Under the pieces are notes generated by a model. That model did not search any database. It saw only the letters and a list, made by a program, of their open reading frames with translations, and was not told the DNA's origin. From the NCBI GenBank assembly GCA_965178125.1, contig OZ237739.1, forward strand, positions 1,240,001 to 1,304,000: DNA of 64,000 nucleotides, read 5' to 3'. A program made the translations under genes and the position numbers. The DNA comes from Bilabrum cf. latius. Taxonomy: Eukaryota. Positions 1 through 64,000 of this stretch are shown here, one piece after another (positions within the stretch are counted from its first letter, which is position 1; each line of letters opens with the position of its first letter).

Positions 1-1830
1 TTCACCATGAGCAGCTTGTTCCCTGGATTGTTCCCTGGTGACTCCAGGTGGTTGCGCCTGTGCCCTCGGCCCTGCCATGCTGACGGCTCCCGCGCTGGAA
101 CCCACTCTCCCAAAGACATGAGCCGCGCTCTCTCTCATCACAGCAACCGCACGGTGGCTCGTAGAGCTTTGCTATCTGGCCATCGTCTGCGGGTACACAC
201 CCGGCCCGGTAGAAGGGGTGAAGGGATCATCACCTTCCATTTCATCGCCAGCAATGTGCCGTTCCTGATACCTAGGCGACAAGCTACCCTACAGGGCCGG
301 TTGGAGACTGCCTTTGCGCACCACGGGTGATTGGTCCACCAGCTCCAATGAGCTTCCGCCGGTACCCGATGTAATCCCCGCTGTGCCTGACGTCACTCCC
401 GCCGTCACTCCCGCATTTCCTGAAGTCACACCTCCAGCGCCCGCGCTACTGCCTGTCAGTGTGGCAGACTAACCCCCCGCTAGGAGCCGCGTTGGTCTGC
501 CGCCCCGCTGCAGCGCACTGCCAGCGCCGATGGGCCGCGGTGCCGAAGAGCCGTCGTGGCTCCGCACACGGCCCAAAGTGAGCCGGGGGTGCGAATGCGC
601 GGCGCCAGTGCCAGTTCCGCTCATGCTCAGCAACCCGGCGCTGCTGCTGCCCTCAGCCGTGGAAAGCTGCACCCTGAGCTCCTGCGCCTGCAGGGAATTG
701 CGCGGCCGCCTCGCCGTAGCCTTCCCCATCCGCACGCCCGCGGGGTCCAGTCCCCTGCTCCATGAGATGAGCTGGTGCGACCAGTCCTTGGCTAGTGCCT
801 CCCCCCTGTAGGCCCTGCTCCTGATCCGATCCCGCGCCCTGACGCGATCGTCACACCGAGCGTCGCTGCTCTCTAGCCCGTCAAGGGCCGACAGCGGCCG
901 CGAGATGGCTGCCAGCTCCCCGCCCCGGGGCGAGCTCATCGTTCCGTCTCGGCCCGCGTCTGCCGGACAGGACGCAGCAGCCAGCGACCGGGCGGCGGTC
1001 GCTCCTTCGTACAATGCGGAACCAGCGCCTGATTCAGCGCTACTGCTAGTGATGATCGCACCCTTCCTGGCATTTGCAGCAGTGATTCCCTCGGGAATGC
1101 TACGTTCTGACACTGGGGAGTATCCCGTACGACGGCGCCTCGGGAGCACATCGAAGCGGGAAAACTTGTGCTTGCGGCGGCCGCGATGCGCTATGCTTTC
1201 ATTTTGTTTCATTGCAAAGTATCCCGGGTCTACATGGATGCCCTTGCCTGGTTCGCTTGCACCCAGTGCTTTCGCTTGGTCGTGACGTCGAGTTCGCTTA
1301 GGCGGTTCAGCGGCGGGCAGCGTCGTGCATGCTCCTCTCGCTTGGGCTGAGCAAGGCCTTGAGCCTACTGACTGTATAGCGTCAGTTTCTATCCCTGCGC
1401 GCGAGTTAGCGCTGCGCAGCTCGCCGTTTGTGCGACCGCCACCAAGCTGTCGCGGTCGCAGTGTCAATTCCACCTGCAAAACCGGTCGTACCACGAGCGC
1501 TGAACACTACATTGTGCATTTTAATGGGCTAAGCATTTTGGGTTCGGTATCGCACACAATGCACTGATGGGGAGCGGTAGCATCTACATTAAGGAGAGCC
1601 AACTGGAACGAGTAGGGAAGATCCCCCGAATCAAGGCTGTAGCCAACCCTTTTGGGCAGCGTGGGCTACAGCATTGATCCAAAATATATTCTCTCCGAAT
1701 CAGATGGCCCATAATCCCTTATCTAGCAAGACAGTGCTCTTCAAACGTCAGCGGTGACGTTTTGCCGAGGTTGGAAGCAGTCTCTTACCTGTGCATCCTC
1801 CGTAGCAGTGCTGCTGCCACAAGCACCCAT
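1..1830 (-). CDS. Hypothetical low-complexity protein with N-terminal MGACGS acylation motif; runs off the left edge of the window
   Basis: ATG at 1830 gives MGACGSSTATEDAQ, followed by a GTAAGA...TGCTAG intron (1788-1723, phase 0). The frame then stays open to base 1 with only TAG codons (1666, 1507, 469, 289, 172) and contains track ORF 469..1494. Confidence 0.6.
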
Positions 1831-2368
1831 TGAATGACGAATTAAGTTTTCACGACCAGCTCCATCAACGGTCCAAATCAAGACCTGCTGCGTGCATTCC
1901 GCAATCTGACCCGCCGGGGTTCGTACGGCGGCTAGTCGTAGCAGCGCTCGTCATCCTCCAATCTATCTCTAAATGCAGTAAACCCGCGCGCAAGCTACGC
2001 TAGAGACCCTGGAAGTGCAATTCGTGAGCATTGGCAGTTGGTTTGCGGCAGCAATTGCCCGCGCTTCGCGGCGCTGCTCGCCGAGACGCAGCCAAGGCAG
2101 ACACGTTTCACACGCAGAAATCCCGTTTGATTGGCGAGGCGATCCGCAGACCCTTCTTGAGACGCACCACCTGAGCCCATTCGTGAATGAGTACACCAGC
2201 TGTACACTAGGACTGTGCGTGCAGAACAGGCAGGCGCCTTACTGTGCTTGGAGTGGTCCCGCACATAGATCGACCTGTCTGTGCCATTTCGCGCTAGGAA
2301 TTGAAACTTTGCTAGGAATAGGAATCTTCAGCAGCTATAACGCGCTCCTAAAAACAACTACCCCAGAA

Positions 2369-3433
2369 TCAGCACGGCTTGGCGCTCAGGCCGTCCCTCA
2401 GCCTGGCTCCCTGCACCCTCCAGCACATCTCGTAGGGGTAAGGGATCGCGGGCTCGGACAGCTTCGTCAGCTTGTCCATCTCCTCGCCGGAGAGCTCCCA
2501 ACCGCCGGCTGCCCCCGAGTTGTCGACCATATGCGCCATGGTGCGGGCCCCGATGACCACGGCTGGCACGGCCTCCCTCTGCAGCAGCCACCGGATGGCC
2601 ACCTGGGCCACGGTCCTCTTCTTGCCGTCCGCGATCTCCTTCATGGCATCGAGAAGGGCCCATGTGGACTCCTTGTTGAACTCGGAGTAGCCCGGGTGGC
2701 TCTGCAGCCGCTTCCCCGTGGTCTCCGCGGTCGCAACCCTTGTTCCCTCGGGCATCACGTCCTTCTTGAACTTGCCGCTGAGCCAGCCCCCCTTGAGCGG
2801 AGACCAGGGCAGCAGTGCCACCCCCTCCCTCCTGCAGACGTCCTGCAGCTCCCACTCGGTCTGCCTGCACAGCAGGGAGTACTGCGCCTGCAGAGAGGCG
2901 ATGCGGGGGATGCTGCGCTTGTCCAGCTCGTCCACGATCTTCTGCAGCTGCCAGCCCAGCACGTTAGAAACACCCACGTAGTGGAGCTTGCCCTCCTTCA
3001 CCAGGTCGTGCAGGGCCCCGTAGGTCTCGTCCAGGGGCGTCCCTTCGTCCCACGCGTGAGTCTGCATCACGTCGATGTAGTCGGTCTGCAGGCGCTCAAG
3101 CGATGCGGCCACGGCCTCGCGCACGTGCTTGCGGGAGAGGCCCACGCAGTTCACGTCCGCGGCGTCTCCCTTGCTGGCGTCGATGGGCATGGGAAAGCGC
3201 AGCTTGGTCATGACCACCAGCTTGGAGCGGATGGCCTTGTTCTTGGCGAGCCACGTGCCGACGATGCGCTCCGATTCGCCGTTGGTGTACACGTCCGCCG
3301 TGTCGATGGTGGTGCCGCCAAGCTCAACGAACTTGTCGAGCATGGCATGCGCGTCCTCCTCCGAAGTCTGGGGGCCAAAGGTCATGCATCCCACTGCGGT
3401 CGGGGAGATCGGACCGGTGTGCAACGAGGACAT
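2369..3433 (-). CDS. Aldo/keto reductase (Tas/Kv-beta-like AKR)
   Basis: Motifs GCMTFG, IDTADVY, SERIVG, MTK, SLERLQTDYIDVMQTH, GKLHYVGVSN, QAQYSLL, PWSPLKGGWLSGK, AQVAIRWLL, VIGART. Ends at TGA with no internal TAG. Start taken at ATG 3433. Confidence 0.93.
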   Translation of the reverse strand: MSSLHTGPISPTAVGCMTFGPQTSEEDAHAMLDKFVELGGTTIDTADVYTNGESERIVGTWLAKNKAIRSKLVVMTKLRFPMPIDASKGDAADVNCVGLSRKHVREAVAASLERLQTDYIDVMQTHAWDEGTPLDETYGALHDLVKEGKLHYVGVSNVLGWQLQKIVDELDKRSIPRIASLQAQYSLLCRQTEWELQDVCRREGVALLPWSPLKGGWLSGKFKKDVMPEGTRVATAETTGKRLQSHPGYSEFNKESTWALLDAMKEIADGKKRTVAQVAIRWLLQREAVPAVVIGARTMAHMVDNSGAAGGWELSGEEMDKLTKLSEPAIPYPYEMCWRVQGARLRDGLSAKPC

Positions 3434-3851
3434 GATGAATTGTGCTATTGGGCGCATAAGATTTGCAAGCACTTGCAAGCCGCTTAACAATTCAGTTGAA
3501 AATCTCACGAATGATGTTGGAGACCTTAAGTCCAGTCTGCAAGCACATAAAAAGGAGAGGAACGTCATCGGATCTTATCGGTTCGCAAACACTAGGAGCT
3601 AGCAATGAATTAAAGAAGATCCCACCTTGCCCAAATAGCTGTATGACATCTTTACGTCATCGCTAGATGCTGCGGCACCCCCTGCTGCCGCCATTTTTTG
3701 CCGGACTGTGCGAACTGCAACTCGACATCTGGTTTTTGCGTCTAAAGTAGCGAGTACTATTTGAGACGGATTTTTCGGCCAAAAATAAATACGTGTAAAC
3801 CTGTATTGCAAGCATCCGTTTCTCCCGAGAGTTTCGAGTTTAGACGGACGA

Positions 3852-5120
3852 ATGAAAATTACCTGTCTTGCTGTGCTTGCGGGCGTGCTGGCCGTGGGTG
3901 GATGGCAGCGGGAGCCGTCGTTTGCAGTTGCAGCTGCCAGCTCATCCGATGCTGAGGTGGAGTTTGACGTGAATGCGGACGGGTCTTTCTCCCAGAAGAA
4001 GTCTACATCGCGAAAAACGAAGCGAAGCGCATCGAAATCGGGCAAGAAGAAGCACAAGACCGAGCGTAGCAAGAAAAAGCCAAAGACTCCGGCGGTCGTG
4101 GACGGCCCGAATCCGTTCGGTCGGGTGGCTGAGTTGGATTCCAGAGCCGCAAACGATTTAATATTTGGATTTGGTGGCGCAAAAGGCCGTCTGCACGCGG
4201 CTGCCATGGCGGAAGCCGCTCGTGACGGGGCCATCCGCGCCAAGAGCGGCACGTTCGGCAAGGAGCCCTACTCGACCTCGCTCTTTCCGCAGCCCGTGGG
4301 CGGCGAAGACGAGGAGGATGGATTGGACGGTGTGAGCGTCGGCGGCGAGGACATCGTGGAGAGCCTCGAGGCCGGGACGTCCGACGGCACGGAGGCCTAC
4401 CCCGAGCTCAAGCCCGCGCGGGACACCTCGCAGGATCCGTGGGTGCTCATGTTCTACGCGCCGTGGTGCCCCCACTGCAAGGACTTCAAGGGGCCGCTCC
4501 GCCGCGCCGCCAAGCGGCTGCAAGGCACGGCGCACGTTGCCACGGTGGACGGCACCTCGTCCAGGGAGCTCGCTAGCAGGTTCGGCGTGGGGGGATACCC
4601 GAGCATATACCTGCTCAAGAACGGGAGCGCGTGGACGTACAACCGACCCCGATCAGCTGACGCCCTGACGTGGTGGGTCAAGGAGGGTCACGCTCAGGAC
4701 GCCCCCCTGCCGTGGGCCGAGTCGCCCGTGGGACCGGTTGCAACCGCCAAGTCCCTGGTGTGGGCCGTGATCGACACGATCGCCGCCTCGACCAAGCCGA
4801 CGGCCGACGCCATCGGGGTGCCCGAGATCGGGGTGCAGTTCGCGATCGTGCTCTCCATGGTGATGGGCGCCGTGGGCGGGCTGGTCCTCTGCGCGGTGAT
4901 CGAGGGAGGTCACTGCCGCAGGGGTGGGTTCAAGTACGAGTACGAGCAGGAGGAGTGGTCGGAGGAGCAGTACCTGGCTGCGTTTGAAGGGGGCGGGTCT
5001 CAGGAGCGGCGCAAGCTGCTGCAGGAGGTTCGGTCTGCAGAGGAGCATCGCAAGGACAAGGCGACTCGCAGGCGGGAGGCGAACCGGGTGAAGAGGAAGG
5101 TGCAGGTGCAAAGCAAGTGA
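3852..5120 (+). CDS. Thioredoxin-domain membrane protein (TMX/PDI-like)
   Basis: Signal-peptide-like N-terminus, WVLMFYAPWCPHCK active site, FGVGGYPSIYL cis-Pro motif, C-terminal hydrophobic helix and basic tail. Ends at TGA. Confidence 0.9.
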   Translation: MKITCLAVLAGVLAVGGWQREPSFAVAAASSSDAEVEFDVNADGSFSQKKSTSRKTKRSASKSGKKKHKTERSKKKPKTPAVVDGPNPFGRVAELDSRAANDLIFGFGGAKGRLHAAAMAEAARDGAIRAKSGTFGKEPYSTSLFPQPVGGEDEEDGLDGVSVGGEDIVESLEAGTSDGTEAYPELKPARDTSQDPWVLMFYAPWCPHCKDFKGPLRRAAKRLQGTAHVATVDGTSSRELASRFGVGGYPSIYLLKNGSAWTYNRPRSADALTWWVKEGHAQDAPLPWAESPVGPVATAKSLVWAVIDTIAASTKPTADAIGVPEIGVQFAIVLSMVMGAVGGLVLCAVIEGGHCRRGGFKYEYEQEEWSEEQYLAAFEGGGSQERRKLLQEVRSAEEHRKDKATRRREANRVKRKVQVQSK

Positions 5121-5637
5121 GGATTCATGTCTACTTTTGCTTTTGCTGCGTGCACGGAACTTGCAAGTGGTCGATTTGCGCTCGTGTGTGGCGCCGCGGC
5201 GGCGGCTCTGGATTTGGCGCGGGTTCTTGCGCGATCCGTCAAACTCCAGCGACCGTATTTTGCTGTTCGGGGGGGGTTGCAACCGTCGATTTAATCTAGT
5301 TCTCAGCTAGCGAGTCAACACAATCCGTGTAAGTATCGCCATCTGGAACGCGTTAGTGTCGCTAGCAATAGTACTAGACTAGAAGGGATTTGATGCTCGA
5401 GCAAGTGCTTGGCCGCTCCGAGTCCACTACCCCCGAGTGTCGACACCGAGGACGCCCAGACTCGAATAAAGATAACGGGACAACCGAGTTGGCTTTAATG
5501 TCATAGATGCACTGGTTTTGAATGAAACAGAAAGAATTGAGTGCACCGTACCGCCAATAACGCAGGCATCTCATCGGTTGATCCACTGGAGCGTGCATGC
5601 CGCTCATCGCGCGGCGTCAACAAGCTTGCAAAGCAGC

Positions 5638-7245
5638 TCATGATGGAGATGTGGAAGCCGCCGTCGGCCCCGCCTCGCCACCAGGTTCTTCGTCACCCTT
5701 CGCGACCTCTGTAGTGCTACCTAGAGCCCCACAGCTTTCCTCAGCTGCACTCCCACTGGCAGCGCTCCTTGCAGCTGCTTCAGTTTCAACACGATCATCG
5801 ACTGGCTCCGGTTTGCTGCTGCATAGACGCACTGGGAAGTCTTCCATGGAGCTTCGCACCAGACGGCTCCCCTCAATCCATGCGATGGCCCTTGGACCCG
5901 CGCTCGCGCTAAATCCAATCGAAACAGGTTGTGGGATGAGCCCACCGGCACTAGTCTCGCCGATTTGCTTGATTCCTTCGAGCACCTTGCGGACGGGGTC
6001 TTTGCTGGAGCCAGGCAGGGCTTCTGGATCATCGTGTCGCATCAGTTCGCCCAGAACGGAACGGTCTGGCTGACTTCATGGGGAAGCCCTGTAGGTGTAT
6101 TACCAAGCGGGGTGTACCCCCCCAGTGCCAGATGAAACCGAAATGGTGGTTCGTCTGGGTGTTTTAGATGGAGAACTGCGCACTGGGCAACGAGAGCAGC
6201 GCGCGCAGCTTCTGCGACAACGAAAGAGGTAGGATCAGACACTGTTCGCGCCGCGTCGAGCTCTTCCCTTAGGACCGTATTTACCAGATCGGCAGTTTTC
6301 ATCGGGTCTGGACGATCGCTGGTCCCCGTTCCCTTGCCATCTGTGCCCATGCTCGCTTCAAGTTGCTCGCCCCACGCCTCCCGCCCGAGCCGCTCCAAGA
6401 GCCGTGAGGCGGTCGTGGACAAGCAATCCGCCACGCTGTTGGGATCTCGTGAGCGGAGTACCTCCATGAAAATCTTGGATGCATGCTTATGGTCCACGTC
6501 GATGTAGAACATCATGGCCTGAGCTTTGCTTCTTCCGAGTGGCGGTCCGATGCTTGCCATCTGCGTCGAGTATAGGTGGAAGCCCATGCGACGGTACCAG
6601 CAGCAGAACAGGTGTCTAGTTGGTTGTGTATTTATTCAGCATACAATTGTGCGGATCCAATCGCCTGTGCAAGTACTGAAGCCGCCGGCGCTGGGATCCG
6701 ACGGTGCTGTGGGAAAGTGCTGGTCGCAGCACAAGCACGCCTTCAAACAGGGGGTGATCGTTGAACAGCACACATGTACTCTTCTAAGAACTAATTGATC
6801 AATGGCAATCTCATTCTCACGTTTCTGCTCGACTCTTCTCAAGTATTGCTGGCCCGTGTATCCCGGTGCAGTTGCAGTTGCAGTTTGATCACGAGCGTCA
6901 TCACAACAAGTTCAAATTGCAGTAGTTGCAACCAGACTAAGCTCGTAGACTAGGTCATACGATAATCGGCCACACGGTGAGTGCATGCTGAGGAATCATG
7001 AGAATACGTGATGATTGAGGAAATAGCCCCACGTCTGGCCATTTCAAACTTGCATGCACGCCAAGCCTAGAATCGGATTGAAGAATGACCCGTTGTAATA
7101 GGATCAAGAAGTAGGTCAATTGCGATTGCTTTGCATTGAAGTAGGACGGTGCTGTATATTGTATCTTGCAAGACAAGCAATAGCCTGGGGTAGATTCGGA
7201 ATGAGGAATCCCCGAGCACTCTCCGTAGTGCACGCCGCGGCACAA
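5638..7245 (-). pseudogene. Possible decayed gene, or a gene with unresolved introns; unknown product
   Basis: Protein-like segments (6955..7245, 6636..6842, 6042..6587, 5638..6042) lie in series on one strand but are separated by TGA stops and frame changes. No recognisable domain. Confidence 0.3.
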
Positions 7246-7250
7246 TACAG

Positions 7251-10200
7251 ATGTCAGCGCAGCAGTAGGGAGCCATCGACAAATTACAAAAGGATCCGTC
7301 TGAAGCCCTATTCTTGGCGTGCCGCGTTGGGGATGCCAACTACACGAAATTTCTTGTGGATTGCGAAGGCGTAGATGTGAACAGCCGAGAGTTCGATGCT
7401 AGCGCGCTATACCACGCAGCACACTGTGGGTAGGCTAAAGTAGTTGCGTATCTACTCCATCGTGGCGCGATTGCATCGACAGCTGCGTTTGAGGGCGAAC
7501 GAGTAGCCTACGCGGCCTGTGCTCCGATTCGGGTGATCCTACGGAAGCACGAGGCGCGGCCAATCATGTCTTCCTTGACGGGATTTCCACGAGATATGTT
7601 AAATTTGTATAGTGGATACATAGAAGAGTCATTCTCACTCCGTGGTAAGCGCTAGCAGCGCCCTGACCTGCGCAACAACAGGGTTGACGTGGAGGTTGGC
7701 GCCAGTCGAGATGCTGCTGCGCAGGCCCTGCGCGATCGAGGTTTCGATGTCGCGTTTCAATTCAAGGCCCCAGCTGCAACGCGCACCGCAAGCAGCACGG
7801 AAACAGCTCCCGGCGGCAGAGTTCTCATCGGGGCCCACCGCTTCGTGCTCGCCTCCCAGAGCAGGCTCTTCCGCCGCCTGTTCGAGACAAGGTCAGCGTC
7901 GACTCTGCTGGACGGCTTGCCAGTCTACTCAGTTAAAGAGCCCAAGCTAGATGATGGGCAAGAAGAGGGCGGCGAGCCCGGGGAACCGCCAGGCGAGGGC
8001 GAGCAGCCCACGGCACCCGACGGCGGCCTGCAGGGCTTCGCGTCCTTGCTGCAGCACTACTACAGCGACATGGTGGCGGTTAAGCGAGGAGAGGAGAACA
8101 GTCTCCGTGCATTCGCCAAGCGCGCCGGTGCCAGTCACCTAATCGCGTCGCTGGCGGCCGAGCTGGCCATGATGGGATACAAGCCGATGCTGGCCGAGGC
8201 AGAGGAGCAGCGAGCCATGGAGGCGGGGGCTGAGGGGGACGTGGCGGCAGGCGAAGAGGGAGAAAACGACGCGGAACCACAAGCTAGTGCTGTTGCAGGT
8301 AGTATTAGTGAGGAGGACGGATTGGGTGGTGATCAAACCAGCGATAGAAGCGGCAGTGGAGGCGGAATCGGTGATGGATCGATCGACGAGCTGGACGAGT
8401 AGGATGAGGCCATCGAGCTTAGTGCCCGGGGCGGGTTGGACGCGCTTGCCGCGCCGGTCACTATCTCTTCCTAGGGACGTGATGATCAGGATGCAGCCGG
8501 TGCTGCGAGAGGTGGTGCAGGCCAAAGGGGTGCCGATGGGGCTGGCCAAAGGGGTGCCGGTGGTGACGGGGACCCTGCCACTGCCGAGCCTCGGACGATC
8601 TAGGAGGCCATGCAGCAGCGCAGGAGGGAGCGGAGGATGAGGCTGGAAGCGATCAGGAAGAGGAAGGCACGGGCCAACGGGCCGGGCTCGGGACTCCGGT
8701 CCGTGCTTTTGCTGCGCACAGAGGGGATGGGCTGGAGGCGGGTGGGCCGGGCGCTCGTGGGCGCTCACCCGGACCTTGCGCGAGCCCCGCTAGGGGTGTC
8801 CAAAGTGGACAGGCCATCGAGCGGAGCCGGAGCTGACGCATCTGCTAGGACTCGGAGCAGCCTGTTTGACGACGTCTTGCTGGTGGCGAAGGGATCGAGC
8901 ACCCCGGAGGCAGAGGCGGCGGCCGCTTGTGACGCGCTGGACGGATGGCGGGACCCCTGGGCAGCCAAGGGGAAGGCAGTGCTCAAGTCTATTCCCGTGG
9001 CGAGCGGAGGCTATGCCATTCGGTGTCATAGGTCCATCCTGTCTGCGAGATCGCCATACTTGGCAGCTCTGGTGCATGGCAGGTTCCGAGCTCCGCGTGC
9101 CGTTGGGGCGTCATCACGGGCGAAGGAAGAGAGCGGTGCCAGGCGCCTTCCCAGGGTGTGCGGGGTGACACTACCCGGAGCTACGCCTTTGGCCCTTGTC
9201 ATTGCCTGCCACTTTCTGTACAGCCACTCGCTGCCCCTCTGGTGCCTTGACGGCCGGTGCCCGCTCTCCGCCCTGCTGGACTGCGTCAGCCTTGCAGACG
9301 CTCTACTTGTTCCCTCGCTCCGCGACCGGCTGTTGGCCAGGATTGGACATTCTGGTAGATTGGCGGTGCGGGGGCTCAGGCACGTGAACAGCCCGCGCCG
9401 GGGAGCAAGAAGCCGGCCCGCGTGGGGTGACAGTGGCAGCGTGGCCGTTGCAGAGATGGAGATCCCAGACGGGGAGCAGGAGGATGAGGTGGAGGAAGGG
9501 GGCGATCGTCTTGAGGCAGTCATGGCATCGCTCCCTCCTCGATCGGCAGGGTGGGGTCACCGCACGAGGGCGGTGAGCCAGGAGCTGGCCCGGGCGGGGG
9601 AGGCTGCTCGTGCGAAGCGGCGGAGGTGGATGCAGCGGGCGGCGCAGATGCTGGGCGTGCGGCGGGCCTTCAAACTCTTCATGGACATGGACCGTGCGAC
9701 GGGATCGGATCAGGGATCGGATCAGAGATCGGATCAAGGGAAGGGAGGGTCCGCTGCCGCCGGAGAGCTCGGCGTCGGAGCAGCTGCGGATGGCGGACGG
9801 GCGCGCGCAGAGGATGCGGCGCACGCCGGCGACTCTGACGCATTGCGGTGGATCGACACTGCCCGGGTGCATGCGGTGCGCGGGCGAGTGGGTTGGGCTG
9901 TCCGGATGGCGGATCGCTGGGAGAGCGCTGCCAGTGGGAATGAGGGAGGGGGTGCAGGTGCGGCGCACGGGGGATCGCCGTCACAGGGGGCTGCTGCGCC
10001 CTCCGCTTCACCTGATACGAATTTCGGCTCCGAATCCGATGTTCCCCGGCTGCAGAGGGCGAGGAGCGAGGAGGAGGAAATGGAGCAGGAGCTGCTGGCC
10101 CTGAGGCCCTCCGGGGCGGCTGTGTTCCTCGAGGAGAGTGGCGGTCCCCCAACCGGGGAGGGGTCCGGGGGTTACCCCCCGTCTGGGGGTGGGAGCGCTG

Positions 10201-10958
10201 CCGCCTCTCGGGCCGCTCGGGAGGCCTCTGAGCTTGGGGACGAGGGCGCCTTCGAGAACGAGGTGATTGACTCCGAGACCAGGGCTAGGCTGGGGGCCAT
10301 GCTGACCAGGCACTGGGTCTCGCACACAGTGGACTTTCAGGTGCCTGTGTCTGCCTCGCTTTGCAGGTGGCTAGGGTGCGCGCTGGGGATGGCGATGGCT
10401 GCGTCGATGGGGCTGCTGGAACTCGGTGCTGGGGTGCGGGGGCGGAGTGCCGAGGGTTGCGCTGGCACTGGCGAGCTGCGTGCTGGAGAGAGCGGCAAGG
10501 GTAGTTCTGATGGTGGCCGGGATGCAACGGCTTTGGCTGAGGATGCCATCAGCAGACTGCTGAAAGGAGGTGGTGGCGGCGCCAATGGTGAGGATGGAGA
10601 GAGAGACAATGGAGAGTCGGCCGGGAGGGATGGGCTGGGGAGTGATGGTAATGGTGATGGTAATGGTGGTGGTAATGGTAATGGTGATGGTAGTGGTGAT
10701 GGGAGCGGTGATGGGAGCCGTCACGCATCCAGAGGTGATCTGCGTGAAGAGGGGGGGGAGTGGGGGCTCGTGCTGTCCTGGCTGCAGCATAGGATGCGAT
10801 CTGGTGACCCGCACGCGGCTGCGCTGCGCTAGCTGGTGTTGGAGGAGGGAACAAAATTGCTCAACCGATACATCGGGCTGGCGGGGGATGGGGCCGAGAG
10901 CGTCCGGGCGCTCGGGCACGAAGGGCTCGAGCGAGCTTGCGAGTTGATTGAAGGATGA
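7251..10958 (+). CDS. ABTB1: Ankyrin repeat and BTB/POZ domain protein (ABTB1-like), ~1235 aa with TAG=Gln
   Basis: N-terminus LFLACRVGD...[33 protein letters not shown]...[10 protein letters not shown] matches the ABTB1 ankyrin region. Two BTB motifs ([30 protein letters not shown]). One frame with 7 TAGs, ends TGA 10956-10958. Confidence 0.85.
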
Positions 10959-11071
10959 CTTTGTGCGACTGTTCCCTTCTCCGATTTTGCGGTTGTCTGC
11001 CACTTTCACCGCCACGAGAATCAGGCGCTCGGCGAACCAGAAATCCGGAACAACCGCCACGTTCCCCGAAG

Positions 11072-12949
11072 ATGACGTCGGCAAGCATTCGAAAGACAAT
11101 GGCAGCAGTTGCAAGCGACGCCGCGATCGAGTCGAAACATGATGAACCTACCGCAAGTGGCGTATCAGAATCGGACGGTAGACTGCCTGTGACGGTGCTG
11201 AGCGGAATGTTGGGATCTGGAAAGACTACACTCTTGAAGCATATTCTGACGAACAAGAGGGGATTGAAGGTAGCCGTTATCGTCAATGATATGAGTGAAG
11301 TGAACGTAGATGGAATGGATGTGCGCGATGCAAGCATCGTTCACAAGGAGGAGAAAATGGTGGAATTGTCGAACGGCTGCATCTGTTGCACTTTGCGGCA
11401 AGACCTCCTGGACGAGGTGGCGGGCCTCGCTCGCGCAAAGAAGTACGACTATCTGGTAATCGAATCGACAGGTATTTCTGAGCCCATGCCCGTGGCTGAG
11501 ACATTCGCTCTTGACACGAAGGATGGCACAGGGCTGAAGGAGCTGGCGAGGCTCGACACGATGGTGACAGTCCTCGACGCCATCAACTTTTTGACGGATT
11601 ATGGCAGCGGGGACACGCTTGCCGATCGCGACTAGCAGGCTCAAGCTGGAGATGAGCGCGAAATCTCAGATTTAGTGCTGGATCAGGTAGAATTCGCCAA
11701 CGTGATTCTCGTGAATAAGGCCGACATTGCGACCGAGGAGCAGCTGCTGGCTGCCGAGCAGTTCGCTAAAAAGACCAACCCGAAAGCAAAGATCATCCGA
11801 ACCACCAAATCGAACGTCGACCTGGCGAGCATCATGAACACGGGCCTCTTCGACTTCGAGAAGGCTGAGGAGCACCAGGGCTGGCTGCAGGAGCTGGAAG
11901 GCGAGCACGTGCCCGAGACAGAGGAGTACAGAATATCGTCCTTCGTGTTCAGGCAGCGTGTTCCTTTTCACTCCGGTCGGCTCATGCGGCTCGCGAACGG
12001 CTGGCTCAAGAAGGTTATGCTCCCCCACATGGAGGAGGTCGAGGTGGATGACGAGGGCAACATCGTCACACCGGGCGGTACGGCTGCCGATGGGGGCCAC
12101 AGCCACTCGGGCGAAGCAGGCAGCAGCGGTGGTGATGGAGCGGGACACGGGCACTCTCACCAGCACGGGCCCGATTGCGGGCACTCTCACTCGCACGGAG
12201 CAGCAAGCGGTGGGGCCGCTGCTCCTGCTCCAGCGGACGGAGCAGGTGCTTCGGGGGGTGACGTTATGGCTGCAGTGTACGGCCTCGGGGCCGGGGGAGC
12301 TAGCGGAGATGAGGCCCGCATTCGAGGTTCCGCAACCGAAGGCGCCGCGGGCGGAGCAGCTGCTTCGGAGGGAGCAGGCGAGGCGAGCACGAGCACGGGT
12401 CCCCCGAGGCGAGGAGCGAAGCAGCTGCTCGAGCGGGTGGGGCCTGCCGCCCCTGAGGACTTGCTCGCCATGAAGCAGGTGCTCCGCAGCAAGGGGTATC
12501 TCTGGCTGGACTCGATGCCCGATTTCAACGTGTTTTGGAGCCAGGCGGGGCAGCACGTCAAGGTGGAGGCCGGTGGGCCTTGGTGGGCTGCGGTGCCGAG
12601 GGAGCGCTGGCCCAAGAGCGCCGTCTCGGACATTCTTGAGGATTTCGTGGAGCCGTTCGGTGACCGCGAGACTGAGCTGGTCGTGATCGGCTGCGAGATG
12701 AACAAGGAGAAGGTCGAGGCGGCCCTGCGCAAGTGCTTGCTGACAGAAGAGGAGCTCAAGGCCGGGATCGAGGCCTGGAAGAAGCACGATGATCCCATGA
12801 TGGAGGGTGTCCTTAGGTCGGTCCTGGCCAAGCAGCTGGACGCCTGGGAATTCGAGGACGAAGAGGAGGACGGCCAGGATGGTGCTGGGGAGGATGCGGC
12901 GGACACACCAGCCGGCACCGTGGATGCGGAAGGAAAATCATCCAGCTGA
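11072..12949 (+). CDS. COG0523/CobW-family G3E P-loop GTPase (putative zinc metallochaperone) with His-rich insert
   Basis: [56 protein letters not shown] and CobW_C motifs ([26 protein letters not shown]). Track ORFs 10955..11635 and 11675..12949 join across a single TAG at 11633. Start is 11072 or 11099. Confidence 0.93.
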
Positions 12950-13120
12950 ACGCTAAATTTTAATTGAGCTATCATACTACTAGCTGAGGTATCTAGATTT
13001 TATCTGATGGTTTCTTCTGTTTGAGGTGATCATCTTGATCCGATCCTCTCAGGAATAATGAAGACTGGAGCTTTTCTCACTGCAAATATATCCTGAACTG
13101 CGCGCAATTGCACGAACTCT

Positions 13121-14608
13121 ATGTCTACATACTATGGCGTTGTGGGATGCGAGGCCAGGTCGATTGAGTGCGGCCTGGACGGTTTGGAATCTAGGCTAGT
13201 CGCGCGAAGCGAGCACAGTCTTCGGTCGTACGCTGCCCAAATTACGGAAGCCCTGGAGAGATACAACCCGCAAGCAATCAAATTATACGTTTAGACTGAA
13301 AAAGTTGCACTGGAAGCCTATGTATCTCGCTCATCGGTCTCGCGGCCAGCTGGGAGCCGGCGAGGTGGAGCAGCTGCCTCTAGCGCGTTCTATGAGATTT
13401 TCGGGTCGTGTGGTGGACCTTCTGAGCATCTAGCGACGACACTTACTGTAATTGGAGCTAAATCGAGCACAAGGCATGCAAAGTGGTCCCCGAGTGGAAG
13501 TGCCGCAGTCCTGAAGGCCTCAAGCAGCATGGCTCCTCTGCACCATCACGCTCGGCTCTCTGAGCTGCGGATCCGCACCGTGGCAGAAGGCACTGTCAGA
13601 GCCGCACTGAGCTCATTACACTCAATGTTTGTGCAAGGAATGGGTTTGCAAGTGGAAACGACTGCAGGGTCCACGAAGCCGGATGCGGTTGAAGTGCTCG
13701 CAGCGACCCGGCCGGATGGGAGCTTGGCCGGGCACTGCCTGCCAGCGGCAATGCTCCGACTTCTTGGCTGTGCAGGCCATGGAATGGCAGAACAGCTTGA
13801 GCGCATCCTTCTCCTTCGCGCCGCCGCCGTCGCGTCTTACTCTGCTGAGCTACTCGGGTCGGCCGATCTGAGGGCCGCCCTCGCAGGCGAGCTTGGCCGC
13901 ACGCATCGCCTCCGCAACCGGTCAGAGCGCATGGATGCGATCGTAGCCTATCTACAGGGCCAAATTTCTAAGAAGGTTGCCTGCGATGAGCAGTACTTCG
14001 GGCAGTCGGAGCTTCGGCACGCGGCCGATGCTCTGTGCGTGGGAGTCGTGGTGCTGGTGGAGGCACGCAGCAGCGACTAGGCGTTCTGCTACGTGCCACC
14101 CAGCGCTGTTCGCCAAGGTAAACGAGATTCCACGAAGATAGCGGGCATGCTCGTGCTTGCCAACAGCAGGAGGCGCCACGTGTCGCCATGTCTCTGGACC
14201 ACGGCCGCCGCGGCGCCCGGAGCAGCCGGACCGGGGCTCGTGGTGGAGACACCCAGGCGCACGGAAAAAGACATCCGGTCGTGTGCTGCGAGATAGATGG
14301 CGCGACTGAGATGCAAGCTAGAAGAGGCGAAAGCCGAGTCAGGGGAGTTTGAGGAAGAGCTGGACGAGGAGGACGGGGAGGAGGCGACGGGGGCGGCAGC
14401 AGGACCAGCAGCGGCGCTGACCGGGATTACTTCAGAGTCGATGGTTCTTGCCACGGCAATCTCCAAAGAGCTATTGCCTGCGCTGGAGTCCCAAGTGCCT
14501 CCACAGATCAAGGGCCAACAGTTTAGAGCCGCAGCCACAGCCAAGACGCCGCGGGTGCTGGGACCTCGCGTGGCACCGAAAAGTGAGATCGCCGTTCATG
14601 CGAATTGA
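13121..14608 (+). CDS. Hypothetical protein with possible divergent OTU-like cysteine protease domain
   Basis: ATG 13121 to TGA 14606 is open except for 3 TAGs. PDGSLAGHCLPAAM, YFGQSELRHAADALCVGVVVL and RRHVSP resemble the OTU Cys loop, variable loop and His motif. Confidence 0.55.
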
Positions 14609-14665
14609 AAGTTGCTGTGCCTGCCCAGAGAGAAAAATCGTACATCTTCAACAGTGTCACACCCT

Positions 14666-17600
14666 TCACAGCCCCCCCTGCATGCCGACCAGTTGTGCCA
14701 GCATCGCGAAGGACTCACCCGCCTGGTCCCACTCTCCATCGACCGCCAAAGCGGCGGCCACGCCAACGACCTGAGGCTGAAACTGCGCACCAGTCTGCAT
14801 CTGCTCTATCAATGCGCCCGCATGTTCCTAGCTAAGGTGCCCCCGGCTCACACACTCTCCCACGATGCCTCGGATGTCCAGCTCCTTGCCTTGGCCAGCG
14901 ACTCGCAGCTTGCCTCCGGCGTTCAGTGCTCGCACAGCCCCAACGGCCATCTCCATCATGCCCTCTTTCCCACGAAGCCCATGCCCAGCCGATTCAGCCG
15001 CAAACCCGCCGGGTTCCCCGCCTGCCGCAGCCCCGACTGCCTCCGCATCCGGCGACTTCGATTCGATCACGGCCGTTGATGCCCTGAATCGGGCATCGCT
15101 CGCGTCCTGCTGGCCCTCCTCCAGAGCCTGCTCGGCCACGATCTTGAGAGTATCCAGCATGTCCTGATCGCTCTCAGGAGTACCACCCTCCGCGCGGTGG
15201 ACGTCCCTTGCCGCAAGCAGCCGGGGGTCCCCCTGCGCCACCAGCTCGCCAAGCGCGCCCGCCTCTTCCGCCGAAAGCCGCCCGGCAGACGCGTGCCCCG
15301 CAACTGCCCTCATGAGGTACTCCAAATCGGACCGGTCCTCATCGTTCAGACCCTCCACGTACCGCGATCCCGAAGACTGGGACTGCTACCCAGCGCTAGC
15401 ACCTGCACCTGCACCAGAGCTTGCCGAGATTCCACCGTTTGCACCGCCACCGATGCCGCCGCTGCTCGCGCTCCCCTGCCCCTGCCCCACTCGAGACGCG
15501 GCCGATGCCGACACGGAGGCCGCAGCTTCTAGCGCCGAGACGAGCGCGTCCACGTCGTGCGTCGCCCCGAAATTTGCCACCGCCTGCCTCGCCTGGGTCC
15601 GCACACGGCCCTGCACGGTGCTGCCGAAGCGGCCGCTGAGACCCTGCAGGATCGCTCTGGAAGCGGTCGGGCTCAGCGCTTCGAGGCTGGCGAGGCCCCT
15701 CACCACCGTGGACAGGTGCTTGGCGGCCGTGGCGGTGCTCCGCAGTTCCCTGGACGCAAGCATCAGCAGGGAGTGGGTCAGGTCTTCCGTGGACGCGATG
15801 GCAGCGCCTGTGGCAGCCGCCTCTGCCTCCTCCTCGTCGTCTTCCTCCTCGCCCTCGCCCTGATCCCCGCTAGCAGTGGACGCGCGCCGGACCATGCGCT
15901 CCTTCTGCAGCTTGACGAACCAAGCAGCTCGCACCGCCGGGTCCTGCGCCGCCACCAGTCGCCGCAGCACCTCAGCTCCCTCACCGGTGAGACGGCCCCT
16001 CCTCCTCAAACCGGCAACGGCAGCCGCGTGCGCCGCCGCTAGCTGTGCCTCGCCCTCGGCCTCGGTCCCGTTTCCATCCGGGCCCGCGGGCCAGTCGTAG
16101 GGCACCTGGGTCCCAAACACCTGCACGCTACCGCCGACCCCCGCACCCACCACTGCGCCGTTCGCAGCTGCCTGGGCCGCGGCCTCGCCTGCAGGGCTGT
16201 CTGCTCTCTCCAGCACGGTCATGGTGAGGCTGAGGAAGTTTCCGTCCTGCGCCGAGGCGGACCTCCCTTGTTCCCTGTCGTCGTAGAGCTCGAAGGCGGC
16301 GAGCAGAACGGGATCGTTCCCGGCCGCGAGTGCCCTCACCCTGCCGGCGTGCTCGCCAGACACCATCCCCTGCCGCTCGAGCACCGCCATCAGTGCCCCA
16401 GCGCGCTCCATAAGCGCGGGCCTGCCAGCACCCTGGGCGCCGCCTCCCCCCGCCTCGTCCTCCTCGGCAGCGGCAGCCTGTTCCTCCGCCTCGATGGAGG
16501 CACGCTGCGCCGCCAGCCCCGCCTGCATCATCGTCAGGCCCAGCCGCATGGCCGCAGCCGCCCTCACCCTGTCAGCCTGTTCCCTCTCCGTGTCCTGGCC
16601 CGTGGCATCTACCCCGGGGGGGATCTCTCCCGCGTCCACAGCCGCCTCTCGTCGCATGAGCGTGTCTCTGTCCTCCTTAATCGCCTCCATGACAGCCTGC
16701 GCGGCCGAGTGGGCGGCCTCCAGGGTCCAGGCCTCGCCCTCGGTGGCGGCTCGCTTGAACTCGGCCGTGGCGCTGGCTGCCAGCTCGATGACCTGTTCCG
16801 TGGTCCCCTGTTCCCCAGCGGGTTCTTGTTCCCCAGGGCCGTCGAACCCCGTGGTGCGCAGGACCTGCCTGGCAGCGAGCAGGGAGGCGATTTCGGGGTG
16901 GATGCCGGCGGCACGGAGCAGGGCGAGCACGGGGGACCCGGAATCAGAATCGCCGTCCTCGTCCTCGTCGGCACCAGCGCCACTGGCGGCAGGCCTGCGC
17001 GCCTCCTGCTCCTCCAGCTGCTGCTGCTCGTCGACTTGTGGGTCTGCAGGGGGGGCGCTGGGCTCACCCTCACCCTGCACGGGTCGCTGCGCCATCACCG
17101 CCTCGAGAGCCGGTGCATCTGCGGCCTCTTTGACGGCCACGACGAGGCCCCGCGCCCATGCAGCGGCTCCTTCCTCGTCACCTTCCGAGCGGCACACGGC
17201 GGCACGGGCCGCCGCCCGGCTGATCTCCGGAGCGAACCCCAGCAGAACCTCCGATCGCAGGTCGTCTGCGCGCATGCTGGAAATGTCACCGTTGCGCACC
17301 ATCGCCCTGAGCACGCCAACCCACTGCTGCTTGGCCGCGGGTTGCTGGGCGAGCACAGACGCGACTTCGGCGCCGCCGTCACCGTCGCCGTCGATGCTAT
17401 CATCACTGCCCTGCCCGTCTGCTCGGTGCTCACGCGCTGCCGGTGCATTCTCAAACCATTCGCCGGTTTCGCTGCGTGGATTTACGACGGGCCGCTTTGC
17501 ACCGAGGCCCCGGCCGTTGAGGCCGCGCACGATCAAGCGAGCAACGCCACCAACCGCGTCCACAGCACGGGCTGCCAGCCCAGGGTTCGCGCAGAGGGTA

Positions 17601-17890
17601 TGCAATGGGATAATTACGGGATCCAGCGACGTTGGCTGCTGCTCGGCGTCGTCTGCGGTCGCGACAAGCCCTGCGATCGCAGGGTTCATCCGAAGCTTCG
17701 CGACAACTCCCTCATCCACCCTCCCTTGGCCTTCTGTCATGATCCTCAGGCAAGTACTTGCCAAGTCGCGCTCTAACTCTTCGTAATTGATTCCCTGTAC
17801 GATACTCAGCACCAGATCTGTCTCTTCAGCTCCGCTAATCGACCCCGGAACCCGGATCCTGAATCGACTAGGGGCGGCATACCTGGCCAT
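14666..17890 (-). CDS. Hypothetical ~1074-aa protein with repeated short helical module
   Basis: Track ORFs 15386..17890 and 14828..15358 join across TAG and continue past TAG 14828 to TGA 14666-14668. Recurrent G-x-L/I-S-x-E-x-A-x-x-L...DP-x-L-x-AA motif. Confidence 0.75.
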
Positions 17891-18086
17891 ACTTCGAGAC
17901 AGAAGGAGTGGAATGCCCTAAAACAGATCGAACTCGCTACTTGCGCGTCCTGACGAGCCTTCGTAGGCCTTCGAGTGAGCTTCGAAGAATCCGGATCGTC
18001 GGGCGTGGCGCCGCGCAAATGTGGGCCGATGTTTAGCGGAACCTCAACCAACCCCAAAGAGAGGCGCGCATTCCTGCAGATTCAAG

Positions 18087-19778
18087 ATGACTCGGGGTTC
18101 CCAGCGCACATGCTGGCAGCCTTGGAAATACGCCTACTTATAGCTTGCGTTTGGTGCCCTCGGCATTGTGTGCATGTCGTACCTTATCGTGAAAAAGGTT
18201 GGTGAATTGACTTCAGACGTGCAACAGCAATCAGAATGGGACCCGATAAGCAACGTTCCATCGCTGGTGCCAGAAGAAGAATCCGGCTGGGCCAATGCAG
18301 AGGCTCCGCCAGCAAACTTGACCTGGGGGAACAACCCGGAGAATGAGAGGCTAGGACTGCGAGACGTCGAATCGAAGTGCTCAGAGTGGTCGTACCGAGG
18401 ATCTGACGGCGCGTGGCACGAGTGGCCGCACCAGCCGAGCTAGTTTTCAGGTTATAGAATTAATAACGGCACGGGTGCGCTCCGGAAGCGCGCCAGCGCC
18501 TCGGCAAGGCTGCTGCCTCGACGGCCTGGCCACAAGATCCGGGGTGCTTTCGTTACCCTGGCGAAATCGAAGCATTTGCAGGTACTGAAGCTGGCGTTAG
18601 GGCGCCTCGATAGGTATTACTTGCAGAATTTCGTGAAGGACCCCGCAGGCATGCTGCGCGCGGCGCGCAAGGAGCCTAGCAAATCGCTCCCGCTGCCGCC
18701 AGCCGTCATCGTCTTCCACGAGGACATGCCCCTGTGGGCGCAGGAAGAGCTGCGGTCCGTGTCTCCTCGGCTGAGGATCATTCTGGAGTTTCACGCGGTC
18801 GGTTTCTGCCTTCCTGACTGGCTCAAGCGCTTCGACAAGAGCTAGATCTGGGGGGCGCCTGTGGGCTACCGCCACATGATGCGTTTCTTCGCGTTCAAGG
18901 CGTTCGCCCACCCCGCCCTTGGGTCGGGGCGGTTCTCCCACTACGCGCGCATCGACACTGACTCATTCTTTACTACTTACATGGAGAAGGACCCGTTCCA
19001 GGACGCGGAGGAGAGGGGGCTGCTGTACTCGTTTGCCATGCTGTGGAACGACCAGCCGGGGCTGACCGGGGGGCTGGACCAGTCGGTGGGGGGCTGGCTA
19101 TAGCAGCACGGGAGGGAGCCCCAGGGAACAGGACTCTGGGCTGCCGTCATGGGAGGACCGTGGGACGCTAGCAAGCGGGCGGGAGGTGCCAGGTACAACG
19201 GGGATCAGTTCTGGAACAACTTTGAGGTGGTCGACTTGCGGCTGGTGCAGTCGATGCCCTACTGGAGGCTCCTGAGGCACATTGACAAGACGGAGCTCAT
19301 GTACACGGTTCGGCTGGGTGACGCATGCATCCGCACAGCCGCAGTCGCGGCTCTAGTCCCCGACAGGGCCGTGTCATCCATCGACTGGGTGGGGTACCAG
19401 CACCAGGACCAGTTCAGGTGTCCCTTGGACGTGGCTGAGGGGGGCACCGGGGTGCCCATGGCTGGCAAGTCGCCCAGCGCCACGGGGGTGCGGGACCTGA
19501 CCCCGGAGGAGGTGTCGGAGCTGGGGGGACTCGGAGCCGACTGGAGGCGCCGCGCGGGTCCGGGTGCGGAACTGCCGGACCAGATCAAGAAGGTTCCGCT
19601 CAAGTCCAGCATCCTGTCGGCCTGTGACGTGAACGACGACTGGCAGTGGATCCGAGACAAGTGCCATTCCAACCGCAAGCACGAAGGGATCAAGTACTGC
19701 GGGCTCACGAGGCGCTCACCATGCGACCGCAACATGCTGGCACGCAGCTCCAAGGTGTGCTCGCTGTTTGAAGGGTGA
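18087..19778 (+). CDS. GT15-family alpha-1,2-mannosyltransferase (Kre2/Mnt1-like), type II membrane protein
   Basis: N-terminal anchor (YAYL*LAFGALGIVCMSYLIV), GAFVTLA, GYRHMMRFF, YARIDTDSFF, FWNNFEVVDL, RLGDACIRT, VGYQH. Four in-frame TAGs (18141, 18441, 18843, 19101). Ends at TGA. Confidence 0.88.
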
Positions 19779-19897
19779 GTGAGATTGTGCCAGTGCTGAG
19801 CGAAGGTGGCTCGGGGTGGGCTCGCCTGCTCTTCGTGGGTGGGGGTCTCCATTGAGGCGCTGCCTACGGCCCGTCACTATTGTTGCTGTTGTTTTTG

Positions 19898-22800
19898 ATG
19901 CCAGGCGTAATGGCCCCCAATACGACGTTGGATGCACTTCGCGCGACCAGACTCCGAGGCTCCAGGCTGAGCCTGCGTGCGACCACCGTGGTGACCAACC
20001 GATCCTCATCACATCCGGATCGAACCGTTCACCAGAACCGAGTCGCAGCCGCACTGATTTGCGCAGTCGTGATGCCATCCCGATTCAAACAGCATCACCA
20101 GCCTCACACATTGCGAGCATCTGGGTAGGCTGGCCCTTCAAGTGCTCTTGGCGGCACTACTAGGTAGCTTCCTGCAAAGCAGCAGCGCCTCTCACGATCA
20201 CGTATTGCTTTGTCGTTTGCCGCATCCCAGTAGCCAGTACAGGCATTGATTCAAACGGCTGCTACGCCGTCAAATCATGGAGATACCTTTCCGCATCGAA
20301 CCGAGCTTCACAGACGTGGAATCGTTGGACCGGGGCGGCGGCAGTCGCCTAGGCCAGCACCACAAAATCAATCGCGGCCACACGAAGCAATAAGCTTGCG
20401 CGATGTTGGAAGAAAGTTGACCCTAGAGAGTCTTAAGACATCTGGGGGTTCTGTATTGCCGCCAAGCTCTAGTCGCGCGCCTGGTCGCGGACAGACTCCG
20501 TACCAAGGCGCAGCCACGAAGTTCGTGCCAGGAACGGCTCGAGGACATAGTCGCAGCAAAGCAGCACCGCGACCAATAGAGTTTTCGAGCGATGGTCGCA
20601 TTATGCTCAGCCAAGGTCCCTTGACATCAACCCAGGCTTGGATGCAACGCCGAGGTGTGACGCGAGACTTCGTGCAGCACGGAGCTACTACAGACGAAGA
20701 GAGCGATGGAGATTTGCAAGACGATACGCTGCATTCCCTCATCGGCGAGTCATCATCTAATCGGGGCAGGGACACCGGCACAAACCCGTCGAGCCCTGAT
20801 TCGGCTGCCGCGCCGGCACCTGCTCCCTCGCCGGCGGTCTCCCACCGCATGTCTGCGTACGAGTTCGCGAGCATGGCGTGCTCAACCCAAACCGGAATCA
20901 TGTCGCCTATGCATCAACTTGAAGATGCAGGCAAGCCCGGTCCCGACGGACGCGCCCTGCTCGCCTCTAGCCTCGGGCCGAGGCTGCCAGGGCGATGGGT
21001 GGACCGGTCCGGCACGGGAGCGGGAGCGGGACGACTCGGAGCCGTTGAGGGGCGCAGGACTGGCGTGACTACAGCGCGCAAGATGGCCGCGACGGCAAGG
21101 GCCGACAGCCATTGGGCACAGGCTGGCTCGCATCGGTCCACCGGCACGGGTCGAATGTTGAGGTACACCGGACCCGTGCACTCAGGGACAGAGGCGCAGC
21201 ACTCAGGGGCACGGATTGCAAGGTCAAGCCTCAGAGAAAGCGCACTGCTGCAGCCCATGCAATCTCTGGCAGTGCAGGGCGACGTGCAACACGAGACTCA
21301 CGCTCGGGATAGCGCACCACCCATGCATTCAGTGGCAGCAGCAGCAGCAACAGCAGCAGCAGTACCGACTCATGCAGTCGGTGGCAGTCTCGTGGATCCA
21401 CCTGCTGGCACTGGCGAACCCATTGACCTGACGCACAAGAGCGACGCTGGCAAGCAGTCATCGGTGGGGGCGAACCACGGCGGGGTGCCCTCGGGATCCA
21501 ACCAGCCGGTGGGTGGCCAAGGTGGCCAAGGTGACCAAGGTGACTAGGAGCCTTCCATCGAGCAAGGTATCACGTCCTTGGATGCACCAGAGACAGGGCC
21601 TAGCGCAAGAGCAGGCGCGTCTAGTCCAGCTACACGAGGGCTGCTTGCTCCCGGGGTGCAGCATTAGGAACCGCCGGTGAGGCATACGTCCAACACACCT
21701 GTGCGAGTAGAGCACCACACAGCCGCCGGTGAGGCTGGCCGAACGACGGATTACTCGGCTCAGCCGCGCGAGCCAACTGTTCCTGCAAAGGCACAGAGCC
21801 CGGTAAAGCGAGCCAATCGACTGGGGCAAGCCTGTGAAACGGTGGTGCGGGTGCACGTTGCGCTGCCTCCGAGTCTGATCTCGCAGCCAGTCGCGGCAAC
21901 CACAACAACACGCTCGCGTGGAGGCCGGGGGCACCCGCCACTCGCGCCGCTGCAGACCGTGCCCCCTGCTAGGTCGTCAGTCTCGTCCAACGGCTCAACA
22001 GGCAGCGGATACGCCTCCACCGGTGGACCAGTGACGTCACCAATGCCTCTTAAGCAGAGCTCTCCGTTGGTTCCAAAAGTGCGGCAGTCTCCGCCTAGGC
22101 AGCTCGAGGCCTCCCCGCCCGGCGTGGCCAGGACGCTTGTGGAGCAGCCTGCCAGTACTGAGGCTTACACTGCAGCTGCAGCTGCAGCGGGTATGTCGCC
22201 CAGAAACGCTTCCTCCAGATCCAGATCGCCTCGATCTAGGTCGCCTCGATCTGGGTCGCCGAGGAGCTAGGCGGGGCAGCCGGGCGGCCGATCCGACGGC
22301 ACTTGGGCGGAGAAGAAAGTCATGCACCGTGTGAGGACTGACAACATCCTGGGCCGCATGGACGGCGTCGTGATGCTTGCCGATGACGACGACCAGTTCA
22401 CTTTCAACGAGACGCAGGCAGGCTCCGTTTCTGCGGACACGGCTGCCGAGACGGAGATGGCGGAAAGCACCGTGATGGGGCCCTCGGACAGCAGGCGAGA
22501 TCTGCTGGAAGGAGCCGGCACCTTTGGTCGACTGATGCGGGAGGCGGGTCAGCCCAAGACCGGCTCAAACAGTTCCGATGGTGCAAGACATGGAATGCCG
22601 CCGCGGCCAGACCGCCAGTCAACAGGTGGCACGGGGGTCCGGGCCAGACCGTCGACGTCGGGGTCTGGATCCGCTGGCTCAGGTCAACCGGTTGTCACTG
22701 GCAGCGAACTTACGCCCAGCAACCACCCGCTTGCCCTTGCAATCGGCGCAAAGCGGATGGAAAAGGTGCGATAGCAGCGCCGCGCGAGCCCTGGCGACAG

Positions 22801-25800
22801 TATGGAGCGATAGCGGACGTCACGATCGGACGGTACCGCGCTACCCAATGGCGTAGACAACGCATACGCACTGAGTCCGCGGTCCGTGGTCAGTATCGGG
22901 ACGCAGGACCATGATCAAGATCACGATGACCATGCGTATCGGTCATCTCGGGAGAATCGGCCTTCCAGCAGAGGGCAGCCTGACGCGAGCCCGACCTCTG
23001 GCTCAGAGCGGAGAGGGAGCGGCGAACGAGCTGCGAGCCACGGGCAACTCGAGCCCCACCAGCCGATGAAGTCCCAGTCCGTTGCTGCGAGCAGCAGCAG
23101 TCCCCCTTCTATCTTTAAGGGGGCTGCTACAGGACAGGTGGTGCGCACAAGCTCGGGCCCTACTGCAGGCCGTGCGAGGCTGCAGGACGAGGTGGTCGAG
23201 GTGTCGGCTTCTCCTTGCAGTGCGGGGCCACGGCTCGGGACTCAAGGTGGCAGGCCATTCATCGAGCCTGATCGCCGAGAGGAAGAGCATCGAGCAAGTC
23301 AGACGTAGGGCATGGTGACCCGCACGAGCCACCGCAGTAAGGCACCCGGCCTGCCTCCCATCCGCGAGAATAGCGCCGGGGTACCAGAGGAGGGCACGAG
23401 CGGACCGCCGCCAGGTCGCAGCAATGAGGAGGGTGAGAAGGTTCGTCGCACGTCCTCCGGGCACAGCAGCGGCAGCGGTGGTGGTGTTGCGATGCAGCCG
23501 GGCATTCGGCGACGCAACAGCCCCAAGCGACTGCTCCTGGTTGAGAGTGGGTCCGGTGAAGCACGGCCTGCCGGCGCCTCACCCTCCCTGTCCTCTGGGT
23601 CGAAATCTGAGCCCTTGGACCACCAAATGGACGACAAGAGCAGCAGAGAGAGCAGCGGCAGCAAGGAACGAAGCCGCAGTCCCCAATCTAACGCGTCGGG
23701 AGGACTCCGAGTCACTCCCACAGGCAAGGCACGGAGCGTGGGGGAGGAAGAGCAGAAGCCGAAGGCATTCGGGTACGAACTCTTTGTATCCAGTGCCACT
23801 GGCTCGTACAACGACGGGCAAGGAGCAGTCGGTCCGCACGAAGATCCAATGGAAGCTGAGCACAGCAGCGGGAAAGAAGAAGATGTGGGAGACACAGAGC
23901 CATCTATTGTGGAAGACACAGAGCCCTCTATGCAGCCGCCGACGAGTGCCATCTCGGCGCCGATTTCGCCGACAAAGCTCGTCGCTGACAGCAGGGGGAG
24001 TTCTCCCACATCTCCACGGTCCATGCTCCGCCGCGAGCGATCCAACTCTGCTGAGCAGATCCGGGTGTAGTTCGATGCGTCTGCTCGCCGGCACCCCTCC
24101 GGTCACTCCTTCGGCCGAAGCGACTCTGGAGGGACAGACAAGAGCCTGCAAAGCCCTAGGAATGCAATGACCGCTCAGGGAAGTAGCAGCAGCAGCACCG
24201 GGTCTCCCATACTATCAGGTAGCCCTGGGTCAGGTGGCAGGCCACGCGTGATGCGCCGCGTGCGTTCCGCCGCCTCCTCCAGCTCAAGCTCGGCCTCACA
24301 GCAGGCAGACCACGCGGTGGCCAAGCTGTTCTTCAACGGGCTCAAATAGGTGCAGGTGGATGCTGAGGACGATGATGGCAATGAAGGGGATAGGGAGGGT
24401 TGCGAGACTAGCACATGGGGTGCTGCCACTGAAGAACAATAGAACTTGGCAGAACCTGCGCTTCCTATGCCTGCGGATGCAGTGGACCCTGACGACGATC
24501 AGGGCATCGGTCGGATGAAGGATCCCGAAGCAGGGGCACCCTCGGCCAAACTGGAAGCTCTGCAAATTGGCACCGAGGTGGAGCGGCCGTCGGCCACACC
24601 GCCCACCACTGAGAGCGGTCCAGAGTCGGACGACTACTCGGACGATGGCTTCGAGACTGACGAGGTCGAGGCGGAACAGGAAGGTGAGGATACTCGATAG
24701 GAGACAGTGGCAGCCGATCAAAACGATGCCCCGCAAGGTTCATTGCACCGGCAGCTATCTAGTCTAGATATGGAGAATCAACAAGAAGGCACGCCGGTAT
24801 TGCCAAGCAGCAACAGGCCCAGCAGCCTGCAGCCGATTGAGAAGCCTGACTCGGCACACAACCCCGTCATCGACAGAGACGACCTCTCTCCAGCGAGCAC
24901 AGAGGCACCTGCGGATGACACAGCCAGCGAGACTAGCTTCGACAAGAGCCCATCGGCAGCAACAGCGCCGTCGCAAGCGGCACCTGTGCAGTCTCCGGCC
25001 GTTCCAGCGGTGTCAGTTCTGGAGCGGTCACCTGGTGAGAGGCCTGCGTTGGAGACTGACGAGGATGAGGCGGAGGAGACACTGGAGGTATCAGCTCTAT
25101 CTCCTGAACATTTTAATGCGCAGCATGCGCTGGCCATGGGAGCAGCGGCTCGAACGAGTCACGTCGGACCCGGGAGCAAGCTTGCTTCGGCAGCTGCAGC
25201 ACCGAATCCTCCGCAAGTGTCGGTGGGCGAGCCTCGCCAGGACGACTTGAACGCGCAACAGGAAAGCAATCTTATGCAGTCGGGGCAGCCAGTGGCCTAG
25301 TAGGTTCTCGAGCAGCCGTTCCCAGTGTCTGACACGGACTCTGAGGCAGCTCGCGAGCGGTCGGGAGATGCCCGGGCACTGGACGGGGATGAGGGTGCTG
25401 CCGAAGAGACCGCTTCATCTACCGTCGAATCGATGCAGGATGCGAGTGAACTCGAAATTAAGTAGACAGTTGTTGATAGAGCCGATGGAATGGGTCATTC
25501 CGATCGGCTCTAGTCCGTCCTGCCAGCCGAGAACTCTACCAGCTCGAATGTTGATGCGGGTCCTGTCACTGCACTGCCCGCCATAGGAGGAGGCAGAACT
25601 TCCACCAACGATGCGAGCGGATCTATCGAAGGTTCTTCCGCGGTGAGATCGACGGTTGGGATGCACAGTGATCAGTCGGAATCGGTGGGGCGGAGGCCCC
25701 GCGTGCTGCCAACGGCTTCAGAGGTCGCCGCGCTGGCGGACGTTCCATCGTTTGCGGTGGATGCCGACTTGGCCAAGCGGTTTGCTATGCAGGAAGTTGC

Positions 25801-28684
25801 CATTAGCAGAGAAGAAAATCACACTAGGCCTAGCACGCAGCCTGGTGCACCATTGACTGGCGGTTTAGCTGTAGATTAGCCTGTGGACGAGGACAGGGGG
25901 CACGTGGATCCAGTCGGGGCAGTGGAGGCGCCCGCTCCTAGTCTTGGCTTGCGTTCGAAGCGAGATGCTGATGCCTCGTTTCCACGTGAGGAGATCACAA
26001 ACACTGACGATGAACCGAGCGGCATCGACGATCCCAACCAGGTATAGTATTGGGTCACGGGTGGAGGGGCCAAGGATAGTGCAGCAGCTGGGTTCGGTCC
26101 GAGTGCCGCAGCGGCCGAGCCATTGCCAGGACCAGCAGCAGCCAGAAGCCCGCAGCCGCCTCCTACTGAATCAACCATCGGCTAGGATCGCAACCAGCCA
26201 CGCACTGTTATGACGCGGCAGCCCATACTCAGCGATAGCAGCCCTGTTGCTGGCGCAGGACAGTCCTGGGTATCCTCTCACCACGGCTCTGTCGCGGATC
26301 CGTTCGGGCAAGGCATGGACAGCCAGGCCGGGTTGGACGATAGCTGGCGCAAAGAGCTGCAGTCCCGGTTTGCGAACGTGTACGCCCTCGTGCAAGAGGC
26401 TGACAGGAAGGACAAAGCGAGGCTTCAGGTGTACAGCGAAGGCGATTCGGAAGCCGGTGCAGGCAACAACCCGTCTGGAGTCATCGGGGATAGCTCCGAT
26501 GCGCTTGCTGCAGGTGGCACAGCGCCTGAGCATGCAGAGGATGGCAGGGTTACAGGCCAAACCCAGTCACTTGCGTCAGAGATTGGCTCCGGAGGGCAAC
26601 CGCAGGCGATGCAGCCTGCTGGCCCTCCACAGGAACCGCACCGGCAACAGCCAGAGGGTCTAGCCCACGCTGCCAGCAGCCATGTCGAGAGGAGAGCGGC
26701 GCAGGAATAGCCGCCTTGGCCTGAGACCGGCCCATTGGAGGAGGCATCTCGCCGCTCTCGGGTCTCTCGCCTGTTTGACGCCGATGTGCAAGCTGATGGC
26801 GGTCCAAGGGTGGGGCAGCTGGACGGCCAGCAGCAGGATGGCGAACCCGCGGGTCTGCCATCCGGGGGCAGCTACGGCGCTTTAGCATCGATGCCAGGAC
26901 CGACGGCCTCGGAGTTTTCAAGAGCAAGCTATGACCATCCGTAGCATTCGGTGCTGCCGGATGATGATTCCAGAACGAGCTATGCCTTCCTTAAGGACCA
27001 TCAGCAGCACGATGATGGCCGTGCACAGCTCACATTGCAAGATCTTGGTGCTTTTGCAAGTGGGCTTGGTGAAGCAGTGCCATTAGCTACAGCAGGCTCT
27101 GGGCAGGGTCATTTGAATGGCGCTCATATCAATGGAGTGCAACCGGAGCATGACCACAGGACGGATCGTGCCGGTGCAGGTATCCCATCATCAGAGCGTT
27201 GCGACCCGAGGCCGACCAACGGGATTGGTCCGGCTTCCAGTGGTTCACAGCCCCCGCAAGTCAAGCAGATCGCTCGGGGAAGCGGGTAGAGCTACTCGCA
27301 CCAGGGTAGATCCAGGCGGGGCAGCCAATCCTCGTCGCGGGCCGACTCACGGCCAGAGTAGAGCCGCAGCCTGCAACGCCCCGACACGACATTCGGCCCG
27401 CGCTAGCCCCGCAAGAAGATGGAGGTGCTCGTGCCACAGCAAGAGGACACGTGGACCCCGCTTCCCACCCGGGTGAGGCAAAAGCTGCAGACCGTGACCA
27501 AGGACGGCGAAGCCGAGCCCATGCCGGATACAGTGCGCAGCAGGAGCATCTCAGCGGCATCGGTGCCGCGAGGCGCCGCTGGGACTGAGCCATCTACTAT
27601 TGATGACCTCATGGAGGCCATTCAAGACCTGTCGGCTGAAAAGCAGGCCAGTGACCCCACCCTGCTGGCCCTGGTGGAGGACTAGGAGGCCTAGCGACTG
27701 CTGAGGGTGAATGAGGGCCAGCTCAAGGCCCTGTATCGGTGCTACAGCACGGTCGGTATGGACCAATCCAGGGGCGGGAGCCCTGTCAGAGGCATATCAA
27801 AGTCACCGGACAGGGTTGTGCTCGCTCTTGCGTCTGCCGGTAACCGCTCCATGGTCAGCGCTAGCAGCTCCCCAGATATGAGGAGCCGCTCGAGCTCGCG
27901 AGAGCAAGCCATGGTGCGATGCGGGACCGAGGGAAGCCTGCGTCACGACGAGCTGCTTGTGGTTGAGACGGATCATGCTGGCCGAGAGACGAGGACGCTG
28001 CGGAGCCGGTCGAAGGGCAGCGGGGGCGAGCCTGTCCTGCTGTGGCGAAGGGCGCGCGTCCTGGCTCAGCTGTTTGGAATCACCCCGTCGATGGTATCCG
28101 TGGCTGAGGCTCGAGAGGCCTTCGAGCAGTCGCTGTGGCTGTGCAGAGCAGCATCACCCGGCCAGGAGCGCAGGCTTCAGACTGCCCTGCTTGCGCACCT
28201 CCATACGCCGGCTCACGGCTCTCCTGGGGATAGGCAGGGCAGGGCGCTTCGCCTCGGTTCTTTCAACTTCGGCAGGAGGCACAGCTCAAGCCGATTGGAT
28301 GCAGGGCAGGGCGGGTCCCCCGGCCGCTCGCAGTCTGTTGGGTCCATGCGTAGGAAAGGCGGAAAGGGGCGGGGGGATGCTCGCGTGCCGGAGCCGAACC
28401 TGCGCCTGGAGGGTATCGACTGGGGGTGTTTCCAGCACTGGGTACTCGAGCTGGCGCGGAGGGCGGCACGGGCGCGGGTCCAGCGGGCCACAGGAGAACG
28501 ACGAGCTGCGTCAGCGGCCGCCGAACCGATCGTGCTGCCGTCGCTGGCCGAATGCCTGGCTGCTGTGCTTCGTCGGATGGAGACGAGCGATGGGCGCAAG
28601 AGGCTGATGTCCTCAGAGGCTCGGCTGCCTAGAGTCTTGCGGCCTTTCAAGTATGCGCTGCGGCAGTCGGGAGTCGAATTCTGA
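19898..28684 (+). CDS. Giant (~2900 aa) Ser/Pro/Gly-rich, likely disordered protein with a folded C-terminal domain
   Basis: More than a dozen track ORFs share one frame. An 8.8-kb stretch has no TAA/TGA and about 27 TAGs. The C-terminal helical region (QLKALYRCYS...LFGITPSMVS...IDWGCFQHWVLELAR) weakly resembles degenerate EF-hand/p25-alpha-like domains. Start and last exon are uncertain. Confidence 0.75.
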
Positions 28685-28972
28685 AGTCGTGACTCGTGAG
28701 TCTCGTGGTACACCATCTACAGATCTGGCGAGGGGTGCGAGGGGAAACCAAAACCAAAGGTGCTGCGGCCAGGTAGTGGGCCTGGCGCCTTTGCCGGTCC
28801 TGGAGCTTTGTGCGTGGCTAAGCCCGGTGCGGCCGCAAGGTGCATCAGGGTGCACACGAGCGCGTTGACGATGATAGTCGCGCTTTTTTTTGTAGTACTT
28901 CAGGCCATATACGCCAAATGCAGGTGCCCGTGTGGATGGCCCCGCATGCACAAGACACACACATGCAACTGA

Positions 28973-28996
28973 GAAATACAGAAATACAGAAATACA
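28973..28996 (-). repeat. (TGTATTTC)3 tandem tail at the 3' end of the LINE
   Basis: GAAATACA occurs three times on the plus strand, abutting the left candidate TSD about 210 bp beyond the ORF stop. Confidence 0.7.
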
Positions 28997-29204
28997 TTGT
29001 TGGGTAAAGATTCCACAAGCACCCAGATGCACCGTTGCCCCCGAAGGAGTTCGAGTGATCACCTGAATCCAGAGGAGTCCTCAAACAAGGACTACAAGAC
29101 CCCCGACCCTTTCAGGCCAAAGGCCCCCCAATCTCAGCCTACACCGCCGAGTCCCCTTTATTCGCCATCAATGTGGTCCCCCACAAGCCCTCAGCCTGAT
29201 GCCT

Positions 29205-32200
29205 TCACAGGGAGAAAGCATACAGGTGCGGAGCATGTGCCCGGCACAAAGCGCGGTCCAGTCCCACATCAGGGTCCCCTGCCGGGACCCACCATTTCCT
29301 CCTCCATGACCGTCTCTGCGTCTCACGATCCTTCAGAGAGGCTAGCATGCACGCGCTCATGCCTTTGGCCCATTGCCTCTCTATGTCCCTTAGCAAGCCG
29401 TGGGGCTTAAACATCCGTCGCTGTAGCCGAGCGTTCGCATTGGTTGCCGCTATCAGCTCTTGCGTGGCCGTGGCGGCAAGAGCAGCCGCCGCATCGCCTC
29501 GCATCCACTGCCTGCACGTCAGCTACTCCTGCTAGCGCAGCTGGTTCCTGATCACCTGCACCACTCGGTTGGCCAGCTCCTTGACAGCTGTCCGTTCCGA
29601 TGACCGCGCAATCGTACGCTCTATCCGAGTGAGTGCGTCTTCGACGATTGGCTTGGCCCTGCTGGTGCGCTCCAGCTTCTCGTCCCAAGGGTCCTGAGCG
29701 AGAGCTGTCTTCGCCCATGCTTTCCGGAGGGAGGCAGGGGACCTCCCTCTATTCTGATCCGCATCATCGGGTTGCCACGGTCTCGTTCCGGCATGATGGT
29801 CATGCTCGGCCCGCTCCATCTGCTCTACCGCGGTGCCCATCACTTGAAGGTTGGGCGTGCCCTGTTGCGGGTATTGTCCAGCTCGGATGCGCAGAATTCG
29901 TCTTCCTTGGTGGCCGTATTCCTGCACCACCGCTGCTGTTGGCATGGCTCCTGGTCCGAAGGCATACCGTCCCTTCGTTGCGTACCGGTTAAGCATGACC
30001 ACTCCGAGCGCAGCTCTCTCCCGGTCCCAATCCGACAGTGCCGGATCGTGCGAGCATCCCAGGCTCAGGCTTGTGAACGATCGGTCAGCAGCTCCGGATT
30101 TGGATTTCCTCCACTTTGTGACTTTTTTTGCAGTCTCCTGGCATCCCAGCCAGTCCTTCGCGTCATCGATCCGGTGGGTCCACCCTGCCATCTTGATCCT
30201 GAATCCCAGTGCCAGCGCGGCCCCGAGTGGGCCTGTCTGTACTGGTGGTCCCTGCAGGAATCGGCCCTGGTGGATGAACCTGGCCGCAACATCAAGGCCC
30301 TTCTTCGAGGGACACTCGATCAGGTCCAGCAGGCCCATAGCAACACGCCCTGCTGCCGATGCCGTCAGCAGCTCAGTGTCCATCGCAAGGTTTGGCACGT
30401 ATCGACCGCCCATGGTGAAGGGCCTTACCTGTGTCGATCCGCTGACAATCATCCAGCGCGTATCCAGCAGGAATTTGTCCAGCATCTTGAGAACTTCCAG
30501 GTTCAGTTCCATCCCGTAGAAAACTTGGGAACCATATCCTAATCCTGACAAGGTGTCCCATCCTGTTGCACATGCCGCTGCCTCTGCTCCGTAGAATGCA
30601 CTCGTGATTGCTCCTGCATGGAGCAGCTGGGCGTGCAGGGAGACCGCCCAGTTGCCGTTCACCGCCGCTCGTGTGATGTCCCTGGCCGCCCGGTACGCCA
30701 TCGCAATCCTCCTGCGTACGTGGGGTGCCATATCAATTACCCAGATGTCTCTCGCCTGCGTCAGCCCAGCTACTTCATCTGGGCTGATCCGTACTGGTTG
30801 GGTCGAAATGAGTAGACCGAGGTACAGGTAGGATGAGGCAAGTGGGATGGTCCACTCCCCATCCGTCTCTCCCGCGTCCGCTGCTCTGCATGCGACGCCC
30901 TCTGGTATGTCCCCAGGAATTGAGTCCCGAGCGTAGCCAAAGGCCATGATCGCTGTCTTGGTTCCCTGGCCCGATGCTGTCAGGGGCTTGATTCCCAGCT
31001 ACATGCCCGCAAGTGCAAACAGGCTCTTGACTAGCTTCATGACCGCCACTGCTTCGTTCCAGTTCGACGTCAGTGCCACGTAGTCGTCTGCGTACCCGAC
31101 TTGTCCACATTCAACGTATCGTCCGGTGTCGGTCACGATCCTTTGATGGTGCCCGTGCTGGAGCCTCTCTTTCCGCAGCGTTTCCAGGAGAACCCCCATC
31201 AGTACCAGGAAGATGGTGGGAGACAGAATCTCGCCCTAGGGGGTGCCCGCCGTCTTCTGCACTCTGGTAGAGACCCTCCTGGTGAGTGGGTCTCGAACGC
31301 GGATGGCCACCTGCATGCGGGCCATGAGAAAGCGGACCGTCTGGCGTCCCCATCCTTGCTCCGTCATGATGGCCTCGATGATGTTCCACTTGCAACTGTC
31401 AAATGCTCCTTTGATGTCAAAGAATACCAGAAAACCTCCAGCACCCCTTCGTTGGGTAATCCATTCCATCACCGCTGAGTAGGCCTGCTGGCAGTTCTTG
31501 CCGATGCGAAATCCGGCCTAATCCTGGCCGAAGAGTCCGTGGTTTTCGCAGTACCACATGACCTTCTGGTTTGCGATGGTGCTTACGACCTTCGAGAGAG
31601 CCGAGGTCCAGCATATTGGCCTGAATTCGTCGACTCCTGTGACTCCTGTGCCCTGCTTGCGCTTGGAGACCGGCCGCATGAACCCCTCCTGAAAGGCCTC
31701 AGGCTGAATCCCCGAGAAGAGTGTGAGATTATAAATGGCCCTGAGGAGGTCCAACAGAGCGTCACTTCGCCGCAGACACCCGTCCTCCTCAGAGCATGGC
31801 TAGCATTTGGTCAGCAATTCCGCCCTGATCCCATCAGGTCCCACAGCTTTGTTGTGCTTGAGCTTGTCCAGTGCTTGATCCACCTCTGCGTTCGACCTGC
31901 AGAATAGGTTGAGCGGTGTCGCTGCCCTGGGCATGTGCGGCGCAATCCTGGCCATAAATCCGCCCACATCCGCACTTCCATTCCCACCTGCGTGAGAGAG
32001 CTGCTGTGCGTGTGCCTCTAGGATATCCTCGACGGCCGTAAGCACCTCTCCGCCTAGGTTCGTGATTGGTTCCAGTCCTGGTGCAGCTCGTTGCCTTCTA
32101 GAGATTGCATCAGCGATCTATCGGTGGGCTTCCCTCGGACTTGCTGTTCCCAGCATGTTCCGCAGTGCGTGGCCCGTCCTGCGTGCCCCTCGCTCGGTGG

Positions 32201-33656
32201 TCTCGAAGACAGCCCGTCGATCATGGTCCAGGTTGGCAAGGAGCATCGTCCAGTACTCCTGTCCCTCATGGGCCTACTGGTTCACCTCTGTGCTCCCCCA
32301 GAGTGTTGCCTGCATCCGTCCATCTAGCCCCCGCTGTCGCCCTTCGAGGCGCAGGCTGGCTCGGCGATGTGCAGCCAAGCATGTTCTGGCCTCTGAAAGA
32401 GCTTGTTCCGTGGTTGGTCCCGCGATAAGGGCCTTGAGGCTGGCATGGGCTTTTCCCCACGTTTCAGCCCATCTCGTCCGTGCCGCCCAGGTCCTGCGGT
32501 GGCGCTTGCGTGACGCTTCCACGTGCCCGGCCTGGCCGGTGTTTGTCATTTGTCGGCCTGTAACAGTCTCGGCTGCTGCCGTGAAACATCCTTGCAGAAG
32601 CAGTTTGACGGAGGACACGGCCTGCGTAACCGCTTGCCCTGCAGCCTCTCCGTCAGCCGAGGTTCCCGTCGAGCTTTTGAGGTCGCGAATTGCGTCGAGC
32701 ACACAATGAGTGATGTCGCGGACTGCACTTGTAGCCTACCCGAATTCCTTGACGTAATAGTCCCAAACCAGGCGTTCTTGCTGCACATGCATGTCGGACA
32801 CCCGTGAGTACGCTGCCCTGAAGGGGGCGTCATCGTCCTGCTCCGTTGTTGCTGGGACTGCAGTTGCTCGCGTTGCCGGGTCCTCCACTTCTGGGACTGT
32901 GACCAGCAGGTCTGCAATCACCCCCGTGTGGTCTGAATATGTGCCTGGCTCTTGAGCCACTTCACTGGACACTAGCTGCAGCTGCGCAGAAGTGGAGATG
33001 CAGATGGCATCCAGTGTGTTGCCTCCTCTGTGCGTAGGCCCGCCCCCTGCAGGTGCTCGGTACATGTCGATCATGCCCATGTCGTTCTCCAGATACCAGT
33101 CCATCTGACCAGCTCCCTCTTGGTCCCGGGCCTACGTCGGGTTGAAGTCACCGGTAACCACAAGTCGGTCCCTGGTGAAATTGCCTGCCGGTCCTTGACT
33201 CCGTCGCTGTCCAAGGGTCAGCTGGGGATCGACCACGAAAGCCTTGCCCAATACTGAGCCCCTTGTCTCTGCCCCGAGGGCAGCCCCTTGCGGTGGGTTG
33301 TAGCAGGCTATCACCGTCAGCATGCGTCGGTCGTGGTGCAGGACGTCACATACGAGGCAGTCCGGCGCATCCAGGTCATCATCTCCCATGTCTGCCCACC
33401 GTCTCAGTGCGAGGCCTGAATCTCGTTTGACGGCGACGCATACCCCGTGTGGGGCTCCGTTTCCTGCCCTCGTCTCCATCGCGTACAGGTCCGGGACGTC
33501 AGTGACGTAGCGTCCTCTAGCATCCTGTGTCTCCGTGCCAACAAACACATCGGGCATCTTGGTCTCCGTAAGGGCAACCTCCATCGCTTCGAGGTTCCCT
33601 TTGCGTCCCAGATTTTTGGTTGCAATCCTGACGTACTTGGGCGGGGTCGTGTCCAT
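29205..33656 (-). CDS. APE endonuclease-reverse transcriptase polyprotein, ~1483 aa with TAG=Gln
   Basis: APE motifs: IATKN, VGTET, GVCVAVK, ACYNPP, GDFN, PTH...TLDAI, SDH. RT motifs: KAVGPDGI, FRPICW, *AGFR, FFDIKGAFDS, GTP*GEILSP, GYADD, YLYLGL. Ten TAGs, no frameshift, ends at TGA. Confidence 0.92.
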
Positions 33657-33715
33657 GATCCTGATCTGATCCCAGCCCCCGCGAGTACCTTGGACGACTA
33701 ACCTTGAAACTGAGA

Positions 33716-33921
33716 TTGATAGGTCAGGGTTGCGTGTGGTGCGCAGCCCTAATCTGCAGGCCGTTGCTCGGATGATCCCTGGCTTTGGAGCCGCCGAGCC
33801 GAGCAAGGATGAGATGGATTCTCTCGAGTCTTTCGCCCGCAGCTGCAGAAGGGAGGAGGAGTACGAAGACGTTGTCAACCACGCTGAGACGTTGGATTAT
33901 GTTGATACGGGCTCCGATTAA
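33716..33921 (+). other. Orphan 3' coding segment, possibly the remainder of an exon interrupted by the LINE
   Basis: Protein-like frame ending TAA (…RVVRSPNLQAVARMIPGFG…DYVDTGSD). It joins in frame to 28896-28974 once the LINE and one TSD copy are removed. Confidence 0.4.
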
Positions 33922-33983
33922 TAGCAGCAAGAAACAAGCTGGCGCTTGATGCAACTCGCTGTCTTTATTCACAATAGTACTAT

Positions 33984-35750
33984 TCATCTCTCGCTACCGT
34001 CGCCTGCCGTGGCGGAGGCGGCCTGCCCACCACCAGACACGGACTTTTTGCCGGCATCACCAGCCCCTTCCTTAGCCTTCTTCCTGGCCGCCGTGCGCTC
34101 CTTGGCGGCCTCTTTCCTCTCCTTGTTCCTTTTCCGCTCATCCTCCTCGAACCTGCTGATCTCGTCCGCCATGTCCTTAGGCAGCCACCTCCTGAAGGCA
34201 GGCAGCTCCGCGGCAAACATCACGCAATGCGCCCAGCCGGCATGGGAGCCAAACCGCCCCCGAAACAGCTCCCCGACAGACTCGTACACTCGTGGAGTGA
34301 GAGACGCGGCCGCCTACAGCTCTTCGCTTGAGCGCAGGAGAGGAAGGGGGGCCTTCTTTCGACCGCGTTTTCCAACGGGAGATTGCGGCTGCTCCTGGCC
34401 CGCCTCGCTGGAGCTGGTGCTCGTAGCAGTGGCGGCGGCAGAGCCGGTTGCCTATGTCGCGCTTGCAGAGACGCTTGCTCCGCTGCTGCCTGCACCTCCC
34501 TTTTCAGCACGTGGCAGCGGCGGCAGTGTTCCCGCCCGAAAATCTCTGCACGCCATAGTCCAGACGTGCGTGTCCACGGGGACTGCGTCGCACCTGCCCA
34601 TCGAAAACAGGGCAACGCAGTCTGCCACCTTGCGACCAACTCCCACGCACTTGCACATCTCTTCCTGCACCTTGATTCTAGACTCCCTGGATACTGGCAG
34701 GGCTGCCAGAGACTCCAGGAATCGCCTGCCGCCTACTTGCACCAGGTGCTTCGCGGTGTCTCGAATGAATCGAGCACGGTATCCAAGACCGATCGCCCTT
34801 AAATCTGATTCTTCCGCAGCAGCGAGTGACTCGATCGTAGGAAACGAGTAGTACTCCTTGCCCTCGAATTCGCCAACCAAGGCGCCGTAGCGTGCCCGGA
34901 GCCGAGCAAGGATTAAATTAATCCTCGGGATGTTGTTGTTGGATGAGCAAATGAACGAAAACAGGCATTCGACGGGGTCCTGCCGCAGCACCCGCAACCC
35001 AGGCAGGCTGGCTCCAAGCACTTTATGCCGCTCGTCTGCTGCGGCCCACTGCTAGTTCAGGGATTCCATGACGTCCACAGCCGCGCTTGTACCGCTGCCG
35101 CCGCTAACGGCAGAGGCGGACCCACTGACAGAATCCGCGGGTAGCTCGTCATACTGCTAGAATGCAGTCCTTGCACTTCCAGGCAACACCTTTGGCAGTT
35201 GGTCTGGGAATACCTCCCCAATTCGAAACTGACGTCGTAGTGCAGCTCCCGCGAGATCAGTTTCGCCGGCAATCACACACATTTCCATGCCATAGCCACC
35301 ACGAGCAGTTCGGATTCGAACTAAGCTATGGGTCTGTCCTGCAGCAGCTGGAGCACCCTCTAAGTGTCGCACTACGCCAGTGTACTCGATTGGTTGGAAC
35401 ACAGAGCCTTGAAGGGTGCTGCTGTCAAGCCCAGATAGTGCAACAAGAGCGCTCTCAGCTCGGGAATTGGTGAGTACGCCTATAGCCTTAGGCGATACAC
35501 CGACTATAGCACTATCAGCCGTGGTTTTACGTCGTTTCGATGGAGATCCAGGCGGTTGTGCGCCCTGTCTGGGCCGCTTAGCGCCTGCTTGCGGAGCTGA
35601 ATCCACCGCGGCACCGCGGTTCCAGCCAAACACCTGGCCGCACTCGAGTGTGAGGAGCACGGACAGCAACCCGCAGGTTGTAGATCCTGGAACTACCTGC
35701 CAAGGTTTGCCATGTGGCGACGACATTCCAGAGCTGGCGGAAGCACACAT
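33984..35750 (-). CDS. OGG1: 8-oxoguanine DNA glycosylase/AP lyase
   Basis: TLECGQVFGW, GLRVLRQDPVECLFSFICSSNNNIPRI, GLGYRARFI, HhH-GPD GVGRKVADCVALF...PVDTHVW with catalytic Lys and Asp, AGWAHCVMFAAEL. Three track ORFs join across TAGs. Start is 35750 or 35843. Confidence 0.93.
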
Positions 35751-35953
35751 TTCGGCTGCAGCTCCCGCGCCTCCAAGCCGGCGCACGTTGAAAAGAATAG
35801 ATTTACAATGTTGACTAGTCGACCGAATACGAGTAATTATCATTCAATACTAGGAAAAAATTAGACTCAAGTTGTGGAACATTCGTTCATTGTCAGCGAA
35901 CCCCGAGACGCCGGCGCCGGCGGGCAGCATTCTGAAGCATTTAAGAAATCCCC

Positions 35954-38900
35954 TCAGCCATGCATGGCTGTCGCCATCTTCGACAAAATCGCCTCCATCA
36001 CCTCATGCGCCAGCTTCGCATTCACCCGCTGGTTCCTCCCGAAGTCCACACCTTTTCCTCCAGTCCCCGAGCAGCAGCCGCACCCTGCACAGGCCTGCGG
36101 GGAGCAGCAAAAGAGCGTGCGCCGCACGCTCAGCGGCAACGAGCTCCAGATAACAGCCCCCACTTCAGCTGCTGCCGGCCAGCAGTACTCCTCCGGATCG
36201 TTCCATGGATCCCTCGTCACCTGTCTCCTCTCCTCTGACGCGTTCTTCACGTTGATAGGGGGGTCAGTATCGTATCCTACGTGCAGCAGATCCCGGATCT
36301 GAGAGACCTTTTTCCCCGCTGAGCAGTGCACCATGATGATGGCCTTGTCCTGATCAAAGTGGTAGAATCTCTCGAGGAAGGTCTTGACTTGCCCCGGCGT
36401 AGACAGCACGAAGACGTAGACCACACCGGGCTGGAAGTCTGCACCCATAGAAATCTCCTCTGTGAACTTGACTTGGTGGGCATTGGCGCCTGCACTTGGC
36501 GCACGATCTCGCATTTTAGGCACGGGTGCAGGGACGGGGAGCTCGATCTTACCGCCGTGCCCATCTATAGCACGGGCGCGGGAACCAGACTAGCCCTTCG
36601 TTTTGCGCTGCTGCGCGTGGCCCTGGCTCTTGCTTGTCGAGCAACCTCTGCTGTTGAGGGCAACATGCAGCGTGCTCGGGGCAGCCTGTCCATTGGTGTC
36701 CACATCTGCCTGCAGCGTGCTCGGGGCAGCCTGTCCACTGGTGTCCACATCTGCCTGCAGCGTGCTCGGGGCAGCCTGTCCACTGGTGTCCACACCTGCC
36801 TGCAGCGTGCTCGAGACACCCTGTCCACTGGTGTCCACACCTGCCTGCAGCGTGCTCGGGGCAGTCTGTCCATTGGTGTCCACACCTGCCTGCAGCGTGC
36901 TCGGGGCAGCCTGTCCACTGGTGTCCACACCTGCCTGCAGCGTGCTCGGGGCAGCCTGTCCACTGGTGTCCACACCTGCCTGCAGCGTGCTCGGGGCAGC
37001 CTGTCCACTGGTGTCCACACCTGCCTGCAGCGTGCTCGGGGCAGCCTGTCCACTGGTGTCCACACCTGCCTGCAGCGTGCTCGGGGCAGCCTGTCCACTG
37101 GTGTCCACATCTGCCTGCAGCGTGCTCGGGGCAGCCTGTCCACTGGTGTCCACACCTGCCTGCAGCGTGCTCGGGGCAGCCTGTCCATTGGTGTCCACAT
37201 CTGCCTGCAGCGTGCTCGGGGCAGCCTGTCCACTGGTGTCCACACCTGCCTGCAGCGTGCTCGGGGCAGCCTGTCCACTGGTGTCCACATCTGCCTGCAG
37301 CGTGCTCGGGGCAGCCTGTCCACTGGTGTCCACATCTGCCTGCAGCGTGCTCGGGGCAGCCTGTCCACTGGTGTCCACATCTGCCTGCAGCGTGCTCGGG
37401 GCAGCCTGTCCACTGGTGCCCACATCTGCCTGTCGACTGGTGTCCACACCTGCCTGCAGCGTGCTCGGGGCAGCCTGTCCATTGGTGTCCACACCTGCCT
37501 GCAGCGTGCTCGGGGCAGCCTGTCCATTGGTGTCCACATCTGCCTGCAGCGTGCTCGGGGCAGCCTGTCCACTGGTGTCCACACCTGCCTGCAGCGTGCT
37601 CGGGGCAGCCTGTCCACTGGTGTCCACACCTGCCTGCAGCGTGCTCGGGGCAGCCTGTCCACTGGTGTCCACACCTGCCTGCAGCGTGCTCGGGGCAGCC
37701 TGTCCACTGGTGTCCACACCTGCCTGCAGCGTGCTCGGGGCAGCCTGTCCACTGGTGTCCACACCTGCCTGCAGCGTGCTCGGGGCAGCCTGTCCACTGG
37801 TGTCCACACCTGCCTGCAGCGTGCTCGGGGCAGCCTGTCCACTGGTGTCCACATCTGCCTACAGCGTGCTCGAGCCGCTTGCATCATCGGAGACCGCAAG
37901 GCTCGGGTGCCTTGCTTCAGAGCCGTCATAGCTGGAGTCGTCTTGGCTTGACTCCGTAGGTGAGCTAACGCTGCCCGGTAGTTTCCAAGTACCCAGATTG
38001 TCTGTCCACGAGGGCGGATCCTCAGTCGATTGCTGGCCGGGATTGCGACCGAACTGCGTGATGCTCTTGTTTCGATCGCCCGTGGTGGTGTCATCTTGCT
38101 GATCCTGCGAGCTGTACGTATTTGAGCTCACAAAATGATACTCCTAGATTTCGAACCCGAGCTTAAGCAGGAGCTCCATGACGCCCCGAGCCCCGGCGGG
38201 CTTTCGCACGCTCTGTGCATCTCGAAGCGCAGTTTTCTACATGGCGCGGTTACCCGCGGGCGCTATAGGGGCAGATTTGTGCTTGCCACGCTGTTTCCAC
38301 CGCGCCAGCTCGCCGTCCTGGTCGGGTGCTCCAAACATGAATGCGAATCGCAGATGCCTGGTGGAGTGTCGCTGAGTGTTTCTGGCAGCGTCAAAAATAC
38401 TGCGACTTCGCTGCATGCGTTTGCTTGCCGAGCTGGCCATAGTGATATGCTGCCACACAAAATGCGCAAGCATCCCTGGGGCTGCTACCATGGAGGTCAT
38501 GAGCCGACCGGATGCTGTATGGGCCAGCTTTGGAGGTTGGTCATCCCCGGTCCTCAGGCTGTTCATTCTTGCTGCGGAAGCGAGTTCCGTTGCCTGTGCC
38601 AAGAGGTGCACGTCTTGCTGCGGAAGCAGGCTCTGGGCTGCAACAAGTCGCCGCAGCTCAGGACTGTGGCTGTAGGCAAAGCTAAGGTCCCCAACGGCAT
38701 CGCTCGCAAGCATCGTGACAGCAAGTGCGACAATAGACAGGAACACATGCACGGGATCAACGCTCTGGTCCAACGGCTTGCTGAATGCAAATAGTCCAAT
38801 CGCCGTGTGCAGCACGGCGTAGAGTAGTAATAGCAGCTAGACCACTGCAAACAGCAGGCCAGGAGCCGCGATGAACGCATCGCCTACCTGCCGACCATCT

Positions 38901-41197
38901 TGCGACAGGAATAGCGGGCCTACCCGCAGTGAGTTGGGGGGCGCGCACAGATGACCCCTGCATCGACAGGACCTGCACCACTTCGAGCCGTACAGCTTGG
39001 TCTTGCCAGGCCCCCTTCGCTTGTCTCTGGCTTGCACCTTGGCCGCAATGCGGGAAGCGTGGAATGCATGCCAGAACGCCGTGGTGACTCGCTCGGCAGA
39101 TGCCCACCACTGGAACGATGCGATCATGGAGCGCACGTCTGGCTCCGTGATCCTGGGGTCTGGCACGCAGCACCGGAACTCGGGCTCAATCAGGGGGTCA
39201 GGGCCGACATCCTCAAGTTGTTCTGATCCGTACCCCAGCTCCCTCGCAGTGGGCTTCTTCACGCCTAGGAACATGTAGTAGTGGATGTGCCGAAGAAGCG
39301 CATCGCCCGTCTCCACCACGGGAATGCCGAAGTCTCTCATGCAAGCAAGCAGGTGCGCTCTGTCGAACCTGGGAGCTCCTGGCCCGAGCTGCTGGATGCT
39401 CTCCTCGGGCCACTCGGGCCACTCGAGACCTGGCAGGTCTCCATTTTTTGGCAGGTACACGACGAACTGCTGCCGCCGCCGCAACCGATCGTACTCGAGA
39501 TGCACAGGGACGTAACCATCTCCGTCCAGTTCATGCATCTCTTTTTCCGCCTCTCGCCGCCGCTGCATCTCGATCTTGGAATAGTGCAGGTGCAGCTGGA
39601 CCAACAGCTCGAACATGCAGTTAACGCTGCCAAGATACCCGGGCGTCATGATGATAACTGTAGATAGGGCCTGTGACATGTCGCGTGCGATGGCACCGTG
39701 GAGAGCAGCCGCGTTGGGCAGCCTGCAGACGTCGATCCAGCAGTCAGGAAGCGCCCTCGATATGCTCCTGGCGAGGCCCTGGGCACCGCTGAGCGCTTTG
39801 ACCAGCACTTTGGGCCTTGATCCTGTGACGTCGATAGGATCATCGGGAATGTCGATGGGCTGCTCCAACGGCACAGGCGGTTTTTCGGAGGCTGTTTTGG
39901 TACAAGCGGCAACTTGGACCTGCCCACTCCGACCGCTGCTAGCAGCCTTCTCGAGGCTAGCGGCACCTTGGACCTGCTCCGACAGGTCTACATATCCACC
40001 ACCCGAGTGTCCCCACTTGTACGACAGGAAAAACATCGGCGCTTGCACCCCAGAGATGGCCTGCAGCCTATCGGCAAAACTGATCGAGCTGGGATGCTTC
40101 CCCCATGCCCGCCCAGTGACGACAAAGAAGAGGCCCTGTCCCAGCACGAGCAGGATGGACAGCAGAAGCGCGATGGTGGAATCATACCTGAACGCGTCCT
40201 TCATCACGAGCCCAATCTCAGTGGCACCGATGAACAGCACGTTCTAACCCAGCACCTTCTCTTCGTGGGTGTCTAGCTCGCTGTACCGAGCGTCTGCCAG
40301 CCGGAACACAATCCCGGCAACAATGGATCCAATTACTAGGATCATGAATAGAGCCAGAGACGTGAGGTACGTCAGGGCCAGCTGCTCGTTCTCCAGGCCA
40401 GACGAGACAACAATGCCATGTTCCCTGTCAAAGTAGGCCGTCGTGTGGCCGAGGGCTATGCGTGGGCTGCACCCGCACATGCACTGCAGACACGCGCTGT
40501 GGCACGGGGCGACAAGGCGCCTGCATGCCCCGCAGCACGTGCTTCGAGCGACCCTGCCAGACGTGCAGATGAAAGAGCAGGTGCATGCCGAGCCCAGAAG
40601 CAGGAGGCATTCCTTGGTCGGCAGGTGGGCATCTTCTTCGCCGAGTTCACCGCACTCTACGTCATCGATCTTAGCCCTACGAGGATCAGACCCCACTCCA
40701 GCTTCAAGTTCCTATGCAGTATCCCAATTTATCGCTTTATGCACTGCCACTTTCACTTTCCCATTCCAGTACTCTTTGGGAATACCTCCAGCGGTCCACG
40801 GGCGAGAGCTAGCCCTGCGTCTTGTGTGTCTACGCCGCATCTACTCTATCAGATTCGCGCTATGACCAGTTGTATTAGATCGTTGCAGTTGCCCTGATCC
40901 TTTGCCTTGATCTTCCGAAGTTGGTGTGTCCTACCTATCACTTGAAGCTCCAAGAACACGCCTCAAAATGTGTGTTGCCTTCAAAAGGGAATTACTTGGT
41001 CGTAGCTTATCGTCATGTTTTGACGTCGCTCTTGATGTGAAGACGAAGGCCTCAATCATGCCAGCAAGCATCGGATCCTTTTCTACAGGAATACCAATAG
41101 GCTCCCGCTTTAGATTCTCCATCAACTCTTTGCAGTACTCTGCTATAACATTTGCAGTTCTGGGCGGCAACGGTGCAGGTTGTGGGCTTGCCATCAT
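35954..41197 (-). CDS. ~1747-aa multi-pass membrane protein with TIR-like domain and internal 15-aa tandem repeat
   Basis: Seven track ORFs join in one frame from ATG 41197 to TGA 35954 across 9 TAGs. TIR_2-like motifs FFLSYKW...CWIDV...AIARDMSQALSTVIIMTPGYLGSVNCMFEL. Two hydrophobic helices on each side of the TIR domain. Confidence 0.78.
36666..37871. repeat. Coding minisatellite, 45-bp unit, about 26-27 copies (VDTSGQAAPSTLQAG)
   Basis: Head-to-tail unit TGCAGCGTGCTCGGGGCAGCCTGTCCACTGGTGTCCACACCTGCC with few variants and one 24-bp partial unit. No spacers. Confidence 0.97.
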
Positions 41198-41351
41198 GAC
41201 TATTCACCAGTTATGGTGGCAAATTGGCGCCATGCGCGTCTGCCGGTTGGTTCCGCTCGCGGCGCCGCTATCCGACACAGCGGTTGTCGCGCAATAATCC
41301 GCGTGACCGCACAAAATTCAAGAAGTTCAAGCTGGACCTTGCTCAATACAA

Positions 41352-44300
41352 TTACCACTCGTTACCCCTACCTCGCCCGCCGCTCGACTCAAAGTCGCGC
41401 GGGCCTCGGCTATCACCCGAATGCCTGCCTCCTCCCCTTCCCCTGCCTCCTCCCTTTCCCCTTCCCCTCCCTCGCCCCCTGCTTCTTGCTTCTCTCCTCT
41501 CCACCCGCACAGCCTGGTGGGTCGTCTCTCCTTCGACCAGCTCAGTCACCGCGTTCACTTCACGGTCGCAAATTGCACACCCGCGGAGCACGCCGCCCCC
41601 GCCAGCTCGATCCAGCACCAGGACACTCGAGCCACATGACCCGCACTTGGGCCCCTCAGCCACCCTGACGCCGCTATAACTACCATGCAGCCTCATGATC
41701 ATGTTGCACTGGTTGCAGCAAGCCTTCCATGTCTTCGGGCCGCTCCTGGGGTCCAGGACCATAAAGCCCGGGCACCCCTTCACCTTGCCCCCCAGCTGCA
41801 GGGCGCTCGTCACACCCCCACTTCCACCCCTACTGCCCGATCCAGGGTCGGCACCTGCAGTGCCACGCACCGGGCCCTTGACTTTGGTTCCGCCACCCGC
41901 CGCGAGAAATGCGCGGCGCCCCGCCCCAGGCCCCCGGTCAGCCTTCCCTACTCCCATCACGAGACTGCCACCCCCCTTCCCCCAGCCGCTGCTGCCGTCC
42001 TCTTCCTCTTCGCCTCTCCGGAATCCACCTCTCCCTCTCCCTCTCCCTCTCCCCCGCCCCCGCCCTCTGCCGCCTCCTTTCGCCTGTCGCACGCCGTCCG
42101 CGAGACCCCTCGGACACGGCGCCACGGCATGCCGCACCAGACCGTGCTCGCACTCGGGGTGCATGCACTAGTCACACCCCATGCCACTTCTCGGCCCGCT
42201 GGCGAAGGGGGGGTTCGTGTAGCAGTAGGGGCACAGCACGAAGCTCCGGCCCACCGTGTTCGACTTGCGACCCAGGGAGAAGTACACCAGCTCGAAGCCA
42301 TCGAGCGGGCACTTCTTGCCCCCGTGCTTCTGGAACACCCCGTCCTGAGGCAGAGACAGGGTCTCGTTGCAGTTCTCGCAGTAGAGCCTCGAGGGCCGCT
42401 GCTTGAGAAGGGTCATGACCTTCCTGCACCTGCCGCACCGCGTGAAGGGCTCCCCGGCCTTGCCGAGGGGAGTGAACGTGGCCTCAAACAGCTCGTCCAT
42501 GGCCTGCAGGTGGGACACAAAGTACCTGAACTTGGCCTCGAACACGCCCAGCGCGTGGGTCAGCACAGCCTTGGCGTCTGCCTCGCCCTTCGCGATCCGT
42601 GAGCACTCCGCCTCGATGGCCGCACGAACCGTCGGGAGGACGAGCTCGGGATCGATCCTGCGGTACCCGTGGATCAGTGCCGTCCCCAGCATCGTGGGGA
42701 TCAGGGTCCTCCCCGGGCCAAGACTGACATAATCTCTGGCCTGGATGTTGTTGATGTGGCTCGATATGGATGCGTCGGTGCCGATCCCGTGCTTCTCCAT
42801 CTGCCCGATCAGCTCGCTCTCCGATAGATAGCCCGGTGGGCGCGTCTCGCCGTCTTTCAGTGCCAGCGAGGCAATGGACAGTTCGTCACCCGGCTCCATG
42901 CGAGGCACCGACAGGAGCTTGCCTTGCTCTCTGCCGGCCCCGCATCCAGACCCGCTCGACGCGGCTGATCCTGGTATGCCGGCAGCGGCTGTTGCTGCAT
43001 GGCCAGCCGCATCCGTCAGGCTGTCAGCGTACGAAGGCCGCAGCACAGCCAGGAAGCCCGCTCTGACCAGTCGCTTGCCCTGCGCGCTGAAATGCTCGCC
43101 GTCGAGGTGGCTGTGGCTGCGAGCGTCGCGCTCGGTTGCGGAAGATGATGGCGCGGGCTAGGCGGCGGCCGTAGACGATGACACCAACCGGTCGGTGGCA
43201 CCAGGCGCGGCACCTGCTTCAGCACCAGGCGCCAGACCTAGCCCGGGGGGCAATTGTGGTGCGCTGGCATGCGCGGGCCTGCTACTACAAGTACCTGTCG
43301 AGCCTTTCCGCCTCACCGCTATCTCGGGTGGGTCTTCCTTGGGAGCAACAAGTCGAAGGGTCTGCAGCTCGTACACGGCGTCAGGGCTGACCGTGGCAAG
43401 GAAATGTCTCGCCACGAGGTCGTAGAGTCTGGCCTCGTCGCCGTGCAGCTCGGCTGGTGACACCGCCCTCACCGGCGTGATGGGCGGGTGGTCGCCGGCG
43501 TCGAAGCCTCGTCGGGGCCGAGTGAAGCCGCCTTGCAGGCTAGCCAAGGGAGATATTGCGCTGGCGTGAGGCGAGGATGATGACATTGCTCCTATCGACG
43601 AAGCCCCCCCCTTGGCCGCCAAGAGAGGGGCAGCGTACTTGGTCCAGTGCGGGCTGCCAGCAAACTCCGCGACCGCGGACTTGAGATCGAAGGATTCTGG
43701 GTACTGGGTCGACTCCGTCCGAGGGTAGGAGAGTATCCCGTTGAGATAGAGGCGCTCTGCCACGTGCATGCACTGGTGCGGGCCCATGCCCAGTGCCCTG
43801 GAGGCGGATTTGAGCATGGCCACCGTGTTCATGGGCTGGGGCCTCCTCTGCTTGCTCTCCTCCTGGCGCCACGATGACACGACGAATCGCTTCGCAGCGC
43901 GCACTTCCTCCAACAGGGCGCGGGCGATGGACACATCGAAGCATCGGCCCCTCCGCCAGGACAGAGGCAGCACCATCTGCCGCTAGCTCGCCGCCCTGTC
44001 GCCTGCACCGGACGCGCTCGGTGGAGGCAGGCCTGCTGCACCCACGAGAGACCAGTACCTCTCCGGCCGAAATGCGGCTATTTCGTCGGCCCGCTGCACA
44101 CAGAAGCCGAGGGTGGGTGTTTGGCAAGGGCCGTAGCTCACCACTCTTGCATCAAGGTCTCCGTACTTGCCCTGGAAGTACCTCGTCTGGAACCGACTGA
44201 ATGCAACGCCAACCTTAAGGTCAAGTTCTTGCCTGGCATCGACAGAAAGGGCTTCGTTCTCATCTGGGTCTGTTAAAGAGGACATGGCCTTTGCGATGTC

Positions 44301-44768
44301 AGACGGGCTTACCGCGCTGAACTTAGCACGAAACGCTCGCTTTCCAGCGCCCTTTGGCGGTCGTGACAACACAGGCAAGACGACGTCAAGCACTTCGAAG
44401 CAAATATTTTCCCCCTCCCTGTCACAATCTAGAAACAAGATGACATAAGATGCTCCTCGAGCCTCGTCTCGCAGATGTCTGATGGTGCCACCTTGGTTTG
44501 GCTGCTTCTCAGTGGGTGCAGCGAAAAGCTCGACCGGATCAACCGCGTCCCAATCCTAGTAGCGATCTGGAAAATCTGTGCTGAATACGTGACCTGTTAC
44601 GCTGGTAACTTTAAACTGGATTGGCTTGCCCAAGAAGCTGCCCTCGCATTCGAACACAGGGATCCTTCCGCGGTCTAGCTTTCTGGGGGACCCACGAGCC
44701 AGAGCTCGAGCAACCGCCTGGGCTATGCTAGGTTTTTCAGCAACAACGAACGCCACTTTGGTCGCCAT
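41352..44768 (-). CDS. TOP3B: DNA/RNA topoisomerase III beta
   Basis: VAEKPSIA, VTSVTGHVF, LDCDREGENICFEV, SVDARQELDLKVGVAFSRFQT, SYGPCQTPTLGFCV, catalytic LSYPRTEST, AGDHPPITP, GIGTDASI, C-terminal Zn-finger Cys pairs and RGG tail. Four TAGs. Ends at TAA. Confidence 0.96.
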
Positions 44769-45077
44769 GCATAGCAGGTGTGAAACACGGTAGCGCCGCA
44801 CGCCTGCAATAGTGTGAGCGGAACCTACCAGTAGTGTGGCGCCGCGCGCGGCCGGCGAGGAGCGGATTAAAGATTGGCAGTCAGCTACGGCAGGCCCGTC
44901 GACTTGTGTGGGTGTGTGTGTGTGGGGGGGGGGGGAGGGTGGGATGGCGTCTCGAGGAGAAGTCTGTCGAGTTTTTGTAGGTGCTCAACAAGCTGCGGGT
45001 AGCAGAGGTAGGAGGACAAGGGGCGGTGGGTTTCGACTCGTCTGGCCAATGCGCGCCTCTCGCGGTCTTCTGTAGCT

Positions 45078-45509
45078 ATGGCTCGCCTCTCGGTCGCCGC
45101 CTAGCACCAGCACATGCGCGGGAAACAGCGTGTGTACCACACTATGTACTCACGGGTCATGCAGGGCCACTCAAGGATCCTCGATTTTGTCTCGAAGAGA
45201 TCGAGGAGGGCTGCAGCGAAGGCCAAGCGGGCGCTCGTAAGGGCGGTTCGGGAGGACTATGCCAGTCTGCCTGCAGGCGCAGCCGAAAACAACAACCTTG
45301 CCATGGCAGTCGCCAACGTCAAGGCAGGGTTGGGCCAGAACGGGCGGCAGGACGGGGTGCCGGCAGTGAGCGTCGGAGGGAACGTGAATGCTGACACTCA
45401 CTAGGGGGAATGGATCCTCAGGGTGGAGCTCTGGTGGTTAAGGCCATTGCTGCTGAAGCGTGAAGCCTGGTAGGCCCCAGACCTAGGTTCCAGATGGGGG
45501 GATCTGTGA
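45078..45509 (+). CDS. Hypothetical coding segment, possibly an upstream exon of the lectin gene
   Basis: Protein-like frame containing track ORF 45114..45404, extendable across TAGs to TGA 45507. Exon structure unresolved. Confidence 0.3.
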
Positions 45510-45811
45510 TTCAGCGCAAGCTCCCATCGTCACATGGGCCATGGCACCCACTGGCAGAATGCGCCTTGCCCCCCTGCCAGGGTACCTGCCACTGTTTGAT
45601 CCTACCATGTGGCTATTGCTTTGGTTTGCAGTTGCCGCTGTGCTTGCTCAGCTGGGATATTCTATCAGAACGGTGAGCATGATCATCTTAAAAAGGTGCT
45701 TGCAGTGCTAGTAGGTGAGGAGGGATGCTTTGCTTGCTGTCGAGCCGGATCTCTTGAATTTTGACGCAGGAGGATTCTTCAGCTTTGAGACACAATCGGT
45801 AGCAAGCTGCC

Positions 45812-46195
45812 ATGATTCAGAGGTGTAGCATTAGCGGGCTTGCCAGCCTACCGACTGCAAGGGGTTCGGCTTTGTGGAAAGGGCAAATCCTTTCTGCTGG
45901 TGACAAAGGGCTAGAATACGGCAGCACTGTGCTTCAAATCCAGAATGATTGCAATCTGGTAATTTATCGTGAAGGTACGGCCATGTGGGCATCGCACACG
46001 GTGGGGTATGCCCAGAGATGTGGCCTTCTCATCACCACCAACTAGTGCTCGAGAGAAGGCGACCTCGCCTTGGTCGACATGCGATCAGGCCAGGTTCTCT
46101 GGAGAGTACCCGCTGCCTCTGTGAGCCCTAAGCCAGACTCTCTCGCGGTGCAGGATGACGGGAATGTGGTTCTGTTCAAGGCGGGCGGTACGTGA
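45812..46195 (+). CDS. Bulb-type (GNA-like) mannose-binding lectin domain exon
   Basis: LQIQNDCNLVIY...WASHTVG...CGLLITTN*CSREGDLALVD..GQVLW...LAVQDDGNVVLF contains QxDxNxVxY-type subdomains. One TAG at 46043. Possible GTACGT donor at 46188. Confidence 0.8.
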
Positions 46196-46557
46196 GGAAG
46201 CACTGCAAGCAACGTTACCCACGCGAGCACAAAATCAAGCCCGGCACTACTAGCACATGCGGGGCTGAATCTTTTGCTTCCATTCCATGCATACTATTGT
46301 AACTGCCCCTCGTCTTGTGGCCGTGGCTCAGCGGCAAATTCGCGTTTCCCTTTGATCCCATTGATCCAATTTGCGTCACCGTCATCTCCGCTTCGCAGGC
46401 CCGCATGGAGCACGTGGACGCAAAAGAACTGTGAGACACGCCGCGCCACGCTTCTATCCCGCTTTCACGGGCTCGCGCGGCTTGTTCACCGTCTCCTCCC
46501 TCGTACAAATCAGCTGCTGCTTGCTTCTTCGTACGCCCCCTAATCCAAAATGCAGGG

Positions 46558-47331
46558 ATGCGCCCCGGCAAGGACGAGTTCGGCTTTGGCAGACCCGTTG
46601 ATGACGCTCTGGAGGATGCTATGGACTCCGACAGGTACCCTCCATCGTTGTCAAAGCGATCGGGATCCCTTGTCAATCGAATTGTTGGCGGGGCGGCTTT
46701 GAGTCAAGGTGCTCTAGAATCAACTGCTGAACTGGTGACTGCGACTGTGGCAAGGGCGAGGAATAATCAGGGAACGAGACAGGGACTAAAAGACCTGACG
46801 ACCTCCGTCGTGGACGCGCTAGGCCAGGCATCCGGAGACCAGCGGATGGCTGGGTTCATGGAAGAGTCGATGGTCTCCATATTGGACCTGCTGGGAAGCG
46901 CCGCCCTGGCAGGATCGCACAGCGGTGGCATGAGTCGCACGAATCGCATGAACCGCATGATCGAGCATTCTGTGGAGTCTTTCCTGCCCAATTTAGTGCG
47001 TTCCACCTTGGTGAATTTCCTGGTTCGCATGGTGGACAGGTCGGCCGAGAAGCATGGAGTTGATAGCCCAGAGACGCGGGCCGCTGCGCAGCTGGCCGGT
47101 TCGCTGATGGGCATGGTGTAGATCATCACCACTGATGGCATAGTCGAGATGATGCGAACCTTCGACGGTGAGACGGGCCAGCTGGACGACTCTACGAAGC
47201 TTGGGTTCAGGATCGCGATTGAGTTCGCACATTCGGAGCCGGGCAGGCAGGCGCTACAGAATTCACTCGACATCTTATCAGCTGGAGAAGACAACGGGGG
47301 AAGCGGTCAGGACGGGGAGAGCGTTAAGTGA
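46558..47331 (+). CDS. Helical hypothetical coding segment, possibly the terminal exon of the lectin gene
   Basis: Track ORFs 46558..47121 and 47149..47331 join across TAG. Preceded by a CTAAT...TGCAG branch/acceptor-like sequence ending at 46555. Ends at TGA. Confidence 0.55.
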
Positions 47332-47720
47332 GGCGATCGGTGAGCAAAGCAGTCCAGATGCTGGTTTTGAGAGTTATGATGGCCAGCTGGCAAGAGAGTA
47401 AGCACAGGACCTGCGAAGTCCGTTGGGGACGTCTGGGGGCTTGAACAGAGCCACCCTGAGCGCTGTACCCACTAAACGTTTTGTCATATTCTCAAGTGGG
47501 CTGTGGGCCTTTGTATTGTTGCGAAATGCCGCGAGTTTGCGTCCTCGCTTGACAGTTCTTACTGACGCTGTCCTCGCGCACTGTGTCTGCTTGGCGGGAG
47601 GCAACTTCAACCTTCCATTGTGCGCCGCGTGCACTCAGTCCATATCATTTTGTGCCGCTAGATTCTCGTTTTCTGCGCTGGTTGTTGCGCTTGCTCCCAG
47701 ACCGGGGCCACGATTCCAGT

Positions 47721-47999
47721 CAGTTGGCGCACCAAAGAGCCCGACCGGATCAACCGCGTCCCAACCTAGTAGCAATCTGGAAAATCTGTGCTAAATACGT
47801 GACCTGCTACGCTGGTAACTTTGAACTGGATTGACTTGCCCAACAATCTACCTTCGCTTTCAAACACAGGGATCCTTCCGCCATCTAGCTTTCTAGGGGA
47901 CCCACAAGCCAGAGCTCGAGCAACCGCCTGGGCTATGCTAGGTTTTTCAGCAACAACGAACGCTACGTTGGTCGCCGTGCATGCCACGTTTGAGACACG
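47721..47999 (-). pseudogene. Degenerate duplicate of the TOP3B 5' end
   Basis: Aligns by eye to about 44510-44789. The start ATG has become ACG, a 1-nt deletion follows the conserved TAG, and homology stops after WDAVDPVGLFGAPT. Confidence 0.9.
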
Positions 48000-48098
48000 C
48001 GACAGCAAATGCAATTGCAAGGCACCCAGTGTGATGATTGGACATTGTCAGAGCCTCTCTCTTCTGGTGCAGACTCGAACTATGCGGAATTATACGAT

Positions 48099-51000
48099 AT
48101 GAAGAACAAATTTTGTCGGCTCTTCCGCTTGGTGCTCCGGAGACGTAGAGCAACGCATGGAAAACGCTATGTGCGGGCGCAAGCTTTCGTGAAGCCTGTG
48201 CCACGAGATAGAATTGCAACTAGGAGCGCTTAGTGGAGAGACTCGGTGCAATACTGTTTGCATCTGGAGCATGCAGTAGAACTTTCAGAAACTGAGGGAC
48301 GGCTGCGATCATCACCAGAGTCTGTCTTAGTAGCGCAAGGCAAAATTCTCACAAGCGCATGGGCGAGGATGGCCCCAAGGTCCGCGGATGCTCATGGTGG
48401 TAGGCAGGTGTACCGGTTCGAGACCGGAATAGACTCTGCAAGGCTTCAAAACGAGCCTATCCGGCTGCGATCGTCCGCCGGCGCGACATCGATCGGCTTG
48501 GCTGCACTCCCGCGGGTGCCCCTTCCTGAGCAGCTCTCGATCAGGAGGGGGGATCTCGTCACCGTGAGGCCAATGCAGCCACCCACTGCCACTGCGAGTC
48601 ATCGAACGAAAAGCGGATCTAAACGAACCAAAAACCGCGGATGGAAGAACTCTCAGTGGGAGGGCAGGGGCGTGGTGGTGGGCAGGGGAGCATCCCACGT
48701 CGACGTGGCAATGTTTGCTGGCCTGCCCCTAGGCCTCTGGGCCCCCGAAGATGTGGGAGTGGGAGTGCAAGCGCTGGCGTAGGAAGCAGAAGAGAGGGGC
48801 CTGGGCATGGATCTTGTGCTCTACTTTGCCACGGGGACGGGGACGGGGACGTGGCCGGGCTCGGGCTCGGGCTCGGGTGCCGGTGCCGCGTCACGCGAGG
48901 CAGTGGCAGTGGAGGAAAGGGCCCTGGCTCTGCCCCCTAGGAAGAGACAGACGTGCAGGGAACTGGGTGCACGGCTCATGAAACTACTGTCTCCACCTCC
49001 GTGCCTTTGGAGGGTGGAGCAAGGCACGAGCGACTCGAATAGGGCGCGACTGGCCCGGGCAGTCTCGCACATCGCGGGCCAGGGGCTCCTACCAAGCGAA
49101 TCGGTGCCTCTGGACGGACATCCACTTCTTGACCGGTAGCAGCAGGATTCCTTTGGGCTAGGTCCGGCGTTTCGCAGATCCGGCGGGGACGTGGCCGACT
49201 ATGCCACTCCCCATTGGATCTCTGGTGTGGTGCCCGACCCTCTCATACGGAGCGGACTGCATTACAGCACGCTCGATCCGACGTGCGCCCAGATCGTGCT
49301 GGGCGAGGCTGGGGTCAAGCTAGACCGAGAGGCTGGTGGGGGCTCCACTACAGCGCGTGCAGCCCGGGCCAGCAGCCAGAGCTAGGGGGCAGCCGCGGGC
49401 GACTCGTGGAGGCCTGCTCATGAGTTGGATGCCGAAGAGCGATCCTCTGACCTAGCTGCGCGCCAGCTGGACAGCAGGCTCATTCGGGGCGTGGTTCCTG
49501 CCCACAGCCCGCCGGCGTGGCTCCGCGATGCGATCGTGTCGTCATGGGAACACAGGAGGTAGAAAGGGCAGTTCACCTCTACCGCCCTCGTGCGAGAGAT
49601 GAAAAAGGCCGAGCAGCTGAGAGGCAAGGACGGGCCATCTTCGCTGCTTCCGGGGGGACTCAAGGCCCCGTGGCATGGGGAAGATGCCGCTCCAGATATC
49701 AGCAGCGTAAGGAAGGATGGATGTCCCGCCCCTGGTACTAGCAGTACGGTAGGAGCTCAACTGGAATCGCCGGGCACTGCAGAACTTGCCGTTGCTCTTC
49801 GATCGCTTGAACACGGCCTGCTGGAGGCTGCTAAGCAAAGGAAGCATCAGCTGCAGGACTTGTCTGCCTTTGAGAACCTGAGCTTGTCCAGCGAAGCGCA
49901 AGCAGTACGTCAATCGGCGCTGCAGGCCGAGATGGTGCTAAGGCCGCTCAGCCAAGAATCGCTGCGCGAGGTGCTGCGCGACACGGAAGCGCTAAACCAC
50001 AGCCAGCGAGTTGCGTGCATGGTCGCATCGGCCTCCGTACTCAGCACGATCCATGGACCGCCGGGTACGGGCAAGACCCGCACTGCAGCGGCCTACGTAC
50101 GCTCTTGGCTCAGGAGGCAGGACGCGGTGCTGAGGGAGGTGCCGGCAGCTGTGGCTCTGCCACGAACGGCGCCGTAGAAGCACCCCAAAGGTATGCAACG
50201 CAGTGCGCAAGATGAGCACACGTGGGGATTTTATGGTGCGGACGGCAGTGGGCCAGGGCAGTCGCCTGCCAGGCTGCAGCGGGCACACGATGCTGCCATC
50301 ATGGGGTCAACGGTCTCACATGCCGGCGACGGTGCTGACCTGTCGCACTCGTACAACGATCCTGTAGGCCAAGAGGTTGATTTCAATGTGGGCACGATCG
50401 ATGCGCCGTGGAGCCAGTCCGTGGAACCTGTTTCTTCGAGCTCATCTGCCGGTCACAGCTTAGACGATACACCTCGTTAGGCCACTGACTCTATGCGCTT
50501 AACTTTCGACCCGAACCGTCCTGCTAGACCCAGGGTTCTGTGCGTTGCCCCGTCGAACGCCGCGGCTGACAATCTGATGCGCGCCCTCATGGCACAAGGG
50601 GTGGGCAAGGGCGTGGACGAGTGGGGCACACGCGAATCGTGCGATTCGAACGAGAAAAGCACTGTGCAGCGCCATTGGCCAGTGTCTAGGCTTGGGGAGC
50701 CCAGCCGCGTCTCGCCCGATCTCAGGCACCTCACAGTGCAGGAGCTGTCTGGCCTATCTCCCCTGTGGAAGCGGGCAGAAGGCCTAAGGTCTGACGCGAG
50801 GCAGGCAGTCGCAGAGGCAGCAGCGGAATTCGATCTTGCGGCAGCCACGCAGCGCGCGTTGGATGAGCTGCTAAGCATCGCGAAACTGAAGATGGTGCGT
50901 AGGCGCGGGAGCAACAGGCCTGTGTTCAGGCCTGCCGAGCAGCAGGACCGAGGCGGTGAGCCAAACACACCACGTATGGTGATTGATGCTGGGGCTGGAG

Positions 51001-53924
51001 CCGCTACATCGAACAGCTCAGACGAGGCGACAGAACCCAGCGACATTGACGCTGGCATGTCCGCCGCCCATGCCTCCATCGGAGAGATCTTGGATGAGAT
51101 CGAGAAAGCCGAGGCTCGCCTGCTAGCGAGGAGATTCAACAGGGACAGGGGCGATGATGTAGAGCCGGGGGAAGCGGAGCTGGGCGCAGACGACGTCGAT
51201 TCTATCCTCGAGCAGCAGGAGCGGCCCGCAGTAAGCACAGATTTTGAGATGGAAAAGGAAGCCGAAAGTTCAACCATCGGTGAAGATTGGGCGATGGAGA
51301 GCGATGGTTCATCAGGTTACTTGCGGGCACCCGGTGCTGGACGTGATGCACTGCCCAGCGATGGAGAGTAGCAACATTCCGGCTCCCAAGGCCCTACGTC
51401 AGAAGGCAGCACAGAGGAGAATAGCCCGGGGTACCTGTCATCGGACCTTGACGAGAAGCTGTGGCGATCCGATGAGTCCGAGGGCGGCAGCTCTGAGCAT
51501 GACACGGACGCCACGGCAGAATCCCTGACTGCCGGATTTCTGAGGGGCTGGAGGGACCGAAGCAAGAGCGCAGTTGAGATGCTCCGCGGGCCCGGATTGG
51601 AATCAGACGACGAGGCTAGGCTGACCCGGCGCAGGCAAGCGAGGGAGGCCATGCAGTTCGAGCGGATGGATGCCGAGAAGGAGGCTGCTGAGGAGAGAGC
51701 GAGGGTTCGGCGGCGAAGACAAGCGCACCGAGACTACCGCAGGAAGTCTAACAGGAAGCAGCGCATGCACGACGCGATTGACAAGATTGAGAGGAAGACG
51801 ACTGGCAGCAGCTAGGGCGGTGGTGGTGCATCGTCTCAAGTGAGCGAAGAGTTCGCCGAGCTGGTGCAGGAGCTAGAGCTGGAGTCACAAACCCACAGGA
51901 CGCGGGCGATCGACCTGAGGGAAGAGGCATCCTCGGCGCTGCTTGTGGCCTAGCAGCTGAACGATCGGGCCAGGAAGGAGGTGGTCGCTGCGTCTAGTGT
52001 GGTGGTGGCGACTTGCGCCGGGGCGGGCACCGAGACCTTGGATGGGCTTGGGTTCGGGCTGGTGCTGCTGGACGAGGCGGGGCAGGCACACGATGGAGCA
52101 GCAGCTGCCGCATTGGCCAGGCTATCGCCGCACCCAATGTCGCAGGCTGTGCTCGTGGGAGACGACCGGCAGCTGCCTCCGACGGTGAAGGCACCGGCTG
52201 CGAGCGCTCTGCTCGATACCCTCTTTGGCCGCCTGGTTGACGCCAGCTCGGCCTCTAGGCGGGAGGAGACGTGGGACATCCAGAGTGCGGGGTCAGTGCC
52301 AGAGCCTAGCAGCGAAAGGAGCGAGGCAAGCATGTTGCCAGGGGCTGCAGAGGACGATCATCGCAGTGCCACGGCTCCCAGCGTTGATCGTGGGACAGGG
52401 AAGAACAGAGCGGCCGGGGTGAAGGAAGACCAGGTGCATTTGGACGACGGACAAGTCAGGGCGACGTACACGCTGCTGCAGCAGCAGTACCGGTCGCATC
52501 CCTCCATCGTCGCCTTCTCCAGTCTAGCTTTCTACGCTGGCGGAGTGCAGAGCGCGGTCCAGGCGTCTTCAAGGCCGCCCATCCCGGGGTTTCCGTGGCC
52601 CCGCCCTTAGGACCTCGGAGGAATCGCGTTCGTGCCCGTGTCTCCAGCCTCGCTCGCTGGCGCACCAAATCACGGTGGGTCGAGAGGGTCTCAAACTAGC
52701 ACTCGCTAGGGCGGGCTGGAGGCCCTCGGACGGGACGAGACAAGCTTCCACAATTTCGAGGAGGCGATGGCTGTGAAGAGGATCGTCAAATCAGTGCTGG
52801 CGAGGGGCGCACTCGGGTGGATTGAGGCCATGACCTCGGCAGCTGCCGAATCCCAGTCATCTGGTGGCGGGGATGGTGCCCATGCCGCCACTAGTGCCCG
52901 CGAACAAGGGACCGCAGCTGCGCTTGCGCCTGCACATCCATATGACCAAGAACAGGGTGCGGCTCGCCCGCAGAGTATTGCTACCGATGGGCTGTACGCC
53001 GCAGTCGGGCAGCTCTGCCACGCTGAAAGTGGATCGGTCATTTCGGGTCTGCCTTCGGGTGCCGGCGAGCTGTCTGCATCGGGGGCGTCAAGCGTCCTCG
53101 AGGCGGTGTCTAGGAGCGATTGGGATGGCGGCAGCCGCGAAGCATTGCTGTTGGAAATCGCTCGAGATACCTCCGAATCCGCCAGAGCGCGTGATGGCCG
53201 GGACATGTTGCGTGATCCACCGGTCAGTGATGCTGCTCTCGATCGGCAGGCGGCTCTCTGGGGCGACCAGGCCGAGGAGGTGGCGCGTGCTGTCGCAGCA
53301 GGGCGGGCTGATGCCGTGCTTGAACTGGCGCAGCACCTGGCACCAGGTGCTGCATTGCGCTGCAGCGCTAATTTTCGTGCTGCGTTGGATCACTGGGGTC
53401 AAGCCGAGGGTGAGGGCGCTTCAGCGATTGCCGGTGCACTGCGGTCCGGCGTCAGCGCCAGCGGGGGTGCCCCGCCCGTGCTGCCTCGGTCGATCGGAGT
53501 GATTGCTCCGTATGCTGCACAGGCCCGCCTGATCCGTAAGGTGCTTCGAAGGGCAGGTGTGCCCGTCCGCGACGACGACAGCTCCCGGGGGCAGCCGCAA
53601 GCCGCGAGAGGCGGGGAAGCCGAGGCGGCTGAAGACTGGCTCGGATCGGTCGTCGTGTCGACCGTGGACGGATTTCAGGGATAGGAGTGCGACCTCATTC
53701 TTCTTTCATGCACGCGATCCAATTCGAGAGGGCGGCTGGGATTTCTTCGCGACCCGCGTCGGCTGAATGTGGCTCTCACCCGGGCAAGGAGGGGCCTCGT
53801 GGTGGTCGGCGACCCGGACACGCTTGAGAAGGATCCATTCTGGTCAGCATTTTTGGCGTTCGTGGACAAGAACGGAGCGCGCATGGGGGGAAATTCGCTC
53901 GCCAGAGTCCTAGGCCGACAGTGA
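48099..53924 (+). CDS. UPF1-like SF1 helicase (IGHMBP2/SMUBP-2/Hcs1-like N-terminus) with large insertions, ~1940 aa
   Basis: [101 protein letters not shown]. One frame with 13 TAGs, ends at TGA. Start is 48009 or 48099. Confidence 0.9.
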
Positions 53925-54111
53925 TTCGAGAAACCCGCGCAGCCATCGCGTTTGGCCACTCTCTCAACATGACCGCGTCATCCACGAGATACGGCTCGAG
54001 GCGTGCAAATATTGAATTTGCAAATAATTTACTTAAGACTGAGAGCAAATACTTCGAGTTCTAGGACTCAAGCAAGTGGCAGCTGCCTGCGCTTCTCCTT
54101 GACGAACATTA

Positions 54112-55515
54112 TCACCAGCACATGCCGCGCTTCTCCTTGACGATCTCGCCGGCAGCCTTGCGGGAGGGACCGCAGCCAAGGCTCGACATGACAGACTCCA
54201 TCATACCCTTGCCCTCCTCAGTGGCAGGCATGTTGCGGAACAGGGAATCCAGGGTCACGTTCTCCATCCGCACGATGAGCGCCTGCTCGTCTCCGTTGAA
54301 AGTGGTCATGCCCACGAGCGAGTCGATGTTGTCCTTGCCCACGAAGTACACGGTGGCGGCACGGCTTGCGGCCCCGCTGAGCGCGGCGCCCTCCTTGATC
54401 TCGCCCTGCTCCTGGTTGAAGAGAGCCTTGGTGACGCGCACCGCCAGCTCCCTGGGCTCGACCTCCTTGCCCTTGCTGCTGGGCTCGGCCACTGCTGCCA
54501 TCGTCCCCACCGAAGCAAACACCTTCCCTGCAAATGCGGTCAGCACGGCCTGCATGGCCTTCTTCATCTGCTTCTCCTGATCCTCAGTCAGCTTGGCCTC
54601 CTCCTTCTTCTTGCCGTCGGCGGCGGGCTTGTCCGACTCCTCCGAGATGCACAGGCCCTCGGCAGCCTTTGCGACCGCGTCGATGTCGAAACCGTCATCG
54701 CCGGAATCGGAAGCAGCGGCAGATGCTGCTGCGGCCCCCCCTGCTGCCCCGCCGGTGGCCGGGCTGCCGCCCTTCGACTTCTTCCCTCCAGAGGTGGAGG
54801 CGGGGGCTGCTCCAGCGCCGGATGCCGCGAGCAGTGCCTTGATGGCATCGACGGATGCCTTTGTGGAGGGCTCGATGTCGGCCTTCTCCGCGGTGGAGCC
54901 CAGGGGCAGGGCCGCGAACAGCGCGGGGGAGATGGCGGCGGTGGCGTTGAAGGCAGGGATCCTGTTTGGCTTGATCTTGGCTGCCTCCTCCTCGGATACC
55001 TTCTCCCTGCGCGCCTTCACGGCCTTCTCCACGGCCTCCTTGGCCTCGTCGGAGAGGGTGATGGAGTCGGCGCCGGTCACCGCGGCGGTGTCGAGCTCGG
55101 GGGTCGTCTCGATGGTGGCGGACTCGAGGCCGCGGGTGAGCGCCTCAAGGAGGGCGGGGAGGCTGGCGAGCTTCTTCTTGTCCACGGTGGAGCGGCGAGG
55201 GAAGGAGTAGCCGACCAGGATGATGGTCTTGCCGTCCAGCACGAAGGTGTTGGTGCCAGGTGGGGTGTCCACGCCGATGAGGTTGAGGAGCTGGGCCTCC
55301 TGCAAGAGTGCCACGAGCCTACCAATGTCACGCTCCACGTAGGAGCTCTTCAGGGCAATGGTGAAGACGATCGTGGTGTATTCGGCCACCTTCTTGTCGG
55401 TGTTCAGGTACTCAGGCACGTCCTTGTCCAGCTGCGCGAACATCTCGCGCAGGCTGGCTGCAACCTTCGAGTCCTTGCTGGCATTCTCCACTTGGAACCG
55501 CATGGAAGAAGCCAT
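54112..55515 (-). CDS. Hypothetical 467-aa protein with strong codon bias
   Basis: Clean ATG-to-TGA ORF, strongly G/C-ending codons, no TAG, no recognisable domain. Possible 5'UTR intron at 55679-55528. Confidence 0.8.
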   Translation of the reverse strand: MASSMRFQVENASKDSKVAASLREMFAQLDKDVPEYLNTDKKVAEYTTIVFTIALKSSYVERDIGRLVALLQEAQLLNLIGVDTPPGTNTFVLDGKTIILVGYSFPRRSTVDKKKLASLPALLEALTRGLESATIETTPELDTAAVTGADSITLSDEAKEAVEKAVKARREKVSEEEAAKIKPNRIPAFNATAAISPALFAALPLGSTAEKADIEPSTKASVDAIKALLAASGAGAAPASTSGGKKSKGGSPATGGAAGGAAAASAAASDSGDDGFDIDAVAKAAEGLCISEESDKPAADGKKKEEAKLTEDQEKQMKKAMQAVLTAFAGKVFASVGTMAAVAEPSSKGKEVEPRELAVRVTKALFNQEQGEIKEGAALSGAASRAATVYFVGKDNIDSLVGMTTFNGDEQALIVRMENVTLDSLFRNMPATEEGKGMMESVMSSLGCGPSRKAAGEIVKEKRGMCW

Positions 55516-56061
55516 GGATGTGCTTGCCTGCAGGATTTGATTAAATTAATGATCGCAGGTCGTATAAGTGTTGGCAGCGATGGTAGCGAGAGCGTGCTGA
55601 TCCGTGCAATCTTCTGCAGAATTGTGCTGTTGCCAGCAAGGTGCGAAGCCTCAAGCTCGGGCAAATGCACGCTGCTCACATGGAGATCAGACTGCTCCTC
55701 TGTCGTCTTGCTCTCCACCTCAATAGGCCTGCGAGGCAGCAAATGGATTTGAAGCTTCGCGACGCAAATACAGCACCAACAGAACCGACAGGACGGACAT
55801 GTCCATGCGCTCGGATACGGATACGTTTCAGGTCATTGCTACATAATTCTCTACATTTCTCACTCTGGGCACTTGAATTTGATAGGCATGGTAAACTTGT
55901 ACGGCAACCACTGCTGAAGGCCCAAGAGCCAGCTCCGGCCAAAAATACTGGTTTTATCCAAGACCAAAGTTGCGAGCAATCACACAATTCGGAGTCTAAA
56001 CAAGCCACGAAACCGATTGCAGCAATCCATACCCCATTGGCGCATAGCAAGCTGGATAGCG

Positions 56062-56706
56062 ATGGGAATTTGTGGTAGTACCGACCAGAATGCATCATAT
56101 GAATACTCACAGCAGAGTGCCTCTGGATCAGGCTCCTCTGGAGCGCCTCAGGCGCACAGGCAGCTGTCACAGGACGAGACAAGGAAAACCTCAACCGCAA
56201 TCGGTTCGCAAGCAGATCACGGTCTGATAACCGCAGCTAGGAGGGGAGATGCTGCGGGTGTGTAGCAAATGCTCGATCAAGGCGCTTCAATCAATTTCGG
56301 CGCTGGGCTTTCTAATACGGTCCCGCCGATACACGAGGCTTTGCTGAACGGGCACGAAGAATTGGCCTGTACGATGGTTGCACTTGGTGCAAGGTGTGAC
56401 GTCAAGGAGCCTAGTGGATTTACTCCTCTGATAATTGCGGCGCGGAAGCAAATGAATGACGCGGCTGCCGCCATCGTCGGCAGTGGGGAGGGTGGGACGG
56501 CCTCGGTCAATGAGCAGGACAAGACTGGCAGGACTGCTCTGCACTACGCCGCATTAAAATAGAATCGAAGTATGATTGGGCTCTTATTAAGCGCCGGGGC
56601 ATTGTCTACGATCAAGGACAGTCGTGGCAAGGCGCCGACTGACCCCACCACCGACAAGGGCGGCATCGTCGAAGCAGAGGCGCGCAAACTGGGAGGTGGC
56701 TCCTAA
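56062..56706 (+). CDS. Small ankyrin-repeat protein with MGICGS acylation motif
   Basis: LITAARRGDAAGV*QMLDQGASIN, PPIHEALLNGHEE, GFTPLIIAA, GRTALHYAALK*NRSMIGLLLSAGA. Two TAGs. Ends at TAA 56704-56706. Confidence 0.85.
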
Positions 56707-56923
56707 AGATTGAGCGGACGCGGACTGATCTTCACTGGGGTTTGATTTGATAATTGCCGACGATGCATGAAAGAGATACTGTTGTTGATGCTATAGATGA
56801 GTACATGCCAGTGGTCTACATATTGGCCGGTTGAACACCCGCCGGCCCGGTGCTGCTGGTTGGAATGTGTCACATGCTGCATGCCTCGACCAAACGGCAC
56901 GCACGGGCCAAAAGCAGCCCCCA

Positions 56924-59900
56924 TCAACCCAGCTTGAGGAAGCTTGGCGTGTCGCTGAAGTTGCCCCGCACCGCGTGCCGGTTCACCAGCTGCCGCACCA
57001 CGTGGCACTCCCCCTGCGCCGCCACCTCCTCCGCGAACGAACCCCCGCGAAGCTTCGCTCGGAGGCCGCGAGCACTGCCCGCCCCCGCTCCCTCGCCGAG
57101 CCCAGCTCCAGGCCGAGTGGCACCCAGCGCAGCCCCCTCCCCCTCCCCCTCACCTCCGGCAGACGCAGACACAGACACCGGCGATCCCCTGAAGGCCGCG
57201 AGCCCAGCAGCCGCACGAGACCTCGCCCTCCCATCTGCTGCGCGCCTGCCGCACTCTGCCCCCAGCAGCCGCTGCAGCTCCCCACGGGCCTGCTCCACGC
57301 CCACAGCCCGCGCGGGATGCTCGTCACCCCTCTGTCGAGGCAGGTCCCCAGCCAGCCCAGGCCCGGCCCCCGCCTCGTGAGGTTCCGCAATCGCCGCGCA
57401 CGCCGCGCACAGATCCTCAGCCACCTCATGCGACAGCACAGAGTCGCCCTTGTACCCTGGATGAGACCTCACGAAAGCCCTCAGGTACTCAGCGGCAGTG
57501 GGCACCTCACCCCTGGCCCTAGACGACACCAGCCTGAGGTACCCGTCCACCGTGTCGAACACCTCGTCGTCCTGGTCCGCACCGATGAGCTCCAGGTACG
57601 CGTACAGAAGGGGGATGAGGCCCGGGAATGCCTCCGGGTCGGTCCTCGGGTCTCCCTTCCCCAGCATGATCTGCTCCAGAGAGAACAGCTCCCAGGGCCC
57701 CGCGGGCACGCCGTCCGCCCCGAGTGGGGGCGACCCGGCGCCCGATGGTGACCCGGACCCTGCCGGACCTGAGGATGGTGGTGACCCAGGCTCGCGCGGC
57801 GAGGGGTCAGAGGCACGGGTCTCGTCCCCCGGCGTGGCGGATCCACCAGGTGACTCGCCAGAGGCACTCTCCCCTTTGCTGCTGGTGCTGGTGCTCCTGC
57901 CGCTGCTGGCCTCGGCAATGCTGCCCAGGGCACGCCCCCCCGTGGCGGGCTTGCTGCTGGCCGACCTCGGCCCGAGGCGAGAGGCCACGCCCAGGGGCTC
58001 CCCGTCGGCGCCGCGCTCGTCCGACAGCGCCGACACGTCCTTGCGGAACCAGAACCGACCCAGTCTCGCGGCAGACCTGCCCCTCGCCGTGTGCATGTTG
58101 GCGTCCACCAGAGACATGGGGAGGTAGAAGGACAGGTCGAAGAACAGCACGGCGCGGCTTAGAAGGGCAATGAACACGGTGTAGGCAGCGTTCTCGTAGT
58201 CGGTCAGCTGCACCTCCATGGTCCTCGCTTCCACCCTCCAGCCGATGCTAGGGTGCGGGCTGCTTGCCGCCGGGCCCGTGCCCTCGCTGTCCCCGGTGGG
58301 CGGCGAGGAGGAGGAGGCAGTGGCGGGCCCGGGCGGCGGGGGCTTCCACCTGACCGAGTTCCAGTTGGTGGACTGCAGGCTCTCCCAGTGGTCCACGAAT
58401 CGCTCGTCGTCTAGCTCCACGCGCTCCCTAAACACCACCAGGGGGTCCCTCACGAACAGGTGGGCTACGTGGCGAGCCAGGCGATCGTCGAGCCCGGCAG
58501 CGCGGAGCCGAGCCAGCGCCCCTTCGTCCACCTCTAGCGGAAGGTCGCTGAGCTCCGGCCTGTTCCTCGGGTCTGTGCTCATGTAGCTGCTTACCGTGCT
58601 GTACCTCGACTTGGCGATGGGCAGCTTGCCCTCGCCCGCCGCCTTGTCCTTGTGCGAGGCGCCGCTGTCCTCGCCCTGCCAGCCAGGCGCGGTGCAACCC
58701 CCACCCCCTGCAGAAGAGGAACACGACGGCGCAGCCGCTGCTGCATCCGGGCGGCCCTCGCCTGACCCGCTTCCAGTACCAGTACCAGTACCAGCTCTCC
58801 CACCGGCAGACGACGCTGCCACTATTTCGGGCACTTCCGCCTCGGACCCCGCCCGCCCCGCCGCAGCCAGAACCGCCACCACGTCCCCGTCCCTCGAAGC
58901 GCCCAACACCGCCAGGCACTCCTCCTGCGACATCCACCGCACTGCGGCACCAGCACGGGCGCGCGCCCGCCCCCTCACCCCGGCCTCGTCCAGCCCCGCC
59001 GCCTCTGCAGCGGCCCTCCCCGCCTCTGCCAGCCCCCCGATCCAGGCCTTCCTGGCGGCAGCTCCGGCCACCGCAGCGGCCTTTGCAGCCCTCGCCGCTG
59101 CAATGGAGGGGAAAGCTCGCCTGGCACTCGAGGAGCTTGAGGCCAGCCGCTGATCAAGGAGGCCGCCCACCGCCCCGCACCCGCGCTCCAGGGGTGTCCT
59201 GCAGTCCACAGAGTCTTGGATGATGTTCCAGCGAGTATCCGTGTCCACCAGCCTGCCGCGCAAGCCCGGAGTCGCGGCGGTCAGCGCCAGCACGAGGGGC
59301 CCCAGGACGGCCAGCTGGTCGTACAGGTAGCGCGACTCGCGAATGTCTCTGGCTTGGAAGGTGACCTGCAGGCAGCACATGCCCATCCCGAAGCCCATGG
59401 CATCCATGTGCACGTGGCCCGCGGGCAGAGCCGCCCTAAGGTCTGCTGCCTCGGCTGCTGCCTCATCACTTGCGTCCGTGCCTGCGCCCGCTGCGGCCCC
59501 ACCGGATGCAGCAGGGGTGGTGAGGAGCGGCCAAGCGGCCTTAACACCATCGGGTGACACTGCCATCGAAGAGCTGGCCGGCCCCGCGGCCTTGGCCTCA
59601 CCCCCAGAAGCACCGGCATCCCCTGCCTCTGCCTCTGCCATCTACTTCTCCTGCTCGACCGCTTCCTGCGCACGCACAGCCTCCCAAGACGACTCGTCCG
59701 ATGGGCCAATCCCGTCCCCTGCCCCGCCCAGCGCCGCCGCAGTCGGCCCCTCCTCGCCCTCGACGGCAGCCCTCTACGCGAGCGCTTTGCTGCCCCGCTG
59801 CAGCAGCGTAGACACGGCCAGCAGCGGAGCAGGTCCCCCAGTCGCCGCTCTGGCACCCCTGGCTGCAGCGCCCGCAGCACTCCCGACAGGTCCGGCCCCA

Positions 59901-61202
59901 GGCACGGGCGCCGGTTCGAGTGCCTCGAACAATGCACTGGGGGCGGCTTGCTGGAAGGGCCTCGCAGCGCCAGCGCATGGGGTGGGGTCGCCGTTGGCGC
60001 CCCTGCCATACCCGTCCTTTGCCTAGATATCGTTGAAGATGGGCACCAGGATGCACACCTTGGCCCCGCGCCGCTGCCTGATGTTGGCCGTGAGGGTGCT
60101 GCGAACAGAAAAGATACGCAAGGTGCAAGCACAGCTGCAGGTAGGGCGCATGTGACACAGCATGCAGGATTGAAAGGATGCGCATATCCGATGGTCTAGC
60201 CACCGTACAGCCGCGATCGCAGCCGCAGTGGCAGTCACATTTGTGAACTGAATCATCTCAAGGATACGTCTCACCCGAACCTGGGGTGCGGAGAGGGCGC
60301 CGCATCGGGCAGGTAGGTCGACAGGGAGTAGGGCCCTCCAGGGGGCAGTGGAGGGTCCGTGGTGGCACCGGCACCCAGCAGCGGGAATGCTACCAGCGAC
60401 ATGGGCACCACCCCGGGCGGGCACGCGGTCGCTATCCTGGCCCGTCGGAGCAGCATGTTCGCCTCCACGTCCAATAGATCTCCTGCCTCGTTGGCGTAGG
60501 GGCGGCCGGGTGTGGCCTCTACCATCCAGGAGCCGTATTCGGGGTGCCAGGTGGCGGGAAGCGGGAGCTGCCGTTGTTTCCTGATGGGTCCACCCGGAGC
60601 ATCTGCAAGCCGCTCCCTGGCTGCTTCCTCTTCCTCCTCAAGGGCTTTTAGTACCTCAGGAGCGCATAGTGCAGCGGCCACTAACGCCTTCTATGCGCCC
60701 TTCATGCTGCCCGAGCTGGGGTTTGGCTCTGCAGGGGCAGCAGAGGACGGCGATCCTGCTGCAGTGGGGTCGGCGCTGGCTACAGCCGCCCTTGAACCGG
60801 ACGGGAGCAGGTGAACCCCGGAAACTTTCTTCCTAAGAAATGATATGAGATGATACTCGACCTGCGACATCTTGCGAGGCTCGGGGAATTGATGAGACGG
60901 AGCAATTGCGGACTAATCCAGGCCCCGTCACCCGGTGCTGCAACCTAGCATCAGCTCACTTCATCACCCCAGCGAAGCACATCTCCTTTCCGCTCGACAA
61001 CACGACGGTAAACTGCTAGAAACTGCGTGATGCCATGCTCCCGAACTGCGAGATGCGAGCGGGATGACACTGCACTCATGGTCCGCCTCATTTGAGACAA
61101 TCAAAATATGAGGCGCGTCCTTGCATCAGACCTCTCACTGTACTTGGCGAATCGTAGCGATACTCTCCATGACAACGGGGTCCCTTCTTCCAGGAATCCC
61201 AT
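56924..61202 (-). CDS. GCLC: Glutamate-cysteine ligase catalytic subunit (GCLC/GSH1 type), 4 exons
   Basis: MGFLEEGTPLSW|IREHGITQFL, WGDE|VEY, WHPEYGSWMVEATPG, HPRFG|TLTANIRQRRG, MDAMGFGMGMCCLQVTFQ, KSRY, ESLQSTNWNSVRWKPPP, GWRVEARTMEVQLTDYENAA. Introns 61138-61046, 60959-60862 and 60274-60099 restore the motifs. Several in-frame TAGs. Confidence 0.95.
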
Positions 61203-61413
61203 AGGGGTGGTCTGTGCACGCCGACTAGGTTTGGAGTTCCAGTAGAAGCCATGGAACGTTCGCCGTAAAATGAAAAGCACACGCTACAGGTGAAAACTCG
61301 GATTTAAGAAACACTGGCTCCCAGCATTATCCGCCCGCTGCCTCAGAACAAGAGGCACTGCGACGTTGATCGCACCAAATTCATATAGAATATCTCTAAA
61401 TAAAGGTTTTCTA

Positions 61414-62542
61414 ATGCGCAGCCTGTTGTTGTTTGTGGCCATGACCTTCATGTCGGCGTCGGTAAGTCTTGTCATTCCTACGCTTGTCGGTGCGCCAGCG
61501 GAAGATCACACCTGTGGTTGTGTCAACTGCTTCGTTGCATTTTGAATACTTTCTTGCTTCGCAGGCTGTGTTTGGCCGGGAGGATACTGTCACAACTATG
61601 CAGGTGAGGTCTGCTGCAAGCATCAACAAGTGGCCTGCTTGGACAGCAGTCCGTCCAATGAGGCGCTGCCTTTGACATGTCTGGCATGGTTTGAATTTGT
61701 CATGGAATAACGTTTGAACGATTACCTCGGCTTCTTCATCGCAGGAAGGACAGGCGTGCCACCCGACTTGCACATGGAAGTGCACCAGCCCAGTCTGCAA
61801 TCAGGTCTGCACGCCGGTGTGCGAGCAGCCCAAGTGCGCCACACAATGGTGAGTATTCGTCGTTAGCACCCGTTCTGGTGGTCGACACTGCTACTGACAC
61901 CGAAATGGATCCGGTCTCGGACAGATTCACATCGCAGCGAGGACTTGCCGTGCAGCAAGTGCGAGGTTAAGTGCGCCAAGCCCGATTGCGAGGTGCGGTG
62001 CCCATTGGAGCAGTGCGAGAAGGGAGGCTGCCCTGAGTGCGAGACAGTATGGTGAGTTTATAGCAAGGTTGGTCGCAGGCATTGGTGCCGTCGGGCCTCC
62101 CGTGCATGTCCATGTGACCGGCGAGTTTCCAATCCCTTCGTGTTGTTCCATGGCCATCAGCAGCGCGCTTGCAAGACACCGTGCCGTACAGCACCATTTC
62201 CTGTTGTCGTTGCTGTTGATTTTGTTTTGTACGTACCGCAGCAAGCCGGCGGTGTGCCACACGGAGTGCACTGCGCCCGCCGCCAAGTGCGAGTCTACCT
62301 GCGAGAAGCCAGAGTGCCAATGGCAGTGCCACAAGCCAGCGGATTGCCCCAGGCCCAAGTGTGCCCTCGAGTGCGATGACACGCCTTGCCAGCACGTGCC
62401 GGCCCCTCCAGCAGAGCCCTCCCCGGAGCCGGAGCCGACGAAGGAGGTGCACATGACGGTGCACACCTCGACCACTACCCATTCTCACACCTCGGTCCCC
62501 GGTGCTGAGGCCGCTCCGGCAGCAGAGGCCAGCAGCGCTTGA
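61414..62542 (+). CDS. Secreted cysteine-rich protein (CxxxC repeats), 5 exons
   Basis: Exons 61414-61461, 61565-61603, 61745-61848, 61938-62051 and 62242-62542 have canonical GT..CAG ends and splice in frame to MRSLLLFVAMTFMSASAVFG...CHPTCTWKCTSPVCNQVCTPVCEQPKC...CPRPKCALECDDTPC. Confidence 0.85.
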
Positions 62543-62677
62543 ATAAAATTACGCACTTTCAGGTTGTCATCTCAAAGTTTAATCTGTATTTGTGGGCATA
62601 TCCGGGACAATTCCGTGTGGAGCTCCGTTCTTGACGTACAGCCTGTTCCTGCAGCTCACAACTAATCCAAGCAATAT

Positions 62678-63997
62678 ATGGCGGAAAGCTCGCCAATTCA
62701 CGTGGTTCTCCTTGGTGACTCTACCCTTGATAATGTTGTGTGGGTGGGGGATCCAGGTGAAGCGGTTCCCAGCGTGTTGCAGTCGGAGCTCGCATCTGGC
62801 GCAGGCGGCGATGGAACCGCAACGGATGTCCGTGTCACAAACTATGCGGCGGATGGCTTCACTGCAGGAGATGTATTGAGAGGCAATGGAGCAACGATAA
62901 GCTGGAAGCGGCGCAAGGACACGGGGGATCCATTCCCGACATCGTCACCGTTTGAGACATTTCAGCCCCTCGTTTTCCTCGATTCTCTATTTCCTGCCAA
63001 ACCAGACGATAAAGAGGGCGGTTCTCCGACCCATGTTTTGTTGAGCGTCGGTGGGAATGATGTTAGGCACGTGCTCGGCGACATGCTCTCGCTGCCGGAC
63101 GCACTGAGGAGCCTTGTGGCCTCGTACTCGGGCGTTCTTGAGCAACTGCTCGCCATGAGGGAAAAGCACGGCGTACAAGTGGCCATCATGACCCAGTACC
63201 AGCCATGCTTTGCTACAGACTCAGAGTACTACGGCGTGTATTCCAGCCTGGCAAGCGCCGCAGGAGCGCTCGGTGTGGGGGGCGGTGCCAGCCTGAGTGG
63301 TGCCGGCGGGACCTCGCGCAGCGCGGTAATCGCCACTGGATCTGCCGTCCTACTGGCGGTAATGCGGCAGGTGTACGCCCCCATCATGGCCCTCGCATCC
63401 AAGCACCGCATCCCCGTGATCGACCTGGCCTCCTCCCTCGACCCCAGGGAGGCCTCGCTCTACTCGCACCAGATCGAGCCAAGTGCCGCGGGGGGCAAGC
63501 TGATCGCACAGCTTGCGGCGCACGTGATAGCTCGTCATGACTTCAAAGGGGCGGCAAAGGTGTACCGGGTTGAGCCTCCCTCGACTGCGAGGGCAGCTGG
63601 TGCTGGTGCTGGTGCTGGTGCTGGTGCTGGTGCTGGTGCTGGTGCTGGTGCTGGTGCTGGTGCTGGTGCTGGTGCTGGTGCTGGTGCTGGTGCTGGTGCT
63701 GGTGCTGGTGCTGGTGCTGGTGCTGGTGCTGGTGCTGGTGCTGGTGCTGGTGCTGGTGCTGGTGCTGGTGCTGGTGCTGGTGCTGGTGCTGGTGCTGGTG
63801 CTGGTGCTGGTGCTGGTGCTGGTGCTGGTGCTGGTGCTGGCACCAAGGCGGAAGCGTCAGGAGGTGGTGCCGCACCCGCTGCCAGCGGTGGAGAGAAGTG
63901 CGGCGAGACCGAGAGAGACGCCGAGAGAGAGGGCATCTCTGTTGTGGCCAGCGATTTGGGCGACGGTGCTGCATGGGCTCCGAAGGCTTTCACCTGA
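62678..63997 (+). CDS. SGNH/GDSL-like hydrolase-fold protein with poly(Ala-Gly) tract
   Basis: VVLLGDSTLDN (block I), NYAADG (block II), LSVGGND (block III), HQIEPSAAGG at the block V position. Ends at TGA. Confidence 0.82.
   Translation: MAESSPIHVVLLGDSTLDNVVWVGDPGEAVPSVLQSELASGAGGDGTATDVRVTNYAADGFTAGDVLRGNGATISWKRRKDTGDPFPTSSPFETFQPLVFLDSLFPAKPDDKEGGSPTHVLLSVGGNDVRHVLGDMLSLPDALRSLVASYSGVLEQLLAMREKHGVQVAIMTQYQPCFATDSEYYGVYSSLASAAGALGVGGGASLSGAGGTSRSAVIATGSAVLLAVMRQVYAPIMALASKHRIPVIDLASSLDPREASLYSHQIEPSAAGGKLIAQLAAHVIARHDFKGAAKVYRVEPPSTARAAGAGAGAGAGAGAGAGAGAGAGAGAGAGAGAGAGAGAGAGAGAGAGAGAGAGAGAGAGAGAGAGAGAGAGAGAGAGAGAGAGTKAEASGGGAAPAASGGEKCGETERDAEREGISVVASDLGDGAAWAPKAFT
63596..63840 (+). repeat. 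Perfect (GCTGGT)n hexanucleotide microsatellite, about 41 copies, encoding poly(AG)
   Basis: Directly visible and in frame within the SGNH ORF. Confidence 0.97.
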
Positions 63998-64000
63998 GCT

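Follow-up and report, generated by a model that had tools for sequence, protein, structure and literature searches.

A 5′-truncated copy of a young TAG=Gln LINE whose full-length ORF probably encodes a membrane-inserted, self-cut polyprotein

In the LINE cycle, the APE nicks the target, the RT starts target-primed reverse transcription at the tail of the RNA, and synthesis usually stops before the copy is complete. The RTE elements are short and contain a single ORF with APE and RT, beginning at or near the APE, followed by a tandem-repeat tail. The Dualen/RandI elements contain a single ORF of ~3,000 aa with a Josephin-like protease. To our knowledge, the proteins of LINEs are usually taken to be soluble and to reside in the cytosol and the nucleus. 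The APE-encoding non-LTR groups were given as L1, RTE, I and CR1, and Dualen/RandI as containing APE plus RLE and RNase H, in the accessible part of PMC4640811. Nuclear codes in which only UAG is read as Gln were reported for Iotanema spirale, Protocruzia tuzeti and two phyllopharyngean ciliates in the accessible part of PMC11687900.

The window (the whole stretch of DNA analysed, 64,000 nucleotides) was found to contain a copy of an APE-type non-LTR retrotransposon (LINE). Its family, here family A, is a young, recently spreading 8.5-kb LINE written in the TAG=Gln code of its host, and the window copy is a 5′-truncated daughter, cut at 33695 and devoid of 1,253 N-terminal residues. A probability of about 0.6 was assigned to the reading that this is a truncated copy of such a LINE whose full ORF encodes a polyprotein, likely inserted in a membrane and self-cut by a likely cysteine protease that would free the APE-RT. 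The minus-strand frame 33656-29205 contained 1,483 codons with 10 TAG and zero internal TAA/TGA, followed by a TGA stop, whereas ~33 TAA/TGA were expected in this frame from base composition, with a probability of an open frame of ~3e-15. The first-pass annotation had described a ~1483-codon frame with 10 TAG and no TAA/TGA, two TAGs at core RT Gln motifs and a tandem-repeat tail, and all of these were borne out by re-reading: codons 713 and 807 matched the conserved Gln of QRGF and KQGD in R2, and the tail contained the repeat AGAAATAC x3.1 at 28972-28996. The parts of the copy were found to lie as follows.

29205..33656, minus strand: ORF, the 3′ 1,483 codons (residues 1254-2736) of the single 2,736-codon element ORF; its ATG is an internal Met (Met1254) of the longer ORF; TAG=Gln codons at 175, 307, 461, 513, 619, 713, 807, 886, 1375 and 1378
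32928..33635, minus strand: APE-type endonuclease domain, from alignment; KNL, GTE, CYNP, GDFN, TLD and SDH conserved in families A, B, E and F
30957..31889, minus strand: non-LTR reverse transcriptase; Pfam RVT_1 E=1.8e-17, YADD at codon 855, alignment of host families
29208..30809, minus strand: thumb and C-terminal region, conserved in six host families; A versus B dN/dS 0.15-0.16
28997..29204, minus strand: 3′ UTR of 208 nt, with AATAAA at 29157-29162
28972..28996, minus strand: (TGTATTTC)3 tail, with which nearly all copies end
33657..33695, minus strand: in-frame coding remnant upstream of Met1254, not a leader, reaching the 5′ truncation point
33696..33707, minus strand: 12-nt non-element sequence at the 5′ junction
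33708..33715, no strand: target-site duplication AACTGAGA, 8 bp, 5′ side
28967..28974, no strand: target-site duplication AACTGAGA, 8 bp, 3′ side
33729..33736, minus strand: CACGCAAC, the host motif preceding most family insertion sites

The window ORF was found to contain the APE catalytic motifs (the N14-region KNL, then GTE, CYNP, GDFN, TLD and SDH) followed by the presence of YADD. Pfam detected RVT_1 only and gave no direct match to the APE domain of this ORF. The APE lies upstream of the RT, and its motifs were aligned with the Pfam-labelled APE of P0001. The best PDB matches of the RT were R2 and L1 ORF2. No RNase H, RLE or CCHC motif was recognised in the C-terminal region by Pfam and a motif check of the alignment, by which divergent domains could be missed.

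The longest copy, L064 (G000:C22), contained the full element of 8,481 bp with one 2,736-codon ORF and was bounded by TAGACGTAA. The empty site of L064 was found on C14, with 1,318 nt identical and 712 nt at 99.9%, and a contig that skips 8,480 nt was found in run X2. Single ORFs were found in L064 (2,736 aa), L067 (at least 2,556 aa), L093 (2,935 aa) and L090 (at least 2,084 aa). The search for copies gave 51 matches, of which 37 were at least 485 bp long and 98-100% identical, and 8 were 85-89% identical. The mean pairwise divergence of 35 family-A copies was 0.57%, L010 and L064 showed 2 differences in 5,960 sites, and premature TAA/TGA or deleted bases were present in none of the 23 family-A copies compared. 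The copies contained no LTRs and showed one shared 3′ end with the repeat tail and variable 5′ truncation, and target duplications of 5-12 bp were found at 24 of the 44 junctions examined. In support of the first reading, the family is young and recently mobile, as judged from the copy identities and the empty site. No Rfam match was found in two full-length loci. No joined (empty) form of the window's own site was seen in the read runs. The window's own 5′ junction was absent among the listed read ends, and runs X5 and X7 covered the 5′ half of the element thinly or not at all; neither observation was counted as evidence. Families A and F had one full-length copy each in the assembly, so that residues 1 to ~90 of A rest on a single copy, and the 5′ end of L064, which starts with an A-run, could itself be clipped. 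Truncated long copies (e.g. L062) were found with near-identical daughters, and the extreme N-terminus may therefore be dispensable.

The full ORF was found to contain a signal-peptide-like start followed by hydrophobic helices, an RG box, Cys/His protease-like motifs, the APE and the RT, and the distant family F (2,935 codons, ~24% RT identity to A) contained the same domain order. In Kyte-Doolittle windows, on which the signal and membrane predictions rest in place of a trained predictor, the first 30 residues held the most hydrophobic 12-mer of any 30-mer that starts with Met, ranking first among 82 in A and first among 75 in F. The hydrophobic 19-mers at residues 302-320 and 394-412 of A recurred in B, F contained one at 131-149, and a further one was present at 794-812 of A inside the protease-like region. 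The A versus B dN/dS was 0.36-0.42 in the membrane region, 0.24-0.25 in the basic region, 0.23 in the protease-like region and 0.08 in the RT; judged from these ratios, the N-terminal part is under purifying selection.

The protease-like region contained GYC..D.L and H[YF]SAV conserved among A, B and C at 22% identity, and F contained NGLCW..GGHY in the same order. The putative Cys-His dyad was Cys670/His929, and the Cys-His spacings were 259 and 307 aa, which is long for an OTU domain. From these motifs, residues 640-950 are likely a cysteine protease (OTU/papain-like). No Pfam or PDB match was found for the N-terminal region, and no remote homologue of the protease-like region was found among 1.84 billion representatives, nor a Ulp1 match. 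AlphaFold with a 3-sequence alignment gave no usable fold for residues 601-1000 (pLDDT 35), and Foldseek gave no match at E<=0.001, a result that is meaningless for such a model. The N-terminal regions of A and F were not significantly similar in BLASTP (best E=0.55), and their shared architecture therefore rests on order, hydrophobicity and two short motifs.

In the preferred reading, the signal peptide and the hydrophobic helices would anchor the nascent protein at the ER or the nuclear envelope, the RG/basic region would bind the element RNA in place of an ORF1 protein, and the Cys670/His929 domain would free the APE-RT ribonucleoprotein. A basic stretch at ~240-292, ahead of the first helix of A, is a poor match for a luminal position. 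The leading alternative, which we consider unlikely, holds that the N-terminal 1,250 residues correspond to an ORF1 fused to the rest, with RNA binding and further folded domains of unknown kind, that the hydrophobic segments are buried helices and that the Cys/His motifs are non-catalytic. The RG box and a Q-rich tract in this part would suit RNA binding, and neither the protease nor the membrane topology gave a structural or profile match, whereas the most hydrophobic Met-started segment was found exactly at the ORF start in two families only ~24% identical in the RT, and the Cys and His motifs were among the best-conserved A versus C blocks.

It is quite unlikely that the families form an undescribed LINE lineage whose polyprotein opens with a glycoprotein module, secreted or in the membrane, and a protease for its processing, env-like in cell-to-cell passage, confined to TAG=Gln hosts and steered by a host DNA motif. 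The envelope-like LINE itself, whose N-terminal part would be a surface glycoprotein and whose RNP would exit in vesicles and enter other cells as with the env of LTR elements, was judged decidedly improbable. The signal peptide would be followed by a Cys-rich ectodomain at residues 20-154 of A, where 7 Cys, an N-glycosylation sequon at position 69 and an internal repeat were found; A and B both have RRARR, as a furin-like site, ahead of the first helix, and F shows the same order of signal and anchor. According to the accessible part of PMC13524379, many Ty3/gypsy elements carry env genes that encode a signal peptide and a transmembrane domain. However, the putative luminal part would span ~280 aa in A and ~100 aa in F, the two resemble neither each other nor any fusogen, and AlphaFold with the 3-sequence alignment gave no fold for residues 1-450 (pLDDT 32). 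The group was found in a single host with nothing close in the metagenomes, which does not suggest wide infectious spread.

The first reading of the locus, a complete 4.7-kb single-ORF element of RTE type, was found to be very improbable, and as a description of the family it is refuted. It had been called intact, with a ~50-nt leader and no ORF1. The window ORF contains a complete APE and RT with its ATG 39 nt inside the junction, and L005 is clipped at the same place as the window copy; two runs of a single study, both with the label 'RNA?', contain the junction of L005 with the host flank, so that the APE-RT alone might use host promoters. The element sequence, however, starts at 33695 in a truncated copy flanked by the 8-bp duplication; the 39 element nt before the ATG are coding and are followed outwards by the 12-nt non-element junction and the duplication, not by a leader. 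A further 11 copies continue upstream in frame without a stop, by up to 3.76 kb, and family B contained no Met at the position of this ATG. Shared truncation points were also found in other copy pairs.

RTE membership found no support: the RT phylogeny grouped the window RT with no sampled LINE. The six host LINE families were placed on their own side of a 100/99 branch, with a long branch, against 22 unlabelled LINE RTs (21 metagenome loci and P0001), a sampling that contained 6 host RTs and no named RTE reference and in which long-branch effects are possible. The host families did not group with L130, the only sampled RT with DUF6451, a domain which we take to be linked to RTE. The RT relatives in metagenomes came to 50 loci, all distant, with identity of at most 25-28% over long matches; no relatives were found in viral contigs, and a word-indexed homolog search with the RT region gave one weak match. 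The tails of the other families contained (CT)n, (CCTT)n, (ATC)n or (GATTTCA)n.

The reading of TAG as sense by the host, assumed from the outset, was supported by in-frame TAG in host genes and by a CUA-anticodon tRNA gene in the genome. The 11 host genes contained 35 in-frame TAG and ended in 10 TGA and 1 TAA, with 4 in-frame TAG in PRP8 and further in-frame TAG in TOP3B, and a host nuclear code with UAG=Gln and UAA/UGA=stop is supported. Codons 713 and 807 stood in invariant Q columns across the six host families, and the residue most often aligned with TAG among the LINE families was Q (34/218). The Gln identity in host genes was thin, with TOP3B site 71 at N34/Q25, site 867 mostly E and one PRP8 site opposite His. 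Nothing was found in favour of reading the TAGs as sequencing errors or as nonsense codons in a dead copy; this reading has a negligible chance and is refuted, since all 10 are fixed across the copies (shared at each site by 12-22 of 12-22 family-A copies) and swap with CAG/CAA in family B (7 of the 10 sites), and host genes and the tRNA gene read likewise.

The element was further described as adapted to UAG=Gln; its use of TAG as Gln stood, whereas 'adapted' was too strong, as TAG made up 10 of 80 Gln codons in the window ORF against 35 of 348 in the 11 host genes, a share that looks like drift under the host code. Standard gene calling does break the element as foreseen, and the database protein P0003 stops exactly before a family-B TAG. 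The standard-code ORFs in the window frame were 174 and 471 aa, from which it is reasonable to infer that TAG coding would bar horizontal transfer to standard-code hosts.

Of 36 insertion sites, 28 had a CACGYWAC-like motif within the 45 nt upstream, in the orientation of the element, and at 25 of them it lay 10-19 nt away. The motif was defined on the same sites as were counted, some of which share repeated flanks; after these were collapsed by eye the count was ~24 of 32. The controls gave 0/36 in antisense, 1/36 downstream, 0-1/36 in shifted windows and a maximum of 5 in 1,000 shuffles. Of the 44 loci, 8 were left out of the count: in 6 the insertion lay behind a tail of the element itself, and the junctions of L066 and L100 were unclear. 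At L066 the motif was afterwards seen. The motif did not beat random positions with respect to gene starts. A splice donor was rejected, several instances beginning with AT, not GT, on the other strand. The motif may mark AT-rich intergenic, probably promoter, DNA, to which insertion would be steered in a gene-dense genome.

If the preferred reading is true, a signal-peptide, membrane and protease module on an APE-RT would mean a membrane stage for LINEs, reaching the nucleus or leaving the cell. The target motif, specific in strand and distance, adds another mechanism of interest, and the use of the host code by the element is expected and the least surprising part. Databases hold the divergent RT group of six families only as TAG-broken fragments, which implies that alternative-code protists hide whole retrotransposon lineages. 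Literature searches, mostly of listings and including the accessible parts of PMC13524379, PMC4640811, PMC11687900 and PMC5753468, gave no LINE for which a signal peptide or a membrane segment is described; Repbase, subscription papers and supplements, which lie outside this scope, may describe similar elements. A UAG=Gln code in stramenopiles was found in no paper at the level of search listings.

The host shares with the UAG=Gln-only codes in the accessible part of PMC11687900 a sense UAG, the stops UAA and UGA and a CUA tRNA; unlike the organisms named there, it appears weakly stramenopile-like, from TOP3B matches and 18S by eye. Like the APE-LINEs of PMC4640811, as far as its accessible part goes, the element contains APE followed by RT, and its copies end alike in a simple-repeat tail, are often 5′-truncated and have short target duplications; unlike them it contains a single ORF of 2,700-2,900 codons with ~1,250-1,430 residues before the APE and no separate ORF1 or short leader. 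With RTE it shares a tandem-repeat tail and the presence of APE and RT in one ORF, whereas the elements here are 8.5-9.2 kb and the APE starts from ~residue 1260 of 2,736. The LINEs with a cysteine protease N-terminal to the RT in a single protein show the same order and a target preference, but use a C-terminal restriction-like endonuclease, in contrast to the APE, the lack of a Ulp1 match and the predicted membrane segments found here. The env-carrying errantiviruses resemble the element as retroelements with a predicted signal peptide and transmembrane segment, but contain a separate env related to F or gB fusogens (PMC13524379, accessible part), whereas here the segment is fused to a LINE polyprotein without fusogen similarity. 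The Dualen/RandI elements share the very long single ORF with a protease-like region before the APE and RT; no RNase H, RLE or zinc knuckle was found here by Pfam and motifs, and the N-terminus contains instead a predicted signal peptide followed by hydrophobic helices.

The minus strand at 33656-29205 of the window was found to contain a 1,483-codon frame ending in TGA and open apart from 10 TAG codons, as the first-pass annotation had described; about 33 TAA/TGA codons were expected by chance. An RT domain was found by Pfam search, with R2 and L1 ORF2 as the best solved relatives, and an APE domain was recognised through motif alignment. The tandem tail was likewise present, whereas the copy, which had been called intact, was found to start at 33695 with AACTGAGA on both sides, and longer copies of its family (family A) continued upstream in frame. 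The ATG of the window copy corresponded to Met1254 of the 2,736-codon single ORF of L064, the longest copy, which contained 20 TAG codons. The host reads TAG as Gln and carries a young LINE family that moved recently and has one giant ORF; the window element is a truncated daughter of this family (probability about 0.95). The features were as follows.

3′ of the window ORF: 3′ UTR, 208 nt
3′ of the window ORF, after the 3′ UTR: tail, (TGTATTTC)3
C22:766160-774640: L064, longest copy, 8,481 bp, flanked by TAGACGTAA
Family A, N-terminal 1,253 residues, 3-21: hydrophobic start
After the hydrophobic start: Cys-containing region with internal repeat
After the Cys-containing region: basic stretch with RRARR
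302-320 and 394-412: hydrophobic segments
About 343-378: hydrophobic segment judged by eye; in A it falls short of the cut-off
478: RG box, followed by a Q/P-rich tract
After the Q/P-rich tract: region with GYC(670) and GGH(929)

The window (C5:1240001-1304000) lies in a gene-dense eukaryotic genome (48.6 Mb, about 60% GC). A short plus-strand open frame at 33717-33921 adjoined the insertion and is possibly a small gene with its 5′ end interrupted by the element. The window also contained a 45-bp coding repeat, present about 27 times at 36666-37872 within a 1,747-aa ORF without a Pfam match, and (GCTGGT)41 at 63596-63840, which encodes a run of Gly-Ala within an ORF of 439 aa.

The genome search with the window element gave 51 matches. 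Family A, the near-identical copies whose count had been proposed as a check, accounted for 37 (485 bp or longer, 98-100% identity) and family B for 8 (85-89%). The copies shared a common 3′ end and varied in their 5′ ends, with 5-12-bp duplications at 24 of 44 junctions. Mean divergence among 35 family-A copies was 0.57%, with several source lineages; L010 and L064 differed at 2 of 5,960 sites. The empty site of L064 was seen on C14, within a duplicated segment, and again in sequencing run X2 as a joined contig. The regions of C22 at about 764.7-776 kb, which carries the full-length element, and of C14 at about 274.9-276.9 kb, which is empty, form a near-identical duplicated segment or haplotype pair. 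The first 282 nt, known only from L064, contained an internal repeat that matched element sequence at 77% across 75 nt, and a family-B copy was homologous to L064 from nucleotide 531 onward. Near-equal truncation points (L001, the window copy, and L005 at 3759/3763; L012/L013 at 4357/4359; L030/L104 at 6952; L094/L095 at 7035) suggest RT stop hotspots. The family-A copies L008, L010, L011/L030, L085 and L088 had inserted into other LINEs: into family C, and in antisense orientation at the 3′ ends of families D and F. Another family-A copy, L065 (C43:151810-152125), was split by about 314 bp of inserted DNA.

Eleven host genes in the window contained 35 in-frame TAG codons and ended in TGA (10) or TAA (1); PRP8 was a single frame of 2,788 codons with 4 TAG. 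One CUA-anticodon tRNA gene (C23:907607-907679) was found among the 63 of 780 candidates scored. The reading of TAG as Gln rests mainly on the elements, less on the host genes. TAG 713 and 807 of the window ORF occupied invariant Q columns of the core RT motifs, as had been noted, and family B contained CAG/CAA at 7 of the 10 TAG sites, the exchange that had been proposed for checking. Across the LINE families Q was the commonest residue opposite TAG (34/218; 372/1,619 for CAA/CAG codons). The host alignments were less clear, with N/Q at one TOP3B site, E at another, and His opposite one TAG of PRP8. All 10 window TAGs were fixed in each family-A copy covering them, rather than private to one decaying copy, and premature TAA/TGA or deletions were absent from 23 of 23 copies compared. 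The TAG share of Gln codons in the element ORF (10/80) matched that of host genes (35/348), which argues for residence under the host code and not for the special adaptation first proposed. Annotation under the standard code does fragment these elements at their TAG codons, as foreseen, and transfer to standard-code hosts would cut the protein short before the RT. No description of a UAG=Gln-only nuclear code in a stramenopile-like host was found in the literature search, and this host, which looks stramenopile-like, may be a new case. The mitochondrion-like contig C111 contained a TCA-anticodon tRNA, which suggests UGA=Trp there. A second 1.8-kb 18S gene (C95:6099-7900, a high-numbered contig), quite different from the C12 rDNA array, is probably from another eukaryote in the assembly.

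The N-terminal part had an A-versus-B dN/dS of 0.21-0.42, against 0.08-0.16 in the APE, RT and C-terminus. Four more families were found, with RT identities of 54% (C), 44% (D), 29% (E) and 24-25% (F). Family C retained GYC..D.L and HFSAV. The family-F copy L093 (9.2 kb, flanked by CTCTACA duplications) contained a 191-nt 5′ UTR with in-frame stops, followed by one ORF of 2,935 codons. Its protein begins with a hydrophobic stretch and has a second one at 131-149 with basic residues after it, then NGLC(633), GGH(940), APE at 1431 and YADD at 2289. The true start ranked first in N-terminal hydrophobicity against all internal Met residues in both A (1/82) and F (1/75). Weighing on the other side, the A and F N-termini gave no significant alignment, searches of Pfam, PDB and 1.84 billion representatives matched the N-terminal part only to two fragments from one family-B copy, and neither structure prediction gave a usable fold. 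We somewhat favour a protein whose N-terminus would be anchored in the membrane co-translationally, whose RG region would bind RNA and whose putative Cys-His protease would free the APE-RT. A soluble fused ORF1, which the RG box would also suit, is unlikely beside the top-ranked hydrophobic starts. An envelope for cell-to-cell transfer, which would also have hydrophobic segments, is more doubtful still.

Of the 44 loci, 8 were dropped from the motif count. At the other 36 sites the motif C[AT]C[GA][CT][AT]A[CT], a pattern fitted to the same sites, was found on the element's strand within 45 nt upstream in 28 cases, 25 of them at 10-19 nt, against 0-1/36 in controls and at most 5 in shuffles; by-eye collapse of repeated flanks left about 24/32. 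A stricter motif, fixed before a second batch of sites, was found at 3 of 11 new sites and in 2 of 2,840 window tiles; for the core of this motif the figures were 6 of 11 and 7 of 2,840. The 50 nt upstream of insertion sites had 44% GC, and in the window the motif lay between two divergent gene pairs. The motif may mark promoter DNA; in a wider comparison with gene starts it did not beat random positions. Six copies were inserted directly behind the tail of another copy. TACCCAAC at window 28997-29010, the element 3′ end just before the tail, was similar to the target motif, and this likeness may explain the tandem insertions.

None of the runs was recorded as RNA, and X5 was labelled 'RNA? 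(probably DNA)'. An X5 contig is suggested to be mRNA, because its poly(T) end at 33950 falls just beyond the AATAAA of the OGG1 gene. An APE-RT contig in X5 and X7, from one study, ran into the host flank of L005, a copy whose truncation point coincides with that of the window copy; this weakly hints at transcription of clipped copies from host sequence.

In the RT tree a 100/99 branch separated the six host RTs from 22 other LINE RTs; the branch is long and the references carry no clade labels, which leaves the clade unassigned. Neither size nor architecture supports the proposed RTE likeness. A literature search outside Repbase turned up no LINE that has a signal peptide or a membrane segment. 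Among known systems, non-LTR elements with a protease (NeSL and Utopia-1_TSP; PMC4640811) and LTR elements carrying env (PMC13524379) have already been described.

What the first reader, a model, noticed from the sequence alone, without database searches (positions are those of the whole stretch)
33919..56706. UAA and UAG are uncoupled: TAA still terminates genes
Seen: TOP3B ends at TAA (41352) directly after its RGG tail. The ankyrin gene ends at TAA (56704) and the orphan segment ends at TAA (33919). No in-frame TAA occurs in tens of kb of TAG-containing coding sequence. The other genes end in TGA and none convincingly ends in TAG. Established: most eukaryotic UAR reassignments (ciliate-type table 6) change UAA and UAG together, and separate meanings are known from only a few lineages such as Iotanema, a rhizarian and some ciliates. 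Inference: this is a rare case needing an eRF1 that reads UAA/UGA but not UAG.
Basis: partly seen in the sequence, partly recalled or inferred. Interest (0 to 1): 0.8.

Follow-up and report, generated by a model that had tools for sequence, protein, structure and literature searches.

The report
UAG codes glutamine, UAA still stops
In this GC-rich, intron-poor protist sequence the codon TAG is read as glutamine inside genes, while TAA never occurs inside a gene and ends two of them, a rare split already known from a few other lineages.

Summary
The core observation holds. I read 19 long frames with TAG as sense. Of the 18 with a stop inside the window, 16 end in TGA, 2 in TAA (TOP3B at 41352-41354 on the minus strand, ankyrin gene at 56704-56706) and 0 in TAG. 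In 17,783 in-frame codons there are 95 TAG, 0 TAA and 0 TGA. About 33 TAA would be expected if TAA were used like CAA.

A scan that uses no gene models gives the same split: coding-like sequence on both sides of 68 of 201 TAG sites, 0 of 29 TAA sites and 0 of 189 TGA sites.

TAG means glutamine. Two TAG codons in a resident LINE-like reverse transcriptase fall on columns that are Q in 139 of 142 and 145 of 145 homologues.

This code (UAG=Gln, UAA and UGA stop) is already described for Iotanema, Protocruzia and some phyllopharyngean ciliates. I therefore file it as a new member of a known kind, probably in a new lineage. The tRNA and eRF1 mechanism could not be tested, because neither gene is in the window and no genome is held.

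The parts
41352..41354 (-). TAA stop codon of the TOP3B gene (CDS 41355-44768, minus strand)
   Evidence: The frame ends ...GRGRGNEW TAA TTG TAT TGA. The codon score of the next 50 codons is -0.37.
41355..44768 (-). TOP3B coding sequence with 4 in-frame TAG (44556-58, 43983-85, 43158-60, 42168-70)
   Evidence: Pfam. PDB match to human TOP3B at E 4e-220. TAG coordinates. A contig of run X5 covers 42078-44796 with 0 differences, so all four TAG stand unchanged in it.
56704..56706 (+). TAA stop codon of the ankyrin-repeat gene (ATG 56062, 2 in-frame TAG at 56263-65 and 56560-62)
   Evidence: Contigs of X5, X6 and X7 cover the gene with 0 differences and end at 56781-56797. The codon score downstream is -0.39.
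33670..33921 (+). Not accepted as a gene.
   Evidence: frame list; no Pfam family; gene-like codon score of 0.19 to 0.29, but a short frame.
31518..31520 (-). In-frame TAG in the LINE-like reverse transcriptase at the Q of the Q-x-G-F block
   Evidence: Q in 139 of 142 ungapped homologues. It aligns with Q in 3 of 3 R2 chains shown.
31236..31238 (-). In-frame TAG in the reverse transcriptase at the Q of the Q-G-x-x-L-S-P block
   Evidence: Q in 145 of 145 ungapped homologues. It aligns with Q in 3 of 3 R2 chains shown.
29205..33896 (-). LINE-like retroelement frame (1563 codons, 10 in-frame TAG, 0 TAA, ends in TGA)
47994..53924 (+). SF1 helicase frame, 13 in-frame TAG, ends in TGA. One TAG (53682-84) lies inside the C-terminal helicase domain.
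54109..54114 (-). Tandem TGA-TAA at the end of the most heavily covered gene (unk5, CDS 54115-55515, no TAG)
   Evidence: Depths.
33984..35843 (-). OGG1-like gene, 4 in-frame TAG, ends in TGA
35954..41203 (-). Repeat-rich orphan gene, 9 in-frame TAG, ends in TGA

Best explanation
The organism uses a nuclear code in which UAG is an ordinary glutamine codon, while UAA and UGA remain terminators. UGA is the usual terminator and UAA the minor one.

Shown: TAG occurs throughout real coding sequence, at conserved Gln positions, and is kept in transcript-like contigs. TAA is excluded from reading frames and is found only at their ends.

Inferred, not shown: UAG is read by a tRNA-Gln with anticodon CUA. 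Such a tRNA cannot pair with UAA, which is why the two codons can part in this direction. It is one base away from the normal tRNA-Gln(CUG). Also inferred: eRF1 has lost or weakened its recognition of UAG while keeping UAA and UGA.
For: 1. Codon counts. 95 TAG, 0 TAA and 0 TGA stand in frame in 17,783 codons. Out of frame in the same DNA there are 44 and 66 TAA. If TAA were used relative to TAG as CAA is to CAG (ratio 0.35), 33 would be expected (P about 4e-15). Even the lowest A/G ratio among comparable codon pairs (CTA/CTG, 0.135) gives 12.9 expected (P about 3e-6).

2. Scan without gene models. Among sites flanked by 60 TAA/TGA-free codons on each side, both flanks score as coding for 68 of 201 TAG, 0 of 29 TAA and 0 of 189 TGA.

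3. Terminators. 16 TGA, 2 TAA and 0 TAG in 18 frames. Both TAA lie within 3 and 13 codons of the next TGA. If TAA were a sense codon placed at random, the chance of that is about 2e-4.

4. Coding signal around the stops. It continues after the last TAG in 14 of 14 TAG-bearing frames. It is negative in 16 of 17 stretches after the annotated stops, with the remaining one at +0.03.

5. TAG behaves like a normal codon. Its positions along genes are even (deciles 13, 7, 7, 12, 8, 8, 11, 11, 10, 5). The base that follows it is distributed like that after CAG.

6. Meaning of TAG. Two reverse-transcriptase columns are Q in 139 of 142 and 145 of 145 homologues. The two TOP3B columns in conserved regions are N103/Q13/S2/R1/F1 and E60/S23/Q20/A9 plus others. 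Single-reference pairs give S, N, E and E.

7. No editing and no splicing-out. Contigs of runs X5-X7 show GT..AG skips that the DNA run X2 lacks. The same contigs carry the TOP3B and ankyrin TAG codons and the ankyrin TAA unchanged.
Against: - Only 64 kb and 18 gene ends were examined.
- Only 2 genes end in TAA, and each has a TGA shortly after. Termination at TAA is therefore inferred from its exclusion from frames and its position, not observed.
- The codon-score table was trained on frames that I had bounded by TAA and TGA, which is a mild circularity.
- That X5-X7 are RNA is the tool's guess, and for X5 it says 'probably DNA'. My reading rests on the spliced joints.
- No tRNA or eRF1 gene is available, so the mechanism is untested.
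- Glutamate is not formally excluded at the less conserved TAG columns, where E is the commonest partner at three of them.
Confidence: 0.8

Rival explanations
1. Ambiguous or context-dependent code. TAG is glutamine inside genes but also ends some genes, or TAA is occasionally sense elsewhere in the genome, as in Condylostoma, karyorelicts or Blastocrithidia.
For: Only 18 gene ends were seen. For frames without homologues (for example the 41 codons after the last TAG of the Ank-BTB gene) a TAG end cannot be excluded by homology.
Against: No frame needs TAG as its end. The coding score stays positive in frame after the last TAG in 14 of 14 frames. TAG is not depleted toward 3' ends beyond noise. 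No TAA site has coding sequence on both sides, 0 of 29.
Confidence: 0.1
2. Both UAA and UAG are reassigned (ciliate-type table 6), and TAA is merely rare because the genome is GC-rich.
For: TAA is the rarest of the three triplets in the window, 188 against 453 TAG on the plus strand.
Against: Out-of-frame TAA is common in the same genes (44 and 66) while in-frame TAA is 0. Between 13 and 51 would be expected from the A/G ratios of other codon pairs. The only two in-frame TAA are terminal.
Confidence: 0.03
3. TAA is unassigned: avoided because nothing reads it well, neither a sense codon nor an efficient stop. TGA would be the only true terminator, and TOP3B and the ankyrin gene would really end at the TGA a few codons on.
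For: Both TAA ends are followed by an in-frame TGA within 3 and 13 codons. 16 of 18 genes use TGA.
Against: UAA as stop is the ancestral state and is kept in every described UAG-only lineage (PMC5304391 and PMC11687900, passages). A tandem TGA-TAA ends the most heavily covered gene. An unread codon in two expressed genes would stall ribosomes.
Confidence: 0.05
4. Artefact: the TAG-containing frames are pseudogenes, assembly errors, unspliced introns or sites of RNA editing.
For: None specific. Several long frames have no homologues.
Against: 95 TAG against 0 TGA and 0 TAA in the same frames. Frames run up to 2,942 codons. TAG sits at invariant Q columns. Independent runs from three studies carry the same TAG with 0 differences, and their spliced contigs keep them.
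Confidence: 0.01

Closest known systems
Iotanema spirale (Fornicata) nuclear code: UAG=Gln, UAA and UGA stop (PMC5304391, passages read)
   Same: It has the same three assignments. UAG is the only reassigned stop, its meaning is glutamine, and UAA and UGA are kept as terminators.
   Different: UAA is the predominant terminator in Iotanema (passage), whereas TGA is here (16 of 18). The window is 61% GC. Its TOP3B groups with stramenopile sequences, not with a metamonad. Iotanema is known from a transcriptome, while here genomic DNA with a resident retroelement shows the code.
Protocruzia tuzeti and two phyllopharyngean ciliate lineages: UAG (not UAA) to Gln (PMC11687900, discussion passage read)
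   Same: The same codon is reassigned and the meaning is the same.
   Different: Nothing here suggests a ciliate. The DNA is GC-rich, it carries a LINE-like element, and the best named TOP3B and GCS matches are stramenopiles and other non-ciliates. I did not see these ciliates' stop-codon usage.
Rhizarian exLh (UAG=Leu) and Scotinosphaera (UAG=Ser)
   Same: UAG alone is reassigned and UAA is kept as stop.
   Different: The amino acid differs. The TAG columns here are Q, not L or S: 139 of 142 and 145 of 145.
Ciliate-type table 6 codes (UAA and UAG both Gln; many ciliates, hexamitids, some ulvophytes, oxymonads)
   Same: UAG is read as glutamine, and the likely route is a mutated tRNA-Gln.
   Different: UAA is not a sense codon here: 0 in 17,783 codons and 0 of 29 scanned sites.
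Ambiguous codes (Condylostoma, karyorelicts, Blastocrithidia)
   Same: A standard stop codon occurs inside genes.
   Different: There is no sign that TAG doubles as a terminator or that its use depends on position, but the sample is small.

Membership tests
UAG=Gln, UAA/UGA=stop nuclear code (Iotanema type; I recall this as NCBI table 15) | UAG occurs in frame inside conserved, expressed genes | tested here: met
   95 TAG in 17,783 codons. They occur in TOP3B, OGG1, the SF1 helicase, CobW, GT15, GCS and the ankyrin genes. They are kept in contigs of three further runs.
UAG=Gln, UAA/UGA=stop nuclear code (Iotanema type; I recall this as NCBI table 15) | UAG corresponds to glutamine | tested here: met
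   Two near-invariant Q columns of reverse transcriptase: 139 of 142 and 145 of 145. Q is the second or third commonest residue at two TOP3B columns.
UAG=Gln, UAA/UGA=stop nuclear code (Iotanema type; I recall this as NCBI table 15) | UAA is absent from reading frames | tested here: met
   0 in-frame TAA against 13 to 51 expected. 0 of 29 TAA sites have coding sequence on both sides.
UAG=Gln, UAA/UGA=stop nuclear code (Iotanema type; I recall this as NCBI table 15) | UAA is used as a terminator | tested here: inconclusive
   2 of 18 frames end in TAA, and one tandem TGA-TAA was seen. Both TAA ends have a TGA within 13 codons, and no protein or ribosome data are available.
UAG=Gln, UAA/UGA=stop nuclear code (Iotanema type; I recall this as NCBI table 15) | UAG is not used as a terminator | tested here: inconclusive
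   0 of 18 ends are TAG, and the coding score continues after every last TAG. Only 18 genes were examined.
UAG=Gln, UAA/UGA=stop nuclear code (Iotanema type; I recall this as NCBI table 15) | tRNA-Gln(CUA) is present and no tRNA(UUA) exists | not testable with these tools
   No tRNA gene in the window (ARAGORN; Rfam). No genome is held.
UAG=Gln, UAA/UGA=stop nuclear code (Iotanema type; I recall this as NCBI table 15) | eRF1 N-domain is altered at residues that read the third stop-codon base | not testable with these tools
   eRF1 is not encoded in the window (one search covers all long frames). No genome is held.
Table 6 (UAA and UAG both Gln) | UAA is in frame at sense positions | tested here: not met
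Context-dependent stop/sense codes | The same codon both terminates and encodes, with sense copies depleted near 3' ends | tested here: not met
   No TAG ends were found, and TAG is spread evenly along genes. The sample is small.

The most novel reading that the evidence does not exclude
This would be an independent origin of the UAG-only-to-glutamine code in a lineage outside ciliates and metamonads, probably related to stramenopiles. That supergroup has no published nuclear code change that my searches could find. The genome is GC-rich and ends genes mainly with UGA, and the change is old enough that a resident LINE element uses TAG at its catalytic-core glutamines. Such an organism would give a genome-level system, rather than a transcriptome-only one, for asking how eRF1 separates UAG from UAA.
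Probability: 0.45. Interest if true: 0.7.

Novelty: new member of a known kind. Interest (0 to 1): 0.6.

Why it matters
UAA and UAG almost always change meaning together, so every lineage that splits them is a natural experiment on two questions: how release factor eRF1 tells the two codons apart, and how a single anticodon change (CUG to CUA) can capture a stop codon.

There is also a practical consequence. Any gene caller run with the standard code will cut this genome's proteins at TAG, which accounts for 12% of Gln-type codons here. Running it with table 6 would instead read through the TAA ends. The fragmentary relatives of the reverse transcriptase in public protein sets may reflect the same problem.

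Tried and rejected
BUSCO-wide stop tables, a tRNA census and eRF1 could therefore not be done.
- The window has no tRNA gene and no Rfam family.
- More DNA of the same lineage was sought and not found. The metagenome scan with the retroelement protein found no relative. The viral-contig scan found none.
- Sequencing runs: no RNA holder is listed on record. X5-X7 are marked 'RNA?' by guess. Parts without cover are not used as evidence. The contig ends near 56781-56797 do not discriminate between TAA and the TGA 13 codons later.
- The highly covered orphan unk5 has only 2 database relatives, neither named.
- The 83-codon frame at 33670-33921 has no Pfam family.
- GCS TAG codons fall in lineage-specific insertions and gave only gap columns.
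- Literature: searches for a stramenopile or other new UAG-only lineage found none beyond those cited. PMC6733595 came up but concerns plastid codes (passages). Supplements were not opened.
- The TOP3B tree is a quick, unfinished search with only 3 named protists, so I use it as a lead only.
Full report
WHAT THE WINDOW IS. The 64 kb are 57-67% GC and hold no N. Read with the standard code, the long frames break up. Read with TAG as sense, and TAA and TGA as stops, they fuse into frames of up to 2,942 codons.

I took 19 frames as genes. Eleven have Pfam domains above the curated cut-off: an aldo-keto reductase, a thioredoxin protein, an Ank-BTB protein, CobW, a GT15 mannosyltransferase, a LINE-like reverse transcriptase, OGG1, TOP3B, an SF1 helicase, an ankyrin protein and glutamate-cysteine ligase (GCS). 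One, a GDSL lipase, has a weak match. Seven have no family.

Introns exist but are few. GCS has at least three 5' exons, found by tblastn with homologues. Contigs of three runs skip GT..AG-bounded stretches in two other genes.

CHECK OF THE OBSERVATION. TOP3B on the minus strand ends ...GRGRGNEW TAA at 41352-41354. The ankyrin gene ends ...GGS TAA at 56704-56706. Of the 18 frames whose end lies in the window, 16 end in TGA, 2 in TAA and none in TAG.

Counted from the first ATG, the frames hold 17,783 codons with 95 TAG, 0 TAA and 0 TGA in frame. The other two sense frames of the same DNA hold 44 and 66 TAA, 113 and 129 TAG, and 283 and 354 TGA. So TAG is nearly as common in frame as out of frame, while TAA and TGA are excluded.

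The third example, 'orphan segment ends at TAA 33919', is an 83-codon plus-strand frame (33670-33921). It lies next to the 5' end of the minus-strand retroelement. It has no Pfam family. Its codon score is gene-like, but I do not count it.

IS THE ABSENCE OF TAA MORE THAN GC BIAS? CAA/CAG is 0.35 in these genes. If TAA stood to TAG as CAA stands to CAG, 33 TAA would be expected (Poisson P about 4e-15). The lowest comparable A/G ratio, CTA/CTG at 0.135, still gives 12.9 expected (P about 3e-6).

My frames were bounded by TAA by construction, so I also ran a scan that uses no gene models. I took every TAA, TAG or TGA in any of the six frames that has 60 TAA/TGA-free codons on each side. I then asked whether both flanks score as coding. 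The answer is yes for 68 of 201 TAG sites, 0 of 29 TAA sites and 0 of 189 TGA sites. The score table was trained on my frames, which is a mild circularity.

DOES TAG EVER END A GENE, AND DOES TAA REALLY END ONE? After the last TAG of each of the 14 TAG-bearing frames scored, the in-frame codon score stays positive (0.05 to 0.38) and both other frames are negative. After the annotated stops, the next 50 codons score negative in 16 of 17 cases, and the remaining one scores +0.03. The stretches after the two TAA score -0.37 and -0.39.

TAG positions are spread evenly along genes (deciles 13, 7, 7, 12, 8, 8, 11, 11, 10, 5). The base after TAG is distributed like that after CAG.

The weak point is that an in-frame TGA follows the two TAA after 3 and 13 codons, so frame length cannot prove termination at TAA. 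The argument is positional. If TAA were a sense codon, the chance that its only two occurrences both lie within 13 codons of a TGA is about 2e-4. The most heavily covered gene ends in a tandem TGA-TAA.

WHAT TAG ENCODES. In the reverse transcriptase, two TAG codons (31518-31520 and 31236-31238) align with Q in all three R2 structures shown. Among the 150 best library representatives, those columns are Q in 139 of 142 and 145 of 145 ungapped rows.

In TOP3B, two of the four TAG lie in conserved columns. Across 120 homologues these are N103/Q13/S2/R1/F1 and E60/S23/Q20/A9 plus others. The other two TAG lie in insertions. Single-reference alignments pair TAG with S in OGG1, N and E in GT15, and E in CobW. 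Those are typical exchange partners of Gln. The three GCS TAG lie in insertions and say nothing. Glutamine is the best-supported meaning.

TRANSCRIPT-LIKE EVIDENCE. Seven runs from three studies hold the stretch. None is on record as RNA, and X5-X7 are marked as guesses. Their contigs skip 45672-45768, 46192-46398 and 46431-46555 (GT..AG). On the other strand they skip 55527-55678 and 55728-55862. The DNA run X2 shows none of these joints.

The same runs carry all four TOP3B TAG with 0 differences: X5 in one contig (42078-44796), and X6 in three contigs that between them cover all four. X5, X6 and X7 also carry both ankyrin TAG and the TAA unchanged. So the TAG codons are neither spliced out nor edited. 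The ankyrin contigs end at 56781-56797, which does not separate TAA from the later TGA.

MECHANISM (INFERRED). A tRNA with anticodon CUA reads UAG but not UAA, whereas UUA would read both. This is why UAG can be captured alone, and it is the explanation given for Iotanema and the rhizarian exLh (PMC5304391, passages). That paper reports T32G in the GTS motif of Iotanema eRF1, and only an unusual L69A in exLh. I could test neither tRNA nor eRF1.

TAG use falls with GC3 (Spearman -0.55, P 0.014), and the three most GC3-rich genes have none. This fits a minor codon served by a minor tRNA, but that reading is conjecture.

COMPARISON AND NOVELTY. The code UAG=Gln with UAA and UGA as stops was first shown for Iotanema spirale (PMC5304391, passage). 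According to the discussion of PMC11687900 (passage), it also occurs in Protocruzia tuzeti and twice in phyllopharyngean ciliates. UAG alone means Leu in a rhizarian and Ser in Scotinosphaera. The kind is therefore known.

Its best named TOP3B matches are Nannochloropsis (51%), Mallomonas (49%) and Albugo (48%). In a quick single-gene tree it sits in a clade with these three, with SH-aLRT 100. The best named GCS match is a pelagophyte (49%). The closest GCS relative is an unnamed metagenome protein at 72% identity.

Five literature searches found no report of such a code in stramenopiles. I read only listings and passages, not supplements.

I file it as a new member of a known kind, with moderate-to-high interest. 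The interest depends on whole-genome confirmation and on where the lineage sits.

Noticed in passing
window 29205-33896 (-): There is an apparently intact LINE-like non-LTR retroelement frame of 1,563 codons, carrying 10 in-frame TAG, two of them at invariant catalytic-core glutamines. Its closest database relatives (44-57% identity) are short fragments. Several start at the first Met after a window TAG, and one stops two residues before it, as if they too had been cut at in-frame TAG by standard-code gene callers.
   Followed up: partly
window 36666-37872 (-), inside gene 35954-41203: A 45-base unit is repeated about 27 times at 88-98% identity. It encodes a 15-residue repeat (...AAPSTLQAGVDTSGQ...) in a 1,749-codon orphan protein.
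   Followed up: no
window 63596-63840 (+): A perfect GCTGGT hexamer array of about 41 copies encodes a run of Ala-Gly inside the GDSL-lipase-like frame.
   Followed up: no
window 54112-55545 (-): The orphan gene unk5 has by far the highest contig depth in runs X5-X7 (about 290-855, against 2-45 for its neighbours). It has GC3 of 0.86, no TAG, two 5' introns and a tandem TGA-TAA stop. Only 2 relatives exist in 5.8 billion proteins.
   Followed up: partly
window 44670-45336: The DNA run X2 reaches depth about 1,544 here, against about 35-50 around it, and contigs break at 44902-44950. This looks like a high-copy repeat in the TOP3B upstream region.
   Followed up: no
window 54479 joined to 41431: Contigs of X5, X6 and X7 each join position 54479 to 41431 with the same 12 extra letters between the two sides (table 5c). 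It may be a chimera at a shared low-complexity stretch, or a real rearranged copy. It is unexplained.
   Followed up: no
window 60098-61202 (-): The GCS gene has at least three short 5' exons separated by introns (tblastn with homologues). The long frame 56924-60637 in my gene list therefore includes some intron sequence at its 5' end.
   Followed up: partly
all genes: TAG density falls as GC3 rises (Spearman -0.55, P 0.014). The three most GC3-rich genes (AKR, the thioredoxin protein and unk5) have none, which suggests TAG is a non-preferred Gln codon.
   Followed up: partly
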